In this document: piece after piece, positions 1 to 64,000 of the stretch
How the letters are laid out: each line of letters opens with the position of its first letter
Numbering within the stretch: position 1 is the stretch's first letter
Assembly (NCBI GenBank): GCA_963706575.1
Contig: CAVPNL010000011.1
Coordinates: 1-64,000 of the forward strand
Reading direction: 5' to 3'
Origin: an uncultured delta proteobacterium
GTDB lineage: Bacteria; Desulfobacterota; Desulfobacteria; Desulfobacterales; JAHEIW01
DNA: 64,000 bases
The notes under the pieces: model-generated
Told to the model about the DNA's origin: nothing
Database searches by the model: none
Seen by the model: the letters and a program-made list of their open reading frames with translations, nothing else
Made by a program: the position numbers and the translations under genes

Positions 1-71
1 GGAATATGCAGTTCATGAAAAAAATATTATTGAAAATTCATTTGTAGGGCAGATACACAGAGAGTTTTCTA

Positions 72-923
72 ATGGTTAACAATTTTAAAACATTTTTGTT
101 CGCCGCAATACCCTCGATAGTCATGACGGTCATTATGCTTCTCTTATACCCTCTTTTTCTACACCCAGAATTCACAAAAGAGGTTGTCTTGGAAGCACAA
201 CAAAATTCCCAGAGAGTAGCTGCATATTTCATAAAAGAATATTACCCTGCTATATCATCAATCGTTAAAATTGTTCCCAGTGATCTTGAAGCATCCATAC
301 AACGAGACATAGATATTTTCAATATTTGGAAGATTAGATTTTTCAACCCTGATGGGGAAATCTTATATTCCAGTGAAAAGGCTGAGATTGGAAATATGAA
401 TAAAAAACCGTATTTTGAGGAATTGGTTGCTAAAGGACATATACTTGCAAATATGGTTAAAAAGGAAGGAGATACCGAAGACGGCACGCCCACCCCTTAT
501 GATGTTGTTGAAACGTATATCCCGATTATGTTAGAGAATACATTCAACGGTGCTTTTGAAGTTTATGTCAACGTTACTGAACAAACGCAACGACTCAAGG
601 CACTATTCTGGCGTTCTTACATTATTTTTTCACTAGTTATCTGTATTTTGCTGATTCTAATCGTTGTTTTTTCTTTAAGGATGGATAAAGCAGCAAAGGA
701 GCGTGAAAATATTATTTTAAAACTCCAAGATGCTCTTGCAGAAGTGATAACATTAAGGGGTATTATTCCAATTTGCGCTTCTTGTAAAAAAGTTCGTGAT
801 GATAAAGGATATTGGAACCAGATAGAATCATATATCAGAGATCATTCTGAAGCTGATTTTAGCCATAGTATTTGTCCTGAATGTGCAAAAGAGCTTTATC
901 CCGATTTGAAAATTTATGACTGA
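72..923 (+). CDS. Membrane sensor protein (2 TM, periplasmic domain) with C-terminal Cys-rich (CxxC...CxxC) putative Zn-binding domain
   Basis: 283-aa ORF with two hydrophobic segments and C-terminal ICASCKKVRDDKGYWNQIESYI...FSHSICPEC, a motif typical of deltaproteobacterial signalling proteins. Confidence 0.75.
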   Translation: MVNNFKTFLFAAIPSIVMTVIMLLLYPLFLHPEFTKEVVLEAQQNSQRVAAYFIKEYYPAISSIVKIVPSDLEASIQRDIDIFNIWKIRFFNPDGEILYSSEKAEIGNMNKKPYFEELVAKGHILANMVKKEGDTEDGTPTPYDVVETYIPIMLENTFNGAFEVYVNVTEQTQRLKALFWRSYIIFSLVICILLILIVVFSLRMDKAAKERENIILKLQDALAEVITLRGIIPICASCKKVRDDKGYWNQIESYIRDHSEADFSHSICPECAKELYPDLKIYD

Positions 924-1011
924 ACAAGAATTTAATTTTCAGGATAGAATAGTTTCAAAAATTTACCGTTTTACTGATTTTTGTTCATAAGTCTTTCTAT
1001 AGGACAAGTAT

Positions 1012-1926
1012 ATGTCAGAGAACTGGAAATGCATTACTCCGCCGACCCAAAGTTTCGCAGGATTACCGGTATGTACCCAACTTAACGACTTAGAGGCGGA
1101 TATCGCAATCACTGGACTCCACTACGTCAGTCCCTATCCTCAGAGATTACCAGCAACTACAGCCAAGATCGTGGTTGAAACCGCTCCAGATGCCATTCGC
1201 CGGTAATCGATGATTTTTATCGATCATTTGGATCATTATGACTTTGATTTCGACGATGTTCTTTTAGCTGGCCGGCATGTCCGGATGGTTGATTGCGGGG
1301 ATGTAGACAAGCTGCATAGCGGCGGAAAAAACCCGGAACGTATCATCGCTGCCATTCGCACCATATTGAGCCGGGGCGCAAAGCCTATTGTTTTGGGTAC
1401 TGATGAGGGGGGTTGTATCCCGGTCATTCGCGCCTATGATGTCTGCGGTTCCCTTTGCGTAGTGCATATCGATGCCCATATTGATTGGGACGGAGATATC
1501 CGCGAATACCGTAAAGTGGGAGAAATGCCAATCGAGATAATAAAAAAGGCGTTTGAAGAGATCGGATGTAAAATGGGACGGGTAGGGGCGGAACTTGGCC
1601 GTGAACAACGATTGGGCATTTCTTACCAGGATTTTATAAAGATGCAGGATGCTTTACCTGCAATATCTTTTGTCGATGCCGCTGATATATTCTGGCAATT
1701 AAGGATGGTCAAGTCTGAAGCTGAAATTGCCATAATTACCAAAGCCTGCAAAATGCAGGATTCCATCTTTAAAGGAACTTTTGAGGCTGTTGAAACCGGT
1801 ATGATTCTTCATATCGAGCCCGGCTGTATTGAAAAAGATGGAATATATGTTCTTGAAGAACAGGTTCTTGTCACGGAAAGCGGGAGCAAAGTTCTTTCAC
1901 ATGCTCCCTGGAATTTGCAGGCTTAA
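1012..1926 (+). pseudogene. Chimeric pseudogene: arginase/agmatinase N-terminal part (internal TAA at 1204-1206) fused in frame to internally deleted M24 (Xaa-Pro) peptidase fragments
   Basis: SFAGLP..APDAIRR*..VDCGDV..HIDAHIDW (arginase metal motif), then LRMVKSEAEI and GMILHIEPG..LEEQVLVTESG (M24 motifs) with most of the M24 catalytic domain missing. Confidence 0.75.
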
Positions 1927-1996
1927 TAAAAAATAACACACTTGTAGATTTGACGCAGAACTTTATCCTACCCTGCCGGTTTTTCCCAACACCTGA

Positions 1997-2167
1997 AAAT
2001 TCTGCGTAAAACAGAAAGCCAAACGACGTGGCAGGAACCCGGCTACCGGAAAGGACCAGGAACTGGCACCAAGAAAAGTCGTCACATTCAAATGGTCTGG
2101 GATGCTGAAGGAAAAACTGAATACAAAACCGAAAACAAAGGCAAAGAAAAGACCCGTTAGAGCATAA
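1997..2167 (+). pseudogene. Integration host factor/HU family protein, C-terminal half only
   Basis: Frame not in the ORF track: KFCVKQKAKRRGRNPATGKDQELAPRKVVTFKWSGMLKEKLN...*; contains the IHF/HU arm motif GRNPxTG; in-frame TGA immediately upstream and no start codon. Confidence 0.8.
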
Positions 2168-2571
2168 AAAAATAGGTTCCCGTAGTGCCACTAAACATAA
2201 AAAATGTTGAACTTTAATTTACCATCGTATAAATCTGATGAACAAAGATGGTTTAAGATATGAGTTATATATCTGAAAACTTTATGATTTCTAGATATTG
2301 GCAAGTGATATGCAATAGAAGTTCTGTCAAATTTTTGGCAGATTTTGAGCATATCTTCAATTTTGCGGGAATTTAGAGAATCTCAATTTACCACTTTCAA
2401 AACCCCAGATAATTATTGACGAAATTCAATCGATTTGTTTATTAATCTTGGATTCGCCGTTCCACCTGGCCTGACGCTGATCCGAATCTTGCAACTCATC
2501 TGGCACTGCTTTTATTTGAACGATCCATATACAGAGTCCAATTGTTTGAAACCTTAGGACTTACGCAAAAA

Positions 2572-3531
2572 TTAATTCACATTTTTCGCTGGACTAACAG
2601 AGTAGTTCCAGTTTGGTCGTTGGGTGTAATGCTTTAGGTTGACTTCTTTCATCTGGCTGTCGCAAATGCGAATTCCCTTCTGATATTGTTTTGTATGAAG
2701 GGCGGCACGGATTTTTAGACCAGCACAAGTTTTGGTAGTCCGGATAAATTTCAATACGGTTTCATAGTCGGTCAAAGGATGGGCGGCCCAGTTATTGCTG
2801 ATAAAGCAAAACATGCGGTGCTCGATTGGGTTCCATTTTGACGTTCCCGGTGGATAATGGCATACCTTGACATAAACTTTGAAGCGATCAGCAAAAGAAA
2901 CTTGAAGTTGCTGCTTCCAAAGCCGAGTACGATAACCATTGCTTCCCCCGCAGTCGGCCAGTATGAGCAGATGATCAGCCTTGGGGTATTTGACCGAACC
3001 GATCATTTGCCACCACTTGCGGATGGAAGCCACGGCAAATTGGGCGGTGTCACGACTTGTGCCCAGGTTGACAAATCCCTCATTACGGCAAAAATCATAT
3101 ATGCCGTAAGGGATGGCAAGCCCTTTTGCATCGGATGGAAAATCATGGTCAAGCACCGCGACGGGCTGCTGGTACCATTGTCGCCCGGGCTGATGAAACG
3201 GTCCGATCAACTCGCGGCTTTTGGTATCAACACTGATCACCGGCAACCCATGGGCAGCGTAGTGTTTAATCCGGGAGCGGATGTAGCGAAACTGTTGATC
3301 GCGCTGGCGGGGCGCAGGGGGATTTCTCAGTCCCGACTCAAGGCTTTTCAAATTTCTGCGAAGGGAGTAATCCATTTTCTTAAGCAGCCTGCCCACAGTG
3401 TTGGCCGAAACGCAAATACCCATGCGTTTGAGTTCGCGGGCAATCTTGCCGGTGGTCTTGCGAGTCCATTTGCATCCACTGACCGGATCCCCGGCAGTTT
3501 CGTATTTCATGATGTCGGCGATCGCATTCAT
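2572..3531 (-). CDS. ISAzo13-family DDE transposase, catalytic part
   Basis: TAGDP..KWT.K, VISVDTK, DHDFP, PYGIYD, ADCGGSNG, HYPPGTSKWNPIEHRMF, WNY motifs. Confidence 0.9.
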   Translation of the reverse strand: MNAIADIMKYETAGDPVSGCKWTRKTTGKIARELKRMGICVSANTVGRLLKKMDYSLRRNLKSLESGLRNPPAPRQRDQQFRYIRSRIKHYAAHGLPVISVDTKSRELIGPFHQPGRQWYQQPVAVLDHDFPSDAKGLAIPYGIYDFCRNEGFVNLGTSRDTAQFAVASIRKWWQMIGSVKYPKADHLLILADCGGSNGYRTRLWKQQLQVSFADRFKVYVKVCHYPPGTSKWNPIEHRMFCFISNNWAAHPLTDYETVLKFIRTTKTCAGLKIRAALHTKQYQKGIRICDSQMKEVNLKHYTQRPNWNYSVSPAKNVN

Positions 3532-4400
3532 GATTTGCGGTGTTTTTTTTCCTGTGTTGGTCGACCGGCACCTGGTGCCCGCAGCCGATCGGTGGCGGTT
3601 AAATCCGTGTCCATCAATTCTCTGCGCCCTTTTGCGACAGTATGCGGATCCATGCCCAGAATAGAAGCAATGTGCGCATCCCCGCCATGGCCAAGTTTGA
3701 GAGATTCAAGCCCGGCATACCATCGGCGTTGTTTCTCGTTGAGCATGCTGCAAAACAAAACCAACAAGGCTTTGGCTTCATCGGTGGCCAGATCGGGGTT
3801 GGCCACGATCAAAGAGGCCGGTGATTGCTGTAAAAAGGCGTTGCGAGCCTGGATCTGTCGGCTGGCCACATCCTTTTGGCCGGACAGATATACATACACG
3901 GAATTGAATGTTTCGCGCGCAAGGCTGCCATCTCGAACCAATTTAGTGAGCGCATGTTTGGTTTTAACCCGAAGAATGTCCTTGAGCTCGCCGGCACTAT
4001 AACCTGCGTTGGAATGATGCACGAAGGCTTGGCATGTTTGCAGCAAGTTTCCAAAGCGCGAAAACCACACCGAGCGGAAACTCCAAAGCCCTTGTTCCGA
4101 GAATTGGGCAATGGATTTTAAGGTGTAGTATTTACCCCGGTGCGAATAGCTGCTCAGATATTGTAAATCGCCCAACTTGCGAAATACCGTACAGCGAGCT
4201 GGATTACCCAAAGCTTCTCGCAACTGATCGAGGGTGGCAATTTTGTGCCGATCAAAGAATTGCTTGAGGGCCTGCAGGTGATATTTTGTCGTATTCATAA
4301 TGAGACTATTAGCCTTTATTATCGCAAAAGTCAAGGCTAATGTTCTCATATTAAAAAAACCTTTAGCTGCTATGCAATATGGATTTAAAAGTATCACCAT
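3528..4400 (-). CDS. ISAzo13 transposase N-terminal ORF (extra N-terminal region plus HTH), probably joined to the downstream ORF by -1 frameshift
   Basis: LNEKQRRWYAGLES..GHGG..IASILG..TVAKGRREL..RLRAPGAGR is the usual ISAzo13 N-terminus; A8 run at the overlap (3543-3550); true start may be later (MNTTKY). Confidence 0.75.
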   Translation of the reverse strand: MVILLNPYCIAAKGFFNMRTLALTFAIIKANSLIMNTTKYHLQALKQFFDRHKIATLDQLREALGNPARCTVFRKLGDLQYLSSYSHRGKYYTLKSIAQFSEQGLWSFRSVWFSRFGNLLQTCQAFVHHSNAGYSAGELKDILRVKTKHALTKLVRDGSLARETFNSVYVYLSGQKDVASRQIQARNAFLQQSPASLIVANPDLATDEAKALLVLFCSMLNEKQRRWYAGLESLKLGHGGDAHIASILGMDPHTVAKGRRELMDTDLTATDRLRAPGAGRPTQEKKHRKS

Positions 4401-4701
4401 TCTTAAGATTATGCTTCCAAAATGATAAGGTTAGCCCTATTTATTGTTATTTTATAAATGAGTGGCTCTGGAATCTGGTGATTTTCAATGTTTCTCAATA
4501 ATATCTCAACTTTCACCATATTCAGAATTTCAGTAAATATGAAACCTAAATAAGTATTTCATTTTCTGGTTCGTGCTGGGAAAATATCATTCCTATATTT
4601 GCTCTTGACCTCCTAAACCTCTTTATATATTTAACAATTACCGCTATTTAAAATATTCTCACCATCTTTCGTTTTTAAAACCTTAGCAGGAGAGGACTTC
4701 C

Positions 4702-6969
4702 ATGACTCAAGAAGGTTTGAAACGCAAACTAACCGCTGTTCTCAGCGCCGATGCAGTTGGGTACAGTCGGCTCATGGCCGAAGACGAGGCCGCTACTGTA
4801 AAAACTATAGCTACCTACCGTGGAACCATGTCATCTATTATTGAACAGCACAGGGGGCGAGTCGTTGACTCACCAGGGGATAATGTGCTGGCCGAGTTTT
4901 CCAGCGTGGTCGATGCCGTGCAATGTGCAGTGGATGTGCAGAAAGAATTTCAGACCTGCAACGCAGAGTTGGCTGAAAACCGCAGAATGGAGTTTCGCAT
5001 CGGTATCAATCTTGGTGATGTCATTGAAGAAGAAAACCGAATTTACGGTGATGGCGTAAACATTGCGGCTCGCTTAGAGGGGCTTGCCGAAGCAGGAGGA
5101 ATTTGCATATCCGGTACTGCCTTTGACCAGGTTAAGGGCAAGCTCTCTTTAGGATACAAATTCATAGGGAAGCAAACTGTCAAAAACATCCCTGATCCCA
5201 TCCGCGTCTATAAGGTCTTGGTAGCACCTGAAGATGCCGGGAAAATCATTGGAGAAGATAAGCCTAAAAAATTACGATGGGCGCTGATAGCTGCAGTGAT
5301 ACTCATTGTTATAGCTGGAACTTTTGCCATCTGGAAAATCTATTTCGGTCCTCCCCGGATTGAGGTTACTTCCGTGGATAAGAAGGCCTTGCCATTACCA
5401 GAAAAGCCCTCCATTGCTGTTTTGTCGTTTGATAACATGAGCGACGACCCGAAGCAGGAATATTTCAGTGATGGTATTTCAGAGGACATCATCACCGATC
5501 TGTCAAAAATTTCCCGACTGATTGTAATCGCCAGGAACTCCAGCTTTGCATACAAAGGAAAGTCAGTTAATGTTCAGCAGATCGGACAGGATCTCAAGGT
5601 CCGCTACCTGCTGGAGGGCAGCGTCCGAAAAGCCGGAGATCAGGTAAGGATTAATGCCCAGTTGATCGACGCATCTAACGGCCAGCATCTCTGGGCCGAG
5701 CGATACGATGGCAAGATGGACGATATATTTGCCTTGCAAGATAAGATCACCCGAAAAATCATATCCGCCCTGACCTTGAAACTCACTGCCGGCGAACAGA
5801 AAGCTTTAACGGACAGAGGGACTGACAATCTTCAGGCTTACGATGAGTTCCTTAAAGGCTGGCAAGGTTACCGTCTGCTAACTAGCGCAGGCTTCGCCGA
5901 AGCAAAAATTCGTTTGAATAAGGCCGTGGAACTTGATCCCGAGTTTTCCAGAGCCTATGCTGCGCTGGCCGTCCTATATTGGAAAGCAACTCAGCTGGCA
6001 GCACCAGAGCTCAGGAAAGGTTTGGGCTTGAACAACCGCCGAGCATTTATGGCGGCTAAAACGAAACCGCAATTCTTTTTGAAAAAGGCCATGAAAAAGC
6101 CAACTGCTCTGGCTCATGGACTAATGTCTAAATTTTATCTTTTGCGGTACCAGCACGATGAAGCTCTCGCTGAGATTGAACAAGCCGTAGCGATGGATCC
6201 CAACGATCCTGAATTATATACCTGGATGTCAGAGATATATTGGCTTATGGGGAAAAGCAGTGAGGCCATAGAATCAGCGAAATTAGGACTGCGATTAGAT
6301 CCAAACAATCCAACGGCCTACCTAAGACAATGGGGAAAATCACATTTGCCCGATGGAGATCTTCAAGAAAGCATGCAGGTATTTGATAGGGCATTAAGGC
6401 TAAACCCGGAACTATCTGGATCGATTGCACTTAATCAGGCGATCATATACGGCATTCAAGGCCGAGACGAAGAATCTCATACTGCGTATGAAATTTTCTT
6501 AAAAAGCAGAATGACGCCGGTTCGCAATCTGAACGATATTCTACTTTACTTTCCTTTCACGAATCATAAAAAGTTGGATCGCATTGCCGATGCTTTAATA
6601 AAGGCCGGGGCTCCGGGAAAACACACTGATTATTATAGAATATTTAAAGAGAACCGGATCAACGGACAGGAGGTCAAGTCGCTTATTTTCGGTCGCAAGA
6701 TTACTGGAATCTCTATGTCGACAGGTAAGCAACTCTGGTGGGAATGGACAGAAAACGGGAAATTCAAAGTAGATTTTGGATCTTTTCAAGATGAGGGGAA
6801 AAGCTGGGTCGAAGGGGATGTCTTCTTCATCAAATTCAAGAAGATGTTTGGTGGTCTTCCATGTGGTACGATTATTTACAGGAACCCAGATGGATCTGGG
6901 GAAAGCAAAAATCAATATTTCATGGTTAGTGATGTAGGGTCCATTACTCCATTCGCACCAACCGAATAA
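4702..6969 (+). CDS. Class III adenylate/guanylate cyclase with TolB-like domain and TPR repeats
   Basis: RKLTAVLSADAVGYSRLM, GDNVLAEF, FRIGINLGDV..IYGDGVNIAARLE; PSIAVLSFDNMS..YFSDGISEDII; TPRs; AGGAG RBS. Confidence 0.9.
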   Translation: MTQEGLKRKLTAVLSADAVGYSRLMAEDEAATVKTIATYRGTMSSIIEQHRGRVVDSPGDNVLAEFSSVVDAVQCAVDVQKEFQTCNAELAENRRMEFRIGINLGDVIEEENRIYGDGVNIAARLEGLAEAGGICISGTAFDQVKGKLSLGYKFIGKQTVKNIPDPIRVYKVLVAPEDAGKIIGEDKPKKLRWALIAAVILIVIAGTFAIWKIYFGPPRIEVTSVDKKALPLPEKPSIAVLSFDNMSDDPKQEYFSDGISEDIITDLSKISRLIVIARNSSFAYKGKSVNVQQIGQDLKVRYLLEGSVRKAGDQVRINAQLIDASNGQHLWAERYDGKMDDIFALQDKITRKIISALTLKLTAGEQKALTDRGTDNLQAYDEFLKGWQGYRLLTSAGFAEAKIRLNKAVELDPEFSRAYAALAVLYWKATQLAAPELRKGLGLNNRRAFMAAKTKPQFFLKKAMKKPTALAHGLMSKFYLLRYQHDEALAEIEQAVAMDPNDPELYTWMSEIYWLMGKSSEAIESAKLGLRLDPNNPTAYLRQWGKSHLPDGDLQESMQVFDRALRLNPELSGSIALNQAIIYGIQGRDEESHTAYEIFLKSRMTPVRNLNDILLYFPFTNHKKLDRIADALIKAGAPGKHTDYYRIFKENRINGQEVKSLIFGRKITGISMSTGKQLWWEWTENGKFKVDFGSFQDEGKSWVEGDVFFIKFKKMFGGLPCGTIIYRNPDGSGESKNQYFMVSDVGSITPFAPTE

Positions 6970-7160
6970 TAGATTGTTATAATCAGCCAATGCAATTTTA
7001 CTTCAAAGAATCTGCGATATCTGCAACAAAAAACAACTATCTGGCATCACGTAAAATTGCAGATAGTGTAAACGTATCACAACTCAGCGTGTTGTCAGAT
7101 TAAGTTGTATCTCAATTTGAAAAATGAAGGATTGAATCTCGGCCATTGCATTTTATCATT

Positions 7161-7372
7161 TTGTCGAGTTGTCGAGTCTTGTCGAATTGGTACTCGACAC
7201 CCGCGAGTCCTTGACGGACGCGGCTCTGCATGTTGTCAGTCGACTTGCATTGTTTCGCACTAAAAAAAGACCCCCAGTGTGCAGCAACAGAAACCTCGAC
7301 AACTCGACATTTCGCGACCGACGCGGTTTCTCTTTTGTCGAGTTATTTGTCGACCATATTCGACATCGACAA
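7161..7372. repeat. Cluster of short direct and inverted TGTCGA/TCGACA repeats
   Basis: About 11 TCGA cores in 210 bp, e.g. ttgtcgag ttgtcgag tcttgtcgaa ... ctcgacaa ctcgacat ... ttgtcgag. Confidence 0.7.
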
Positions 7373-7579
7373 ACTGCAAATGTTCGGATTGACCATCCAC
7401 CGTATCGGCTTATCCTTGATCTTTACAACCTCATCTCTTTTTTCCAGGGACTTAAGCCTGCCATGCGCCGTAGAATGAGGTAAGCCCGTGACCTCCTCAA
7501 TTTCCTGGTAGGTTGGAAAATGTTGGGAAGCACGGACCATTTTAAGTATTAATTGGTCGTTTTCGTTACTTCCTTGCAT
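7343..7579 (-). pseudogene. Winged-helix fragment, probably the C-terminus of a truncated island gene
   Basis: PTYQEIEEVTGLPHSTAHGRLKSL is HTH-like; its 5' end overlaps the 5' end of the recombinase fragment with no room for a promoter. Confidence 0.45.
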
Positions 7580-8481
7580 TGGCTTTCTTGAACAAAAAAG
7601 ACAGCAAGACCCGGCAATTTAAACCCAAAGATGAGTGGATTCCTATCCCCGTTTCACCCATCATCGATGATGCCACCTGGCAAAAGGCCAGACAACTCAA
7701 AAAGGAGCGCTCCCCGGCCAAGTCACGCCGTAATCCGGCAGTGGAATCCTCGAAAACCATTCTAACCGGAATCGCGGTATGTGGATTGTGTGGTGCCGGG
7801 ATGGCGCTGGAGACGGCTAAAGCAGGGCGTTATACCTATTACAACTGCTCAAATTACTTTCGCAAAGGCAAATCCACGTGCCCTGGGCAACGTATACCCG
7901 CCAAAAGCCTCGAGCAAGCTGTTATCCAGCATCTGATAACCAAACTGTTTACAAAACAACGGATAAAGCAGCTGCTAAAAGGCATATATAAAGAGATGCA
8001 GCAGGCGGACCGGCAAAATGACAACCTGCGCAAGAGCCTGATTAGAAGGCTCGATGGCATCCAAAACCGGCTGAACCGTCAATATGAGGCCATTGAATCG
8101 GCGGTAATCGATTTGCAGGATGTGGGTGAACGCATCCGGGAGCTCAAAACCCGGCGAGAGAAGATCAAACACAGCCTTCAGGAGCTGAAAAAGCCCCGGG
8201 CGATCCCTTTGCATTTCTTCAAAGACGAATCCATAGCCGCCTTTCAGCAGTCTATTAAAAGTATGTTCATCCAGTGTGATGACAGGCGGCTGGTTAAGCG
8301 CTATCTGCAACTGTTTATCGAAAAGATCGTTATCAACTTGCCAAGGGTGGAGATTGTGGCAAAGCCAGAGGTAATTTTAGCGGTACTTGAAAATAAAAAG
8401 GCTGTAAGAACCGATGGAGTTCTTACAGCCGTAGGTGCTTGGCTCCCCAGCACGGACTCGAACCGCGGACCCGGTGGTTAA
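7579..8481 (+). pseudogene. Large serine recombinase (integrase), N-terminally truncated
   Basis: EWIPIPVSPIIDDATWQKA (end of recombinase domain), LTGIAVCGLCGAGM..YYNC..C zinc ribbon, coiled coil, FIEKIVI; catalytic resolvase domain absent and in-frame stop at 7543. Confidence 0.85.
8395..8430 (-). terminator. Intrinsic terminator downstream of tRNA-Asn
   Basis: GGCTGTAAGAAC-N7-GTTCTTACAGCC stem followed by T5 on the minus strand. Confidence 0.75.
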
Positions 8482-8515
8482 CAGCCACCTGCTCTGCCAA
8501 CTGAGCTACTGGGGA
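8440..8515 (-). tRNA. tRNA-Asn (GTT)
   Basis: Reverse complement TCCCCAGTAGCTCAGTTGGCAGAGCAGGTGGCT-GTT-AACCACCGGGTCCGCGGTTCGAGTCCGTGCTGGGGAGCCA; cloverleaf with encoded CCA; TTGACA-17-TAGCTT upstream. Confidence 0.97.
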
Positions 8516-8796
8516 TTAATAGGAACCTGCAAAGCTAATAAAGAATTGGGCTGATGTCAAGAAAAAATTAGATCCTTCAAACCTATATTTTTATTGTTAT
8601 TTTAACAGCTTTCATGGTTCTTTACCGCTTAAGTTTGTCAAGTTCACATAGGTATTCATCAGTAAAGGTCAGCCGAAATCTGCAGTCATAGATGTTGTGG
8701 CACCTTTTCCTTGCAGAACAGAGGTAATTTTTCTATATTCCTTATCTGAAAAAGAAGTGTCTATAGATCAATCGATAACAGGGAGGGTAACGGGCC

Positions 8797-9171
8797 ATGA
8801 CTGAATCTGATAAAAACGAAAGAATTGGTACACTCTTCGCCATTACCATGGATGTAAATGATTTAGAGACCGGTGCCAAATTCTGGTCCCAGGTCTTGGG
8901 AACTGAAATACTCTACCAGAATGAGAAATACTTACGACTTGGGCACAAAGGAGAGCGTCCCACATTGCTGCTCCAAAAAGTACCAGAACCACACGAAGTG
9001 AAGAACCGTGTCCACATTGATCTGGATGTGGCCGACCTCGATGCGGCAGTTAGTCGCGTGCAGAAGTTGGGAGGAAACAAACTCAGGGAACTCAATGAAT
9101 ACGGTATCAAGTGGGCAGTTATGGCAGACCCGGATGGCAATGAGTTCTGCCTGGTCCAGCATTCCAAGTAG
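8797..9171 (+). CDS. VOC/glyoxalase family protein
   Basis: AKFWSQVLG, KNRVHIDLDV, WAVMADPDGNEFCL; GGGAGG RBS. Confidence 0.9.
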   Translation: MTESDKNERIGTLFAITMDVNDLETGAKFWSQVLGTEILYQNEKYLRLGHKGERPTLLLQKVPEPHEVKNRVHIDLDVADLDAAVSRVQKLGGNKLRELNEYGIKWAVMADPDGNEFCLVQHSK

Positions 9172-9265
9172 TGCCGCAGTACGGATCAGATTTTTTCAGG
9201 TTTCTGGTAATATTCTGCAATTGCATATAATTATCGCATACCTTTGCTAGACAGATTCTTTCCCT

Positions 9266-9336
9266 CTAAAGTCGTTCACTCAGGTGAGCCACTTTAGCGA
9301 ATAATGGGACGCTATCAACTGGGGCGTCCTTTTTTC
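9266..9336 (+). ncRNA. Candidate structured RNA: hairpin followed by intrinsic terminator
   Basis: CTAAAGT-cGTTCAC-tcag-GTGAGCc-ACTTTAG hairpin, then GGGACGC..GCGTCC plus T6; no family recognised. Confidence 0.35.
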
Positions 9337-9565
9337 GTTTCGGCCTGAGAGGTTTTCGTATCCTGGAATTATACGTATCATGCAGTCTATCCTTTTCCTC
9401 ATTGTTTTGCCCAAAACAAACTGCACGATGAAAATCTTCAACATATACTACTGTTATTATTAATAATAGTTTATATTTTTTATGGAAATTCCGAAGCCTG
9501 TATTTCAGCATTACGCCTTATTCTGAATTTTTATAAAAATTGATGGGTTAAAGTCTAAAAACGGG

Positions 9566-9593
9566 TAAAGATTTTGGCATCTTTTGCCGATAA
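9566..9593 (+). promoter_or_regulatory. Putative sigma28 (FliA/SigD) promoter
   Basis: TAAA-N16-GCCGATAA about 120 bp upstream of the kinase operon. Confidence 0.55.
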
Positions 9594-9712
9594 AAAAAGT
9601 GTCTTGAACCGGTTTTTGCGGATAAATAATACCAATTTGAATTTCCAGCAGTTCGTGTTTTTCTGCCTCCTCCGCAAATGAGTCCATAAGTAATTATAAT
9701 CTAATTAGGTGA

Positions 9713-11440
9713 TTGAACAACAAAGTAAATCAAGTTGCTAAAGGTCTGATACCATTGAAAAATTCTGAACGGGTCCTGTCGGCCCTGATAAATACAATTC
9801 CCAATCCGGCCTTTTTCAGGAATCCCGATGGCGTATTTGTTGGTTGCAACAAGGCCTTTGCCGATACGATTCTGGGTACGGGCTGCGAAAATATTGTGGG
9901 CCAATCCATTTATGACCTGCCGGATATCATTCCCCAGGCCCTCAGCAATATCTGCACGGAAAACGACAAGAACCTGTTAAGTAACCCCGGATTGCAGACA
10001 TACGAAACCGCCATCACCTGTGCGGATGGTGTCAAACGTGATTTTTTGCTGAGCCACTCAACATTTACCGATGATGATGGCACCATTGCCGGCATTATCA
10101 GCGTCCTGCTGGATTTAACCGATAAAAACCGTGCTGAAAAGCTCTTGCAGGACCGCACGGCCGAACTGTTAAAGTCCAATGAGGAATTAAAGCACCAGAT
10201 AAAAAAACGTAAAAAGGCCAAGCAAACGGTCAAGGAAGCGCACCGCGAAATAGAGCATTTGATTTCATCTTTGCCGACGATATTGATCGGGTTAAGCCGG
10301 GAAAATCAAATCATTCATTGGAACGCCGTGGCCGAAAAGGTGCTCGAAAAACCGGCAGCCGACGTGATGGGGTTAACCCTGAATCAGTGCGGTCTTGAAT
10401 GGGATTGGAACAAAATCTCAGACGGAATCGCCAAAAGCCAGGCTGAAAATTGTAATGTTCGGGTAGACAATATCCATTACCGCAATGCGCATGGTGAAGA
10501 AAGATATCTGGGACTGACTATCACACCTTTTAACGGAAAAGACAGCAGTATCCTGGGTTTAACCATCATGGGCGCCGATATCACCGATCGCGTCAAATTC
10601 GAAGCGCAGCTGCATCAGTCCCAGAAAATGGAAGCTATCGGACAGCTGGCTGCCGGTATTGCTCACGAAATCAACACACCGACGCAATTTGTCGGCGACA
10701 ACACCCGATTTTTGCAGGATGCATTCGATGATTTAGTCGAAGCCTGCAACCTGCATAAAGAATCGATTAAAGCTTGTAAATCCGGGGCCTTAAACGAGGA
10801 ACGCATTAAAGATCTCGAAAAACGCTTTGCCGAACTGGACATTGCCTATCTTGAAGAAGAAGTTCCTCAAGCCATCCAGCAAACACTCAAGGGGATTGAT
10901 CGGATCACCCATATCGTGCAGGCCATGAAAATATTTGCCCATCCGGGCGGGGGCGAAAAAGAACCCATTAATATCAATAAAGAAATTGAAAAGACCATCA
11001 TCATAACCCGCAATGAATGGAAATATGTGGCCGAGTTGATAACCGACTTTGATGCCACTTTGCCGACCGTGCCCTGCCACCGGGCCGAATTCAACCAGGT
11101 GATTTTGAATTTGATCGTCAATGCTGCGCACGCCATTGCTGACGCAAATGGTGATCATTCATCTGAACGGGGCAAGATTAAGATCAGCAGCACGCTTGCC
11201 GGTAATTGGGCCGAAGTCCGGATCAGCGACACCGGGCACGGCATCCCGGAAGAAATCCGGCATCGCATATTCGACCTGTTTTTCACCACCAAGGAACCGG
11301 GTCGCGGAACAGGGCAGGGGCTGGCGATCGCTCATTCCGTGATCGTTGATAAACATAGCGGAAAAATCGACATTGAAACCGGGGAAGATCGGGGTACCAC
11401 CTTTGTTATCCGGCTGCCGGTAGACCCAAATTATAAATAA
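9713..11440 (+). CDS. PAS-PAS sensor histidine kinase
   Basis: Two PAS regions; [21 protein letters not shown]-box; [30 protein letters not shown]. Confidence 0.92.
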
Positions 11441-12670
11441 ATGAATGATCAAACCAAAAGACGCATAATATTTGTAGATGATGAGCCCATGGTGTTGAAA
11501 GGCCTCCAGCGCACCCTTAGAAAAATGCGTGCTGAATGGGAGATGACCTTTATTGCCAGCAGCAAGGAGGCGCTGGATATCCTAAATTCCGGGTCATTTG
11601 ATGTCATCGTTTCTGATTTGAGAATGCCGGAGATGGACGGGATGCAATTATTGGCTGAAGTCAAAAACAAACACCCTCAAATGGTACGGATTATTCTTTC
11701 CGGACAGGTGGAACAGGAGATGACCTTTAAGTCCGTACAGGTGGCGCATCAAAGCCTTTCAAAGCCATGTGATGCCGATATATTAAAGCATACCTTAAAC
11801 AAACTGTTTGGCTTACGGAATCTGCTGGAAGCTGAATCAATCAAGCGCATCGTTTCGCAAACCGAGACGCTTCCCAGCTTACCGGCAGTCTATACAGAGG
11901 TTATCGGCGAACTCCAATCGCAGGATCCGTCGGTAAAAAAAATCGCCGAAATAATATCCACCGACCTGGCGATGACGGCCAAAATTTTACAGGTGGTGAA
12001 TTCTGCCTTCTTTGGACTCGTACGAAAAATCAACAATCCCAAAGAAGCGGTTATGCTGCTGGGAACTGAAACCATCAAAGCCCTGGTTCTTTCGGTAAAA
12101 ATATTTTCTGAATTTAATCAGAAAAAGCTTGCCTGGTTTAATTTTGACCAACTTTTTAATCACAGTATGTCGGTCAGTATGTTCGCTCAAACCATTTCCA
12201 AGCAGGAACATCTGGATGCGGCTCTGGTGAATAATGCCCTGATGGCCGGCATGTTTCATGATTTGGGAAAGCTTATTTTGGTCACCAACTTTCAAGAGCC
12301 CTATCAAAAGGTTCTGACTGAAGCCGGGAAAACCAGGCAGAATCTGTGGGATCTGGAATATGAAATGTTTGGCACCAGCCACGCCGAAATCGGCGCCTAT
12401 TTGATGGGGTTGTGGGGGCTGGAATATCCGGTTATTGAAGCTATCGCTTTTCATCACAGCCCCGCTAAAAGTCTGTCCAATTCAACAGGGCTTCTAACCG
12501 CCGTTCATTTTGGAGATGCCTTTGATCGGTTAAAAAACGACGCAAATGATCTGAACAGCGAAAATGGATTGAGGCAGCTGGATCGGGGATATCTGGATAC
12601 CCTTGGCGTAGCCGGACGAATAAATGATTGGCAAACGGTTTGTAATGAACTGACAGAGAGGAATGTTTAA
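11441..12670 (+). CDS. Response regulator with HDOD domain
   Basis: Receiver (FVDDE, SDLRMP), then LPSLP..AKILQVVNSAFFG..AGMFHDLGKL..HAEIGAYL..W..AIAFHH. Confidence 0.92.
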   Translation: MNDQTKRRIIFVDDEPMVLKGLQRTLRKMRAEWEMTFIASSKEALDILNSGSFDVIVSDLRMPEMDGMQLLAEVKNKHPQMVRIILSGQVEQEMTFKSVQVAHQSLSKPCDADILKHTLNKLFGLRNLLEAESIKRIVSQTETLPSLPAVYTEVIGELQSQDPSVKKIAEIISTDLAMTAKILQVVNSAFFGLVRKINNPKEAVMLLGTETIKALVLSVKIFSEFNQKKLAWFNFDQLFNHSMSVSMFAQTISKQEHLDAALVNNALMAGMFHDLGKLILVTNFQEPYQKVLTEAGKTRQNLWDLEYEMFGTSHAEIGAYLMGLWGLEYPVIEAIAFHHSPAKSLSNSTGLLTAVHFGDAFDRLKNDANDLNSENGLRQLDRGYLDTLGVAGRINDWQTVCNELTERNV

Positions 12671-13812
12671 TGAAAGACAAAGTTTTACTGGTAGACGATG
12701 ATGCCATGGTTTTAGCCGGCCTGAAGCGGCAATTAAGGAATCAATTCAGCGTTGATACGGCGCTCAGTGGTGAGGATGCCTTGAAGCAGGTGTCAGAGAA
12801 TGGGCCCTATGCGGTGATTGTATCTGATTTTATGATGCCGGGAATGAATGGAATTGAATTTCTGTCCCGTGTCAAAAAGTCCAATCCCGATACCGTCCGG
12901 ATGATGCTTACCGGCACCGCTGATATGCCGACGGCCATTAGAGCCGTTAACGAAGGCAGCATCTTTCAGTTTCACCCCAAGCCATGTCCGGCCGATACGC
13001 TGTGCCAGGCCATTCAAAGTGCCATCGGTGAGTATCGCAAGGTCACTTCCGACCAAAGGCAATTAAATGATTTTAAATTTTCAATGGCCCAGGCCAGCAA
13101 GGTTCAGCAAAAACTGATGCCGAAATCCGATCCCCAGGTCGATGGGTTCGATATTGCCGGCAAAAGTATCTGGTGCGATGAAACCGGGGGCGATTATTAT
13201 GACTTTTTATATCCCGCTGTAAACGGCAAAAAAAGAATCGGAATTGTCGTCGGTGATGTAACCGACCACGGCATTCCATCCGCTCTGCTAATGACCACGG
13301 CGCGTGCCTTTCTCAGAGAAAGGGTTCAGACCCCCCCCAGTGAGTGTGCCGCTATCATTTCCGATGTAAACAAGCGGCTCGTGCGGGATGTCGAAGAGCT
13401 TAACCTGTTCATGACGATGTTTTACAGTGAAATTGCCATTAAAGAAAAAATGATTCGCTGGGTGAAGGCCGGGCATGAGCCGGCGATTCTGTATACCCCG
13501 GAGACGGATTCATACGAATTGCTTGCGGGTGAAGGATTACCGCTGGGTGTCATGGAAGATGCGGTTTATAAAGAATCCCAAAAACAGATCAACTCCGGTC
13601 AAATCATTTTGATCGGAACCGACGGCATCAAAGAAGCGGTTGACACCCACGGAGAAATGTTCGGCAACGAGCGGCTGCTGGATGTCATCCGGGATTATGC
13701 GGATCAACCCGCCCGAGAAATCCTGGACAAGGTATTTGAATCTTTGAATGATTTTCGCCACCCCCTTGAACCGGATGATGACGAGACCCTGGTGGTCATT
13801 AAAGTTCTTTAA
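12670..13812 (+). CDS. Response regulator with PP2C/SpoIIE (RsbU-like) phosphatase domain
   Basis: Receiver plus GGDYYDF, VGDVTDHG, AGH, GTDGIKE, DDETLVV. Confidence 0.92.
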   Translation: MKDKVLLVDDDAMVLAGLKRQLRNQFSVDTALSGEDALKQVSENGPYAVIVSDFMMPGMNGIEFLSRVKKSNPDTVRMMLTGTADMPTAIRAVNEGSIFQFHPKPCPADTLCQAIQSAIGEYRKVTSDQRQLNDFKFSMAQASKVQQKLMPKSDPQVDGFDIAGKSIWCDETGGDYYDFLYPAVNGKKRIGIVVGDVTDHGIPSALLMTTARAFLRERVQTPPSECAAIISDVNKRLVRDVEELNLFMTMFYSEIAIKEKMIRWVKAGHEPAILYTPETDSYELLAGEGLPLGVMEDAVYKESQKQINSGQIILIGTDGIKEAVDTHGEMFGNERLLDVIRDYADQPAREILDKVFESLNDFRHPLEPDDDETLVVIKVL

Positions 13813-13845
13813 AATTGGTGGATGACTCCTTTCCAGCATCATCGA

Positions 13846-14196
13846 TTATTCCCGGGGCTTTCCGGCGGTGTCTCCGACGATAAAAGGTGAGCAGCGCATC
13901 CCGATGCTCATTTTCTGAATCCAGACTCTCACCATGGTGACGGTTTCCCCATCCACGTTGACAATGTTTGGCAGTTCCTCCACATAAGCAATATCACCTT
14001 TATAAAACTCGTAAAAAAAGTTATGGGTACTGTAAGGATCGGCGACCAATATGATTTTTTCCCGGTCGTAGGGATGCCGTTGCGGTGATCCGGAAAAGGC
14101 AACATGGGTCGATCGCAGCGCCTTGCGATCTTTGGGCTGCCGGTAGGTTTGGATTTCAAATTTCACGGCTTCCTGTGGTTGTTTGGTGATCGGCAT
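13846..14196 (-). CDS. Conserved hypothetical protein
   Basis: ORF with GGGAG RBS before ATG at 14196 (MPITKQPQ...); function not recognised. Confidence 0.65.
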   Translation of the reverse strand: MPITKQPQEAVKFEIQTYRQPKDRKALRSTHVAFSGSPQRHPYDREKIILVADPYSTHNFFYEFYKGDIAYVEELPNIVNVDGETVTMVRVWIQKMSIGMRCSPFIVGDTAGKPRE

Positions 14197-14313
14197 GATA
14201 AATCTCCCTCTACCTGGAATACTGAAATGTTGCAATAATGGGTGGTTTTTTTCTGATCTCATAAATCATTATGAAAATTGATTCAAGAATGAAATGGGTT
14301 GTCTGGAGAATCT

Positions 14314-14643
14314 ATGGAAACATTAAAGGGTTATCAGAAAAAGTTCCTAAAAGGGCTTGCCCACGGATTAAAACCGGTGGTTTTTATCGGCCAAAAGGGT
14401 TTAAGCGGCGGTCTGATCGGCTCGATTCACGATGCGCTCGATACCCATGAGCTGATCAAAGTAAAATTTATTGAATTTAAGGAAAAGCAGCAGAAAACCG
14501 GCATGACCGAGACCATTGAGGCTGAAACGGATTGCCGGTTGGTGGGCCTCATCGGGCACACGGCCATTTTTTATCGGCGGCACGCTGATCCGGAAAAACG
14601 CAAGATACAGCTGCCGCACCGTAAAACACAAAATAATAAATGA
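14314..14643 (+). CDS. yhbY: YhbY/CRM RNA-binding protein
   Basis: QKKFLKGLAHGLKPVVFIGQKG..ALDTHELIKVK..LIGHTAIFYR; GGAG RBS before 14314. Confidence 0.88.
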   Translation: METLKGYQKKFLKGLAHGLKPVVFIGQKGLSGGLIGSIHDALDTHELIKVKFIEFKEKQQKTGMTETIEAETDCRLVGLIGHTAIFYRRHADPEKRKIQLPHRKTQNNK

Positions 14644-14645
14644 GC

Positions 14646-14802
14646 ATCCCTTCGGGATTTAAAGAGCGGCTCTGCAAGCCTTTAAGAGCGGTCCTTCGGA
14701 CCTTTAAGTTCTAAATACAAACAATCCCTTTCCGGCCTTTCTCATCGAGCGAAGCGCTCTTAAAACGCAGCGCAGGGACTGCGCGGAGTGCTCTTCAAGT
14801 CT
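14646..14802. repeat. Intergenic palindromic element of TTTAAGAGC units separated by mini-hairpins
   Basis: Left arm (hairpin-TTTAAGAGC)n, right arm GCTCTTAAA/GCTCTTCAA; between convergent genes. Confidence 0.6.
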
Positions 14803-14838
14803 TGCTTGATGCAAGACGCTCCATATTGTTATTGGGTA

Positions 14839-15987
14839 TCAGTTCTCCTGAGACGGATTGAAATCGTTTTCAGCCGGGCTGGGATAAATGACGATTCGAT
14901 CCCCCGGATGAATCGGCTTTTTTCCGTCCAGCCGGTTCCAGATCATCAGCGCCGGCAGCGGCACATTGAAGCGCTCGGCAATGATCGTCAGGTTATCGCC
15001 TTCTTTGACCACATAGACCCGTTCCTGGTTTTCAGCCACCCACTTTTGAACCAGTTCTTTGAACCGGGCATAATAACCGTCGCCCGCTCCTTTGGGAATT
15101 AACAGCGAATGCGTCCCGGCTGCCAGGAAGTGACCCCGGATTTCCGGATTCAAGTCTTTGATAGTCTTAAAATGAGTGTTGGCTGCCTGGGCGACAATAT
15201 GGATCGGCGTATCCTGAAAACACTCAACCTGAACTCGGTCAAAGCTTAACGGTGGATAAAGGTCCTGGTCTGTAAATTGAAAACCGAATCGCTGCGGGTC
15301 CGATAAAATTATCTTGGCCGAGATAATCCGGAAGATATACCGCTGGGTCTCCAGCGGCAGGTAAAGCTGGTAATAATCATTGGTTTTCTGGGACACGATT
15401 TCGGTTTGCAGGCCCAGTTCTCCCATATTAAAGGCTGCGGCGGCAAGGGTCCAGGAGCCCAGCATTTGATAAAGCTCCTTAAAATAGTTAATGGCAGCAA
15501 GGGTGGATGCAAATATATTGCGCCGCTCGTCGATTTCAGCATTAATTCTCAGCCCGTATTTTTGGCCGGTTGATCCTAAAAATTGCCAGAAACCAATGGC
15601 CCCTTTCGAAGACCCCACATGCGGCCTCAATGCGCTCTCGGCAATTGCGACGTATTTAAGGTCGTCGGGCATCTCGTTTTCACTCAGCATTTTTTCAATA
15701 ATGGGCAAATAGCGGGTGGTGCGTTTTATCCAGAGAACCACCTGGGGCCGATCCCAGATGGTGAGCAGCAATTCCTTTTCCAGGCGCTCACGCACTTCCT
15801 GGCTGTCCAGAGGAACGGCTTCACCGCAAAAGTCGAGCGGCTCTGTGATGTTTACGCCGGCCATCAGAGAGGGCCAGTCGGAAGAGGGTGGCATTCCCAG
15901 CTCCTGCCCGCCGGCGATGCCCGTACCCATCATTATGATCAAAAGTGATGTTAAAAAGATGCGTTTCATATTTACCTTAAAATGCAT
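14839..15987 (-). CDS. MltD-like lytic transglycosylase with LysM domain
   Basis: DLKYVAIAES, GAIGFWQF, AAFNMGE, ETQRY; C-terminal YVVKEGDNLTIIAERFNV LysM. Confidence 0.9.
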   Translation of the reverse strand: MHFKVNMKRIFLTSLLIIMMGTGIAGGQELGMPPSSDWPSLMAGVNITEPLDFCGEAVPLDSQEVRERLEKELLLTIWDRPQVVLWIKRTTRYLPIIEKMLSENEMPDDLKYVAIAESALRPHVGSSKGAIGFWQFLGSTGQKYGLRINAEIDERRNIFASTLAAINYFKELYQMLGSWTLAAAAFNMGELGLQTEIVSQKTNDYYQLYLPLETQRYIFRIISAKIILSDPQRFGFQFTDQDLYPPLSFDRVQVECFQDTPIHIVAQAANTHFKTIKDLNPEIRGHFLAAGTHSLLIPKGAGDGYYARFKELVQKWVAENQERVYVVKEGDNLTIIAERFNVPLPALMIWNRLDGKKPIHPGDRIVIYPSPAENDFNPSQEN

Positions 15988-16267
15988 TTGCGGTGCGGAT
16001 CGAGGAATATAACGTCAATACTCCCACAATGACAAAAAATGCCCCGGCACCCATTTTGATATAATTAGCGGGGATCACACGGCTGATTCCGGCTCCGAAG
16101 ACAACGGCGATCAGCGAACTTAGCACCAGTGCTCCGGCGGAGCCCAGGAATACCGAAAGCCGGGAGTTGCAATCGGCCGAGAAGCAAAACGTTGCCAGTT
16201 GAGTCTTGTCGCCGAGTTCAGCCAGAAAAATTAAACCAAATGTGGTCAGCAGTATTTTGAAATCCAT
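15977..16267 (-). CDS. TMEM165/GDT1 (UPF0016) family membrane protein
   Basis: FLAELGDKTQLA motif; ATG at 16267 with GAGG RBS. Confidence 0.9.
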   Translation of the reverse strand: MDFKILLTTFGLIFLAELGDKTQLATFCFSADCNSRLSVFLGSAGALVLSSLIAVVFGAGISRVIPANYIKMGAGAFFVIVGVLTLYSSIRTANAF

Positions 16268-16297
16268 AGCGTTCCTCACGTACGATAAAAAGATAAT

Positions 16298-16440
16298 AGT
16301 TGGATTAGTTTTATTTGTTTCATCGGTTGAATTGGTTGTCTTAAACCGAACCAATTGAACGAATTAAACCAATCAAACCAATTAAACAGGTGTAATACCT
16401 GACACCTGAATCCGCCTAAGGCGGAACACCTGAAACCAGT
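16298..16440. repeat. Family A (9-mer TTGGTT/AACCAA arms) palindromic element with CTGACAC tail
   Basis: Closely similar to 24553-24662; tail interrupted by the palindrome TCCGCCTAAGGCGGA. Confidence 0.8.
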
Positions 16441-16445
16441 TTCCT

Positions 16446-17315
16446 TCATAATGCCCTTAAATATTCCGGTTTCAGCGGGACCTTGCCTTCCAGGGCATCG
16501 TCAAGCAGTTGCAGGGTGGCTTCTTTCTCTTTTGGGAATCTGGCCCTGATCGGCAGGTAGTTTGAAGCGTGATTGGCGTGGAAAAGCCCGCTGGTCAGGT
16601 TTGTGCCGGCAATCATGGTCCTTAATTCAGACAGCATTTCCTGTGGTTCAATCAATTGAAAAGCGCCGGATTCATATTCATCAAACAAAGGCGTTTCGGG
16701 TATGAGCATCAGGCTTAGTGCGCCGACATAGTTGGGATCGATAGCGGTTAGCACGCGTCCGGTCTCTTGTGCATGAATCTGGGAGCGCTCCCGGCCGGCA
16801 ATGCCCAAAAGAACCGTGATCGAAAGTTTGAAGCCGGCCTGCTTTGCTTTTCTGCCCATTTCAATCATATACGCGGCGCTGGCGCCTTTGTTTATTTTTT
16901 TTAAGGTAACGTCGTCGCCGGTTTCCAGTCCCATGTAAGCAATACCGATTCCGTGGGCCTTAAGTTCCTTGAGCTCATCAAGGGTTTTCATATTTAAGGC
17001 TTTGGCATTAGCATACAGCCCCACCCGGGTTACCCAGGGCAGTTGCTTTTCAATTTCTTTGAGTATTCTTAATAGCCGTTTCTGGGGAATAATCAGGGCA
17101 TCGCCGTCACACAAGAAGACCCGGCGCTGTCTGCGGCAATAATTGGCCGCAAAAGCGATATCTTCCATAATGACGGAATCGGATTTGATTCGGAAGCGCT
17201 CACCCTTGTAAGTCCCGCAGAAGGTGCATTTATTACGGGAGCAACCCACGGTTACCTGCAGCAATATACTGTTGGCTTCGCTGGGAGGCCTTATGATGTT
17301 TCCCTCATAGTGCAT
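16446..17315 (-). CDS. Radical SAM protein
   Basis: RPPSEANSILLQVTVGCSRNKCTFCGTY (CxxxxCxxC variant), NHASNYL; start MHYEG at 17315. Confidence 0.85.
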   Translation of the reverse strand: MHYEGNIIRPPSEANSILLQVTVGCSRNKCTFCGTYKGERFRIKSDSVIMEDIAFAANYCRRQRRVFLCDGDALIIPQKRLLRILKEIEKQLPWVTRVGLYANAKALNMKTLDELKELKAHGIGIAYMGLETGDDVTLKKINKGASAAYMIEMGRKAKQAGFKLSITVLLGIAGRERSQIHAQETGRVLTAIDPNYVGALSLMLIPETPLFDEYESGAFQLIEPQEMLSELRTMIAGTNLTSGLFHANHASNYLPIRARFPKEKEATLQLLDDALEGKVPLKPEYLRAL

Positions 17316-17416
17316 ATTTTTTACATCCGTTGCGATATTCAAACGGACTGATTTTTTGGATCAGCCCGTTAAGTGTGTTTTTTAACCATTTCGTTTCCTT
17401 AAGGCAACCGTTTTCT

Positions 17417-17713
17417 TCAGGCAGCGCCCGGCGGTGGTTCCTCTGCATCAGGACCTTCACATTCCTTTGAAGTCATATCATCCTTCAGATAGTCATACAT
17501 GCTTCCGCTGTAAGAACACTTGATGGCCGTTTTGATTTTTTTTATCAGGTACTCGCTGAGCGCTGCTTCACCGTCAATTCTTAAGCGAAAAGCAATAAGT
17601 CGCTGTAATTTTTTATCCTGCTTATCACGATCCGGCACCATCCGCATCACTCGCTGAAGCGTTTTTTGAAACGGGCCGTCCTGCTGCTCGATTGAAATGA
17701 TATTATCTGCCAT
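17417..17713 (-). CDS. Hypothetical protein
   Basis: AAGGAG RBS before ATG at 17713 (MADNIISIEQ...). Confidence 0.6.
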   Translation of the reverse strand: MADNIISIEQQDGPFQKTLQRVMRMVPDRDKQDKKLQRLIAFRLRIDGEAALSEYLIKKIKTAIKCSYSGSMYDYLKDDMTSKECEGPDAEEPPPGAA

Positions 17714-17742
17714 AATTTTTTCTCCTTCGGAAAAAATTATTT

Positions 17743-17967
17743 TTACTGATTGCCGAAGCCATTTTGCCCACCGCAATCCGGGCACGTCCAGGTGATCGCA
17801 TTGCAGGACATTCCCCACATGTTTTCAAGCATGCAATTCTGACAAATACTGAACCCGCAGCGGCACGTCCAGCAAAAAGGAAACGTCATTTTACAACAGA
17901 CGCAGTCATAGTTTTTGAGGCGACGTCGTTTTTTGCGGTATGCGGTTCCGGTGGCCGGTGCTTTCAT
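17743..17967 (-). CDS. Small Cys-rich putative metal-binding protein
   Basis: CVCC..CWTCRC..CQNC..C..CPDCG in 74 aa. Confidence 0.65.
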   Translation of the reverse strand: MKAPATGTAYRKKRRRLKNYDCVCCKMTFPFCWTCRCGFSICQNCMLENMWGMSCNAITWTCPDCGGQNGFGNQ

Positions 17968-18106
17968 GATTGTTGTTTTAAATCTTTAATGCTATAGGGT
18001 TTTTGATTCAAGCATGCAAACTTTTTGTATGCCTGCAATTAGTGGCAGCTAAAAACTAATTCAATCAGGCACATATGTCAACGCAGCCGGCTTCACGCCC
18101 TATTCG

Positions 18107-20785
18107 ATGAAAAAAGAAAAGACCATATATTTGATCGATGGCACCGCCTATATTCACCGGGCCTATCACGCCATCCGGGGATTATCCAATTCAAAGGGGC
18201 TTCCGACCAACGCAACATTCGGATTTACCCGCATGCTGCTAAAGCTCATTGAGGATCACAACCCCCAGTATGCCGGCATGTTTTTTGATGCCAGAGGCCC
18301 GACGTTCCGCCATGAAATGTACACAGAATACAAGGCCAACCGCCCTCCCATGCCGGACGATATGGCCGTTCAGATACCTTATATCAAAGAAATAACGGCT
18401 GCCTTTCAGTTCCCGATTATCGAAATGGAGGGATTTGAAGCCGATGATTTAATTGGAACTTACGCCCGCATTGCTGAAAAGAATGGGTATTCGGCTGTGA
18501 TGGTTACCGGTGACAAGGATTTTATCCAGCTGGTGACGGATGAGGTGATTATCTGGGATCCAATGAAGGATGTGACCATCGATGTGGGATTCGTAAAAAA
18601 ATCCTATGGCGTGGGGCCGCAACAGATGGTCGATGTCATGGGGCTTTCCGGCGATACGTCCGATAACGTGCCGGGCGTTCCCGGAATTGGTCCGAAAACA
18701 GCGCTTACGTTGATCCAGAAATATCAGAGCATGGCCAAGCTTTACGAAGCGGTTGATTCGATTACCAAGAAAAAGCAGCGCGAAAACCTGATCAATTATC
18801 AGGAGCAAGCCTTTTTGAGCCGTGATCTGGTCACTATTGACACACAGGTTCCGGTTGCTGATGATTTAGCCATTTTTGAAATCGGTTCGCCGAACAGCGG
18901 ACTGCTTTCAGAGCTTTTTAAAACCCTTGAATTTCGCCAATTGCAGCAAGCTGTTTCCGGGAAGGCCGATCTCAGTAATAAAGATTACCGGGCCGTTCTG
19001 GAAATGGACGAATTTACAAAGCTGATTGCCCGCCTGCAATCAGCTAACATATTTGCCATAGATACCGAGACGACATCCCAGAATCCAATGGCAGCCAGAT
19101 TGGTGGGTTTATCCTTTGCCCTGCAGGCCAACGAAGCGTTCTATATCCCCTGTGCGCATGACTATATCGGCGTTCCGCAACAGTTGCCCTTAGCCGAAGT
19201 CTTAAACCTGCTCAGGCCGGTTTTAGAAGATCCGTCCATTAAAAAGGTCGGGCAAAATATAAAATATGATTGGATTGTTCTGTCCCGTCACGGTGTAACA
19301 CTTGAGGGTGTGATTTTTGACACCATGGTGGCCTCCTATTTGCTGAATCCATCCAAAAGAGCCCACAATCTGGACCAGATTGCCCTGGATTTCCTGGGCC
19401 ATAAAACCATCCCCTTTCAGGAAGTCGCCGGTAAAGGCAAAAATGCGCTATCATTTAATCAGGTCCTTCTGGAAAAGGCCGTGCCATATGCCTGCGAGGA
19501 TGCCGACATCACGCTTATGGCTAAAGATGAACTGATGCCCCGGCTTAAAGAGATTGGGCTGAATGATTTGATGGAAAGCGTCGAGATGCCCCTGGTGCCG
19601 GTGTTAATGCGCATGGAAATGCAGGGCACCTGTGTCGATGTCGACCGTCTGCATGAGTTATCCAAATCGTTTGAACACCAGCTGGAAGCATTGGAAGCCA
19701 GCATTTATGGACTTGCCGGTGAAGAATTCAATATTAACTCATCCCAGCAGCTCGGGAATATACTGTTCAACAAGCTGCAGCTGCCGGTCTTGAAAAAAAC
19801 CAAAAAGAAGACCGGCTATTCGACTGATGTGGATGTTTTAACCCGGCTGGCCGAGGAACATGAAATCCCGGCACTCGTGTTAAAGTACCGCACCTTGGCA
19901 AAACTAAAATCCACTTATGCTGATGCCTTAATTGATCTGGTCAACCCGCAAACCGGACGGATTCATACCTCCTATAATCAGACCGTAACCGCCACCGGGC
20001 GGTTGAGCAGTTCGGATCCCAATTTGCAAAATATTCCGATTCGAAGCGATGAGGGCATGGAGATTCGCAGGGCCTTTGTGCCCCGTCAAGGCTGGAAGCT
20101 GGTTTCTGTGGATTATTCCCAGGTAGAACTTCGTGTTCTGGCACATTATTCAGATGATCAAATTTTGATAAAGGCGTTTCTGGAAAATGAGGATATCCAT
20201 ACGCGAACAGCTGCCGAGGTATTTCAGATACCGCCGTCATCGATAACAACGGATCTTAGGCGGCAGGCCAAGGCAATTAATTTCGGCATTATTTATGGAA
20301 TGAGTGCCTTCGGGCTTTCAAAGCAACTTGGCATCAGTCAAAAAATGGCCAAAACGTATATTGATAATTACTTTGCCAGATACAAAGGCGTAAAGCGCTT
20401 CATCGATCAAACGCTTGCGGAAGCCAATCGAACAAAAATGTCCAGCACACTTCTGGGACGCATACGCCTTTTGCCGGATATCGACAGCAGCAATCATAAT
20501 GTACAGCAGGCTGCCGAGCGGACTGCTGTCAACACGCCGATTCAGGGATCAGCAGCCGATCTCATCAAGCTGGCCATGATCAGGGTGGATCAGGCGATCA
20601 GAGATAGCAAGCTGGAAACGGCGATGCTGCTCAGCGTCCATGATGAGCTTGTTTTTGAAGTCCCGCCGCATGAACTTGATACCGTATCACCTCTGGTCAA
20701 AGATATTATGGAAGGTATCTGGGAACTTAAAGTGCCGCTTGTTGCAAACGTGGCGGTGGGCGATAACTGGACCGAAGCCCACTGA
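18107..20785 (+). CDS. polA: DNA polymerase I
   Basis: 5'-3' exonuclease (LIDG..EADD..GDTSDNVPGVPGIGPKTA), 3'-5' exonuclease (DTETT), polymerase (TGRLSSSDPNLQNIP, DYSQVELR, VHDELVFE). Confidence 0.98.
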   Translation: MKKEKTIYLIDGTAYIHRAYHAIRGLSNSKGLPTNATFGFTRMLLKLIEDHNPQYAGMFFDARGPTFRHEMYTEYKANRPPMPDDMAVQIPYIKEITAAFQFPIIEMEGFEADDLIGTYARIAEKNGYSAVMVTGDKDFIQLVTDEVIIWDPMKDVTIDVGFVKKSYGVGPQQMVDVMGLSGDTSDNVPGVPGIGPKTALTLIQKYQSMAKLYEAVDSITKKKQRENLINYQEQAFLSRDLVTIDTQVPVADDLAIFEIGSPNSGLLSELFKTLEFRQLQQAVSGKADLSNKDYRAVLEMDEFTKLIARLQSANIFAIDTETTSQNPMAARLVGLSFALQANEAFYIPCAHDYIGVPQQLPLAEVLNLLRPVLEDPSIKKVGQNIKYDWIVLSRHGVTLEGVIFDTMVASYLLNPSKRAHNLDQIALDFLGHKTIPFQEVAGKGKNALSFNQVLLEKAVPYACEDADITLMAKDELMPRLKEIGLNDLMESVEMPLVPVLMRMEMQGTCVDVDRLHELSKSFEHQLEALEASIYGLAGEEFNINSSQQLGNILFNKLQLPVLKKTKKKTGYSTDVDVLTRLAEEHEIPALVLKYRTLAKLKSTYADALIDLVNPQTGRIHTSYNQTVTATGRLSSSDPNLQNIPIRSDEGMEIRRAFVPRQGWKLVSVDYSQVELRVLAHYSDDQILIKAFLENEDIHTRTAAEVFQIPPSSITTDLRRQAKAINFGIIYGMSAFGLSKQLGISQKMAKTYIDNYFARYKGVKRFIDQTLAEANRTKMSSTLLGRIRLLPDIDSSNHNVQQAAERTAVNTPIQGSAADLIKLAMIRVDQAIRDSKLETAMLLSVHDELVFEVPPHELDTVSPLVKDIMEGIWELKVPLVANVAVGDNWTEAH

Positions 20786-20811
20786 GTTAAATCCCTTGGC
20801 CCCGTTTCGCA

Positions 20812-20991
20812 TTACTCTTTTTTTTCAGGCGATACCGGTGAATCGGATGCGCCTTTGGCGGTGTCATGAACCGTTTGGTAAATGGTTTTAAAAAAGTCAG
20901 GAAAACTAGCCGGCGATACCCGACCGCCTTCAATGAATTTTACCACAATTTCTTTGGTCGCTCTTAAAATCTGTTCTTCCATAGAGGCCAT
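20812..20991 (-). CDS. Small conserved hypothetical protein
   Basis: AAGGAG RBS; MASMEEQILRATKEIVVKFIEGGRVSPASF. Confidence 0.7.
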   Translation of the reverse strand: MASMEEQILRATKEIVVKFIEGGRVSPASFPDFFKTIYQTVHDTAKGASDSPVSPEKKE

Positions 20992-21285
20992 TTGGTCTGT
21001 CTCCTTCTTATGCCCTGAAGCTTGCCCCGCTTTGCAGGATGAAGCCTCAAATTTTATAATACAAAGGGGCTCCTCATGAAAATTAATGAGAACCTGAATA
21101 TTTTTCAAAATATTCACGCGGTGTCAAGGGTCATTCCGTCTGTGAGAAAATGAACCGCTATTTTTGAGATCGGTTTTAGACCGATTGACATTGCAGGGAT
21201 AATTATTCTAAAATTGACGACTTTGTTTCTTGAACCTATCAGAGATCGAATGCAATGAAGAGCTGGATTCCATATTAACAGGGGA

Positions 21286-22284
21286 GTGTTGAAACAAACC
21301 ATGATAATACCGGGTTTAAAATTGATCCTCAAATGGATGTTTTTTCTCATGTGGTTCCTCTGGTTTACGGGTATTCAATTTATCTGTGTCAGTTGTTCCA
21401 CCAGCTATACCGAAACCGTGGATAAAACCCAAAAAACTGTAGCCAAGACCACCAAGAAATTTACCCGCAAAATCAGATTTTCCGATGATGATCTCCAGAG
21501 GATGGCCGCCGTTATCGGTTTTGAAAATAAATCATTGTATCACTCGCAAGATTTTACCCTCCTGTTTCGAAAAGGAATCCCGGAATACCTGAATAATGAA
21601 TGCGATGACGTTACCGTCGCAAATTCGAATGACGGCGAAGATTTAAAAGGTTTCAAGAAATTGCCGATGCTGCCATCCGGCGAAGTCGATAATTTTACCC
21701 TGGTGATCATTGGCCGAGAGCTTGGGTTAAATGCGGTTATCACCGGCAGCCTGGACGATATCAGTATGCTGGATGAACTGCGGGGTATGGTTTGGAAAGA
21801 TACTCATCATTTGATCCAGATATTGGTCAGCGTTGAGGTTTATGATACCGAGACCGGCGCCAAAATTCTTAACCAGAGCTTTAGCCATAAAGTTGAAGTC
21901 GAAGAACTGGATTACGACTTAATGCAGTCGGAAGGCAAAATGATATTGCCGGATATGAATGAAACCTTAAGCGATCTTATACGGGAAATGGGCGAAACCA
22001 TTTGCTGGGCGATCGAGGATCAACCCTGGAACGGCTTTATCATTGCTGTTGATGGAGATAAAATTATCCTTTCTTCCGGAAGCCGGTCGGGCCTGGAGCC
22101 TGGGGATGAATTTGAGGTTTTTGATACCAGCCGAATTTTTGAAGGCCGAAATGGCCAGCGGTTCTTCTACCACGGGCAAAAAACCGGTGAGATTAGAATT
22201 GTCGATGTTGAACCCAATAATGCCCAGGCCGTCATCGTTTCCGATAAGGGGATAAAAAAGGGTAATTCGCTGCGGGTTAAATAA
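21286..22284 (+). CDS. Putative lipoprotein with CsgG/FlgT-like domains
   Basis: Hydrophobic leader ending VSC; C-terminal GFIIAVDGDKIILSSGSRSGLEPGDEFEV resembles the FlgT C-domain. Confidence 0.55.
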   Translation: MLKQTMIIPGLKLILKWMFFLMWFLWFTGIQFICVSCSTSYTETVDKTQKTVAKTTKKFTRKIRFSDDDLQRMAAVIGFENKSLYHSQDFTLLFRKGIPEYLNNECDDVTVANSNDGEDLKGFKKLPMLPSGEVDNFTLVIIGRELGLNAVITGSLDDISMLDELRGMVWKDTHHLIQILVSVEVYDTETGAKILNQSFSHKVEVEELDYDLMQSEGKMILPDMNETLSDLIREMGETICWAIEDQPWNGFIIAVDGDKIILSSGSRSGLEPGDEFEVFDTSRIFEGRNGQRFFYHGQKTGEIRIVDVEPNNAQAVIVSDKGIKKGNSLRVK

Positions 22285-22288
22285 ATCC

Positions 22289-22421
22289 TTAAAGTGACTA
22301 AAGTGAACTAAAGTGAGCTAAAGTGCCTAAAGTTATGGTGTCGCTTCGCTCAATCTTTTATAAAAATGATAGAATTCCGAAACTTTAGTCACTTTAGGCA
22401 TTTTAGGCACTTTAGGCACTC
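22289..22421. repeat. Family C palindromic element (CTAAAGTG arms, conserved core)
   Basis: (CTAAAGTGA/GC)n - core - (CACTTTAG)n; same core at 45491 and 47017. Confidence 0.85.
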
Positions 22422-23393
22422 TCATTCTTTGACCTGCAAAGATTCCTTATACACCTCAATCCGCTGCAGGACTTCGGTTTCTGTAGAAATGTGATTGATC
22501 GATTTGCGAAATTGGCTGCTGTTGCGAAGCCCTTTGGCAAACCAGCACAAACGGCTGCGCATCATCCTGCATGCGATTTCCTCACCGAAGTATTTCACGG
22601 ATTCCTGCACATACCGATTCATCATTTCAAAGCGGTTTTCCAGAGCGACTGCCGGTTCCGCTTCACCCCGCATGCGAGCCAGTACATGAGAAAAAATCCA
22701 TGGATTGCCAATGGCCATCCTGCCGATCATCACCGCATCACATCGGGTTTGTTTCAGCATGGCGATCGCGTCGTCCGCGCAGAATATATCGCCGTTGCCG
22801 ATCACCGGAACGTTAACCTGCTTTTTTAGTTTTGCAATGATGGCCCAGTCGGAGTGACCGCTAAACCCCTGCTTGGCGGTTCGCGGGTGGATGGTAATGG
22901 CATCGACACCACAGGATTCAGCGATTTGTGAAATTTCGAAAGCCTGGTTGCCCGTTGGATTCCAGCCGGTTCTTAATTTAATGGTCAATGGGATTCGGAC
23001 CACTTTCCGAACCGCCTTGATGACCGCTTCCGCGGTCTCGGGCGTTTTCATCAGCGCCGCCCCGGAACCGGTTTTGATAATTTTTCTAACCGAGCAACCA
23101 AAATTAATGTCGATGATATCTGCGCCGGAGGACTCAACAAACCTGGCGGCCTCGGCCATAACATCCGGTTGCGAACCGAATAGCTGCACGGATAGCGGCT
23201 TTTCTTGCGGCAGACTGTCCAGCATCTGTTGGGTTCTTTTTGATCTGTTGATCAGGCCATGGGCGCTGATCATTTCCGAACAGACCAGGGCACAGCCGGC
23301 TTCCTTCGCAAGCAGTCGAAAGGGCAAATTGGTTATCCCGGCCAAAGGAGCCAAAATGGTTTTATTTTTTAAAGTTACGGACCCGATATTCAT
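22422..23393 (-). CDS. dusB: tRNA-dihydrouridine synthase
   Basis: LAPLAGIT, DINFGC, GSGAALM, HPRT, GNGDI, VMIGR. Confidence 0.9.
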   Translation of the reverse strand: MNIGSVTLKNKTILAPLAGITNLPFRLLAKEAGCALVCSEMISAHGLINRSKRTQQMLDSLPQEKPLSVQLFGSQPDVMAEAARFVESSGADIIDINFGCSVRKIIKTGSGAALMKTPETAEAVIKAVRKVVRIPLTIKLRTGWNPTGNQAFEISQIAESCGVDAITIHPRTAKQGFSGHSDWAIIAKLKKQVNVPVIGNGDIFCADDAIAMLKQTRCDAVMIGRMAIGNPWIFSHVLARMRGEAEPAVALENRFEMMNRYVQESVKYFGEEIACRMMRSRLCWFAKGLRNSSQFRKSINHISTETEVLQRIEVYKESLQVKE

Positions 23394-23439
23394 AAAATAT
23401 GTTGATTGTTAGTAGTTGCCTGTTTTCGATACTGGTTAT

Positions 23440-23560
23440 TTATCCGCAGATTACGCAGATTTCCGCAGATTTAGTCAATTCGTTAACTGCTTGAATAGTC
23501 AATTAGATAGAGGATTCACTCCATTTCAAAACGATTTAACGAATCAACCATTTGACCGAT
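23440..23560. repeat. 9-mer CGCAGATT array plus 8-mer GTCAATT/ATTTGAC palindromic element
   Basis: atccgcaga ttacgcaga tttccgcaga; agtcaatt cgttaact gcttgaat agtcaatt ... acgattta acgaatca accatttg acc. Confidence 0.6.
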
Positions 23561-23630
23561 CTCTATTAATTTTATGCACATTGTAATAACATCAATCGAG
23601 ACATTGGACAACAAAGACTGGATATCCGGG

Positions 23631-24506
23631 TCATCTGAGAGTGGGGTTCGCGTAACAGAATAAGCAATTGTGGTAACAGGGGTGCTGATGGTAGGAGCCA
23701 ATATCTACAGATACTTTGCAGCCGCATCCTTTTTGAATACGCTGGCCGGTGTCTTTCTTTAAAGCAAGGTTTCCTCCGAAGAGTTCCACAAGCAGTTCAC
23801 TGGGAATACATGCGCTTTGCGTGACGGATGTGTTTGCGGGCAGTGCATTCAAAACATCTTTTTCGCAGCAAAGCTTCAATTTTATATTGGCGGAAGCGAG
23901 AACCTTCTCCAGTTTAAGAATAATTTGTTTTTTTATTTTCAGAGGTGGATCGTAAAAAGAAAAATCTGGCAAGGCGGCAAGGCGTTTTTCAATTTTGGGA
24001 TAGAAATCCATAAAGCTGGTGATACACCATTTAATTCCAAGCTGAGTTGCCTTTTCGACAATGCGGTCCAGGTCGCTGAGGTTATCCTGAATAATACTGT
24101 TATGAGTCTTGAAGAAACAGATGGGGTCAAAACGCCAGTTAATGGCCCGGGATCCAAATTGGTCGCAGAGCTGTTTAAGCTGGCCCAAACGAATATCCAG
24201 GGGGGGCACATGCGGCTCAAGCCGAGGAGATTCCGAATTGATGGTAAAGTTGAAAAAAAGATTGTAGCCGGCCTTTTGCAGCTTTTCTCCACAGTGTTCT
24301 TTTAAAAACAGGCCGAAGTCTTTGGACCAAAAAACAATTGTGTGCACGTGGGCCGGGGTTGCGGGGATCTTCCGGGTTTGCCGATTGTATGGATTGACAA
24401 CTTCAAAAAAATCGCTTTTGATCCGGTTCATGAACCAGGACATGTAAAAGGCAGGAATATCGGTACGCCTGGAGGCCGAGATGACGATTTTAGGGGGAGG
24501 GTTCAA
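23631..24506 (-). CDS. DUF1848 family protein
   Basis: IVISASRRTDIPAFY, VFWSK, WRFDPI, R..CGC..SVDIGSY..C.HNCLFCYAN. Confidence 0.9.
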   Translation of the reverse strand: MNPPPKIVISASRRTDIPAFYMSWFMNRIKSDFFEVVNPYNRQTRKIPATPAHVHTIVFWSKDFGLFLKEHCGEKLQKAGYNLFFNFTINSESPRLEPHVPPLDIRLGQLKQLCDQFGSRAINWRFDPICFFKTHNSIIQDNLSDLDRIVEKATQLGIKWCITSFMDFYPKIEKRLAALPDFSFYDPPLKIKKQIILKLEKVLASANIKLKLCCEKDVLNALPANTSVTQSACIPSELLVELFGGNLALKKDTGQRIQKGCGCKVSVDIGSYHQHPCYHNCLFCYANPTLR

Positions 24507-24662
24507 AGGTTCAACGTTCAGAGGTTCAAAGTTTTAGGGTTATTAAAGATTTGTTGGATTGGTTTTATTTGTTTTATTGGTTGAGTTGGTTGATATAAAC
24601 CGAACCACTTGAACGAATTAAACCAATCGAACCAATTAAACAGATGTAACACCTGACACCTA
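24500..24662. repeat. Family A/B nested element (GGTTCA 7-mers, 9-mer arms, CTGACAC tail)
   Basis: gttcaaaggttcaacgttcagaggttcaaa ... ttggttttatt ... aaccaatcgaaccaatt ... acctgacacc. Confidence 0.85.
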
Positions 24663-24664
24663 AG

Positions 24665-25012
24665 TTATCTTCGTTTAAGATCCTCCAACGATATCACTTT
24701 AGCGCCTTTATCGTTTTGTCCGGTTTCGTCTTCTTTGTTTATTTCCGTGTCTTCCCGCAAATCAGATGTTTCCGGTTCATCCGGGCTCTCAACTTTTTCC
24801 AGCCGCATCTTTTTGCTGTTCATCGTAAACTCGGTGCCGCTGATATACACATCTCTCAGGATCCAGGTAACCACCTGCAGCGGAATCTGTAATAGAAGCA
24901 GCTTGACGTGATACCAGTTTTTTTTTGAGTCAGGCAGGATGCTTTCAATCCGCGCATATGCAAGAGGCTTTTCCTCAAAATAGATCAGTACTAAATCGTT
25001 TTCCACAGCCAT
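24665..25012 (-). CDS. Conserved hypothetical protein
   Basis: 115-aa ORF, DLVLIYFEEKPLAYARIESI..KVISLEDLKRR. Confidence 0.7.
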   Translation of the reverse strand: MAVENDLVLIYFEEKPLAYARIESILPDSKKNWYHVKLLLLQIPLQVVTWILRDVYISGTEFTMNSKKMRLEKVESPDEPETSDLREDTEINKEDETGQNDKGAKVISLEDLKRR

Positions 25013-25029
25013 TCGGGGTATCCTAACAG

Positions 25030-25130
25030 GGGTTTAAAGGTTCAGGGTTCAACGTTCAAAGGTTCAGGATCAAAGGCCAAAAGGCCTGTTTTATTCGTTT
25101 GATTGGTTCAATTTCAACCAATTGAACAAG
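25030..25130. repeat. Family A/B element, short
   Basis: GGTTCA 7-mers, AAAGGCCAAAAGGCCTGTT linker, short 9-mer arms. Confidence 0.75.
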
Positions 25131-25161
25131 ATATTAATTTACCCGACGGTTGTCCTTAATT

Positions 25162-25875
25162 TTACGGAATGGATGTCCGCGTTCCGATACTGAGATCATG
25201 CAGCGGAATCAAAATATCTGCCATTGCCTTAATTTTTTGGATGGAATCATAAGCCTCGGTCAGATCGATGTGCACACCGGGTGCAATTGCGGGTCCGGTC
25301 GAGGGGAAGTTTTTATCGTTGCAGCAAAAACCGGTGATAACGGCGCAGCCTGCGGAGGTGTTGACAGCCACCGACTGCCCCCCGACCGTATGTCCCGGTG
25401 ATAGAATGACATCGATGCCATCGGTAATACGTGCGTCACCGTCGACTTCGACCACCTGAACATCATCGAGGATGTCCGGATAATAGCGGTGGTCAACCGG
25501 ATGGGGGTTTTGCAAAAATTCATGTTCAACTTTCTGAACATAAACCTCGGCATTGGTGCACTTATAATCATTTTCACAGTGATCATTGTGCAGATGCGTA
25601 TGGATGATGATGTCGATATCCTCGGGCTTCAGATTCAATGTATCCAATGCCGCCTCAAATTCCAGTATTTTAAATCCGCATTCTTTTTCCGCACCTTCAG
25701 GCACCATAAATTGCTCCAGGCCGGTATCGACTAAAATATGCTTGTCCCCACCTTTTAGATAAAAAACATAGATCGGAAGGTAAATGCGCTTGCCGTAATC
25801 CCGCAGATAGGTCATGACCCCTTGATCCGTTTCATTTATACCGACGACCAACGGGTGAATGGTGTATTCTTGCAT
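25162..25875 (-). CDS. N-acyl-homoserine lactonase-like metallo-beta-lactamase
   Basis: LVDTG, THLHNDHC (HxHxDH), PGHTVGGQ, IPLHD. Confidence 0.85.
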   Translation of the reverse strand: MQEYTIHPLVVGINETDQGVMTYLRDYGKRIYLPIYVFYLKGGDKHILVDTGLEQFMVPEGAEKECGFKILEFEAALDTLNLKPEDIDIIIHTHLHNDHCENDYKCTNAEVYVQKVEHEFLQNPHPVDHRYYPDILDDVQVVEVDGDARITDGIDVILSPGHTVGGQSVAVNTSAGCAVITGFCCNDKNFPSTGPAIAPGVHIDLTEAYDSIQKIKAMADILIPLHDLSIGTRTSIP

Positions 25876-26042
25876 TTTATCCTTCTATCCTCACTTTGCA
25901 AAAATTTGAAACGCTCATTTTAGGTTGAGGCAATCGTACCCCTGAATGGTCCTGAATAAAGGATTTTCGGCCTGTGATCAAGGAAAAAACGAATATGCAT
26001 GTCACCCAGGCACCTTTGGTAAGAATTCAGATGTCATTTATT

Positions 26043-26071
26043 TTGACTTTTAAGAAAAACAGCCATATAAT
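26043..26071 (+). promoter_or_regulatory. Sigma70 promoter
   Basis: TTGACT-17-TATAAT upstream of the TPR gene. Confidence 0.7.
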
Positions 26072-26107
26072 ACAATAAATTTCCATACTTACATAGAGGA
26101 GAACCTG

Positions 26108-26593
26108 ATGAAATCAAAGCCGGCGATCTTAATATATTTCAGCTGCCTGTTTGCCACAGCGCTCGTTTTTGGTCTTTCGAGTGCCGTGCTGGCCCAGGAA
26201 AAAACCACCACCAAAAGCCAGACCGCAAGAAAACCGGTAAAAAAGGATGCAAATTTTTGGTTTAACAAAGGCGCCCTGCTTTCCACCTACGGCAACCACA
26301 AGGCCGCTGTTCAGTATTTTCAGAAAGCCATCTCGCTGGATCCAAATTTCAGTAAGGCCTATTTCTCCCAGGGCGTATCTTACGGCCAGCTGGGCCAGTA
26401 TCCCAAGGCCATCGCGCAAATTAACATGGCCCTTAAGATGGAGCCGCAAAACGGCATGTATTATTACGGCAGAGGGCGGGTCTATCTGTTATGGGGCGAC
26501 AAAGCCAAAGCCATGGATGATTTTAAACAGGCAGCCGAACTCGGCGATGAAGATGCCCTGAACTACCTGGATTATATTGGCGAAGGCAAATAG
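26108..26593 (+). CDS. Secreted TPR protein
   Basis: Signal peptide, three TPRs; GAGGAG RBS. Confidence 0.85.
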   Translation: MKSKPAILIYFSCLFATALVFGLSSAVLAQEKTTTKSQTARKPVKKDANFWFNKGALLSTYGNHKAAVQYFQKAISLDPNFSKAYFSQGVSYGQLGQYPKAIAQINMALKMEPQNGMYYYGRGRVYLLWGDKAKAMDDFKQAAELGDEDALNYLDYIGEGK

Positions 26594-26808
26594 AACCCAT
26601 CTCAAAAATAGCGATTTATCTTCGAAGACAGAGAAAAAAGATCCGAAGTTGCTCTAAAGTTAGAAGTGCCTAAAATGACGAATCCACCAAAATTCGAGGT
26701 GGACAAGAGTGATCTAAAGAGTTTGGCCTCACGCAAAGACGCCAAGACGCCAAGGGATTTTTTATTATTTAAATTATCATTCTTCGCGACTTTGCGGCTT
26801 TGCGTGAG
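26591..26808. repeat. Composite repeat: solo TIR-like end, family C units and an ACGCAAAG/CTTTGCGT palindrome
   Basis: TAGAACCCATCTCAAAAATAGC; ctaaagttagaagtgcctaaaatg; ctcacgcaaagacgccaagacgccaag ... cttcgcgactttgcggctttgcgtgag (26728-26808). Confidence 0.7.
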
Positions 26809-26892
26809 CAATTATGCTAAAATGGATTGATTCCGCTTTTCAATTTTAGGTATTGAGGTATTTTTTGCCGATTGTATGAAAAGGAGACAACG

Positions 26893-27930
26893 ATGGGATT
26901 ACACAAATGCAATTGCATGTTCGTTCCGCCGCGGGTTCTGGAAAATCTGGCAAAGGTTGGAGTTGAAAAAGCGAGGCTGAGCATCCAGCAGAGCAAAATC
27001 AGCCGCGCCAAGCGGGCAGACAAGCTGGTCGACATGAAAGCTTTCATCGGGACCAAATCCAAACGCACACCCAGGCGCAAGGTCTATGATTGCCAGAATT
27101 CATGGGAACAGCGGGTCAAACTGGTCAGGGACGAAGGCAAACCGGCGACCGGCGATAAGGACGCGGACCTGGTTTACAAATATGCCGGCAACGTGCGTGA
27201 TTATTTTAAAAAGGTGCTGCAGCGTAATTCCATTGATAACAGCGGAATGGACTTGATCCTCAATGTGCATTTCGGCGAGGAGTACATGAATGCATTCTGG
27301 GACGGGGATGAAATGACCTTTGGTGACGGCGACGGTGAGGTTTTTACCAGTTTTACCCAGTCGCTGGATGTGGTGGCCCATGAGCTGGCGCATGGTGTGA
27401 CGCAGTTTACCGCCGACCTCGAGTATTTCAGCCAGTCCGGCGCGTTGAACGAGCATTTTTCAGATGTTTTCGGCAGTGCCATCACCCAGTACGTTTTAAA
27501 ACAGGACGCCGGTCAGGCGGACTGGCTGGTCGGCAACGAAATTATGGGACCGTCGCTATATGGAGAAGCGCTGCGATCCATGCAGGCGCCGGGCATGGCC
27601 TACGATAACAATCTTCTCGGAAAAGACCCCCAGCCGGCTCACATGAACGATTACTATGCGGGCAATGACGACAACCAGGGGGTTCATATTAACAGCGGCA
27701 TACCCAACCGGGCTTTCTATTTGGTATCGATGGAAATCGGAACCGATAAAGCGGCGCTGATATGGTATGATGCGCTTCAGAAACTGTGGTCCACTGCGAA
27801 ATTTAATGATGCCGTGGAAGTCATTGTTGAATCGGCGCGAATCCTGACCAAACAAAAACAGGTGCCCGTCGGTTCGACCCAGCGGGTGAGGGCGGCTTTT
27901 CGGGAGGTGGGGTTGCCACATGTCACCTGA
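26893..27930 (+). CDS. Protealysin-like M4 (thermolysin family) metalloprotease
   Basis: Short propeptide with C.FVPP, NAFWDG, HELAHG, GALNEHFSD, GVHINSGIPN; AAGGAG RBS. Confidence 0.93.
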   Translation: MGLHKCNCMFVPPRVLENLAKVGVEKARLSIQQSKISRAKRADKLVDMKAFIGTKSKRTPRRKVYDCQNSWEQRVKLVRDEGKPATGDKDADLVYKYAGNVRDYFKKVLQRNSIDNSGMDLILNVHFGEEYMNAFWDGDEMTFGDGDGEVFTSFTQSLDVVAHELAHGVTQFTADLEYFSQSGALNEHFSDVFGSAITQYVLKQDAGQADWLVGNEIMGPSLYGEALRSMQAPGMAYDNNLLGKDPQPAHMNDYYAGNDDNQGVHINSGIPNRAFYLVSMEIGTDKAALIWYDALQKLWSTAKFNDAVEVIVESARILTKQKQVPVGSTQRVRAAFREVGLPHVT

Positions 27931-27939
27931 ACCTTTATT

Positions 27940-28088
27940 CGGTTCAAGGTTCAGGGTTCAAGGTTAAAAAAAGGCGAATAGGCTGAAAGGCTGACAAGCC
28001 AGGAGGCCAGAAAGCGTTGAGGCTCGCCAGCTATAGAGCCTTCAAGCATTCCAGCTTCCCAGCTTTCAAGCTTATGACCTATGAACCG
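27940..28088. repeat. Family E/B nested element (AGGCTGGA-type 8-mer arms inside GGTTCA 7-mers)
   Basis: Reverse-complement relative of 46163-46332. Confidence 0.75.
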
Positions 28089-28102
28089 AAGGAGAAAGTG
28101 TT

Positions 28103-28417
28103 ATGCGAATTGATTATCAGTGTTCCGGCGGATTTGGAGGCTTGCGCCTGGCCTATAAGGGTGAAACCGATGCGCTGCCGGATGACGAAGCCAAAATGTT
28201 GCTGGATTTAATCGAAACGGCAAATGTTTTTGAGCTAGACCCGAATCAAGTCTCACAGAAAACCAGAAACATCCCGGACGATTTTACCTGCCGCCTCACC
28301 CTGTCGATGGCCGGAAGGAAGAAAACATTATCCTTCAACGAACTGGGTGCGCCTGAAACACTGCGTCGTTTGTCGGCTCATTTGCGAAAGCTTGCCATTA
28401 AAAAGCAGAGCGATTAA
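28103..28417 (+). CDS. Emfourin-like M4 protease inhibitor
   Basis: SGGFGGL motif and D.F...LT; about 104 aa; follows a protealysin-like gene as established for this pair. Confidence 0.85.
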   Translation: MRIDYQCSGGFGGLRLAYKGETDALPDDEAKMLLDLIETANVFELDPNQVSQKTRNIPDDFTCRLTLSMAGRKKTLSFNELGAPETLRRLSAHLRKLAIKKQSD

Positions 28418-28544
28418 TTTCTAACTCCCACCCCTTTTTTATTTCAGACAAAATTCTCAAAGCTATGTTATACTGTTCATATGGCGTTATTTCAAACTGG
28501 TTAACTTCAGGAGATGGAGTGCGAACGAATTCCGGGAAAAAAGA

Positions 28545-30470
28545 ATGAAAAAGATAATTATCGCCACCGCAATTTTTATCGTTCTTATCGTAGTTGGTTA
28601 TCTCATTTATGCTAATTTGGTTCAGAAAAGTAACCCCTGCGCCAGCATTTTTGACCAGACCACCGTCAGCATCTTAGAAAAGATCAAGATCCTGAGAGAA
28701 AAGGGCGATGCCCTTCTGGGCCCAGGTCAAATTCAGAAAATATCCGATCAATCAGATCAGATTGCGGCAGACCTCAAGACCTGCTGCATTCTATTTCACG
28801 ACGACAAGATCGCCTTCGATGAATTTGTAAAGTGCCAGGACGATTTTAACCAATACGAGCGCAACGTCGATCGTCTGGCTCACCTGGTTATTCAAACTCA
28901 AGTCGCCAAGCAGCAGGGACGCTACGATCTCGTAAATTTGAGGATCAATCATATTGAGCGCAATGTAAGAGATCTGGGTATCATTTCGGATCAGTTTAAG
29001 GCCCAGATGAAATCATTAATGGGCCGCGTGTCCCGGGAATATCAACAACCGGGCCAGGCCACCCAAAAATCGGTAATAACCGAAACCGAACCCAATGATT
29101 CTTACAAACAGGGCGTAGAGATTTCCTCCGGCATTTTGACGGGAACACTGTCGGGAGAGGATCGCCAGGATTATTTTCGTTTTGAACTGGCTTCCGGCAG
29201 TATCCTGAATCTGGATTTTACGGCCGGTGATGACAGCGAAAATTTGAAAATCGCGTTGCGAGATTTCGAGGGCAACGAGTTGTGGAATTCCGGTGAAACA
29301 AGCGCCGGGGCCGTCAAATCCACGCGCATGCTGATGAACAATCTATCCGGAGGGATCTACTACGCGGTTGTTCATTCCGGAATCGGCCCGTATAAACTGG
29401 ATCTCAATCTCGAGACCCAGAATGATGCCGGGTTGGGGACCGATGCCGGGGATAAAATCACCAAAGCGCTTGCCATAGAGCCGGGCAGTCCTTTTTTCGG
29501 TGAAATGGGCGCCTTTGACGAAGAAGACTGGTATCGGTTTGATATCCCTGCCGGTCATATTCTCAAGCTTTCCTTTACCCCGAATGCAAGCAGTGAGGCG
29601 ATGAAGTTTTCACTGAGAAGTTTTGAGCGCAGTGAAGTCTGGTATTCGGGTGTCGTCCCGGCCGGAGAGACAAGACCCAAACGGGTGATGATGAACAACG
29701 CATCCGGCGGGACCTATTACCTGCAGGCATATTACGGCAGCGGCCATTACGGGTTCGAGATTTTCATCGAAAGCCAAAACGACGCGGCCTCCGGGACCGA
29801 TGCGGGCGACAAAATTGCCGAAGCCTTTAAAATCAGACCGGGCCGCTCTTATTCCGGAGAATTGGGCGGTTACGATGAAAGCGACTGGTATCGATTTGAC
29901 ATCCCTGCCGGCAGTGTTTTAAAAATGACCCTCTCCAATTACACAGAGAGTACGCCGATGAGTTTCTCCTTCCGCAACGCTGACGGCGTCGAAGTCTGGC
30001 GATTGGATGATATACCGCCCGGAGACAAAAACACCACACGGATGCTGGTGAACAACACGACGGGGGGCATCTACTTTTTGGAAGCATTCGATGGCAGCGG
30101 CCCGTACGAATTTAAGATTTATTCTGAACAGCAAAACGATGCCGGTTTCGGCTCAGACGCCGGCGATCGGATCGCCGAAGCCACTAAAATTACCTCGCAA
30201 CGGTCGATCACCGGAGAGCTGGGAGATCTCGATTATGAAGACTGGTATACCTTCTCACTTCTCGAAGGGAAAGCCATTCAATTTACTTCCGATACAAATG
30301 GGGAACCCTTGAAGCTGTCCATGGGCAACGTGGCCCGGAAAAAAGTGCTTTATACGGCTGAATTGACACCGGGGGAGAGCGAAACGTTCGAGGTTCCCAA
30401 GGAAATGCAGCCGCCTTACTTTTTAAGGATTTATGGCGGCAAAAGTAAGTATAGCTTTGAAATCAAATAA
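28545..30470 (+). CDS. Membrane-anchored protein with about four 120-aa PPC-like beta repeats
   Basis: N-terminal TM and helical domain; repeats QNDAG.G.DAGD.I..A..I...GE.G..D..DWY.F. Confidence 0.7.
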   Translation: MKKIIIATAIFIVLIVVGYLIYANLVQKSNPCASIFDQTTVSILEKIKILREKGDALLGPGQIQKISDQSDQIAADLKTCCILFHDDKIAFDEFVKCQDDFNQYERNVDRLAHLVIQTQVAKQQGRYDLVNLRINHIERNVRDLGIISDQFKAQMKSLMGRVSREYQQPGQATQKSVITETEPNDSYKQGVEISSGILTGTLSGEDRQDYFRFELASGSILNLDFTAGDDSENLKIALRDFEGNELWNSGETSAGAVKSTRMLMNNLSGGIYYAVVHSGIGPYKLDLNLETQNDAGLGTDAGDKITKALAIEPGSPFFGEMGAFDEEDWYRFDIPAGHILKLSFTPNASSEAMKFSLRSFERSEVWYSGVVPAGETRPKRVMMNNASGGTYYLQAYYGSGHYGFEIFIESQNDAASGTDAGDKIAEAFKIRPGRSYSGELGGYDESDWYRFDIPAGSVLKMTLSNYTESTPMSFSFRNADGVEVWRLDDIPPGDKNTTRMLVNNTTGGIYFLEAFDGSGPYEFKIYSEQQNDAGFGSDAGDRIAEATKITSQRSITGELGDLDYEDWYTFSLLEGKAIQFTSDTNGEPLKLSMGNVARKKVLYTAELTPGESETFEVPKEMQPPYFLRIYGGKSKYSFEIK

Positions 30471-30568
30471 AACTAATCTAAAATGTGCTCGACCCCCTCA
30501 AACCGGAACCCCCTTAAGTACAACGTATTGCCTTCCGCCAATGTTGGATTAAATTGTAAGTGGGACTT

Positions 30569-33535
30569 CTACGCAATGATGACTGCTTCAGATCTCTTCC
30601 CATCGATTTTTATGGTGAGCGGCTTTTTGAGGATGACGTGTTTCAGGTGGCGGGTTTCATTTTTTGGTGGCAGCGACAGCAGCCATTTCCAGTCGATAAA
30701 ATCCTTACCGCCTTCCGAAGTGTTCAAATAGCTGATTCCCAAAGATGTAATATTGTGAAAAAAGTGGGAGCCCTGGGATGGGTCCGCTTTGAGGCCTTCA
30801 ATAGTTGTTTCAACAATAGCACCGACTTCCGAGATGTCCGTCCAGCGTACCGGAATTCCCAGCCAGCGGTCGGCAGACCCCCAGCGCCCCGGTCCGATAA
30901 GCAGGTATTTTCGTTTGCGCAGAATCATTTCTTTATTCACATTCCCGATTTCGGTGGCGATTTCGATGGTCCGCGCTGCATCAAAGGTATCCGGATTTAT
31001 GAAAATAATGTCTTTAATTTCCTGAAATTGTCCGTTTCCGAGGGCCATAGTGGAATAACAGAAGGCTTTGGAAATATCTTCATCACCGATTGCAACTTCC
31101 AGATTATATTGATTAACTGACATGGGCCTGATCTGCAGCAGCTCCAGCGACGGTTTCTGATCCGCCTCAAACGGCATGTTAACCGCAAATTCGATCTCCA
31201 CGGGACAGCCCATACCTTGTCTGCCGATCGTCAGAATTTCGGTAAGAATTTCAGGCAGCGGCAGCGATCGATATTTTAAAATGCTGGCAAAGGTGCACAC
31301 CGGATAGCCGGATGCCTGGATCCCGTCGCGGATTCGATTGTCCTGGGCAGAGTAAGTGCTGCACAGATGTCGCACCGGGGCATCGGCGATTGCTTCATCG
31401 ATGTCTAGTTTTTCGAGGGTGGCGTCCTCATTGGCGGCGAGATCATTCGGAAAATCGGCCATTTTGAGTGCATAGAAGAAGCGCTGCGAATTTTGCAGGA
31501 TATCATCGACCGTTGAAAACTGGGGCAGAAATTGCGGGTATTTCGGTGAAAAGCGCAGAGCGACACCGCCTTCAACCACAATCTTCCCCAGCCCGAGCGC
31601 AACATGTGCCAGCCCATCTTCGGGCTTCATATGTGAAATGGGATAGTAATTATAAGACTGGGCAACTCCGGAAATCGCCGGATAAAAATAATCGCCATAT
31701 ACCTTTCCGGTCAACTGTTGAATGATGACCCCCATTTTTTCGTCTTCTGTGCGATGGAACGTGCTTTTTACATATGCACGGGCGTTTTGGCAATAAGTTG
31801 ATGCGTAAACCAGCTTGATCGCCAGAATGAGCTGCTTAACCCGTTCTGGCGGGTGCGCATGGTTGTTGGGGATCATGTAGGTTTTATAGATGCCGGCAAA
31901 AGGTTGGAACTGCGCATCTTCGAGCAGGCTCGATGACCGTACCGCCAGAGGATAGCGGGCGTGATTTAAATACTGTTCGAGGTTGTGGGTAAGCCACTCT
32001 GGCACATGAGCGGCTGTAAATAATCGGATAACTTTTTCATCGTCGAAATCTCCGGTAGCCACTTCTTCAAGGTTATTTTCGCTGATAAACGAATCAAACC
32101 CTTCGGTTGAGACCACCAGCGTTTTGGGGACGGATATATTGACGTCTATAAACTTATCCATGAATTTGGGGCTGTTTTTCAGGCGGGTGGACATAAAGGC
32201 CAATCCTCTGGCTTTGCCGCCCAGAGAGCCCTTGCCGATTTTGATAAAATCGGCGTCCGGATCAAAACGCTGTGAATCAAATTCGGTGATGATACCTTTT
32301 TGACGCCCCATGCGGCGCTCGTGGATAATGGAAACCAGATATTGTTTGGCTTCTCCAATACTTTCAAAATCGCTGATTTTTACCGGTTTAAGTTTGGAGG
32401 CCAGCATAATTTCAGAGCGTGCCATCAGCCAGCTTGAAAAGTGATTACGGACGGCATGGTAAAACACGGATTCGTCGGGGATGTTCGGCAAGATATCTTC
32501 CATTTCACGCAAATTGCTGGCCCTGCCGATCTCTTTGCCGCCCGGAAGTCTGAAGACAAATTCTCCAAAGCCCAGGTATTGCATAAAAAAGCTGCGGATT
32601 TCCGAATGCAGCGTCGGTGAATTTTTGTTTAAAAAAACGGCCGGTATTTTTTGCGCCCGATTGCGATTGGATTCCTCGGAACTAAAATTCAATAACGGTA
32701 AGTCCGGGCTGTCTTTGCGAATCATGGAAAGTAGTCTGAAGCCGGCGTCATCATCCATTTTTCCGTTTTTCGGGAATCGAACATCTGAGAAAATGCCGAG
32801 CAGATATGGTTTGTACTTCTGATAAAGGTCAACGGCTTCTTCAAAGTTCTGTGCAACCAGGATTTTGGGCCGCGCGCGCATCCTTAAAATACGGTGTTCA
32901 TCGTTAAGCGATTCTTCCATGACCGCCTGGGTTTGAGTGACAATTTCTTTGTATAGCAATGGCAGCAAAGATGAATAATAGATCGGTGAATCTTCCACGA
33001 TGACAATGACTCTGACCCGCGCCCGCTGGGTATCGTAAGCCACATTCATGCGGTCTTCCAGGTTTTTAATCATCGCCAGCAATAAATCCGTGTTGCCGGA
33101 CCAAACGTAAAGCCGGTCAATAGAATTGCGATCTGCATATTTTCGATCGAGCAGGTGGCGACTGGAATTCTGAATCATCAGGAAAACCTGCAGATCCGGA
33201 AACTTGCTTTTGATCTGGCGCCCCAAAACGTAGGCGTCGGTTTCATCGACCTGGGGCATGGTGATCACCAGATCGAATTTTTTTTGGGATAGGGCATCCA
33301 GGGCTTCCTGGGCAGAAGAAGCCCAGGTGAGCATCGGCGGGCGAGAAAGATTCAAACCGCGATATTCATGGATAATGCGCTCGGCAAGCCGACCTTCTTC
33401 TTCCATAATAAAGGCGTCGTAAGGGCTTGAGACCAGAAGGATCTCCGTGACCTTCTTGGCCATAAGCTCATGAAAGACTTTAAATGAAAGATCAAAATCT
33501 TCGGGATGGAATAGTCTTTGAGTTGACATGTCCAC
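30569..33535 (-). CDS. PEP/pyruvate-binding (PPDK_N) domain protein with receiver-like N-terminus
   Basis: GSLGGKARGL, PLAVRSSSLLED..PFAGIY.T, GLGKIVV, PVEIEFA, LQIRP. Confidence 0.85.
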   Translation of the reverse strand: MDMSTQRLFHPEDFDLSFKVFHELMAKKVTEILLVSSPYDAFIMEEEGRLAERIIHEYRGLNLSRPPMLTWASSAQEALDALSQKKFDLVITMPQVDETDAYVLGRQIKSKFPDLQVFLMIQNSSRHLLDRKYADRNSIDRLYVWSGNTDLLLAMIKNLEDRMNVAYDTQRARVRVIVIVEDSPIYYSSLLPLLYKEIVTQTQAVMEESLNDEHRILRMRARPKILVAQNFEEAVDLYQKYKPYLLGIFSDVRFPKNGKMDDDAGFRLLSMIRKDSPDLPLLNFSSEESNRNRAQKIPAVFLNKNSPTLHSEIRSFFMQYLGFGEFVFRLPGGKEIGRASNLREMEDILPNIPDESVFYHAVRNHFSSWLMARSEIMLASKLKPVKISDFESIGEAKQYLVSIIHERRMGRQKGIITEFDSQRFDPDADFIKIGKGSLGGKARGLAFMSTRLKNSPKFMDKFIDVNISVPKTLVVSTEGFDSFISENNLEEVATGDFDDEKVIRLFTAAHVPEWLTHNLEQYLNHARYPLAVRSSSLLEDAQFQPFAGIYKTYMIPNNHAHPPERVKQLILAIKLVYASTYCQNARAYVKSTFHRTEDEKMGVIIQQLTGKVYGDYFYPAISGVAQSYNYYPISHMKPEDGLAHVALGLGKIVVEGGVALRFSPKYPQFLPQFSTVDDILQNSQRFFYALKMADFPNDLAANEDATLEKLDIDEAIADAPVRHLCSTYSAQDNRIRDGIQASGYPVCTFASILKYRSLPLPEILTEILTIGRQGMGCPVEIEFAVNMPFEADQKPSLELLQIRPMSVNQYNLEVAIGDEDISKAFCYSTMALGNGQFQEIKDIIFINPDTFDAARTIEIATEIGNVNKEMILRKRKYLLIGPGRWGSADRWLGIPVRWTDISEVGAIVETTIEGLKADPSQGSHFFHNITSLGISYLNTSEGGKDFIDWKWLLSLPPKNETRHLKHVILKKPLTIKIDGKRSEAVIIA

Positions 33536-33611
33536 TGTAAATTCTTTGCTCAGGTTAACCGGGTTTATTAAATATAGGGTTATCAGAAGCCCAATGCAAG
33601 ACTCTATCTCT

Positions 33612-33812
33612 TCAGGTTCAAGGGTTCAGGGTTCTGGGTTCAGAGGTTCTTGAAGGTTCAGAGTTAAAACAGGTGTTATATTTGTCGAATTGGTTTAATT
33701 GGTTAAATTAGTTGATCAACCGAACCAATCAGACCAATTGAACCAATGAAACAGATCTTTAGACCTTTTGCCCTTTACCTTTGAACCTTTGAACGCAGAA
33801 CCTTGAACCTGA
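33612..33812. repeat. Complete family A/B nested palindromic element
   Basis: (GGTTCAG)n-linker-(TTGGTTTAA)n|(AACCAATT)n-linker-(TTGAACC)n; inverted near-copy at 36889-37089. Confidence 0.9.
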
Positions 33813-33820
33813 TGACCTTT

Positions 33821-34759
33821 TTACCTTGTGAAGTATTTGCCCTGCCAGGAATCTCTTTTTTCCAGTGTTTGGCGTATGAGATCCAGGGTTTCAGTCTTTT
33901 TGAGTGCCCACTGCGGTGTTACCAGCTCCTGGCGATGGGGATCACCGGTCAGCCTCTGGATGACAATCTCGGCCGGAATCCGCTCCAGAAAATCACAAAC
34001 CAGGTCCACATAGGCCGACTGCTCAAGGCATTGGAACTCCCCGTTGCGGTAAAGGGTTTCCAGTGGAGTTCCTTTAACCACGTAAAGCAGGTGCAGCTTC
34101 ACCCCGTCAATCCTTAGCTTTGCGATGGTTGCGGCCGTATGCAGCATGTCCTGCCGGTTTTCATGGGGAAGTCCCAGAATGACATGCGCACATATCTTGA
34201 TACCGCGGTTTTTGGTTTTTTCGACGGCATCTTTAAAGCATTGAACATCATGACCCCGGTTAATAAATACTAGGGTTGCATCGCGAGCCGACTGCAGACC
34301 GTATTCGATCCAGATCAGGTGGTGCCTGGCATAATCCTGAAGCAAATCCAATACCGCTTCATCGACACAATCGGGCCGGGTGCCGATGGAGAGCCCGACA
34401 ATATCATCTACTTTCAGCGCTTCGTCATAAAGACGCTGCAGGTCCTGTAACGGGGCGTACGTGTTGGAAAAAGATTGGAAATAAGCAATAAACTTTATGG
34501 CGTTGTACCGTTTTGCAAGCGAATTTTTTCCATTGATCAGTTGCCGGGTTACCGACAGGCCCTTTGCATGGGCCCCGGTCCCGGATCCGCGGATGTTACA
34601 GTAAATGCATCCGCCGTGCGAAAGAGTTCCATCCCGATTGGGGCATGTCAGGCCGGCATCGACAGTGATCTTTTGTACCCGACAGCCAAAGATGTTTCTC
34701 AGATAGGTATTTAAGTCGTTATATCGTTTATCCGCAGCCATTGCCAAAACCTTGACCAT
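33821..34759 (-). CDS. TIGR01212/YhcC-family radical SAM protein
   Basis: DAGLTCPNRDGT..GGCIYC, AYFQSFSNTY, IGTRPDC, VKLHLL. Confidence 0.92.
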   Translation of the reverse strand: MVKVLAMAADKRYNDLNTYLRNIFGCRVQKITVDAGLTCPNRDGTLSHGGCIYCNIRGSGTGAHAKGLSVTRQLINGKNSLAKRYNAIKFIAYFQSFSNTYAPLQDLQRLYDEALKVDDIVGLSIGTRPDCVDEAVLDLLQDYARHHLIWIEYGLQSARDATLVFINRGHDVQCFKDAVEKTKNRGIKICAHVILGLPHENRQDMLHTAATIAKLRIDGVKLHLLYVVKGTPLETLYRNGEFQCLEQSAYVDLVCDFLERIPAEIVIQRLTGDPHRQELVTPQWALKKTETLDLIRQTLEKRDSWQGKYFTR

Positions 34760-34876
34760 GAAATTGGTCGGTACTATAATCTCCTAAAATGAGCGTTTCA
34801 ATTTAGGTCTTTGAAAGTTATGATTATTTTTATCACAGGCATTTTCAACTGACAACTACCGGTTGGATTGTCATTA

Positions 34877-34961
34877 TAACCACAAAGAACACAAAGTGTA
34901 CAAAGATGAATACATGATATATTAAATTCCTTTCTTCGTGTCTTTGTGAACTTTGTGGTTA
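34877..34961. repeat. 9-mer CACAAAG/CTTTGTG palindromic element
   Basis: taaccacaaagaacacaaagtgtacaaag ... cttcgtgtctttgtgaactttgtggtta; related half-copy at 48377-48406. Confidence 0.75.
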
Positions 34962-35008
34962 AAATAAAAGTACCCTTTGGTTTAACAGACAACTATCAGC
35001 CTTTTTAA

Positions 35009-36886
35009 ATGGTTTATCATCCCAAAAAATACGACATCATCGTCGTCGGCGCCGGCCATGCCGGATGCGAGGCGGCCCTGGCCGCAGCACGCATGGGCTG
35101 CAGCGTATTGCTGATGGCAATTGACCTGGATAAATTGGCGGCGATGCCATGCAGCCCGTCGATTGGCGGCATGGCCAAGGGGCAGCTCGTAAAGGAGCTT
35201 GACGCTCTGGGAGGGGAAATGGCCAAAATAACGGATAAAAGCGCCATATCCTTCCGAACCCTGAATACGAAAAAGGGACCAGCCGTACATTCGTCCCGCA
35301 CGCAAAATGATAAGATTCGATACCATACAGCCATGAAAGCAGTTGTCGAATCGCAACCCAATTTGGACCTCAAACAGACCCTGGCGGAACGGCTCGTGGT
35401 GGAAGGCAATCGCGTAACGGGTGTCGAAGATCACACCGGGTTTGGGTATCAAGCACAGGCCGTCGTGCTGGCCACCGGCACCTTTTTAAGTGGTTTGCTT
35501 CATATTGGTTTTAATTCATTCCGGGCCGGACGGGCTGGTGAATTTGCCTCTTACGGGCTGGCAACCGATCTTAAAAAACTGGGGTTTGAGCTGGGTCGGA
35601 TGAAAACCGGCACTCCCCCGCGATTGAAAAAAGCCAGTATTGATTTTTCAAAATTTAAAGTCCAGGAGTCGGATGTCAATCCGGTGCCTTTTTCCTATTT
35701 TAGCGACTCCCTGAGGCTGCCGCAGCTGCCATGCCATATCGGACACACCAACCCAAGGTCTCATAAGATCGTGCGCAAAAATCTGGAACGCTCGGCGCTG
35801 TATGGCGGAATTATTCAGGGGATTTCGGCCCGCTATTGCCCATCTTTTGAAGACAAAATCGTCAGATTTCCCGACAAAGACAGACATCAGGTGATCCTGG
35901 AGCCGGAGGGGATCGAGACCCAGGAAATTTATGCCTCCGGCCTGGGCAACAGTCTGCCCCTGGAAATTCAGATCGAACTGGTTCAGTCCGTCGAAGGTCT
36001 GGAGGCGGCGGAAATTATGCGGCCGGCCTATGCCATTGAATACGATTACGTCAATCCGATCCAGCTGAAACCAACGCTTGAGACGAATCGGGTAGCCGGA
36101 CTGTTTTTGGCGGGGCAGATTAATGGGACATCCGGATACGAAGAAGCTGCGGCGCAGGGCCTGTGGGCCGGGATTAATGCCGCCTGCCGGATCCAAAAAA
36201 GGGAGCCCTTTATTCTGGATCGGTCTCAGGCCTATATGGGTGTCATGGTCGATGACCTGGTTACACGTGGTACCCGGGAGCCGTATCGCATGTTTACTTC
36301 AAGGGCCGAGTACCGGCTAATGCTGCGAGAGGATAATGCATCGCTGCGATTAATGGAAATCGGTTACGAACTGGGGTTGATCAGCGATGAGGCGTTCAAA
36401 GAAATCAAGACCTGCAAAACCCAGATCGATCAAGAGATTCAGCGGATCAAACAAACCATCATCAAGCCGGATGATCGCGCAAATCGATACTTGCAAAGCA
36501 GCGGCACAAAACCGATTCAAAGTGGCACCTACCTGGATCAATTATTGAAGCGTGCTGAGCTGGGGTATGAAGTGGTCGAAGCCCTGGCAAAGGCGCCCCA
36601 AGCGCTCAGTCACAAGGTGGCCGAGCAGGTTGAGATCGAAATTAAATACGAGGGCTACATTCAAAAACAGCTCAATGAAATTGAAAAATTTAAAAACCTG
36701 GAGCGAATAAAGATACCCGAAGGTCTGGATTTCCTCTGCATCCACGGCCTTTCCAATGAATTGAAGGAAAAATTGTCCCATACCAGGCCGACATCTCTGG
36801 GGCAGGCGTCGCGCATTGACGGGATGACTCCGGCGGCCATTTCAGTCCTGATGATTGCGCTTAAAGCGGATAGCCGGTCGGGTTAG
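35009..36886 (+). CDS. mnmG: tRNA uridine-5-carboxymethylaminomethyl modification enzyme
   Basis: [61 protein letters not shown]. Confidence 0.97.
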
Positions 36887-36888
36887 AT

Positions 36889-37089
36889 TTCAGGTTCAAA
36901 GGTTCAACGTTCAAAGGTTCAAAGCAAAAGGGTTAAAGATCTGTTTCGTTGGTTCAATTGGTCTGATTGGTTCGATTGGTTCAGTTGATCAACTAATTTA
37001 ACCAATCAAACCAATTCGACAACTATAACACTCTTTTTAACTTTGAACCCTTGAACCATGGAACCCTGAACCTCTGAGCCTTGACACCT
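36889..37089. repeat. Complete family A/B nested palindromic element
   Basis: Reverse complement of 33612-33812 with few differences. Confidence 0.9.
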
Positions 37090-37166
37090 ACTGACATACA
37101 ACTTATCCTAGACGGGAATTTATAGTAATTATAGAAGATTAATTTAATAATAGGGGAGTTTCTACC

Positions 37167-37239
37167 GTCATTCCCGCGCAGGCGGGCATCCAGTTTTTTT
37201 CGGAAGATATCTCTGGATTCCCGCCTGCGCGGGAATGAC
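37167..37239. repeat. REP-like palindrome pair
   Basis: GTCATTCCCGCGCAGGCGGGCATCCAG ... CTGGATTCCCGCCTGCGCGGGAATGAC. Confidence 0.85.
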
Positions 37240-37298
37240 AAGTTTGAATTGAAGAAGAACCCCGACATTGTATCTGAAATTGATAGGATAATACACCC

Positions 37299-38216
37299 AT
37301 GGCTGAAGATTATTACCAATTACTGGGCGTTAAAAAAGGCGCCTCGGAAGGGGAAATCAAAAAAGCTTACCGCAAGCTGGCGATGAAATATCACCCGGAT
37401 CATACCAAAGGCGATAAGGCTTCCGAAGAAAAATTCAAAAAGATCAGTGAGGCCTATGCGGTATTAAGTGATAAAGAAAAGCGTAAAGAATATGATACCT
37501 TCGGCGCTGAAGGTTTTCATCAGCGCTTTTCCCAGGAAGATATTTTCCGAGGGTTCGATTTTGGGGATGTTTTACGTGAATTCGGGTTCGGTGGCGATTA
37601 TTTTTCAGGCCGTGGCCGCGGCAGCGGTATGCGATTTAACTTTGGCGGTGGTTCACCATTCGGATCGCAAGCCGGACAACAGCAGGCCCGGATGAAAGGC
37701 TCCGACCTGATATACGAACTTCCGCTGACATTGAAGGAAGTAGCCACCGGGACCAGCAAAACAGTTAGCCTGCAACAGCAGGGCTATTCAGAAAAAGTAA
37801 CGGTAAAAATTCCGAAAGGCTTGATTTCCGGCAAAAAATTACGCCTGGCCGGCAAAGGAAGCCCCAGTCCGCTCGGTGGCCCACCGGGGGATCTTTTTAT
37901 TCAGTCCAAAGTGCTCATTGACCCCTTTTATCGCGCTGAAGCCTATGACCTGCACATAAATCAGGAGGTGAAGTTAAGTGAGGCCCTTTTGGGGACCCGC
38001 ATTTCCGTGTCCACCCTCGATGACAAGAAACTCAGCCTGAAAATCCCACCCGGTACCCGGCCCGGCACAAAAATGCGCATGCCCGGCCAGGGGCTCCCCC
38101 ACATGAAAGGCAACAAAAAAGGCGATCTTTATGTTATAATCCAGGTCAAACTGCCGAAGCAACTGTCAGATGAACAGAAGAAACTCATTGAAAAACTGGC
38201 AGAGACGGGATTGTAA
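37299..38216 (+). CDS. DnaJ-family chaperone, class II (CbpA-like, no zinc finger)
   Basis: J domain with HPD, G/F region, DnaJ C-terminal domains. Confidence 0.92.
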
Positions 38217-38229
38217 GGAATAAAAATAA

Positions 38230-38258
38230 TTGACAAATTCGCGTATTCACGGTAAATT
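38230..38258 (+). promoter_or_regulatory. Sigma70 promoter
   Basis: TTGACA-17-TAAATT. Confidence 0.65.
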
Positions 38259-38387
38259 TTAATATAAATATATAATATATTTCACCATTTGCTGCGCGTT
38301 GCCAGAAACGGCTCCAACAGCTCCACATCCGGGGATTTCCAACTCAAAAAAACATTGAGATTGATATAAAAAATAAAGAGGTATGAA

Positions 38388-40823
38388 ATGATTGTTACCT
38401 GCAATGAATGTGATTCCAGCTTCAACGTTGATGACAGCCTGATAAAGGATGACGGCTCCAAGGTTCGATGCTCAAAATGCAGCAGCGTTTTTCTTGTTTA
38501 TCCGGAAGCATCCGGATCTGAATGGGGTGAAGATGCCGACGATTTAGCGCTTGAGATGGATGACGGGTTGGATACGGGCCTGGATTCGGGTGATGAATTA
38601 GCGGATTTGGATACGGACAGCGAGGCGGATGATGAATTGCCCGATCTAGAAGATATGATGGATTTTGAAGATGACGAGCTGTCCATCGAAGCGTCTGCCG
38701 AAGAAGATTCCGATGGGCTCGACCTGGACGACGAAGAACTCGATATGGATTTTGACCTGGATGAAGAAAGTATGCTGGAGTCAGATGAATTTGAGCTGGG
38801 CGATATTGAAACAGATGATAGCGACCTGGCCGATATGGAAATGGATCTGGAAGATTTAGATGAAGCCGAAGAAGTCGATACGGCTGAGGCAGAAGCAGAT
38901 CTGGATTTAGACCTGGAAGCCGATGAGGAGCCGATGGTTGCCGCTGAAGACGGGGACGATGAGCTGGACCTGTCAGATCTTGAAGACCTGGTTGATTCCG
39001 ACGCTGAAATGGATCTGGAAGATGTAACCATGGAGGCCGACGAGGCCACAGAGGGTGCCGACCTGGATCTGGAGATGGATCTGAAAGATTTAGATGAAGC
39101 CGAAGAAGTCGATACGGCTGAGGCAGAAGCAGATCTGGATTTAGACCTGGAAGCCGATGAGGAGCAGGCGGTTGCCGCTGAAGACGGGGACGATGAGTTG
39201 GATCTGTCGGACCTTGAAGACCTGGTCGCGGCTGACACAGATATGGGGCTGGAAGGTGCTGCGATCGAAATTACCGAAGATGTTGACCTGGATTTTGATC
39301 TGGAATCGGAAGCGGAGGCAGTCGCAGCAGAAAGCGATGAGTTGGATCTATCGGATCTGGATGATATCATGGATTCCGGCGAGGAATCGGCCGGGGAAGG
39401 TATAGCAGCCGAGGCGGCAGATGAGCCGGAACTCGATTTAGACCTTGATCTGGAAATGGAGCCGGCGGCTGAAGCGCCGGCCGGGGACCTTGAGGGCGCT
39501 GATGAATTAGATTTTTCGGATCTAGAGGGGATCGTCGAATCCGACGACACACCGGCGGAAGCGGCCGACGACCTTGTACTTGATTTTGAGGTGGCAGAAG
39601 ATACGGCAAGCCCGGCAGCCGCAGAAGCCCCACCGCCCTCTGATTCCGAAGAGCTGGGAATGTCAGATCTAGAAAGTATGCTCAAATCCGATGAGATACC
39701 CGTATCCAGTGACGCGGATGAACTGGAATTAGACCTGGATCTTGAGAGCGAAGATGCATCCGAAGCGGTCGATTCTAGCGCTGCACCGGCCGGATCAGAT
39801 GATGCCGAATTTCTAGATATTGAAAAAATGTTGGAGGAAGGTGCCGATACCACACCGGCAGAACAGGAATCTGAAGATCTTGTTGAGCTCGATTTAGAAA
39901 CGGTGATGGATGAGAGTGCCTCATCGACGGAGCCGGAACTTGAGCTGAATCTGGATCTGGATCTGGATGCAGACAGTGACGGGAGTCTTGATATCGCAGC
40001 AACTGCTGAAGACGATCTGGAATTCAATCTGCTGGACGCCGACGAAGAAACCATGCAATTTGGAGCAACCCAGGCGGGAGTTACCCAGGTCGTAGACGAC
40101 CTGGCTGCAGGTAGTGATATGGATGCCCCCAGCGACGAGTTCGCCAGCGATGAGTTTGCCGACAGCTATGATGAAATGGGTCAAACCGACACCCTCGACG
40201 ATGTGGGCATGGCTCCCGCTATGGGTGGGCCGATAAAAACGCGAAAAACTCGTAAACCGTTAATGGTTGCTGTTCTGCTTTTGCTGCTCTGTGTCTTAGG
40301 AATAATTGTGACCAACAGCCTGGGCATCAAAATCCCATTCGTGAGCGAACTCCAGATTCCTTATATCAGTGATGTCAAAATTCCCTATCTTGACGGTTTG
40401 CTGAAATCCAAAACCCAGGATCAGGATATTGCCGGTAACCTGAAGATCAGCCCGCTTGGACGAACGATCTCGTATAAGTTCGTTGAGAATGCCAAGGCAG
40501 GCAAGATTTTTGTGATCAGCGGACAAGTCCGCAATGAATATGATCATCCCCGAAGCAATATCAAGATCACCGGAAAGCTGTATCGAGAAGGTAAGGCGCT
40601 GGTCAAAAGCGCCACTGTATATTGCGGCAATATGCTCAGTGACAGTGATTTGCAGCAGATGGATATTACGGCCATCGGCAAACGGTTGCAAAATCGCTTC
40701 GGCGATAATCGCTCAAATATCAAAGTGAAGACCGGCAAGACCATTCCATTTGTCATCATATTTCCCAAATTACCGGCCAACCTGGACGAATATACGGTTG
40801 AGGTTGCAGGATCCTCTTCATAA
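38388..40823 (+). CDS. MJ0042-type zinc-ribbon protein with long acidic linker, TM and DUF3426-like C-terminal domain
   Basis: CNEC..KVRCSKC N-terminus; about 570 aa of D/E-rich sequence; TM; C-terminal FVISGQVRN..IPFVIIF..YTVEV. Confidence 0.85.
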   Translation: MIVTCNECDSSFNVDDSLIKDDGSKVRCSKCSSVFLVYPEASGSEWGEDADDLALEMDDGLDTGLDSGDELADLDTDSEADDELPDLEDMMDFEDDELSIEASAEEDSDGLDLDDEELDMDFDLDEESMLESDEFELGDIETDDSDLADMEMDLEDLDEAEEVDTAEAEADLDLDLEADEEPMVAAEDGDDELDLSDLEDLVDSDAEMDLEDVTMEADEATEGADLDLEMDLKDLDEAEEVDTAEAEADLDLDLEADEEQAVAAEDGDDELDLSDLEDLVAADTDMGLEGAAIEITEDVDLDFDLESEAEAVAAESDELDLSDLDDIMDSGEESAGEGIAAEAADEPELDLDLDLEMEPAAEAPAGDLEGADELDFSDLEGIVESDDTPAEAADDLVLDFEVAEDTASPAAAEAPPPSDSEELGMSDLESMLKSDEIPVSSDADELELDLDLESEDASEAVDSSAAPAGSDDAEFLDIEKMLEEGADTTPAEQESEDLVELDLETVMDESASSTEPELELNLDLDLDADSDGSLDIAATAEDDLEFNLLDADEETMQFGATQAGVTQVVDDLAAGSDMDAPSDEFASDEFADSYDEMGQTDTLDDVGMAPAMGGPIKTRKTRKPLMVAVLLLLLCVLGIIVTNSLGIKIPFVSELQIPYISDVKIPYLDGLLKSKTQDQDIAGNLKISPLGRTISYKFVENAKAGKIFVISGQVRNEYDHPRSNIKITGKLYREGKALVKSATVYCGNMLSDSDLQQMDITAIGKRLQNRFGDNRSNIKVKTGKTIPFVIIFPKLPANLDEYTVEVAGSSS

Positions 40824-41089
40824 GCGTTGAAACGCTCCATTTAGTTTTAAGAAAGCTTCTTACCGGAAAGGGCGGGCGATGGGACAGTGCCCGCCTGATC
40901 TGTTTTGGGGCTGAACAGATTTCAACGATGATGGCCATGCCGATCTATGATCCGTTTACGGCAACCCTGAAAACAGCGCGACGATCACCGCCAATGTGGC
41001 GTATGTTTTATCTTGACTTGCTAAAGATGAGTTGTTAAAAGACGGATTTGCCGGAATTCCGGCTGTCTAAGCGTGCCGATTGCATATGT

Positions 41090-41166
41090 GGCGATGTAGC
41101 TCAGGTGGTCAGAGCATGCGGCTCATATCCGCAGTGTCCGGGGTTCAAATCCCTGCATCGCCACCA
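41090..41166 (+). tRNA. tRNA-Met (CAT), elongator type
   Basis: GGCGATGTAGCTCAGGTGGTCAGAGCATGCGGCT-CAT-ATCCGCAGTGTCCGGGGTTCAAATCCCTGCATCGCCACCA; G1-C72 paired and no 3GC initiator stem; Ile2 not strictly excluded. Confidence 0.93.
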
Positions 41167-41193
41167 CTTCTATTTAGAATTCTGAAGGGTTTT

Positions 41194-42699
41194 TTATTTG
41201 CCGGGAAATATTCTCTCAGCCACCAGATAATGAACCCCGATATCCCTTCTTAAATCCAACCGATTACCCTGAGGATGTTCACGGGGAATAACCCGGATTT
41301 TGCCATTGTCAAATGCGGCCATGAGTTTGGTTCTAAAACGTTCGGCTACTTCACCGCGGCTGTCATCCGGTTTAATCTTCACGTTTGCATTCATCCACGC
41401 TACCCGGGTCCCGTCTGATTTAAATTGACCGTCCTCCGCCGAGCAGGTCATCGCTGAGGGGATAATCTGGATGCCTTTTTTTCTGATATAGTTAAAATCG
41501 ATTTCAACCGGTTCTCCTTTTGTACAGGACCACGGATATCCTTTTTGACCGTCAGGCCCCCCGGGGCCGGTCACCAGCCCGGCGCACAGCGCCAGCTGGT
41601 CGTCTCTTACCTCCGGTTTTACTTTGTCGAGCTTGCCCGCAAACATCGCCTCGATCAGTACCCCAAAATTTCTCAGTCGGCGGGCGACCGGTTGGGCTTC
41701 GGGTTCACCCGGTCGTATGTTTATCTCAGACACCCGAATGTTGGTGGGCTGCTTGGCGTTATCCAGCGAGACAAAACAACCCGGATACAGGATACACGGC
41801 CGCAGGTAGCCTTTTTCCTTCATTTTGTCAATTAGCGGCCTGGCAATGAGGTTACCGGCCAATGCAATAAGTTCTGGGGTTTCCATCGGATGGGGTGAGA
41901 TGGCGCCCATCCCGCCGGTGATCGGATTTGACTTGCTGGCCGGACCTTCAAATCGTTCCGGATAATCCATCGCGGTCGGCAGGATCTGGAAATTACCGTT
42001 TTTATCGACCAGGATCGTAAAACTGATTTCCACTCCGGACATCAGGGATTCGATAAGAAGGGGCCAGCGCCCTTTTGCGCCATACATTTTTTTATAATCG
42101 GGCTTATAGTCTTTTATCAAGGTATCGTATACTTCTCTGATTTCCCAGGAATTCAGAATAATCCGGGCGCCTTTTCCCCCGGCACTGTACGGATATTTCA
42201 AGACCGCTCCGCCGTATTCCTGAATATAGTCCAGACAGGTATGCAGCAGGGTTGAATAATCTTTGGCATCCACCTCAGCCCATGCGGCCGCCACCGGAAT
42301 GCCGGCTTCACGGCACAGCGCTTTGCATTTGATCTTGTCCCCTTCTATAAAGGCGGCGGCTTTATTGAGCCCGACAATGCGATCAGCATAGCCGGCCGCC
42401 TCCACCTCATCCACCAGGCCGTCAAACAAAAGCGCTTCCGGCATCGGGATGACATAATCGATGCCGCCGCTTTTTATTGCGTTGATGATTGCCTCTGCAT
42501 ATTCATCGTAAGAATTGCCGGTCGTCGGAATGAATTCAACGGGCCAGTTCATGGTTTCAACGAATCTGGGCATCGATGGGGTGCCCCGAACAACGACACC
42601 CTGAAAGGTGTCTTCATATATGTCACTGGTGGCGGTGGAGACCACCAAGGCGCACAACAGGGTTCGGCCATCGGTACCGGCAAAGGCTATTTTCTTCAT
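41194..42699 (-). CDS. purD: Divergent phosphoribosylamine-glycine ligase-like ATP-grasp protein
   Basis: AAFIEGDK, AGGKG, GVEIS, AMDY..GP..TGGMGAISP, EINIRPGEPEAQ, GYP, GTRV; purE nearby. Confidence 0.7.
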   Translation of the reverse strand: MKKIAFAGTDGRTLLCALVVSTATSDIYEDTFQGVVVRGTPSMPRFVETMNWPVEFIPTTGNSYDEYAEAIINAIKSGGIDYVIPMPEALLFDGLVDEVEAAGYADRIVGLNKAAAFIEGDKIKCKALCREAGIPVAAAWAEVDAKDYSTLLHTCLDYIQEYGGAVLKYPYSAGGKGARIILNSWEIREVYDTLIKDYKPDYKKMYGAKGRWPLLIESLMSGVEISFTILVDKNGNFQILPTAMDYPERFEGPASKSNPITGGMGAISPHPMETPELIALAGNLIARPLIDKMKEKGYLRPCILYPGCFVSLDNAKQPTNIRVSEINIRPGEPEAQPVARRLRNFGVLIEAMFAGKLDKVKPEVRDDQLALCAGLVTGPGGPDGQKGYPWSCTKGEPVEIDFNYIRKKGIQIIPSAMTCSAEDGQFKSDGTRVAWMNANVKIKPDDSRGEVAERFRTKLMAAFDNGKIRVIPREHPQGNRLDLRRDIGVHYLVAERIFPGK

Positions 42700-42802
42700 T
42701 CAATGATCCTTTCGCGGGAATTTGTTAAATTCATTTTCATTATCAAATAGCAGGCGTCGGGGTCAAACTTATTTTCCGGCTCCTGGCTACTTGCCGTTTT
42801 TT

Positions 42803-42904
42803 AGGTTTCAGGTGTCGGGTGTCCGGTGTCAGGTTTAAGTGTTCAGCATCTAATCCGGAGGTGCTCTACAATTCTGACACCTGAACACTGACACCTGAAA
42901 TCTA
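42803..42904. repeat. Family D palindromic element (GGTGTCA/TGACACC 7-mers)
   Basis: aggtttcaggtgtcgggtgtccggtgtcagg ... ctgacacctgaacactgacacctgaaatct. Confidence 0.8.
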
Positions 42905-42977
42905 TTTGAGGCCCGCGGCCGGTAGCCAGATGGAGGACTTAATTTTCTTTGATAAAATCGATAAAAATGATATAAAA

Positions 42978-43058
42978 AGTGTTTAGTGTTTCGTATTTAG
43001 TGTTTTGTTTGACCCTTGACGTTCTGGCCTTCTGCTGCCAAACACACACAAACACCAA
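42978..43058. repeat. Family F palindromic element (TTTAGTG/CACTAAA 7-mers)
   Basis: Reverse-complement relative of 61827-61918 including the core AACGTCA..GGTCAAACAAAACACTAAA. Confidence 0.75.
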
Positions 43059-43086
43059 TCTTTTCTAAAGACTATCAGAGGATGCG

Positions 43087-43482
43087 ATGATACCGGGTTT
43101 TAATAAAATTGTTGAAGAACGGATTCGCAAAGCCCAAAAAAAAGGTGAATTTAAGAATCTTGAAGGCTCCGGCAAACCGTTAGATTTTCTTGAGGATCAG
43201 GCGGTGGCAGAAGAACTACGCCTGGCCTATAAGATTTTAAAAAATGCCGACTGCCTCCCTCCTGAAATCGAATTGAAAAAGGAAATTCAGCAAACGGAAG
43301 AGCTTCTCAGCGGAATGGGAGAAACCGCTGAAAAATTTCGTACCATGAAGAAGCTCAATTTTTTAATCATGAAATTAAATACCCTGCGGAACACCTCCAT
43401 CGAATTTGAAGCACCTCAAAAATATTCCGATAAAATGATTGAAAAGCTCGAATCATCCACTTCAAGGCGCAAGAAGAAATAA
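43087..43482 (+). CDS. DUF1992 (DnaJ-related) protein
   Basis: IVEERIRKAQKKGEFKNLEGSGKPL..RLAYKILKNA..PPEIEL. Confidence 0.88.
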   Translation: MIPGFNKIVEERIRKAQKKGEFKNLEGSGKPLDFLEDQAVAEELRLAYKILKNADCLPPEIELKKEIQQTEELLSGMGETAEKFRTMKKLNFLIMKLNTLRNTSIEFEAPQKYSDKMIEKLESSTSRRKKK

Positions 43483-43489
43483 TTTGGTA

Positions 43490-43775
43490 AGGTTCTGGGT
43501 TCAGCGTTCAAAGTTTCAGAGGTTAAAGGAAAAAGGCTTAAAGGCCGGTTTCATTAGTTTGATTAGTTCAATTAGTTCGATTGGTTGTTTCTGAAATGGC
43601 GAAGATTTAAAAAATCGAAAATCTTGAATGCTGGCAGGCGGAAACGCAATAACCAATAAAACCAATTAAACCAATCAAACCAATCAAACCAATTAGACAA
43701 ATATAGCATCTGTTTTAACCTTGAGCCTCTAAACCCTTGAACTTCTGAACGCTGGCCATTAGAACCTTGAACCCA
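43490..43775. repeat. Family A/B nested element enclosing a four-helix-bundle gene stub
   Basis: 7-mer arm, AAAAGGCTTAAAGGCCGGTT linker, 9-mer arm, ATG stub, inverted 9-mer arm, linker, inverted 7-mer arm. Confidence 0.85.
43596..43652 (+). pseudogene. Four-helix-bundle (23S rRNA IVS protein family) N-terminal stub
   Basis: MAKI*KIENLECWQA resembles the family N-terminal pattern MxxIxxFEDLxxWQ. Confidence 0.6.
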
Positions 43776-43794
43776 CACCCCAAAGGTGGCAGTT

Positions 43795-44754
43795 ATGGAA
43801 AAAATGACAATTGCACTTCTTTCCGGCGGCGTCTCCTCGGAGCGTGAGGTTTCCCTAAACAGCGGCAAACAGGTTTATGATGCCCTGGATAAGGGAAAAT
43901 ACAACATTGTCCGCTACGACCCCAAAACCGATCTGGGCCGTCTGGTTAAGGATGCGCCCGGCATTGATGCGGCCTTGATTATTCTTCATGGCCCCTATGG
44001 CGAAGATGGGACGGTTCAAGGGCTTCTTGAGCTGCTGAATATTCCCTATCAGGGTTCAGGCGTTCTCGGCAGCTCCCTTGCCATGAATAAGCTCGCTTCC
44101 AAGATCCTTTATGAAAAAGCCAATCTTCCCATTCCGCCTTATATCGCATTGCAAAAAGGCGATCCGCTGGAGCCGGCCGCCTGGGAAAAACAACTGGGCC
44201 TGCCGCTGGTAATCAAACCGAATGAGGCGGGTTCCAGCGTCGGCATGACCATCGTCAAATCGCCGGACAGCATCCAGCAGGCCGTGGAAAAAGCATTTTC
44301 CCATGATTCTACCATTCTTCTCGAAGGTTATATTGAGGGCATCGAGCTGACCGGCGGGGTGATCGGAAACAGGGACTTGCAGGCATTGCCGCTTATTGAG
44401 ATCATACCGGATGATGAACATGAGTTTTTCGATTACGAGGCTAAATATACTGCCGGCGTCACCCAGGAAATCTGTCCGGCGCGCATCGATGATGAAATGA
44501 CTCAAAAAGCGCAGGCCTATGCGAAAACGGCGCACAGGGCTCTTTTCTGCAGCGGTTACAGCCGCACCGATATGATATTAAAAGATGGTGAGATATACGT
44601 TCTGGAGACAAACACCATACCGGGTATGACCGCCACCAGCCTGTTGCCCCAGGCTGCCCAGGTTGCAGGATTGAGTTTCAGCCGCCTGCTGGATCAACTC
44701 ATCGAACTTTGCATCGAGGCACATCGGGACAGCGGACAGCGGGTGACCCAATGA
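43795..44754 (+). CDS. ddl: D-alanine--D-alanine ligase
   Basis: GGVSSEREVSL, LHGPYGEDGTVQG, GSSVG, FFDYEAKY, ETNTIPGMT..SLLP. Confidence 0.95.
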   Translation: MEKMTIALLSGGVSSEREVSLNSGKQVYDALDKGKYNIVRYDPKTDLGRLVKDAPGIDAALIILHGPYGEDGTVQGLLELLNIPYQGSGVLGSSLAMNKLASKILYEKANLPIPPYIALQKGDPLEPAAWEKQLGLPLVIKPNEAGSSVGMTIVKSPDSIQQAVEKAFSHDSTILLEGYIEGIELTGGVIGNRDLQALPLIEIIPDDEHEFFDYEAKYTAGVTQEICPARIDDEMTQKAQAYAKTAHRALFCSGYSRTDMILKDGEIYVLETNTIPGMTATSLLPQAAQVAGLSFSRLLDQLIELCIEAHRDSGQRVTQ

Positions 44755-45500
44755 TTTTCAGAACGAATCGGGAGCTCAAGGCAAGCTATAATGAATTAAC
44801 GGCCGGGGATGTTTTTATCGGCAACCTGTCATTGAAGTATCTCAAACAACCGATGCTCATCGATATGCTGGAGCGTGGTATACGCTGCCTGCCGTCACCG
44901 CTTGCGCAAATTCTTAACAGTTCCAAAGTCGCCCAGGCATTCATTCTGTATGAATATATGCTTCCGCACACGCAGGCGATATCTCGCCGGACAGATTTGA
45001 TTGAAGCCATAAGCACCTTTGGCAAGAACGGTATCGGGCCTGTTGTGACCAAACAGGATGGCATGCACTGCGGCCATGGAGTCCGCCGGTGGGAAACGAT
45101 TGAAACCCTTTACAGTTTCATGGCCCTGGCTGAATCTTCCTACCCTTTTGTATTGCAGCCCTTTCGAGAGGGCTTTACAGATGTTCGCGTCATCATTGTG
45201 GGAGACTATGTCGAATCCTATACACGCAGCAATCTTTATAATTTCAGGGTAAACTTAAGTTTTGGCGGCACCGGGTCTGCATACAAACTGGATGAGAAAA
45301 AGGAGGCGTTTTGTCGATCTGCCATGCAACGGGGCAGATTCCCGTTTGCGCACCTGGATTTAATGATTTTTGAAAACGGCGAATGTTGTCTGTCGGAAAT
45401 CACGTTAAACGGTGGAATAAAAGGGGCCCGGATCGGCAGGCAGGAACTGGATGAGAAAAAAGAGGCATTCCTGGAAAAAATGGCCGGGAAAAATGCCTAA
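44751..45500 (+). CDS. RimK-like ATP-grasp protein
   Basis: ATGA overlap with the ddl stop; VVTK..GHGV, VLQPF, DVRVIIVG, NFRVNLSFGG, LSEI. Confidence 0.7.
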   Translation: MIFRTNRELKASYNELTAGDVFIGNLSLKYLKQPMLIDMLERGIRCLPSPLAQILNSSKVAQAFILYEYMLPHTQAISRRTDLIEAISTFGKNGIGPVVTKQDGMHCGHGVRRWETIETLYSFMALAESSYPFVLQPFREGFTDVRVIIVGDYVESYTRSNLYNFRVNLSFGGTGSAYKLDEKKEAFCRSAMQRGRFPFAHLDLMIFENGECCLSEITLNGGIKGARIGRQELDEKKEAFLEKMAGKNA

Positions 45501-45622
45501 AATGACTAAAATGAGCTAAAATGCCTAAAGTTAAGGTTTCGCTCGCGCTCCATCTTTATTTAATATGATAGAATTCCTCAACTTTAGGCATTTTAGTTCA
45601 TTTTACATTTTAGTTCATTTTA
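45491..45622. repeat. Family C palindromic element
   Basis: (CTAAAATG)n - core - (CATTTTAG)n; first unit contains the upstream TAA stop. Confidence 0.85.
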
Positions 45623-45643
45623 AAACAGCATAAGGAGGAGAAT

Positions 45644-46177
45644 TTGAGCGCAGAACAGAAAAAACAGAGTGATTCCGGTGGGTCAGCTAAAGTGGGCATT
45701 GTCATGGGAAGTGATTCTGATATGGGCGTCATGCAAAGTGCGGCGGATGTCTTAAAAGATTTCGGTGTTGCTTTTGAAATAACGGTTGCATCCGCACACA
45801 GAAGCCCCCAGCGGGCGGCAGTGTGGGCGTCCACCGCCCCCGAGCGCGGCATCAAAGTTATTATCGCCGGGGCGGGACATGCCGCTCATCTGGCCGGAGC
45901 CATGGCGGCTCATACCAGCCTTCCCATCATTGGCGTTCCCATCGACTCTTCCTGTTTACAGGGAATGGACGCCCTGTTGGCGACCGTTCAGATGCCGCCC
46001 GGTATCCCGGTAGCCACCATGGCGATTGGAAAACCCGGTGCCAGAAACGCTGGAATCCTGGCCGTTCAAATCCTGGCCCTGGCAGATGCCGGTCTTGCCG
46101 AAAAACTGCAAGAATACAAAAAGGATATGGCGGCCAAGGTCGAACAAAAAGCGAAAAAGCTTGAAGGTTCAAGCTAG
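45644..46177 (+). CDS. purE: N5-CAIR mutase
   Basis: VGIVMGSDSD, SAHRSP, IAGAGHAAHLAG, VQMPPGIPVAT; AGGAGG RBS with TTG start. Confidence 0.96.
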   Translation: MSAEQKKQSDSGGSAKVGIVMGSDSDMGVMQSAADVLKDFGVAFEITVASAHRSPQRAAVWASTAPERGIKVIIAGAGHAAHLAGAMAAHTSLPIIGVPIDSSCLQGMDALLATVQMPPGIPVATMAIGKPGARNAGILAVQILALADAGLAEKLQEYKKDMAAKVEQKAKKLEGSS

Positions 46178-46332
46178 GCTGGCAGGCTATAACGCTGGAA
46201 GGCTGGAAGGCTCTGAAGCGTGGGGATTTCCGGGTTTTAAGGCTTCATAGCTTTCCAGCCTCCTTGCTTCCCAGCCGATTCGTTTTTTTTGAATTTTTGA
46301 ACCTTTGAACCCTGAACCTTTGAACCTTGAAC
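46163..46332. repeat. Family E/B nested element
   Basis: aggctggcaggct..gctggaaggctggaaggc ... ttccagcctccttgcttcccagcc ... (ttgaacc)n. Confidence 0.8.
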
Positions 46333-46968
46333 GTACAGATAAAAAAAATCGACCCCATCCATCCTGACCCCGAATTGATAAAAGAAGCGGCGGGGTTTAT
46401 TAAACAGGGCGGGGTGATTGTATTTCCCACCCGATGTCTTTACGGGCTGGGCGCCGATGCGATGAATCCCATCGCCGTTGAACGCATCATCGAGATAAAA
46501 CAACGCCCGGCAGAGAATCCCATCCTGGTTTTGATCCATTCTAAAAAACAACTGGAGATGCTGGTTGAAAAAATACCGCCGGATGCAGATGCCATTATGG
46601 AAGCATTCTGGCCCGGCAGGGTGACCCTTGTCTTTGATGCCCGGGGTACATTGCCGGGTTTGCTGACTGCCCAAACCGGCAAAATCGGGGTGCGCCTTCC
46701 CGGACATCCGGTAGCCGCGGCAATGCTGGGACAGGTAAAAGGCCCCGTTACCGGAACCAGCGCCAATCTATCGGGCCGCCCGGGGTGTAACCGCTTGTCG
46801 GATATTGACCCCCAAATTACCGGCCAGGCGGATCTTGTCCTGGATGCCGGCACACTGCAAGGCGGAGTCGGCTCCACCGTTGTCGATGTCACTGCGGAGC
46901 CGCCGCGGATTCTAAGAGAAGGTCAGGTCACTGCCGACGACATATGGGGGGCATTAACTGAAATATAG
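46327..46968 (+). CDS. tsaC: Threonylcarbamoyl-AMP synthase (Sua5/YrdC family)
   Basis: VFPT..YGLG, IKQRP..NP, WPG.VT, GVRLP, TSANLSG, STVVD, ILREG. Confidence 0.9.
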   Translation: MNVQIKKIDPIHPDPELIKEAAGFIKQGGVIVFPTRCLYGLGADAMNPIAVERIIEIKQRPAENPILVLIHSKKQLEMLVEKIPPDADAIMEAFWPGRVTLVFDARGTLPGLLTAQTGKIGVRLPGHPVAAAMLGQVKGPVTGTSANLSGRPGCNRLSDIDPQITGQADLVLDAGTLQGGVGSTVVDVTAEPPRILREGQVTADDIWGALTEI

Positions 46969-47016
46969 AAGCCATATTAAAAATAGCAGATCACGTTCAA
47001 AAAACACATAACAACG

Positions 47017-47142
47017 AGTGACTAAAGTGAACTAAAGTGGGAAGTGCCTAAAGTTTCGGTGTCGCGATGCTCCATCTTTATAAAGATGACAGAATTCCAT
47101 AACTTTAGGCACTTTAGATCACTTTAGGCATTTTAGGCACTT
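47017..47142. repeat. Family C palindromic element
   Basis: gtgactaaagtgaactaaagtg ... core ... actttaggcactttagatcactttaggcattttaggcac. Confidence 0.85.
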
Positions 47143-47222
47143 GATCCGTTCCATGCCCATTAGATAACTTTTAACTTTAGTGCACTGTAACTAATGCATT
47201 TTTGTTTTGGATTCTAATCTTG

Positions 47223-47251
47223 TTGACAACTTCCGGCAAGTTGCTTATAAA
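47223..47251 (+). promoter_or_regulatory. Sigma70 promoter of tRNA-Leu
   Basis: TTGACA-17-TATAAA. Confidence 0.75.
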
Positions 47252-47262
47252 AACTCCGAATT

Positions 47263-47349
47263 GCCGGGGTGGTGAAACTGGTAGACGCACTGGACTCAAA
47301 ATCCAGCGGGGCTTGCTCCATGCGGGTTCGATTCCCGCCCCCGGCACCA
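47263..47349 (+). tRNA. tRNA-Leu (CAA)
   Basis: GCCGGGGTGGTGAAACTGGTAGACGCACTGGACT-CAA-AATCCAG, long variable arm, GGTTCGATTCC, ACCA end. Confidence 0.97.
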
Positions 47350-47358
47350 ATAAACAAC

Positions 47359-47389
47359 AAAGGGTTGGCCATCTTAGCCAACCCTTTTT
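47359..47389 (+). terminator. Intrinsic terminator after tRNA-Leu
   Basis: AAAGGGTTGGC-catctta-GCCAACCCTTTTT. Confidence 0.8.
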
Positions 47390-47390
47390 A

Positions 47391-47479
47391 TGTTCAATTG
47401 GTTATATTGGTTCAATTGGTTTTATTCGTTAATTCTGAACCAATTAGACCAATTAGACCAATCGAACCAATAAAACAAG
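47391..47479. repeat. Family A element (9-mer arms only)
   Basis: (ttggttcaa)n ... (accaattag)n. Confidence 0.75.
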
Positions 47480-47563
47480 ATGATACCTTTCATCTGTCGC
47501 CTGAAGATATGTTTGCCCGATTAAACCAAAAACTGCTTCAGCGCGACGAGCGTTTCTTTTTCC

Positions 47564-47923
47564 TTACCAGGAGCCTTCAACATTAGCGCTGTCAGCAAAC
47601 GATACTTTGCCTTCACTGCAAGCAATTACCGCATCCCTGACTGTTCCGGTCACATCATTGGCCACTTTTACTCCTGCGGCATTGAGGGTTTTAAACGCAT
47701 TTGGCCCACAATAACCTGTCAGCAAAACTTTCGCACCCCGATCACTTATCATGACGGCGGCCTGAATGCCGGCCCCCTTAAACGCATTTACATTCTCTGA
47801 ATTATCCAGCACCTCAAACCCATGATCGAGCGTATCAACAATAAGGATGTAAGCCGCCCGACCAAATCTGGGATCCATTGGTGAATCTAAATCTTTGCCC
47901 TTGGATGTTATTGCTATTTTCAA
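47564..47923 (-). CDS. NifB/NifX family protein (orange-protein-like)
   Basis: KIAITS..DPRFGRA..GAGIQAA..TGYCGPNAF; TTG start after GAGGAGG. Confidence 0.9.
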   Translation of the reverse strand: MKIAITSKGKDLDSPMDPRFGRAAYILIVDTLDHGFEVLDNSENVNAFKGAGIQAAVMISDRGAKVLLTGYCGPNAFKTLNAAGVKVANDVTGTVRDAVIACSEGKVSFADSANVEGSW

Positions 47924-47952
47924 TTGCAGTTCCTCCTCAATTCGGGATGCAC

Positions 47953-48333
47953 TCAACCGCCCCCGCCGCCACACACTTGGTCATCGGTGATTTCAGGTAG
48001 TTTGCCTGCTATTAAGTCTTCCACCACTGGCTTTATCTCAGCTCGTAATGAATCATGATACACCTCAATTCCAGCCTGTTTGAATCCCATCAGTGGCCGC
48101 ATGCCGATTCCTCCGACCACAAGGGCATTTACATTGTGGCTCGCAAGCAGATTGACCGGTACCATGCAGCCGCCCTGAACATGTTCCTGATTTTGAACGG
48201 TCGAAACTTTTTTTATCTCTCCATTTTCAACATCGATAAAGGTAAACACATCGCAGTGACCAAAATGTCCGGACCTGGTTGCGTCCAAACCACCGTTCCC
48301 ATTTGATGGAACTGCTATTCTTCCGTTTCTCAT
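47953..48333 (-). CDS. NifB/NifX family protein
   Basis: RIAVPS..HFGHCDVF..GGIGMRP. Confidence 0.88.
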   Translation of the reverse strand: MRNGRIAVPSNGNGGLDATRSGHFGHCDVFTFIDVENGEIKKVSTVQNQEHVQGGCMVPVNLLASHNVNALVVGGIGMRPLMGFKQAGIEVYHDSLRAEIKPVVEDLIAGKLPEITDDQVCGGGGG

Positions 48334-48466
48334 AATGATAAGTTCTCCTTGTTTGTTTTAATTTATTCTATCCAACCTTCGTGATCTTCGTTTTCTTCGT
48401 GGTGAGATAACTATCGAAGGTATTCAACTGGAGATTTCCAGATAACCACATTAATTTATTTTAAAT

Positions 48467-48871
48467 TTAGCGCTCCGCTGCTTGTTCAGCCAGATTTAGA
48501 ATCGTTTTCAGTTGTCTGAGCAATTTTTCAGCCTGTTCTTGCCCCGGTCTGACCGGTAATTGCATCAGTATACCCAATCCTTCGCTGGCCTCATGGAAAT
48601 CGGCAGGCAAAAGCGAGGTGACCGCAGCACAGTTGACCATGGGCTTAATTGAGATAACATTTTCGATAAATTCGAGGCCGGTCATATCGCTGAGATTTTC
48701 ATCCGTGACGACAAGATCAAAGCGTCCTTCTGCGATCTTGACGATTGCATTGCTGCCGGATTCCGCCCATGCTGTCCGAACCTGATTTTCTTCCAGGCCT
48801 GCTTTAAAGGCGGACATAGAGGCTTTATCCTGGCTTACCAGTAAAACCCTAATTATTTTTTGTTTACCCAT
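48467..48871 (-). CDS. Receiver-like (CheY fold) protein
   Basis: FDLVVTDENLSDMTGLEFI; acidic pocket degenerate. Confidence 0.7.
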   Translation of the reverse strand: MGKQKIIRVLLVSQDKASMSAFKAGLEENQVRTAWAESGSNAIVKIAEGRFDLVVTDENLSDMTGLEFIENVISIKPMVNCAAVTSLLPADFHEASEGLGILMQLPVRPGQEQAEKLLRQLKTILNLAEQAAER

Positions 48872-49738
48872 TTATAAATTCAGTTTGTTTGACAAAGCAT
48901 TCCAGATTTCTTTGACTGCATGCCCTGCTTTAGATTCACTGTTATATTCAATAATCGTTTGGCCCTTTACCATGGCCTTTGTGAAGACCGGATCGAAGGG
49001 GATTCTTCCCAAACAGGACATACCTTCATCTTTGGCAAAATTTTCTATATCCCGCGTCAGATCAAGGTTCAGGTCATATTTATTGACGCACACCATGGCC
49101 GGCACATTGAAATGGTTTGCCAGTTGTACCACTCGTTCCATATCGTGAATACCCGAAAGGGTAGGTTCGGCCACAATAAGTACAGCGCTGGCGCCGCCAA
49201 TGGATGCAATGACCGGACAGCCGACCCCCGGGGGACCATCCGTAAGGATCAGATCAAGATTTTTTTCATCTGCCAGTCTTTTAGATTCCTGTCGCACGAG
49301 GGTTACCAGTTTGCCGGAATTTTCCTCAGCAATTCCGAGTCGGGCATGAACCATGGGACCGAAGCGGGTTTCTGCATAAAACCATTGACCGCATGTATTT
49401 TCCGGAAAATCGATCGCCTTTTCCGGGCAAAAGTAGACACATACACCACAGCCCTCGCAGTCTATATGATTGACTTTAAAATCATTGCTGATTGCGCTAA
49501 ACCTGCAAAGGTCCAAACACAGTCCGCATTCGGAACATTTGTTTCTATCAATATTGGCAGTGTGACCTGATTTGAAATCAGCACGCATGGATATATGCGG
49601 GTCCATAAGCAGGTGAAGATCAGCCGCGTCTACATCTGCATCACATAGAACTTTGCTTTCAGCTAATGATGCAAATGCCGCAATTAAACTGGTTTTACCG
49701 GTGCCGCCTTTACCGCTTATGACAATCAATTCTTTCAT
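48872..49738 (-). CDS. MinD-superfamily P-loop ATPase with 2x[4Fe-4S] insert (COG1149-like)
   Basis: SGKGGTGKT, DADVDAADL, CSECGLC..CEGCGVC, DGPPGVGCP. Confidence 0.92.
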   Translation of the reverse strand: MKELIVISGKGGTGKTSLIAAFASLAESKVLCDADVDAADLHLLMDPHISMRADFKSGHTANIDRNKCSECGLCLDLCRFSAISNDFKVNHIDCEGCGVCVYFCPEKAIDFPENTCGQWFYAETRFGPMVHARLGIAEENSGKLVTLVRQESKRLADEKNLDLILTDGPPGVGCPVIASIGGASAVLIVAEPTLSGIHDMERVVQLANHFNVPAMVCVNKYDLNLDLTRDIENFAKDEGMSCLGRIPFDPVFTKAMVKGQTIIEYNSESKAGHAVKEIWNALSNKLNL

Positions 49739-49766
49739 GGTCAGGGTAAATTTTAGTGTTTGGTGT

Positions 49767-50607
49767 TTAGTGTTTTAAAAGACGCTTAATTTGATCATAA
49801 AGACCTAAAAATCTGTCCTTCCATTCCGGTATTACATCAACCAGCATCTCTCCCCTTGAATAGGCTTCGGCAATCTGTCGATCAAAAGGAATTTCCATCA
49901 GAATCGGTAGGTCCGTTTGATGGGCATATTTTCTGACTTTGTCATCGCCCAGATCAGATCGATTGATGACCAATCCCAACGGAATATTGAGTATTTGAGC
50001 CGCGCCGACTGCCAATTTTAAGTCATGCAGGCCAAAAGGAGTGGGTTCTGTGACCAGAAGCACAAAGTCGGTATCTTTCATGGACGCAATAACCGGACAT
50101 GAAGTTCCCGGAGGCGCATCAATGATAGTGAGTTTATCCGGATTTTCAAAGGAACGTACTTTTTTGATCAGCGGCGGAGACATGGCTTCACCTACCCGCA
50201 ACTTGCCGTGAATGAACTCAATGCCATTGCTGTGGCCTTTTTGAATGACACCGAGTTCCCGACCACTTTGCGTGATGGCGCCTTCCGGACAGACTTCCCA
50301 GCATCCGCCGCAGCTATGACAGAGTTCTTCAAAAACCAATACATTTTCATTCACGACTGCAATGGCCTTAAACTGGCAGATGTCTGCACATTTTCCGCAA
50401 TAGGTGCACTTTTCTTCATTGACTTCCGGCACCGGCATGAAAAACGGTCTCCGATTCTTCGAATGAAGGATTGATAAAAAGGTGCGCATTGGGTTCTTCC
50501 ACATCACAGTCCAGCAACTGAACATTGGAACCCATCGATCGGGCCAAATTTGTCGCCACCGTTGTTTTACCGGTCCCGCCTTTTCCACTGGCAATGCTGA
50601 TAATCAT
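49767..50607 (-). pseudogene. Second COG1149-like ATPase, frameshifted by one extra base at 50440-50444
   Basis: MIISIASGKGGTGKTT..DCDVEEPN..ETVF in one frame and FMPVPEVNEEKCTYCGKC..DAPPGTSCP in the next; T5 run at the junction (may be a sequencing error). Confidence 0.85.
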
Positions 50608-50638
50608 ACCAAAGCGTCTTTCAATCAGATCGTTTTTG

Positions 50639-51139
50639 CTAACTGCGCCGTATACCGCCACCGCGCCCCATGCCCCGGCCCGAACCTTGGCGCACTCCGC
50701 GTCCACCACCCTGGCCCATCCCGCGCCCGCCACCCGATGGCTTTCCTGCTCCGATACGGTCACGGCGTCCGCCGCCGCCCATGCCGAAATGACGGCCAAC
50801 GGTGGATTGGGCTATGAGATTAAGTGTATCGTTTTTATACCTTTCCACGACTTCTCTGATGGTGCCTTGCTGTTCCGTAAATATTTCAATTCCGGCGGCC
50901 AAAAGTGTTTGAACGGCATTCGGCCCGACATCACCGGTGATCACTGCAGCCACACTTTTATCTGCCAGAAATTGGGCTGCCTGGATGCCGGCTCCGCTGC
51001 TTTGAGCGGCGCTTTGGTTATCAAAAGCCTCATACCGCATGTCCGCCGGATCAATGACCAAAAACCAGGCGCAGCGACCAAAGCGCGGATCGATGGGAGA
51101 ATCCAAAGTTTTACCTGACGAACTAATAGCGATTTTCAT
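50639..51139 (-). CDS. NifB/NifX family protein with Gly/Arg-rich tail
   Basis: MKIAISSSG..DPRFGRC..GAGIQAAQ..GPNA; GRGMG repeats. Confidence 0.9.
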   Translation of the reverse strand: MKIAISSSGKTLDSPIDPRFGRCAWFLVIDPADMRYEAFDNQSAAQSSGAGIQAAQFLADKSVAAVITGDVGPNAVQTLLAAGIEIFTEQQGTIREVVERYKNDTLNLIAQSTVGRHFGMGGGGRRDRIGAGKPSGGGRGMGQGGGRGVRQGSGRGMGRGGGIRRS

Positions 51140-51192
51140 CACACAACCTCCCTGTCATTATTGGGTGCCGAGCAAAAACACCACATTTATAA

Positions 51193-51240
51193 TGAGTATA
51201 TGCTCAAAACAAATGTAATCAATGACAATTCAGTTGTCAA
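51193..51240 (-). promoter_or_regulatory. Sigma70 promoter with palindromic operator TGAGTATATGCTCA
   Basis: TTGACA-17-TACATT on the minus strand; palindrome at 51193-51206 just downstream of -10. Confidence 0.65.
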
Positions 51241-51351
51241 GGTATTTTTGTCCAAAACACTGAAATTGATTTACGATTTATTAAATTTGCTGGATTGGCG
51301 CAACGGATTTACATTGCGGTAGACTTCACCGTTTATCAAGCACGTTTAGGT

Positions 51352-52659
51352 CTAAGCACCATAAACGGCCACCTCTTTGAGGTCATCCTGCAGATATTCG
51401 CGTTCGTTTTCCCCCAGAATACCCATTGCCAGACATATGATGGTCCACAGATGCACCACCCCGTAGCCGCCGCCGTAGTGCTCACTGAGTTCGTGAATTT
51501 GGGCATGGCAGTTGTGACAGCCGGCAATGCAATAGTCGGCTTTGGTGTTTTGAATTTGATTGTCTTTTAAGCGGCCAAATTCCAGACGCGCTTCTTTGTA
51601 GCCGGACTGCAGAAAACCGCCGCCACCGCCGCAGCAATAATTGTTGGAGCGGTTGGGGTGCATCTCGATAAAGTTTTCTTCGCCCACCACGGTTTTAACC
51701 ACATAGCGCAGATCTTCGGCGATGGGGTCACCGAAAGTCTTTCGTACGATCTGGCAGGGATCCTGGACCGTAAACTTGATTTTTAAGTCCTTGTTCCAAT
51801 CGGAATTGACCTTCAGTTTGCCTTCGCGGATCCATTTGGCGTAGTATTCATAGATGTTTTTAACCTCGAATTTGTGGTCGATGTTGAATTTTTTCAGTCC
51901 TGCCAGGACTGAGAAGGTGACGTGCCCTCACTCGGTATTGAGATATATCTTGCAGCCCAGGTCATCGGCCTGTTTGGCCGTTGTGCGCACAATGTGTTCC
52001 CAGGCCTCAGTGTCGGCCAGAAACATGCAATAGTTTTCCCCTCCCCAGCCTTTGGACCCATAGGTCCAGTCGGCGCCCACCAGGTGAAGGATTTTCCACA
52101 GCGGCACCATTTCATCGGGCTCGGTCACCGGCTCTCTGGAATTCTGATTTAAAAAGAAATACGCCCCCTGTTTGTCAATGGGTGCCTGCATGTCTTTAAA
52201 ATCCGGCTGGGCTTCCTGGTATTCTTCTAAAACATCTTCCACCACGAAGGTGAAATCTTCCGGCGATGCCCCCATGGCACTGCAGCTGTCATTTCTCAGG
52301 GCCATATCGCAGGATCCTAAAATGCCCTTGGGGCGTTCTTCCCGCGGCCGGGTGCTACGAACGTTGAACACCAGTTGCGGGATATCAATTTTCATCGGAC
52401 ACACATAGATACAGCGCTGGCACTGGGTACACATCCAGGCCCAATCGGAGGCAAGCAGTTCATCGTCCATTCCCAGGGCCGCCATGCGCAAAAATTTTCT
52501 GGGATCCATGCCTTCAAGGCCCGTGGCCGGACAGCCCGAAGAACAGGCCCCGCACGTCAAACACAGATTTAAATTGCCGCCTTCGGGCAGCAGCTCCATG
52601 ACTTTGTCCATAAAACGGCTTTTCTTCTTGCCACCTAATTTGATAACTTCTTCTGGCAT
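51352..52659 (-). CDS. HdrC/HdrD(GlpC)-like Fe-S oxidoreductase, selenoprotein (in-frame UGA at codon 244)
   Basis: Two track ORFs share one frame with a single TGA (51928-51930) in NTE*GH; 435 aa on readthrough; CxxCxxCxxxCP twice, QDPCQ, CCGGGG; SECIS-like hairpin downstream. Confidence 0.88.
51894..51912 (-). promoter_or_regulatory. Bacterial SECIS-like hairpin
   Basis: TCAGTCC-TGGCA-GGACTGA beginning 16 nt after the UGA, with G in the apical loop. Confidence 0.75.
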
Positions 52660-52751
52660 TGGATCCTCCTTATCTTGCGTTTGGATCTTTTAATTGCCGT
52701 GACAACAAAATTCCGCCAAGGAAGGGCCGGGGGTTTAACGCCATAACAATA

Positions 52752-52798
52752 TGAGCATATGCACGAAATAAAATAGCTGATGAAACCCTGACTGTCAA
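52752..52798 (-). promoter_or_regulatory. Sigma70 promoter with palindromic operator TGAGCATATGCACG
   Basis: TTGACA-17-TATTTT on the minus strand; operator at the same relative position as at 51193. Confidence 0.6.
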
Positions 52799-52957
52799 GA
52801 TCTATTAAGCGGAAGGTATAAAATTCAGAGAACAAAACCCGTGAAAGGTGTGGCAGGCGACTTCTAATTATTTGAAAGGTCGGGGAGTTTTTTTCGATTC
52901 AGTCGCTACATGAACAATCGCTCTCTGTAAGGATTTGAATGAAAAACGCCCTGACCC

Positions 52958-54808
52958 TCAGTTATTTATTGCTTTTAAGCTCTTTTCCAGATTAAGGCGG
53001 GCGACTTTGTGATCGGGATTGATTTTCAATGCGGCGGAAAATTGCTCGATCGCCTCCTCATATCTCCCCTGATTTGCCAAAATATTGCCTAGATTAATAT
53101 AGGCTTGCGTATAATCGGGATTAAGCAGCACGGCCATTGAAAAATGATCAATGGCCTCCTCGACCCGGTTCTGATGCTGCAGGGCCACCCCTAAATTACT
53201 ATGGGCTTGAGCGTAATATGGATTAAGCGTTAGTGCTTCAGATAAGCGTGGAATCGCTTCTGCATAACGTTTCTCAACAATCAGTGATACTCCTAAATTA
53301 TTGAGTGTTTTGGCATCTTTTGGATTGATTTCCAGTGCCTTCAAAAACTGGGTGATGCTCGCCTTTATTTTTCCCTGTTCGGCCAGGCTCAATCCGATAT
53401 TGGCGACCGGGTCCTGATAGAGCGGATCAATTTCCAGCGCTTTTTGATACTGCCTTATGGCTTCTTCGTGATAGCCTTGATCGGCCAGAGCCACCCCCAA
53501 ATTATTATGGGGCCGGGCTTTGCGAGGTGATTTGTTGACACAATCCTGCCAGAAGGTGATGTGATCGCTGTAAACCGCATTTCTTTCATACGTCCAAACA
53601 GCGCCAACCGTAACCATGGTGCACAACAGAGCAGTCTGCAACCATGTAGGCTTCACCCAGCGGCAAGCAACCAGAGCGACAATCAGGCTAAACGCCATGG
53701 ACGGCAGGTATGTCCGATGCTCGAAAATGATCTCGAGTGCGATAATGGAAGATTCGATCACCAGGTTACCGAAAAACCACAAAATACAGAATGAAAAAAG
53801 GCGCTGCTTTCTTGCCGTGGCGATAGCCAGGCCGATAAGTGACGCAATGGTAAATATGGCAAAAAATGTGGTCATCGGGTCCATTAGCGAATTGGAGAGC
53901 GGAAAATCGTGATCCAGATTCAGCCGTGAAGGATGCGGCCACAGCATCTGGCTGAGATAGAAAATGATGACCCGTGGCTCGGTCAGCATACGTTGGGTGA
54001 GTGTAAAATCGCGATTTTTATATCCCTCCATGACACGATCCAAAGGATTGTTGCCCAAAAGGGCCAGCCCAATGACGGCTGCCAGCAGGAGGCATCCGGT
54101 CAGCAGCGGTATATGATTCTTTAACCATTTCAAGTCCAGGTCTCGGAAAAAATACCATTCATAGACAAAAATAAAGACGGGCAGTGTGGCTGCAATCTGC
54201 TTTGATGCCAAAGCCAGGGCTCCGGCCAGGATGCAGCCTGAAAACAGCCACCATTTGTTTCTTTGCTGCCCGCTAAATCGAAAGCGGGCATAGAGCAGGA
54301 TCGATAATATGTAGAACATGGCGCATAGGCTGGTCATGCGCTGAACGATATAACTGACCGATTGGGTGTGCAGGGGGTGAACCATCCAGACGGCCGCTGT
54401 AAAAAATGAGATCCACATATAGTTGCCATAACGGGATTTCAGAGCCGGGGTGCGAAAGGTTGATTTGACGAAGAAATAAAGCAAAAAGCCGGTGCTGATA
54501 TGGATGAGAATATTGACGACGTGGAAGCCGACCACATTATAACCGTGGAGATAGTAATTTAGCGCGAAGCTGATGTGTGACAGCGGCCGCTGCTTTAAAG
54601 GATTGTTGAAGGCCGCTTCTGCCAAGTCATTCAGAGTGATTTTAGAAATTCGAATATGAGGATTGGTCTCGATATTGTTTCTGCTGTCAAAAACAAACGG
54701 GCTGCCTAACGAGTTGGCATAGATTAAAATGACGATAAGCGCCAAAGACAGCAGAAACAGGGTTTCGTATCGAGAGAGAAGTGCGGAGAGGCCTTTGTGA
54801 AATGTCAT
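52958..54808 (-). CDS. TMTC-like multi-pass membrane glycosyltransferase with TPRs
   Basis: FVFD..RPL..FH.VN..H, VHPLHTQSVSYIVQR, EHRTYLPS, C-terminal TPRs. Confidence 0.8.
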   Translation of the reverse strand: MTFHKGLSALLSRYETLFLLSLALIVILIYANSLGSPFVFDSRNNIETNPHIRISKITLNDLAEAAFNNPLKQRPLSHISFALNYYLHGYNVVGFHVVNILIHISTGFLLYFFVKSTFRTPALKSRYGNYMWISFFTAAVWMVHPLHTQSVSYIVQRMTSLCAMFYILSILLYARFRFSGQQRNKWWLFSGCILAGALALASKQIAATLPVFIFVYEWYFFRDLDLKWLKNHIPLLTGCLLLAAVIGLALLGNNPLDRVMEGYKNRDFTLTQRMLTEPRVIIFYLSQMLWPHPSRLNLDHDFPLSNSLMDPMTTFFAIFTIASLIGLAIATARKQRLFSFCILWFFGNLVIESSIIALEIIFEHRTYLPSMAFSLIVALVACRWVKPTWLQTALLCTMVTVGAVWTYERNAVYSDHITFWQDCVNKSPRKARPHNNLGVALADQGYHEEAIRQYQKALEIDPLYQDPVANIGLSLAEQGKIKASITQFLKALEINPKDAKTLNNLGVSLIVEKRYAEAIPRLSEALTLNPYYAQAHSNLGVALQHQNRVEEAIDHFSMAVLLNPDYTQAYINLGNILANQGRYEEAIEQFSAALKINPDHKVARLNLEKSLKAINN

Positions 54809-54826
54809 CAGTTGAGTGGTTCCGTA

Positions 54827-56242
54827 TTATCTCAGGCCGATTCTGGGATCGAATCCATCTTTTTTAAGCTGCTCGGCAAGGTTTGCCGCAGCTGCCCGGC
54901 TTTCATAGGCGCCGATTAAGACCCGAATCTGATTCTGACCGGATATCGCCGGAAGGCTGTAGGCCAGATATCCTTTAGTTTTCAGTTTGGACTTAAGTTT
55001 TTGAGACTCGCTTTTAGAAACCGGAAGGCCGACCTGAACCGTGTATGGTTTTTTGGCGATATGCACATAGCGAAATTTTCTATTTTTCAGCCCGGCTGCA
55101 GCAATCTTTGCCTCTGTCAGAGTGGTATAGTTTCCAATATAAACCCGATACCATTTTCCCTTTTCGGAAAGATCGACCGGACTGGTAAAGGCCGGGTCGC
55201 CCCCGGTGATTAATTTTCCGGCCACTTGGTTTGATATTTGCGGATCCCGATACGCGCTGACTTGAATGGTATAGGGTAACGGCTTTATCTGCGGCGTTAA
55301 TGGTTTTTTCTTTTGCGGTGCAGTCGCTGATTTTTGGTTTTTGGATACGGTCGCGGTCTTTTGAGCCGTCACGGCCGGTGCCGGCTTGCTCACAGCTGCT
55401 GCCGGTTTTTTCGTTTGCGGTGCGGCAGCGGGCTTTTGGGTTTTAGGCTTGGATGCGGCTGCGACCTTCTGTGCTGGGGCAGGCGCTGATGGCTTTTTTG
55501 AAGTTTCCTTTTTAAGTGAAACCTTTGCGTCTTTGCCTTTCGTGTCTTCGGCTTGAGGCCTGGATGCATAATTGATCTGCAAAGATCGTCTGGATTTGTA
55601 AGCATTTAAGTGGGGCAGGTATTTGGGAACCTCTGAATTTCTATCCGCCACCAGAAGCTTTTGAATGGCCTGTTTTTGGGTGTCGACGGCAGCATCAAAG
55701 TTGCCCGCCGCTGCATATGCTGCTGCCAGGGTATCTAAAGAGACGACATCCGGTTTGAGTTTCACCGCCTTTTGCGCCAACCGGACGGCCTGACCACCGT
55801 CGCGGAACCGCTGGTCGGCACAGGTGGCCAATACCCAGGCCTTATTATTGTATGCGTCAACAAAAAACGGATTAATTTTCAGCGCGCGGGCGTAGTCATT
55901 CAGGGCATTACTCAAATCGCCGTGTTGGGTTCTGGCGAAGCCGCGATTATTATAAGCTTCTGCATAGCGGGGACGGATTTCAAGGGCTTTGTTATAGTCT
56001 GCAAGAGCCTTGTCGTAGTTTCCCTTCAGAGCCCAGGCAACACCCCTGTAATTATAGGCCTGGTAGTCCTGCGGTATGATTTCGATGGCAGTCGAAAATG
56101 CTTGAATGGCCTCATCATAACGCTGTTGGCCGATAAGCTTTAAACCTTTATCAAAGGCATCCTCTTCTTTAGCCCATACATTCGGGCTCATCAAAAATAC
56201 CGCTATCCATATGATTGATAGAATCGTTTTTCTTGATCTCAC
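54827..56242 (-). CDS. Secreted TPR protein with two SPOR domains
   Basis: Signal peptide, TPRs, K/P/A-rich linker, YTIQVSAY..WYRVYIG, YTVQVG..RVLIGAY. Confidence 0.85.
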   Translation of the reverse strand: MRSRKTILSIIWIAVFLMSPNVWAKEEDAFDKGLKLIGQQRYDEAIQAFSTAIEIIPQDYQAYNYRGVAWALKGNYDKALADYNKALEIRPRYAEAYNNRGFARTQHGDLSNALNDYARALKINPFFVDAYNNKAWVLATCADQRFRDGGQAVRLAQKAVKLKPDVVSLDTLAAAYAAAGNFDAAVDTQKQAIQKLLVADRNSEVPKYLPHLNAYKSRRSLQINYASRPQAEDTKGKDAKVSLKKETSKKPSAPAPAQKVAAASKPKTQKPAAAPQTKKPAAAVSKPAPAVTAQKTATVSKNQKSATAPQKKKPLTPQIKPLPYTIQVSAYRDPQISNQVAGKLITGGDPAFTSPVDLSEKGKWYRVYIGNYTTLTEAKIAAAGLKNRKFRYVHIAKKPYTVQVGLPVSKSESQKLKSKLKTKGYLAYSLPAISGQNQIRVLIGAYESRAAAANLAEQLKKDGFDPRIGLR

Positions 56243-56361
56243 ACTTAATCTCCAAAGCTCCGATCGGAAATTTTGTTTCTCGTGTAATCGTGGCGGACGG
56301 ATTTTTGGGGTTACGGTTTGTCCCGATTAGAAGTATAGGGGTGACGATTTCCCTTAACGTG

Positions 56362-56507
56362 TAGAAATGGTTTCAAAACCCCATCTAAGGCTCAATGGCT
56401 GCGTTGCAGGCCTCCGATAAATGCTCACATACATTTGTATGCTGCGCGTTATCGATCGGCCTGCGCCTTGCCCTTGAACCTGATCTGAGGCTTTGAAATC
56501 ATTTCTA
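56362..56507. mobile_element. MITE-like element, 146 bp
   Basis: TIRs TAGAAATGGTTTCAAAACC / GGCTTTGAAATCATTTCTA (17/19 match), TA termini, internally palindromic, non-coding. Confidence 0.75.
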
Positions 56508-56705
56508 ATATAGAATACCGAAAATTCAGCCAAATTGCAATTCATATTGAATCGATTTAATTTAGGTCTCTTGCTGTATCCTCGTAGATCGGGAATCTCC
56601 AGTAATCTAAGCTCGTGAATCCCCGGTTTGCGGAGGATTTGTCATAGCGGTTGTATTTTATTTGACAGATACTAGCATATTGTTATAAAATTAAAGGGTT
56701 ACAAG

Positions 56706-56952
56706 ATTTAAAGGTTCAGGGTTCAGAGGTTCAGAAAAAGGCCTAAAGGCCAGTTCGATTGGTTTGATTAGTTCAATTAGTTTGACAGGTTATTTCGGAA
56801 ATGCCGACGATAAAATGATTTGAAAATCTTGAATGCGTGTAGGCGTAAAATCACCAACAAATGACCAACCAATTATAACCATTAACCCGAATCCAAAACA
56901 GTTTCCTCAAACAAACCAATTGACAACGGATGGCGTTGCCTGACTTTTAACC
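56706..56952. repeat. Family A/B element enclosing a second four-helix-bundle stub
   Basis: GGTTCAG arm, AAAAGGCCTAAAGGCCAGTT linker, 9-mer arm, ATG stub at 56801, degenerate right arm. Confidence 0.8.
56801..56848 (+). pseudogene. Four-helix-bundle N-terminal stub
   Basis: MPTIK*FENLECV*A; TGA and TAG fall where Arg and Gln are expected, each one base from a sense codon. Confidence 0.55.
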
Positions 56953-56980
56953 TCCTGATTCCTAAGAGAATAGACTCTCC

Positions 56981-58774
56981 ATGAAATTTAATATAAAAAA
57001 ACCGACCGCCTTTTTTGATTCGATTGTGGTTACCGGAATCGCAATGGCCGCCTTTTATTGGATTTGCGAATCCTTTATGTATTTCTTTATGAAACCTGAG
57101 GCAAATTTTATTCAACATTTGCTGGGGCCGAACCAGTTCGAAATTTTTACCCGCCTGCTGGTGTTATGCCTTTTTGCCATTTTTACATCGCACTACAATT
57201 ATATGTTCAACAAAAGTCGCCTGGCAGATAGTGCGCTGCAGGCAAGCGAAGAGAAATACCGTACCATTGTTGAAGGCCTCGAAGAGGGCTATTTTGAAAT
57301 TGATCTTGACCGAAACCTGACCTTTTTCAATGATCCCCTCTGTAAAATACTGGGATATTCGCCCAGCGACCTGTCAGGCAAAAATACCAGCATCTTTACG
57401 TCCCCGGCCACGATCCGCAAAATGGATCAAATTTATGCCCGGCTTAAAAAAACTGGGGAACCTATTCGGGTAACCGACTATGATGCCATCGGTAAAGCAG
57501 GCGACAGCATCGCTCTGGAACTGACGGCATCCCTGTTGCGAAATTCGAGCGGCTCACCCATCGGGTTCCGGGGTGTTTTGCGGGATGTATCCGAAAGAAA
57601 AGAGGCCGAAGCGCAGAATCGAAAGCTGGAAGTTCAGGTTCGGCAGGCCCAGAAAATGGAATCCATCGGCACCCTGGCCGGGGGTATTGCTCATGATTTC
57701 AACAATATTCTCATGGGTATACAGGGGAATGCCTCACTGATGGCATTAAAAACCGATCCGGTGCATCCCAATTATGAAAAGATAAAAAATATTGAAACCT
57801 ATGTCCAAAACGGCACGGAGTTGACCCGGCAGCTGCTGGGTTTTGCCCGCAGGGGTAAGTATCACGCCATTGCCACGGACATAAATGACGTTATCGACAA
57901 ATCCGCCACCATGTTCGGGCGCACCAAAAAGGAAATCCGGATTCAGATGGGTCTGGTACCGGATATATGGACCGTGGAAGTTGATCGCGGGCAGATCGAA
58001 CAGGCACTTTTAAACCTTTACGTAAACGCATGGCAGGCCATGCCGCGGGGTGGCGATCTGTATCTTAAAACTGAAAATGTCATCCTGGATGCGGAGTTTG
58101 TAAACGCCAAACCTTATAAAGTCGAAGCCGGGGATTACATCAAGATCACCGTGACCGATACGGGAATCGGCATCGACAAAGAAACCCGCGAGCGGATTTT
58201 CGAACCCTTTTTCACGACCAAAGAAATGGGACGGGGCACCGGGCTGGGGTTGGCTTCGGTATACGGTGTTATTAAAAACCATGAAGGCTATATAAATGTT
58301 TATAGTGAAATCGATCAGGGAACCACGTTTAGCATTTATTTGCCGGCATCCCGCAAAAAGATTCAAAAACAAATGGAAAAGACCGTTGCGAGCGTGGCGA
58401 TGGGTACCGGTACCATTTTACTGATCGATGATGAGGAAATGATCATTAAAGTGGGAAAAGAGCTTTTGCAGGAGCTGGGCTATAAGGTCATGTCGGCCGG
58501 AAGCGGGCAGGAGGCCATCGAATTATATAAAAAGAATGCCGATAAAATCGATCTGGTCATTATGGACATGATTATGCCCGGAATGAGCGGTGGCGAAACT
58601 TTTGATCGCCTCAAAGAGATTAACCGCGATATTAAGGTGCTGCTTTCAAGCGGATACAGTATCAATGGACAGGCCTCCAAAATTTTAGAGCGCGGCTGTG
58701 ATGGATTTATTCAAAAACCGTTCAACCTGATCCAGCTGTCAGATAAAATTCAGCAGATTATCATCAAGAGATAG
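56981..58774 (+). CDS. PAS hybrid histidine kinase with C-terminal receiver
   Basis: 2 TM, PAS, QKMESIGTLAGGIAHDFNN, FFTTKEMGRGTGLGL, receiver LIDDE..MDMIMP..QKP. Confidence 0.93.
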   Translation: MKFNIKKPTAFFDSIVVTGIAMAAFYWICESFMYFFMKPEANFIQHLLGPNQFEIFTRLLVLCLFAIFTSHYNYMFNKSRLADSALQASEEKYRTIVEGLEEGYFEIDLDRNLTFFNDPLCKILGYSPSDLSGKNTSIFTSPATIRKMDQIYARLKKTGEPIRVTDYDAIGKAGDSIALELTASLLRNSSGSPIGFRGVLRDVSERKEAEAQNRKLEVQVRQAQKMESIGTLAGGIAHDFNNILMGIQGNASLMALKTDPVHPNYEKIKNIETYVQNGTELTRQLLGFARRGKYHAIATDINDVIDKSATMFGRTKKEIRIQMGLVPDIWTVEVDRGQIEQALLNLYVNAWQAMPRGGDLYLKTENVILDAEFVNAKPYKVEAGDYIKITVTDTGIGIDKETRERIFEPFFTTKEMGRGTGLGLASVYGVIKNHEGYINVYSEIDQGTTFSIYLPASRKKIQKQMEKTVASVAMGTGTILLIDDEEMIIKVGKELLQELGYKVMSAGSGQEAIELYKKNADKIDLVIMDMIMPGMSGGETFDRLKEINRDIKVLLSSGYSINGQASKILERGCDGFIQKPFNLIQLSDKIQQIIIKR

Positions 58775-58934
58775 GTTCAAGGGTTCAGCGTTTGTCTATT
58801 CGGTTTAAGGCGGGTAATTTTTTTGTTAAATTTGTTTTATTGGTTTCATTGGTTTAATTAGTTGAATTAGTGAATTATCCGAACCAATCGAACAAATCAG
58901 ACCAATTGAACTAATAAAACCGGCCTTTAGGCCT
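58773..58934. repeat. Family A/B element between convergent genes
   Basis: Touches both stop codons; 9-mer arms; AACCGGCCTTTAGGCCT linker (reverse complement). Confidence 0.8.
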
Positions 58935-61033
58935 TACAGCTCAAAGACCACCGGTTCCCGTAATATCATCTCAATTGCCCGGTCGGCCGTTACGGCCGCA
59001 TCGGGAAATACCTGCCGGAGCGCGCGGATATGCCGCAGATTGTCTGCGGTTCTCAGGATCAGCATCACCAGGTCCCCTTCCTCCATCTCGGCCTGGATTT
59101 GTACCTTCTCCCACTGTTCTCCGTTGGCCCAGGCATAAATTGCCGCCACCGGTCTTAAGTGAAAAGGGCGTGCTTCAAATCCGCGATCCTGCATCTGCCA
59201 GGCAAAAGGCCTTAACCCTTTGACGACCCTGTAGAATGCGTCCAAAAGCGGTCGGGGGAGGCGCTTTTTGTGAATTTTGGTATCGGATTCGCGTTCATTG
59301 ACAAAGGCCGCGATGATCGCTGCCAGAAGGCCCGGCTCGGATTTCGGCAGGATGCCCAGCTGAAAGCCCTCGGCAATTAAAAGCGGCTGGTCCACCCGCA
59401 ATTGACTGGTCCATTTTCCCTTCTCGGTCAACTCTCCGCTGCCGGTGACGTAAGCGCTGTCCTTAAGAAAATCCAGATGCTGCAAAAAATCACCCCAAAG
59501 AATGCGGCGGCGGTCTTTGCGGGATTTTTTTTGGGGGGTCTTTCGGAGTAAATAGGATGCAAACGAGCGACCGAGCAAATCTTTAACCTGATCGGGGCTA
59601 TGCGACAGCAGCAGATTCAGTACCATTGAAAAATTAATTTTGATTTGACTGGCAACGTCCGAAGCCCTTGTCTGAAACAATTTCGCCATCCAGCGAACAT
59701 CCATGAATTTGTTGGGCAGCAGCAGGGCGAAACCGATATTATCCATGCCTCTGCGGCCGGCCCGGCCGGTCATCTGATGAAACTCGGTGGCATCCAGCGG
59801 CAGAAACTGGGTTCCGTTAAAACGGTCTGAATTTAAAAAGACCACCGTACGGGCCGGGAAATTCACACCGGCCGCAACCGTGGATGTGGCAAATACCGCA
59901 TCCAGCAAACCCTCGCTCATCAAGCGCTCGAGCATCAGTTTCCAGGCCGGCAACTGGCCGGCATGGTGCGAACCCAGTGCCAGGTTCTCAAGAAACCAGC
60001 GTTGACGATGATGAATCACATGCGGACTTTGATGAGCTGACGTTTCAATCCGTTCTTTGAGAACGGCATTTCGGCCGGGGTCCGCTAACCATTTTCTGCG
60101 GCACTGCTCCAGGGCGCGGTCGCAATCCGCCCGGGATTTCAGGAAAAAAATGGCCGGAAGAAGGTCATATTTCTTCAATACTTTCAGAACATCGTCAAAA
60201 GGCAGCAGATAATCCGGCATCCGGCGGTATCGCGAGCCTTTGGTTTTTAAAAAATCGGCGACTTTTTTATAAATTTTTTCTTTGCCTGCGGTTTTTGCAG
60301 GCTCGGTTAACGGCAGCAGGGTACCGGAAGGATGTAAAAAAAGCGGGGCCAGCGGCACCGGTCTCTTGTACTCCCTGATAACCGTGCAGCGGGATGAGCG
60401 AATCGAAGAAAGCCAGCCGGCGATTTGGTCGGCATTGCCGATGGTTGCAGAGAGCAATAAAAGCGGGATGCGCTGTGGCAGATAAATCATGATTTCTTCC
60501 CAGACCACCCCGCGGTCCGGATCTCCCAAAAAATGCGCCTCGTCCAGAACCACAAAATCTGCCGCCAGTAATTCACCGCGGTGCATGGCATCATAGAGCT
60601 GGTTTCGCAAAATTTCAGTGGTTCCCACAATGATCGAAGCGTCCGTATTTTCTTTACGGTCCCCGGTTAATATACCAACATGCTGCCGGCCGAAGATGGC
60701 GGAAAATTCCGCATATTTGGCATTGCTCAGCGCTTTCAAAGGGCAGGCATACCAGGATCTTCCGCCGCCGGCATGAATGCGGGCGATGGCTTTTTCGGCG
60801 ATCCAGGTTTTTCCGGAACCGGTCGGCGCGGTCACCAGACAATCGCTGCGCTCTAACGCGGAGATGGCATCGAGCTGGAAGGCATCCGGTGTGAAAGACG
60901 GGTTTTCGGGCACGCCGATTTCAGCAAAAATTTTTCGGAGTCCTGCATCGGCGCCCGGTTTCAGATGGGGGTGTTTGGGTTTCTTGCGGGGGTAACGCCG
61001 TGGCCGCAAGAAACGTTTGCTGCGTTTTGCCAT
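58934..61033 (-). CDS. Ski2/HelY-like DEAH-box helicase
   Basis: APTGSGKT, PLKALSN, LDEAH, LSAT, HHAG, QMTGRAGRRG, EEGDLV. Confidence 0.9.
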   Translation of the reverse strand: MAKRSKRFLRPRRYPRKKPKHPHLKPGADAGLRKIFAEIGVPENPSFTPDAFQLDAISALERSDCLVTAPTGSGKTWIAEKAIARIHAGGGRSWYACPLKALSNAKYAEFSAIFGRQHVGILTGDRKENTDASIIVGTTEILRNQLYDAMHRGELLAADFVVLDEAHFLGDPDRGVVWEEIMIYLPQRIPLLLLSATIGNADQIAGWLSSIRSSRCTVIREYKRPVPLAPLFLHPSGTLLPLTEPAKTAGKEKIYKKVADFLKTKGSRYRRMPDYLLPFDDVLKVLKKYDLLPAIFFLKSRADCDRALEQCRRKWLADPGRNAVLKERIETSAHQSPHVIHHRQRWFLENLALGSHHAGQLPAWKLMLERLMSEGLLDAVFATSTVAAGVNFPARTVVFLNSDRFNGTQFLPLDATEFHQMTGRAGRRGMDNIGFALLLPNKFMDVRWMAKLFQTRASDVASQIKINFSMVLNLLLSHSPDQVKDLLGRSFASYLLRKTPQKKSRKDRRRILWGDFLQHLDFLKDSAYVTGSGELTEKGKWTSQLRVDQPLLIAEGFQLGILPKSEPGLLAAIIAAFVNERESDTKIHKKRLPRPLLDAFYRVVKGLRPFAWQMQDRGFEARPFHLRPVAAIYAWANGEQWEKVQIQAEMEEGDLVMLILRTADNLRHIRALRQVFPDAAVTADRAIEMILREPVVFEL

Positions 61034-61789
61034 CAGAGCTTTGAGATCATCGCCTTTACGCGGTCTTTTGACGGCGAATCAACGTCAAACGGCGAGGCCC
61101 CGTTGAGATCCGCTTCGATCAATGCTTCATCATAGGGGAGAAAACCGAGGAATTCAAAATCGTCCAGGTGGGTTTGCAGAAATTTTTCGTCTTTTGCCCC
61201 GCGGACCTTGTTGCCGACAACGGCAATGTGGTTCAGTCCGATTTCTCCGGCCAGCTTGCGGATATGTTCGGCGGTATCGATGCTGCGCCTTCCCGGCTCC
61301 ACCACCACGATCAGTTTGTCAACAGCCTTTGCCGTTGCCCGGCCCAGGTGCTCGATGCCGGCCTCCATATCCATGACCACCACTTCATCGCGAGCCAGCA
61401 CGATGTGCATGACCAGGGCCCTGAGCAAGGCACTTTCGGGGCAGATACAGCCGGATCCGCCTTTTTTGATACCGCCCAGGCGCATGAGTTTGATACCCTC
61501 AAAACCGACCGATACCGCATCCGGCAGGTCATCCACTTTGGGATTGAGCTTGAAATAGCCGCCGATGCTGCCGGGTTTCGCACCGGTTCTTTCAAATATG
61601 AGTTCTTCCATTTCAGCGATGGGCACGATTTTATCGGAATCGGCAATTCCTAAAGCGGCAGCCAGATTGGCGTCCGGATCCGCATCGATGGCCAATACGC
61701 GTTTACCCTCAGCATTGAGGGTGCGAATCATTAAAGACGGCAAATGTCGTCTTTCCAACGCCGCCTTTACCGCTGACTGCCAGTTTCAT
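61033..61789 (-). pseudogene. cooC: CooC-family Ni-insertion ATPase, frameshifted by one extra base near 61738-61740
   Basis: MKLAVSGKGGVGKTTFA from 61789 in one frame; SLMIRTL..IDADPDANL..GSGCICPE..DMEAGIEHLGR in the next. Confidence 0.85.
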
Positions 61790-61826
61790 AATTTTATCCT
61801 CGATTTTTATAAAGTTGAGTTCATCA

Positions 61827-61918
61827 AGTGTTTAGTATTTGGCGTTTAGTGTTTGGTGGCATAAACGACAAAACGTCATCGGTCAAACAAAACACTAAAC
61901 ACAAAACACCAAACATCT
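61827..61918. repeat. Family F palindromic element
   Basis: gtgtttagtatttggcgtttagtgtttgg ... aaacactaaacacaaaacaccaaaca. Confidence 0.75.
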
Positions 61919-62054
61919 AGTTACAGAATCTAACATAATTGCAATATAACACAGGAAATCATTGCAGCAAGTACAAAAGAAACGAGCAGCGCATCTGCGC
62001 TGCTCGTTTTGGATTTCGAACTGATTTTAGCGGCCTGTCAATTATGCGGCGGAC

Positions 62055-62438
62055 TTATCTTGACCATGATCCCGGTCGTTCCACCGTGGATTCGACCCTG
62101 GACAAAGATGCTGGGACGCTGTCTTTAAATGTCAAGGTACCTCCGGCCAGGCTCGGTTCATCGGTACCCCACTGATAATCATTGCCTAAGAAGGGATCGA
62201 TAAACCCGAATGTTTTCTCATCACTGACCCATCCGGAAACCGATATTTTTTCATTCGACCAGGTCAGGGTTTCGCGGCCGTTGAGTTCGGCAATTCCGGC
62301 ATCGATGGCTCTTTGCCGGGCGCTCTCATCCAGGCTCACATATTTGGGAACGGCAATCGCCGCCAGAATGCTTAAAATCACCATCACAGCGATGATTTCA
62401 AGCAAGGTAAACCCCATATCTCCGCGGTAATTATTCAT
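62055..62438 (-). CDS. Type IV pilin-like protein
   Basis: G|FTLLEIIAV prepilin cleavage motif; paralogous to the upstream pilin; start uncertain. Confidence 0.85.
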   Translation of the reverse strand: MNNYRGDMGFTLLEIIAVMVILSILAAIAVPKYVSLDESARQRAIDAGIAELNGRETLTWSNEKISVSGWVSDEKTFGFIDPFLGNDYQWGTDEPSLAGGTLTFKDSVPASLSRVESTVERPGSWSR

Positions 62439-62473
62439 TCTCGGAAATAATTTTCGAAAACTAGCTGATAAAT

Positions 62474-62875
62474 TTATTGACGTTTCCACACTGCCGGTTG
62501 ACCTGTAGTGGATACGTCGCGCACCAGAGTTACCTGTGTTCCCTTAAATAGAATAGTAGCTGGGCTGGCGGTCGGTACTGAAACCCAGCTGTAGTCGCCG
62601 CCAAGATCGTAGTTCACACAGCCAGCACCCGCGCAATTAAGGTTACCGTCTCCATCATAACCGGCTGTGGAAATTTTGTGATCCGCCCAGGTCAAGCTTT
62701 CGCGGCCGTTGAGCTCCGATATGGCGGCGTCGATGGCGCGTTCCTTGGCATTGGATTCCAGGTCGATATAGCGGGGAACAGCCACCGCGGCCAGAATTCC
62801 TAGAATAATCAGAACCGCAATAATTTCGACCAGGGTGAAGCCCTCCTGGTTTCTCAAGATTTTTTGCTTTTTCAT
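62474..62875 (-). CDS. Type IV major pilin-like protein
   Basis: MKKQKILRNQEG|FTLVEIIAVLIILGILAAVAVP; AAGGAAGG RBS. Confidence 0.88.
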   Translation of the reverse strand: MKKQKILRNQEGFTLVEIIAVLIILGILAAVAVPRYIDLESNAKERAIDAAISELNGRESLTWADHKISTAGYDGDGNLNCAGAGCVNYDLGGDYSWVSVPTASPATILFKGTQVTLVRDVSTTGQPAVWKRQ

Positions 62876-62992
62876 AATCAATTTTCCTTCCTTCCCTTTA
62901 TTCTTATTTTCTGAATTCAGTAAAAGAGGATTTTACTCGCAGCACCGGCTGCAAAATCTCCCTTTTTGAAATGCTGTTTGGACTCAAATTAA

Positions 62993-63008
62993 TGCACAAA
63001 TAATGCCA
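62993..63008 (-). promoter_or_regulatory. Sigma54 -24/-12 promoter for the pilin genes
   Basis: TGGCATTATTTGTGCA (GG-N10-GC), directly downstream of a sigma54 activator gene. Confidence 0.75.
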
Positions 63009-63151
63009 TAAAAAAGACGAACCCCACGTTGCTATTATATTGATAATTATTTTAGTTACTTATTGACAAATTCCGCAGATACATAATTGGTGGGATTTGT
63101 CAGGAGATACTAAATTCTACAAAATTTGGAGTCAATTTGCAAGTTGACGCA

Positions 63152-64000
63152 TCAAATTTCGTTGTTTTTAATGCTTTTGACATCGATCCCGTGTTTTTTG
63201 ATACGGTGCCAGAGGCTGCGCTGATTGATCCCTAAAAGTTCGGTGGCTCTGATCTGGACACCGCCAGTTTTTCGCAGAGCTTCGATGATCATGCTTTTTT
63301 CGATTTCATCGAGACGTTCATCCAATGGCAGGTTGACCGGCAGCAAAATTTTGTTGGTTCCGTTGCCGTTATTAAATTGACCGGTGATTTTGGCGGGTAA
63401 CTGGGCGGGTTCGATATAGCCGGTTTCGGCAATGACGGCAGCACTTTCGATAGTGTTTTTAAGCTCCCGGATATTTCCGGGCCATGGAAAAGCCATGAGC
63501 ATCTGCAGGGCCACCGAGGAAATTTCGATTTTCTTGGGAAGGCTCTGTAAAAAATAGTCAACCAGCAACGGAATGTCTTCCTTGCGTTCCCGCAGCGGTG
63601 GCAAATGCAGGGTAAACACATTGAGACGATAAAAAAGATCTTCTCTAAAACGGCCTTCCTGGACCATTTTTTCAAGATTCTGATTGGTTGAGGCGATAAA
63701 ACGGACATCCACTTTAATGGTACTGCTGCCGCCGACCCGATAAAACTCCTTTTCCTGGATGACGCGCAATATCTTGGATTGCAGATTTAAAGGCATGTCG
63801 CCGATTTCATCCAGGAATATGGTCCCCCGATGGGCCATATCAAATTTGCCGGGCTTGAATTTGGTTGCACCGGTAAAGGCGCCTTTTTCATGACCGAATA
63901 ATTCGCTTTCCAGCAGTTCTTCGGGGATCGCCGCACAATTGAGCTTAATAAACGGTTTATTTCTTTGGTCACTGTTTTCAAAGATGCTGACGGCAATCAG
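63152..64000 (-). CDS. Sigma54-dependent activator (PilR-like), 5' end outside the window
   Basis: Frame open to the window edge: [47 protein letters not shown], Fis-type HTH. Confidence 0.9.

Follow-up and report, generated by a model that had tools for sequence, protein, structure and literature searches.

The window analysed here is a stretch of 64,000 nucleotides on contig C11, in an assembly of 5.67 Mb. Its gene junctions carry elements in which a short unit is repeated in tandem, followed by a core and then by tandem copies of the reverse complement of that unit. The first-pass annotation had claimed about 24 of these elements built from ten unit types. We counted 23 sites by eye in 14644-61915, and inspection of the window letters found all ten unit types where they had been placed. 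Twenty sites hold one two-armed element each and three are one-armed or broken (25036, 48377 and 49752), while at 23443 a solo arm adjoins a two-armed element. The sites are listed below without strand, together with two gene relics that lie on the plus strand; G-numbers are congeneric genomes and C-numbers are contigs. The gene labels gidA, dnaJ, purD, mutL and comEA used in this work are putative assignments from the translations.

14644..14800: GAGCG-type element, a gene-less relative of the arms that flank the four-helix-bundle gene C8:10974; same element at this junction in G005 and G009, different family in G014
16299..16438: ATTGGT9 (AACCAATT) hairpin at 16299-16387 with an outer GGTGTC7 right arm; the junction holds the GATTTT7 family in G002 and G014
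22288..22421: CTAAAR9 element; its core is that of the family and is inverted in G002, G005 and G018
23443..23560: solo CGCAGATT left arm (23443-23472), then a GTCAAT8 element
24500..24662: GGTTCA7 left arm, ATTGGT9 hairpin and GGTGTC7 right arm
25036..25130: GGTTCA7 left arm with a broken ATTGGT9 remnant
26728..26808: CGCAAA8 (ACGCAAAG) element, whose cognate GxxExxY gene is C6:266171
27941..28085: GGTTCA7 outer arm with GGCTGG8 interior; different interior in G005 and G018
33611..33812: ATTGGT9 inside GGTTCA7
34873..34965: CACAAA9 element upstream of the gidA-like gene
36892..37085: ATTGGT9 inside GGTTCA7, lying between the gidA stop codon and the TTGACA box that precedes the dnaJ-like gene
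42786..42935: GGTGTC7 element within CTGGCT-type outer arms, absent in G009
42978..43065: GTGTTT7 (TTTAGTG) element
43480..43775: composite, ATTGGT9 inside GGTTCA7
43596..43648, plus strand: relic of a four-helix-bundle gene of the ATTGGT9 clade, limited to its first ~15 codons (E 5.5e-5 to L156)
45490..45622: CTAAAR9 element with a copy on C15 (95% identity); its left arm provides the stop codon of the upstream gene
46176..46332: GGCTGG8 (AGGCTGGA) element with a GGTTCA7 right arm
47017..47142: CTAAAR9 element
47385..47483: ATTGGT9 element downstream of tRNA-Leu
48377..48445: CACAAA9 right arm, then a MITE-type end; G014 lacks it
49752..49775: solo GTGTTT7 arm at a gene junction
56712..56925: GGTTCA7 and ATTGGT9 composite, 79% identical to the element at 43480
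56801..56850, plus strand: second relic, a four-helix-bundle N-terminus
58775..58920: GGTTCA7 arm and ATTGGT9 hairpin; GGTGTC7 family at this junction in G005 and G018
61829..61915: GTGTTT7 element adjoining a MITE-like end

The elements had been described as nested, with 7-mers outside and 8- or 9-mers inside. This order describes 21 of the 22 nests in the genome, which have GGTTCA7 or GGTGTC7 outside and ATTGGT9 or GTCAAT8 inside, but 7-mers also nest within 7-mers, at 42786 in the window and in congener G018. Thus, the order is not a general rule.

Across the genome, the excess over shuffled sequence is large. Of 3761 intergenic gaps, 443 contain a tandemly repeated 6-mer with tandem copies of its reverse complement after it, compared with 2.0 when the gaps are shuffled. 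A scan with 21 family regexes, all derived from this same genome and with slight overlap between the ATTGGT9 and GTTATT7 patterns, returned 600 inward pairs versus 6 outward pairs, with none in the shuffled genome and none within long genes. Merging gave 591 elements at 556 loci in 20 unit families; 510 of the elements are outside small duplicated contigs, and the GACAGA7 regex found no paired elements genome-wide. The median core is 44 bases and ATTGGT9 alone has 94 copies. Genes were called with our own dicodon caller in a genome that is 92% complete. An X-drop scan was too strict and the relaxed per-gap detector misses several visible elements. The elements occupy about a fifth of mid-sized gaps (466/2258), total 64 kb, and supply 45 host stop codons; they have thus reshaped gene ends and untranslated regions. 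GNA triloops are not enriched genome-wide in element gaps, and in a test of element-specific complementarity the arms of an element paired no better with each other than with the arms of other copies in 14 of 15 families.

As the first-pass annotation proposed, the families consist of dispersed homologues. A whole-element homologue is found elsewhere for 412 of the 556 loci, at a median identity of ~74-83% depending on the family, and 99 of 110 CTAAAR9 cores are homologous. Nearest homologues are mostly distant, with 41 of 464 lying within 100 kb versus 21.8 expected when small duplicated contigs are left out. At 14 window junctions, an element is present in 54 of 77 orthologous gaps of congeners, with an identical family set in 12 of the gaps and a family absent here in 37. 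The junction classifier behind these counts is conservative with some cross-matches, and G019 and three G000 junctions were left out. Junctions stay occupied while unit families turn over. Among the congener junctions listed, GGTTCA or GGTGTC outer arms often persist and interiors change. The inversion of the CTAAAR9 core at 22288 in three congeners shows DNA recombination between arms. Haplotypes within the assembly also differ. At one junction a GxxExxY cassette contrasts with an empty GTGTTT7 element. At the mutL junction two haplotypes contain a four-helix cassette, and the third, C19, contains a Y1 transposase and REP-like repeats in its place. The divergence extends into the ends of the flanking genes (three haplotypes, two junctions), and we found no clean empty or filled site with defined ends.

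Full-length elements enclose a gene of the four-helix-bundle (TIGR02436) or GxxExxY (TIGR04256) family. This genome contains eight PF05635 and four PF13366 genes, and 10 of these 12 lie between such arms, including seven of the eight PF05635 genes. From 22 congeneric genomes we obtained 88 distinct four-helix and 29 distinct GxxExxY proteins. With the 11 of 117 cargo genes that have short flanks left out, strict arms flank 50 of 80 four-helix genes and 19 of 26 GxxExxY genes. Controls with swapped flanks had arms in 3/80 and 2/26 cases, and same-orientation controls in 14 and 4. No GIY-YIG cargo was present among the long-core pairs listed.

Each unit had been suspected of being tied to a cognate cargo protein, and the protein clades bear this out. 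The nearest neighbor shares the unit for 37/37 labelled four-helix tips and 17/19 labelled GxxExxY tips, compared with permutation means of 4.0 and 3.7 (unlabelled or singleton tips left out). This agreement between unit and clade can arise by linkage alone. Four-helix clades use GGTTCA, GGTGTC, GTGTTT, GTCAAT, CTAAAR and many other 6-9-mers, GxxExxY clades use CAC/CGC-type 8-10-mers, and nine of the ten unit types named at first have a cognate clade. In this genome the four-helix genes C3:330102, C6:747695 and C4:480476 go with CTAAAR9, GTGTTT7 and GATTGC7, respectively. GGCTGG8 has no cognate among the 117 cargo genes. ATTGGT9 has no cognate gene in the genus (22 congeners); four cognate genes forming one clade occur in other taxa, one of them with a clear right arm, and came from a pattern scan in which the left arm and the N-terminus were assumed in advance. 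Both relics in the window are the first codons of the gene of this clade. This genome has no cognate gene for ATTGGT9, GGTTCA7, CACAAA9 or GGTGTC7, and a family-consistent match at E<1e-3 was found in only 5 of 504 cores, three of them in composites. Most armed clades occupy two to three loci, while an armless four-helix clade stands behind one gene in 15 of 16 readable flanks. The CGCAAA8 cassettes, too, occupy one locus (4/4).

Carriers of the gene of a clade have more gene-less copies of that unit only. The density of arrays per Mb in carriers versus non-carriers was 13.4 versus 2.7 for CTAAAR9 (p 0.002), 23.2 versus 7.8 for GGTGTC7 (p 0.004), 7.0 versus 2.8 for CGCAAA8 (p 0.028), and 13.7 versus 6.5 for CACRAAG9, the last non-significant (p 0.18). 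None of the 12 off-diagonal (non-cognate) tests reached p 0.05. Within-genome permutation over 23 events gave a joint p of 0.0006, for genomes that are kin and not independent. These are related, incomplete MAGs and the CTAAAR9 and GGTGTC7 carrier sets overlap. Causation may also run the other way, with many arms capturing or keeping a gene.

The cargo genes are under purifying selection. With saturated pairs left out, dN/dS was 0.07-0.12 in armed clades and 0.08 and 0.13 in armless ones. Since the armless genes are also constrained, the proteins can have roles that do not involve arms. GxxExxY is listed as a family of unknown function in PMC3424549. Our model of the cargo protein (pLDDT 94.8) has a PD-(D/E)XK fold with D...E-x-K residues, making it a putative nuclease. 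Fold searches gave generic PD-(D/E)XK matches only, the best being BpuSI (Z 8.3) and Cas4 SSO0001 (Z 7.9), with Holliday-junction resolvases ranked below these. Residues D68, E78 and K80 are kept in the 24 GxxExxY genes of armed clades. By contrast, the armless genes have Asp changed to Asn in three of four and Gln changed to Arg in the fourth. Damaged catalytic motifs occur in this armless clade and in one gene with foreign arms, and the loss represents one or two events.

We propose, with a probability of roughly 0.5, that these elements derive from selfish gene-plus-arms cassettes, and that the cognate protein likely drives a recombination-type copying of full and empty cassettes alike into gene junctions. 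In the cassettes a four-helix-bundle or GxxExxY gene lies between inward arrays of a clade-matched unit of 6-10 bases, and the window elements would be gene-less, internally shortened copies of such small cassettes. The cognate protein would likely recognise its own unit, with the arms acting as DNA binding arrays in the form of duplex or extruded hairpin. The fixed motif positions and free spacers of the units fit arrays of putative binding sites. GxxExxY, as a PD-(D/E)XK protein, would nick or cut at the arms. The four-helix-bundle oligomer, for which no catalytic site is known, would bring arms together or call in host repair. A same-family arm elsewhere would then serve as the repair template, and this would account for nesting, for swapped interiors and for the lack of a target duplication. 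Lineages would exchange elements through homologous recombination of the core genes on either side, and a small number of copies travel within IS-type MITEs. Weighing against the proposal are the families that lack a cognate gene here, the single locus of the CGCAAA8 cassettes, the constraint on armless genes, the scarcity of gene traces in the cores and the position of the youngest copies within MITEs.

Alternatively, the arms could be passive landing pads, no more than short homologies through which host recombination converts and inverts elements and swaps their interiors. Genes would then match their unit by cis-linkage and be captured where arms are common, and the proteins would have an unrelated function. 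Core inversion and interior swaps beneath persisting outer arms are what such pads would give, and the modest local excess of nearest homologues, the abundant families with no cognate gene in this genome, and the conservation of armless genes point the same way. We nonetheless consider this unlikely because passive pads leave unexplained the joint change of unit in both arms in many protein clades, the fixed motif positions with free spacers, and the damaged catalytic residues of armless GxxExxY genes.

The first-pass annotation had suggested that long hairpins slipping in register act as RNA processing or stability elements. In such a case, the hairpins would be substrates of RNase III or binding sites of the cargo protein, would process, stabilise or uncouple mRNAs, and would be kept for host benefit. 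RNA hairpins are predicted to form. Most window elements are predicted to fold strongly on both strands, many with a low MFE frequency, which fits register slipping. The genome has an RNase III gene, and in the Coxiella 23S rRNA intervening sequence (IVS) the first GACAGAT repeat is the site of cleavage by RNase III (PMC4990558). Short divergent gaps are depleted of elements (3/141 occupied) compared with tandem (223/811) and convergent (49/138) gaps, but larger divergent gaps are occupied at 15% (33/220). The strands argue against RNA as the main level of action. Sense-strand arms have 350 G·U versus 425 A·C pairs and the sense strand folds better in 189 cases versus 234; gene-bearing cassettes have 61 G·U versus 59 A·C, unlike terminator controls with 21 versus 7. 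With neither a G·U excess nor a folding bias on the sense strand, a mainly RNA-processing role is unsupported. Spacer bases pair below chance in ATTGGT9 (2/78 versus 9.8), CACAAA9 (0/27 versus 3.6) and GTGTTT7 (4/30 versus 9.7), but one CTAAAR9 purine position pairs above chance (71/103 versus 53.6); because copies share ancestry, these counts are not independent. The rapid turnover of families at one and the same junction also speaks against elements acting and kept at the RNA level, which we regard as improbable. RNA processing may still make the insertions tolerable. The best RNA runs were contigs of relatives, at 5-7% of words, and 4/8 examined gave only joints explained by paralogues and no ends.

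Mobility through an RNA copy, in which the four-helix-bundle protein would act like Avd with a reverse transcriptase to copy hairpin-bounded RNA into DNA, is very improbable. The protein has structural relatives in 2GSC and 2RLD and a weak match to the Avd profile (E 6e-4), at 20 bits compared with a cut-off of 80. Unlike in the Avd-containing DGR systems, the single reverse transcriptase locus (C4:301693) adjoins no cargo gene. The orientation of elements relative to transcription is unbiased (36 versus 32; 36 versus 23), a bias that inversion can erase, and the GxxExxY families are not covered by this mechanism. CTAAAR9 cores showed no replication-strand bias (22 versus 18), in a genome where GC skew is weak and inversion can again erase a bias.

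IS-derived MITEs resemble these elements in being short, non-coding, dispersed and internally deleted, and the youngest dispersed copies, those of highest similarity (92-99%), reach as far as MITE-type ends, in some cases with direct repeats on either side. Spread solely as cargo of such MITEs is nevertheless the most doubtful explanation, given that the end motifs tested bracket 6 of 556 loci, a lower bound set by the regex-limited search, and that homology mostly ends 2-30 bases past the arms. At most loci there are no transposase-type terminal inverted repeats outside the arms. Target-site duplication was seen solely around MITE-borne copies, with an ambiguous 9-10 base repeat at 42786 among the alignments listed.

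We compared the proposed cassettes with known systems. RAYT/REPIN (Bertels and Rainey 2011, PMC3116915) likewise has extragenic inverted doublets, many gene-less copies, and in each repeat class a protein gene of its own alongside. The inverted doublet is the unit here too, as the inward polarity of the pairs and their absence from long genes indicate. However, the cargo here is TIGR02436 or TIGR04256 rather than an HUH/Y1 transposase; no Y1 gene is enclosed by the long-core pairs listed, and the Y1 gene on C19 has other repeats. REP is a palindrome of 20-40 bases, whereas the arms here are tandem non-palindromic 6-10-mers, and a single genome contains about 20 families that nest within and supplant one another. 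By analogy, the elements appear to work like RAYT/REPIN without the transposase and do not belong to that class.

The 23S rRNA IVS (S23p) described for Coxiella in PMC4990558 also has a four-helix-bundle ORF between inverted repeats, and one cassette clade (L034-L036, L062) has a unit that matches its GACAGAT heptamers. By arrangement and heptamer, the ORF-bearing IVS looks like an rRNA-resident relative. It differs from the elements here, which number in the hundreds in mRNA junctions and have no RNA-strand pairing bias. The 23S gene on C4 has no ORF or repeat insert, and no element was found in rRNA. Tandem 7-mers in intergenic gaps have also been described in Xanthomonas and Nostoc (PMC4692102), with 70-75 convergent inverted heptamer pairs in Xanthomonas, and in Beggiatoaceae (PMC4679880). 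In the available parts of both articles the repeats have no known spreading mechanism and are proposed to form G-quadruplexes or exert translational control, unlike the cassette reading favoured here. The term 'helix bundle' is absent from the main text of PMC4679880, and no cargo gene is named in the available part of PMC4692102.

A broader form of the cassette reading, which we offer tentatively and rate as less likely than not, is that the non-enzymatic four-helix and 128-residue GxxExxY families are sequence-specific mobilisers of transposase-free selfish DNA, each clade spreading hundreds of empty copies of its own word in trans, with the 23S IVS and the heptamer repeats of many phyla as by-products. 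The cyanobacterial STRR are also intergenic heptamer repeats. Under the cassette reading, one origin would account for heptamer repeats that so far have had separate explanations, as G-quadruplexes, as regulators or as rRNA inserts. Testable candidate cognate substrates are thereby available for two very large uncharacterised protein families, and specificity can be examined on the matched pairs of protein and word in this genome and its congeners. The literature we covered, mostly non-subscription and without supplements, does not join these genes to tandem-inverted arms in mRNA junctions; the genome census, the link of copy number to the cognate gene and the tests for strand bias are new.

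The elements are unevenly distributed. None had been seen in 1-14600, which had been taken as an island. This absence holds for the families described here, but the true island is shorter (~8.4 kb) and has few gaps. It runs from 1 to ~8440, is bounded by a tRNA-Asn gene (c8440-8515), and contains a serine-recombinase fragment and an ISAzo13 transposase. Positions 8516-14643 lie outside the island and include two gaps of at least 100 bases. Before 14643 there are just six gaps of 100 bp or more. None of these is occupied versus 22 of 31 in the rest of the window by hand count (Fisher p 0.002), and versus the genome-wide occupancy rate the difference is non-significant (P 0.24). Stretches of more than 14.6 kb make up 21% of all element-free stretches in the genome, with runs of up to 80-106 kb. 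The expected difference in density between islands and core has a moderate genome-wide counterpart, a depletion in atypical DNA: 8% of gaps are occupied in the decile of lowest GC3 and 11% in the decile with the least typical codons, compared with 25-27% in typical DNA. An unrelated, single-copy inverted TTGTCGAG array is located at 7161-7370.

A clade of four-helix-bundle genes without arms (at loci L060 and L042, at C4:622288 in the assembly that includes the window, and their relatives) occurs genus-wide and is kept behind a gene that we take to be comEA-like, with a hairpin upstream of the clade genes. This clade may possibly have a domesticated function.

The cores of CTAAAR9 elements, the sequences between the two arms, contain a GCG-N-AGC motif, as at window position 22340. 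A GNA triloop, presumably that of an extra-stable DNA mini-hairpin, was found in 31 of the 50 matched cores, and N was represented by all four bases across cores. GNA triloops were not enriched genome-wide in gene gaps holding an element.

Other features of the window and of contigs of the assembly:
Window 7161-7370, arrays of the 8-mer TTGTCGAG in inverted orientation, 5' of the recombinase fragment of the island
Window 26872-28417, small operon resembling, by our assumption, one for a protease of the protealysin type together with its inhibitor
Window 37167-37239, REP-like inverted pair of GTCATTCCCGCG type, 27 bases long and near-perfect
Window 38832-39255, 234-base tandem duplication within a very acidic zinc-ribbon protein
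Window 56362-56507, MITE of about 143 bases with GAAGTGGTTTCAAAA-type ends
Window, near 26594 and 58760, single GAACCCATCTCAAAA ends of a sister MITE family
Window 62055-62881, two type IV pilin-like genes in tandem
L178:395-922 (C19:5517-6261), Y1 transposase accompanied by REP hairpins of GTGGGAG type
C15:118432, tRNA-Pyl (ARAGORN call)
C3:141925, tRNA-Sec (ARAGORN call)

The TTGTCGAG array is present in one copy genome-wide and, because of this, lies outside the dispersed element families. Ends of the MITE form 40 pairs genome-wide and those of its sister family 30. An element sits in the junction of the protease-like operon.

Inverted pairs resembling the REP-like pair were also observed on contigs C19 and C20. 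At the junction of the Y1 transposase on C19, other haplotypes have a four-helix-bundle gene between arms. The 23S rRNA gene (L177:5250-8294) exceeds the Rfam model in length by about 120 bases, owing to several small helix expansions, which are without an ORF. One region is present in three homologous versions that are roughly 80-99% alike (C6:736-753 kb, C19 and C20); the assembly is therefore a mix of strains or species. Parts of C5, C6, C15 and C16 are present a second time on further small contigs.

Follow-up and report, generated by a model that had tools for sequence, protein, structure and literature searches.

The locus at positions 43490 to 43775 is a real, decayed member of a cassette system that is apparently undescribed. 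We read it as a 9-mer cassette with a dead gene, lying inside the repeat arms of a second cassette family. We place at about 0.5 the probability of this reading together with its mechanism, in which such units likely spread as DNA through a ring protein of their own that is predicted to bind the arms and through host recombination. The locus lies in the 64,000-nt stretch of DNA analyzed here (the window), which belongs to contig C11 of the genome of this study (G000; 5.67 Mb, 92% complete, 6% contaminated). The genes of the window suggest a sediment sulfate reducer, as do the sources of loci with related cassettes. The original prediction had described it as layered palindromes around a stub of a four-helix-bundle gene, and as one of many internally deleted copies of a mobile or RNA-level cassette.

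The locus occupies a junction between protein genes, not rRNA. Upstream, a 131-aa gene (43087 to 43482, plus strand, like all parts of the locus), whose match to NCBIfam PRK10203 was below the cut-off and whose DUF1992 label comes from the original prediction, ends with its stop codon 8 nt 5' of the outer left arm. Downstream lies ddl, encoding D-alanine--D-alanine ligase (43795 to 44754, plus strand; NF002378 and TIGR01205 above cut-off). Between them, the outer left arm (43491 to 43525), made of the GGTTCA 7/8-mer family that forms the shell of the second cassette family, is followed by a GC-rich linker (43532 to 43546), the inner left arm of four ATT-N-GTT-NN units (43553 to 43586), the gene stub (43596 to 43650), the inner right arm of five inverted 9-mer units (43651 to 43693), with the deletion junction where this arm begins, a right spacer (43694 to 43717), and the outer right arm of inverted GGTTCA units (43718 to 43773). 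The stub comprises codons 1 to about 18, with a stop at codon 5, and translates from ATG 43596 as M-A-K-I-stop-K-I-E-N-L-E-C-W-Q-A. The predicted layers were borne out by their coordinates, by folding, and by a shuffle control, since the locus folds at -96.2 kcal/mol (z -7.25) and 0 of 100 shuffled sequences equaled it. The symmetry predicted for the linker was not, since the linker occurs only on the 5' side of the gene, moves together with the inner unit, and is matched on the other side by a different spacer, which by eye resembles those in the 33612 (reversed) and 36889 copies. An Rfam search returned nothing but plant miRNA hairpins scoring far below the cut-off, which are chance matches. 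When the assembled contigs of four sequencing runs were compared with the locus, the signal on the arms was cross-mapping of paralogous repeats. The 9-mer arm unit has six fixed and three free bases, the free positions being mostly G, with a median of 4 units on the left and 5 on the right. An origin of the arms as coding repeats was ruled out because the left arm is untranslated, and an origin by adenine mutagenesis was ruled out because the free positions are G-rich.

A DNA profile was restricted to the opening 54 coding bases of 9 intact genes, and the whole 5.67-Mb genome was searched with it. Under these conditions, the stubs at 43596 and 56801 ranked first and second (E values of 1.8e-5 and 6.8e-5; next match, 0.12). 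Their intact parents (3 of 3 tested) scored above the curated cut-offs of TIGR02436 (97 to 98 bits versus 24) and PF05635 (98 to 99 bits versus 33.8), confirming the family assignment that had been made from the letters of the stubs. Across positions -52 to +55 (107 nt), the stub at 43596 is 80% identical to an intact cassette (L085). A third stub, at C11:76227, was matched weakly by the coding-only profile (E 1.3), yet its arm, linker, and end are identical in kind; this unit of linker, 9-mer arm, and stub (C11:76090-76360) is nested in a different heptamer shell, the intact gene of which is at C4:480476. All three stubs lie within 33 kb of each other (chance of about 1e-4).

Intact genes were found by a pattern scan of metagenomes, which gave 21 loci, selected for an arm plus a gene start, that include intact genes of 122 to 148 aa between 9-mer arms as well as deleted forms. 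A strict stub-consensus pattern, which misses even the stubs of the window, had 0 matches in 25 family genomes. The original prediction had supposed that intact family genes lie between arms and that the unit carries no transposase; the intact genes are indeed enclosed, by the inner 9-mer arms, and the intact cassettes contain the four-helix-bundle gene alone. Their neighbors are unrelated (dctQ-dctM, ABC permease-ATPase, tssG-AAA ATPase, priA, and polysaccharide genes). As a separate observation, intact 9-mer cassettes often adjoin surface-polysaccharide genes (neighbors of L112 to L152). At 28 of 31 callable loci (crude ORF calls), the intact gene shares the orientation of the upstream gene, as is expected if its expression is borrowed. 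The intact relatives are evidently under strong purifying selection, with crude dN/dS values of 0.01 to 0.03 in 4 pairs, 2 further pairs being saturated.

The predicted structure of an intact protein (pLDDT 92) has the fold of 2GSC and 2RLD (2GSC match, TM 0.82, E 1.7e-6), and 7 of 8 proteins of the family have a basic pI. The fold also matches that of Avd (PDB 4DWL; TM 0.72/0.85), though with an E value of 0.16, and PF05635 is likened to Avd in the available part of PMC10053308. These properties would suit a retroelement in which an Avd-like ring, bound to the cassette RNA, recruits a reverse transcriptase supplied in trans. We consider this very improbable, because a reverse transcriptase was found in 0 of the 44 immediate neighbors scanned, the sole reverse transcriptase of G000 has no such arms nearby, and the free positions of the arms are mainly G, not template A.

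The arms follow the protein clades. In an arm-blind scan of species genomes, the best 79 of 343 loci were kept, comprising 26 at 55% identity or more (25 with enough flank) and 53 below 55% (51 scored). Among these, both 9-mer arms were present at 17 of the 25 closer loci and at 1 of the 51 more distant ones, and at least one arm was present at 23/25 and 9/51, respectively (Fisher p 4e-10, the kin not being independent). A GGTTCA arm stood beside only 1 of the 25 close intact relatives in this set of the best 79 of 343. Of the full unit that had been predicted, arms plus gene, the inner 9-mer arms were thereby retained and the outer arms reassigned to a second family. In a tree of 54 proteins, for which arm labels were assigned by the analyst and the 9-mer rows were chosen by arm, the GGTTCA-armed genes of relatives (5/5, one on a contig without downstream flank) fell in a clade of their own with support of 100/99, and further clades carried further units. 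Since the outer arms belong to a separate family with its own protein clade, the layers represent one cassette nested in another; judged from these comparisons, the outer GGTTCA layer and the inner 9-mer layer are two separate cassette families. The agreement between clade and arm could be plain co-inheritance. G000 itself has eight PF05635 matches, mostly with arms of their own, two of them being a single locus in two strains. The same arm layout was found in 3 of 4 G000 genes of PF13366, an unrelated protein family, so that the arms rather than the cargo may drive movement. The arms of these PF13366 (PD-(D/E)XK-like) genes are inverted 9-10-mers (G000 C19:8588-8929 versus C6:745.2-745.4 kb; L009 to L011), and one PF13366 gene sits at a junction where sister contigs have an empty palindrome.

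Stubs appear to arise by deletion. Breakpoints lie at gene nt 45 to 63 in 8 of 10 deleted copies, in agreement with the original observation that similarity between stubs ends at about the same codon. Codons 19 to 21 resemble a right-arm unit, two exact deletion junctions have direct repeats of 8 nt and 5 nt, and in short stubs a shared 6-nt word is joined to the right arm. That the stub ends where codons 19 to 21 mimic an arm unit fits microhomology deletion, and a short-homology deletion joining these codons to the right arm would generate the stub. Orthologous loci suggest that empty copies can be deletion products as well, since a locus (L083) orthologous (86 to 89%) to C11:82450-82725 still has a deleted gene and a stub at the site that is empty in G000. 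The claim that most copies are internal deletions held to this extent only, as many derive from a composite that was already empty when copied. Of three near-identical contigs, one has a 172-nt stub unit that the other two lack; the unit is bounded by 7-nt direct repeats, which fits insertion with duplication or deletion.

The second stub copy of the window (56713 to 56880, plus strand) consists of an outer left arm, linker, 9-mer arm, a stub from ATG 56801, and a decayed right arm. It had been assigned the same architecture as the focal locus, which is correct for the stub (rank 2 above) but not for the outer right arm, which is absent. An orthologue of this copy in genome G005 ends its stub at the same point. 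Seven further copies (16298, 24500, 25030, 33612, 36889, 47391, and 58773) had been predicted to share the layers around an empty center. Outer arms on both sides were found only in the composites at 33615 to 33809 (minus strand, reversed) and 36893 to 37080 (plus strand). One outer arm was found in three copies: a member of the dominant composite subfamily at 24500 to 24660 (plus strand; GGTTCA left arm, 9-mer palindrome, and third-family right arm), a truncated composite at 25031 to 25122 (plus strand; outer left arm, linker, and short 9-mer palindrome), and a palindrome at 58774 to 58933 (minus strand), which has the linker at its right end and a left GGTTCA arm starting at the upstream stop codon. 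The remaining two have none, namely a palindrome with a third-family right arm at 16304 to 16400 (plus strand), the site of which is held by a different repeat family in G002, and a palindrome at 47397 to 47471, to which no strand is assigned. A tRNA-like sequence (47262-47350) lies immediately 5' of the latter. Elsewhere in the window, a 10-mer palindrome family with 103 pairs genome-wide, resembling the arms that flank the intact gene at C3:330102, occurs at 22290-22420, 45490-45622, and 47017-47142. A seemingly empty gap at 30470-30569 looks like a deletion remnant of a composite in G002 (compared with L214, L215, and L217), and other families occupy this site in G005 and G009. An ISAzo13-family transposase in two frames lies at 2572-4400.

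Throughout G000, inverted pairs number 71 for the 9-mer family and 42 for the GGTTCA family, whereas a shuffled genome has none of either. None of the 82 9-mer palindromes, a few of which are strain duplicates, lies inside a called ORF. The assembly is a strain mix in which C6/C9, C5/C10, C16/C17, C6/C19/C20, and C15/C25 are duplicated at 82 to 99% identity, and repeat counts are therefore slightly inflated. Mixed clusters were nested with the 9-mer family innermost in 40/40 cases, where about 4 to 7 are expected by chance; these clusters are mostly copies of one or two ancestral nestings and do not represent 40 independent events. The dominant composite subfamily has 38 motif matches at about 30 distinct loci, and the same inner unit was found inside other shells, which represents independent nesting. 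Gene-less composites at unrelated loci are 85 to 97% identical across 96 to 174 nt, with ragged ends that fall within the outer arrays. Since all copies are old (97% identity at most), target duplications may have been lost.

Junctions turn over their occupants. Among 11 same-genus genomes that span the whole gap at the focal junction (3 further ones being broken or masked there), repeat arms were present in 11/11 and this inner unit in 0/11, and 5 of the 11 have GGTTCA arms on both sides of different centers. In four genomes from other genera, the gap measures -4 to 13 nt. Relatives differ in what occupies a given junction, a RAYT/REP allele included, and these differences, together with the gene remains at L083 where G000 is empty, establish the presence/absence polymorphism that had been anticipated.

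At one junction in duplicate contigs with flanks 96 to 99% identical, two contigs have a four-helix-bundle cassette and the third has a Y1 transposase plus REPs. The junction lies at C6:747.6-748.1 kb, C20:5.9-6.4 kb, and C19:5.5-6.3 kb (L054); the downstream gene would be mutL, as read from sequence only, and G049 has another four-helix-bundle clade there. This pairing of a Y1 transposase and REPs with a cassette junction, and the likeness of gene-less hairpin doublets to the REPINs described in the accessible part of PMC3116915, would agree with REPIN-like elements moved in trans by RAYT, an HUH tyrosine transposase, with the four-helix-bundle gene as cargo. However, 9-mer or GGTTCA arms were found within about 1.5 kb of 0 of the 6 Y1 loci of G000, no replichore bias of the empty copies was found (15:10, weak skew), and the arms track the four-helix-bundle clade, all of which makes this explanation quite improbable. 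A MITE-like shell with an internal heptamer palindrome (G000 C25:3.15-3.4 kb versus C15:502.6 kb) was seen in one contig but not in its sister, and such shells could ferry palindromes.

The turnover could also reflect dynamics independent of the protein, with palindrome breakage or slippage and ectopic gene conversion through shared arms swapping the centers while a gene with an unrelated host role hitchhikes. Ragged ends in the outer arrays, outer arms that stay while centers are replaced, microhomology deletions, and spread with no cognate gene in view are all consistent with such dynamics. On the last point, a search of 25 family genomes for an intact gene belonging to the 9-mer clade found none, the best match (51%) coming from another clade, so that the trans-acting factor is missing where empty copies abound (G000 being 92% complete). 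We nonetheless judge this explanation rather unlikely, since new junctions are not founded by conversion alone, and since the same arm motif persists across proteins only 55 to 71% identical and across phyla, with synonymous sites saturated, a pattern that calls for something to read the motif.

Of 30 intact cassettes supplied to a covariation test between the arms, one dropped out and 29 were used; this set excludes four close loci. Free positions of paired arms matched at a frequency of 0.42, compared with 0.41 for mismatched partners (p 0.38). Of nine variants of the test, one gave p 0.026 for sense-strand pairing and 8 were within chance. Within G000, the control for this comparison is inflated by reversed copies. 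Since complementarity at the free positions of the intact cassettes does not exceed chance, the arms resemble protein-binding arrays more than selected RNA stems. This finding bears on the view that the locus is an mRNA-level intervening sequence, with arms selected as a long stem that is cut by RNase III or joins the flanking genes, and with the gene as a passenger. The strong fold, the co-orientation of intact genes with the upstream gene, the occupation of tight operon junctions, and the precedent of the Coxiella intervening sequence (IVS), for which the available text of PMC4990558 describes an S23p gene, heptamer repeats, RNase III cleavage, and an unclear origin, all speak for that view. 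It is unlikely all the same, because perfect pairing on the transcribed strand extends to 10 bp at most in an interrupted stem, empty copies fold equally on both strands (28:29), empty composites occur in either orientation (16:10), and excision accounts for tolerance but not for spread. Between the two options of the original prediction, a mobile or an RNA-level cassette, the RNase III reading is weakened because the free positions do not covary and the empty copies show no strand preference, and spread at the DNA level is preferred. The comparative evidence favors recognition of the repeated motif by a predicted ring protein, in a TRAP-like manner, over a selected RNA stem.

In the preferred reading, DNA-level spread, each family's ring protein is predicted to bind its own repeat arms. 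The protein would be a pentamer like Xcc0516, which is described as such in PMC4990558, and would read about 4 to 5 units per arm. The protein has no known catalytic motif, and strand exchange is likely host supplied, through repair of fragile palindromes or through incoming DNA, which would explain the replaced centers, the ragged ends, and the lack of a clear target duplication. Copying of the unit into junctions between genes and into palindromes already present is likely the work of host recombination. Deletions would then yield stubs and empties, and the empties may be copied while the cognate gene is present or passing through. It is possible, though doubtful, that these units represent a transposase-free class of mobile DNA in which noncatalytic rings read their own repeat codes, steer host recombination into palindromes, and build nested repeats at junctions, with rRNA intervening sequences and unexplained heptamer repeats as its outliers and fossils.

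What this locus contributes is the nesting of distinct families, a deletion route, and a test of motif against stem. The findings link a widespread and functionally uncharacterized protein family to the 7-10-base repeat palindromes of bacteria, which have so far lacked an explanation, and offer a life cycle that runs from an intact cassette through hot-spot deletion and empty copies to nesting. The matched protein-repeat pairs named here (the 9-mer clade and the GGTTCA clade) make the 30-year-old question of how the S23p IVS moves testable. If it is true that a protein steers recombination without a catalytic site, this would be a new mode of DNA spread.

In the literature searched, descriptions of the cassette were confined to rRNA, although subscription papers and supplements may differ; the closest is the Coxiella rRNA intervening sequence, and the available part of a preprint describes the four-helix-bundle domain in rRNA insertions (bioRxiv 10.1101/2024.02.27.582315). 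The S23p IVS of 23S rRNA (Coxiella and Leptospira; PMC4990558, as far as that text is accessible) shares with the present cassettes the PF05635/TIGR02436 family, a gene between inverted arms, gene decay, and, in Coxiella, heptamer repeats upstream of the gene. In contrast, the cassettes described here lie at protein-gene junctions outside rRNA, have dozens of gene-less copies, and form several mutually nested families with units of their own, with arms mismatched every 9 nt. A search of G000's own 23S found neither arms nor tandem arrays. Like the REP/REPIN/BIME elements with RAYT (PMC3116915, in its accessible part), they comprise a gene-bearing master, many empty extragenic hairpins, composite arrays, and competition for the same junction, whereas their arms consist of 7-10-mers in tandem, the protein between them lacks an HUH/Y1 domain, and the Y1 loci of G000 have no such arms (0/6). 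MITEs and insertion sequences show the same autonomous/nonautonomous pattern, internal deletions, and nesting, but here there is no transposase, and neither sharp ends nor a constant target duplication were seen in the old copies. Avd of diversity-generating retroelements (PDB 4DWL) shares the four-helix-bundle fold and a mostly basic protein; identity is 7%, and the neighbors scanned lack its reverse transcriptase (0/44). Finally, the dispersed heptamer repeats of Xanthomonas and Nostoc likewise consist of short units, about four per array, often in convergent inverted pairs near stop codons, and the available part of that report makes no mention of S23 (PMC4692102), whereas the arrays described here are tied to a cognate gene and to a deletion series.
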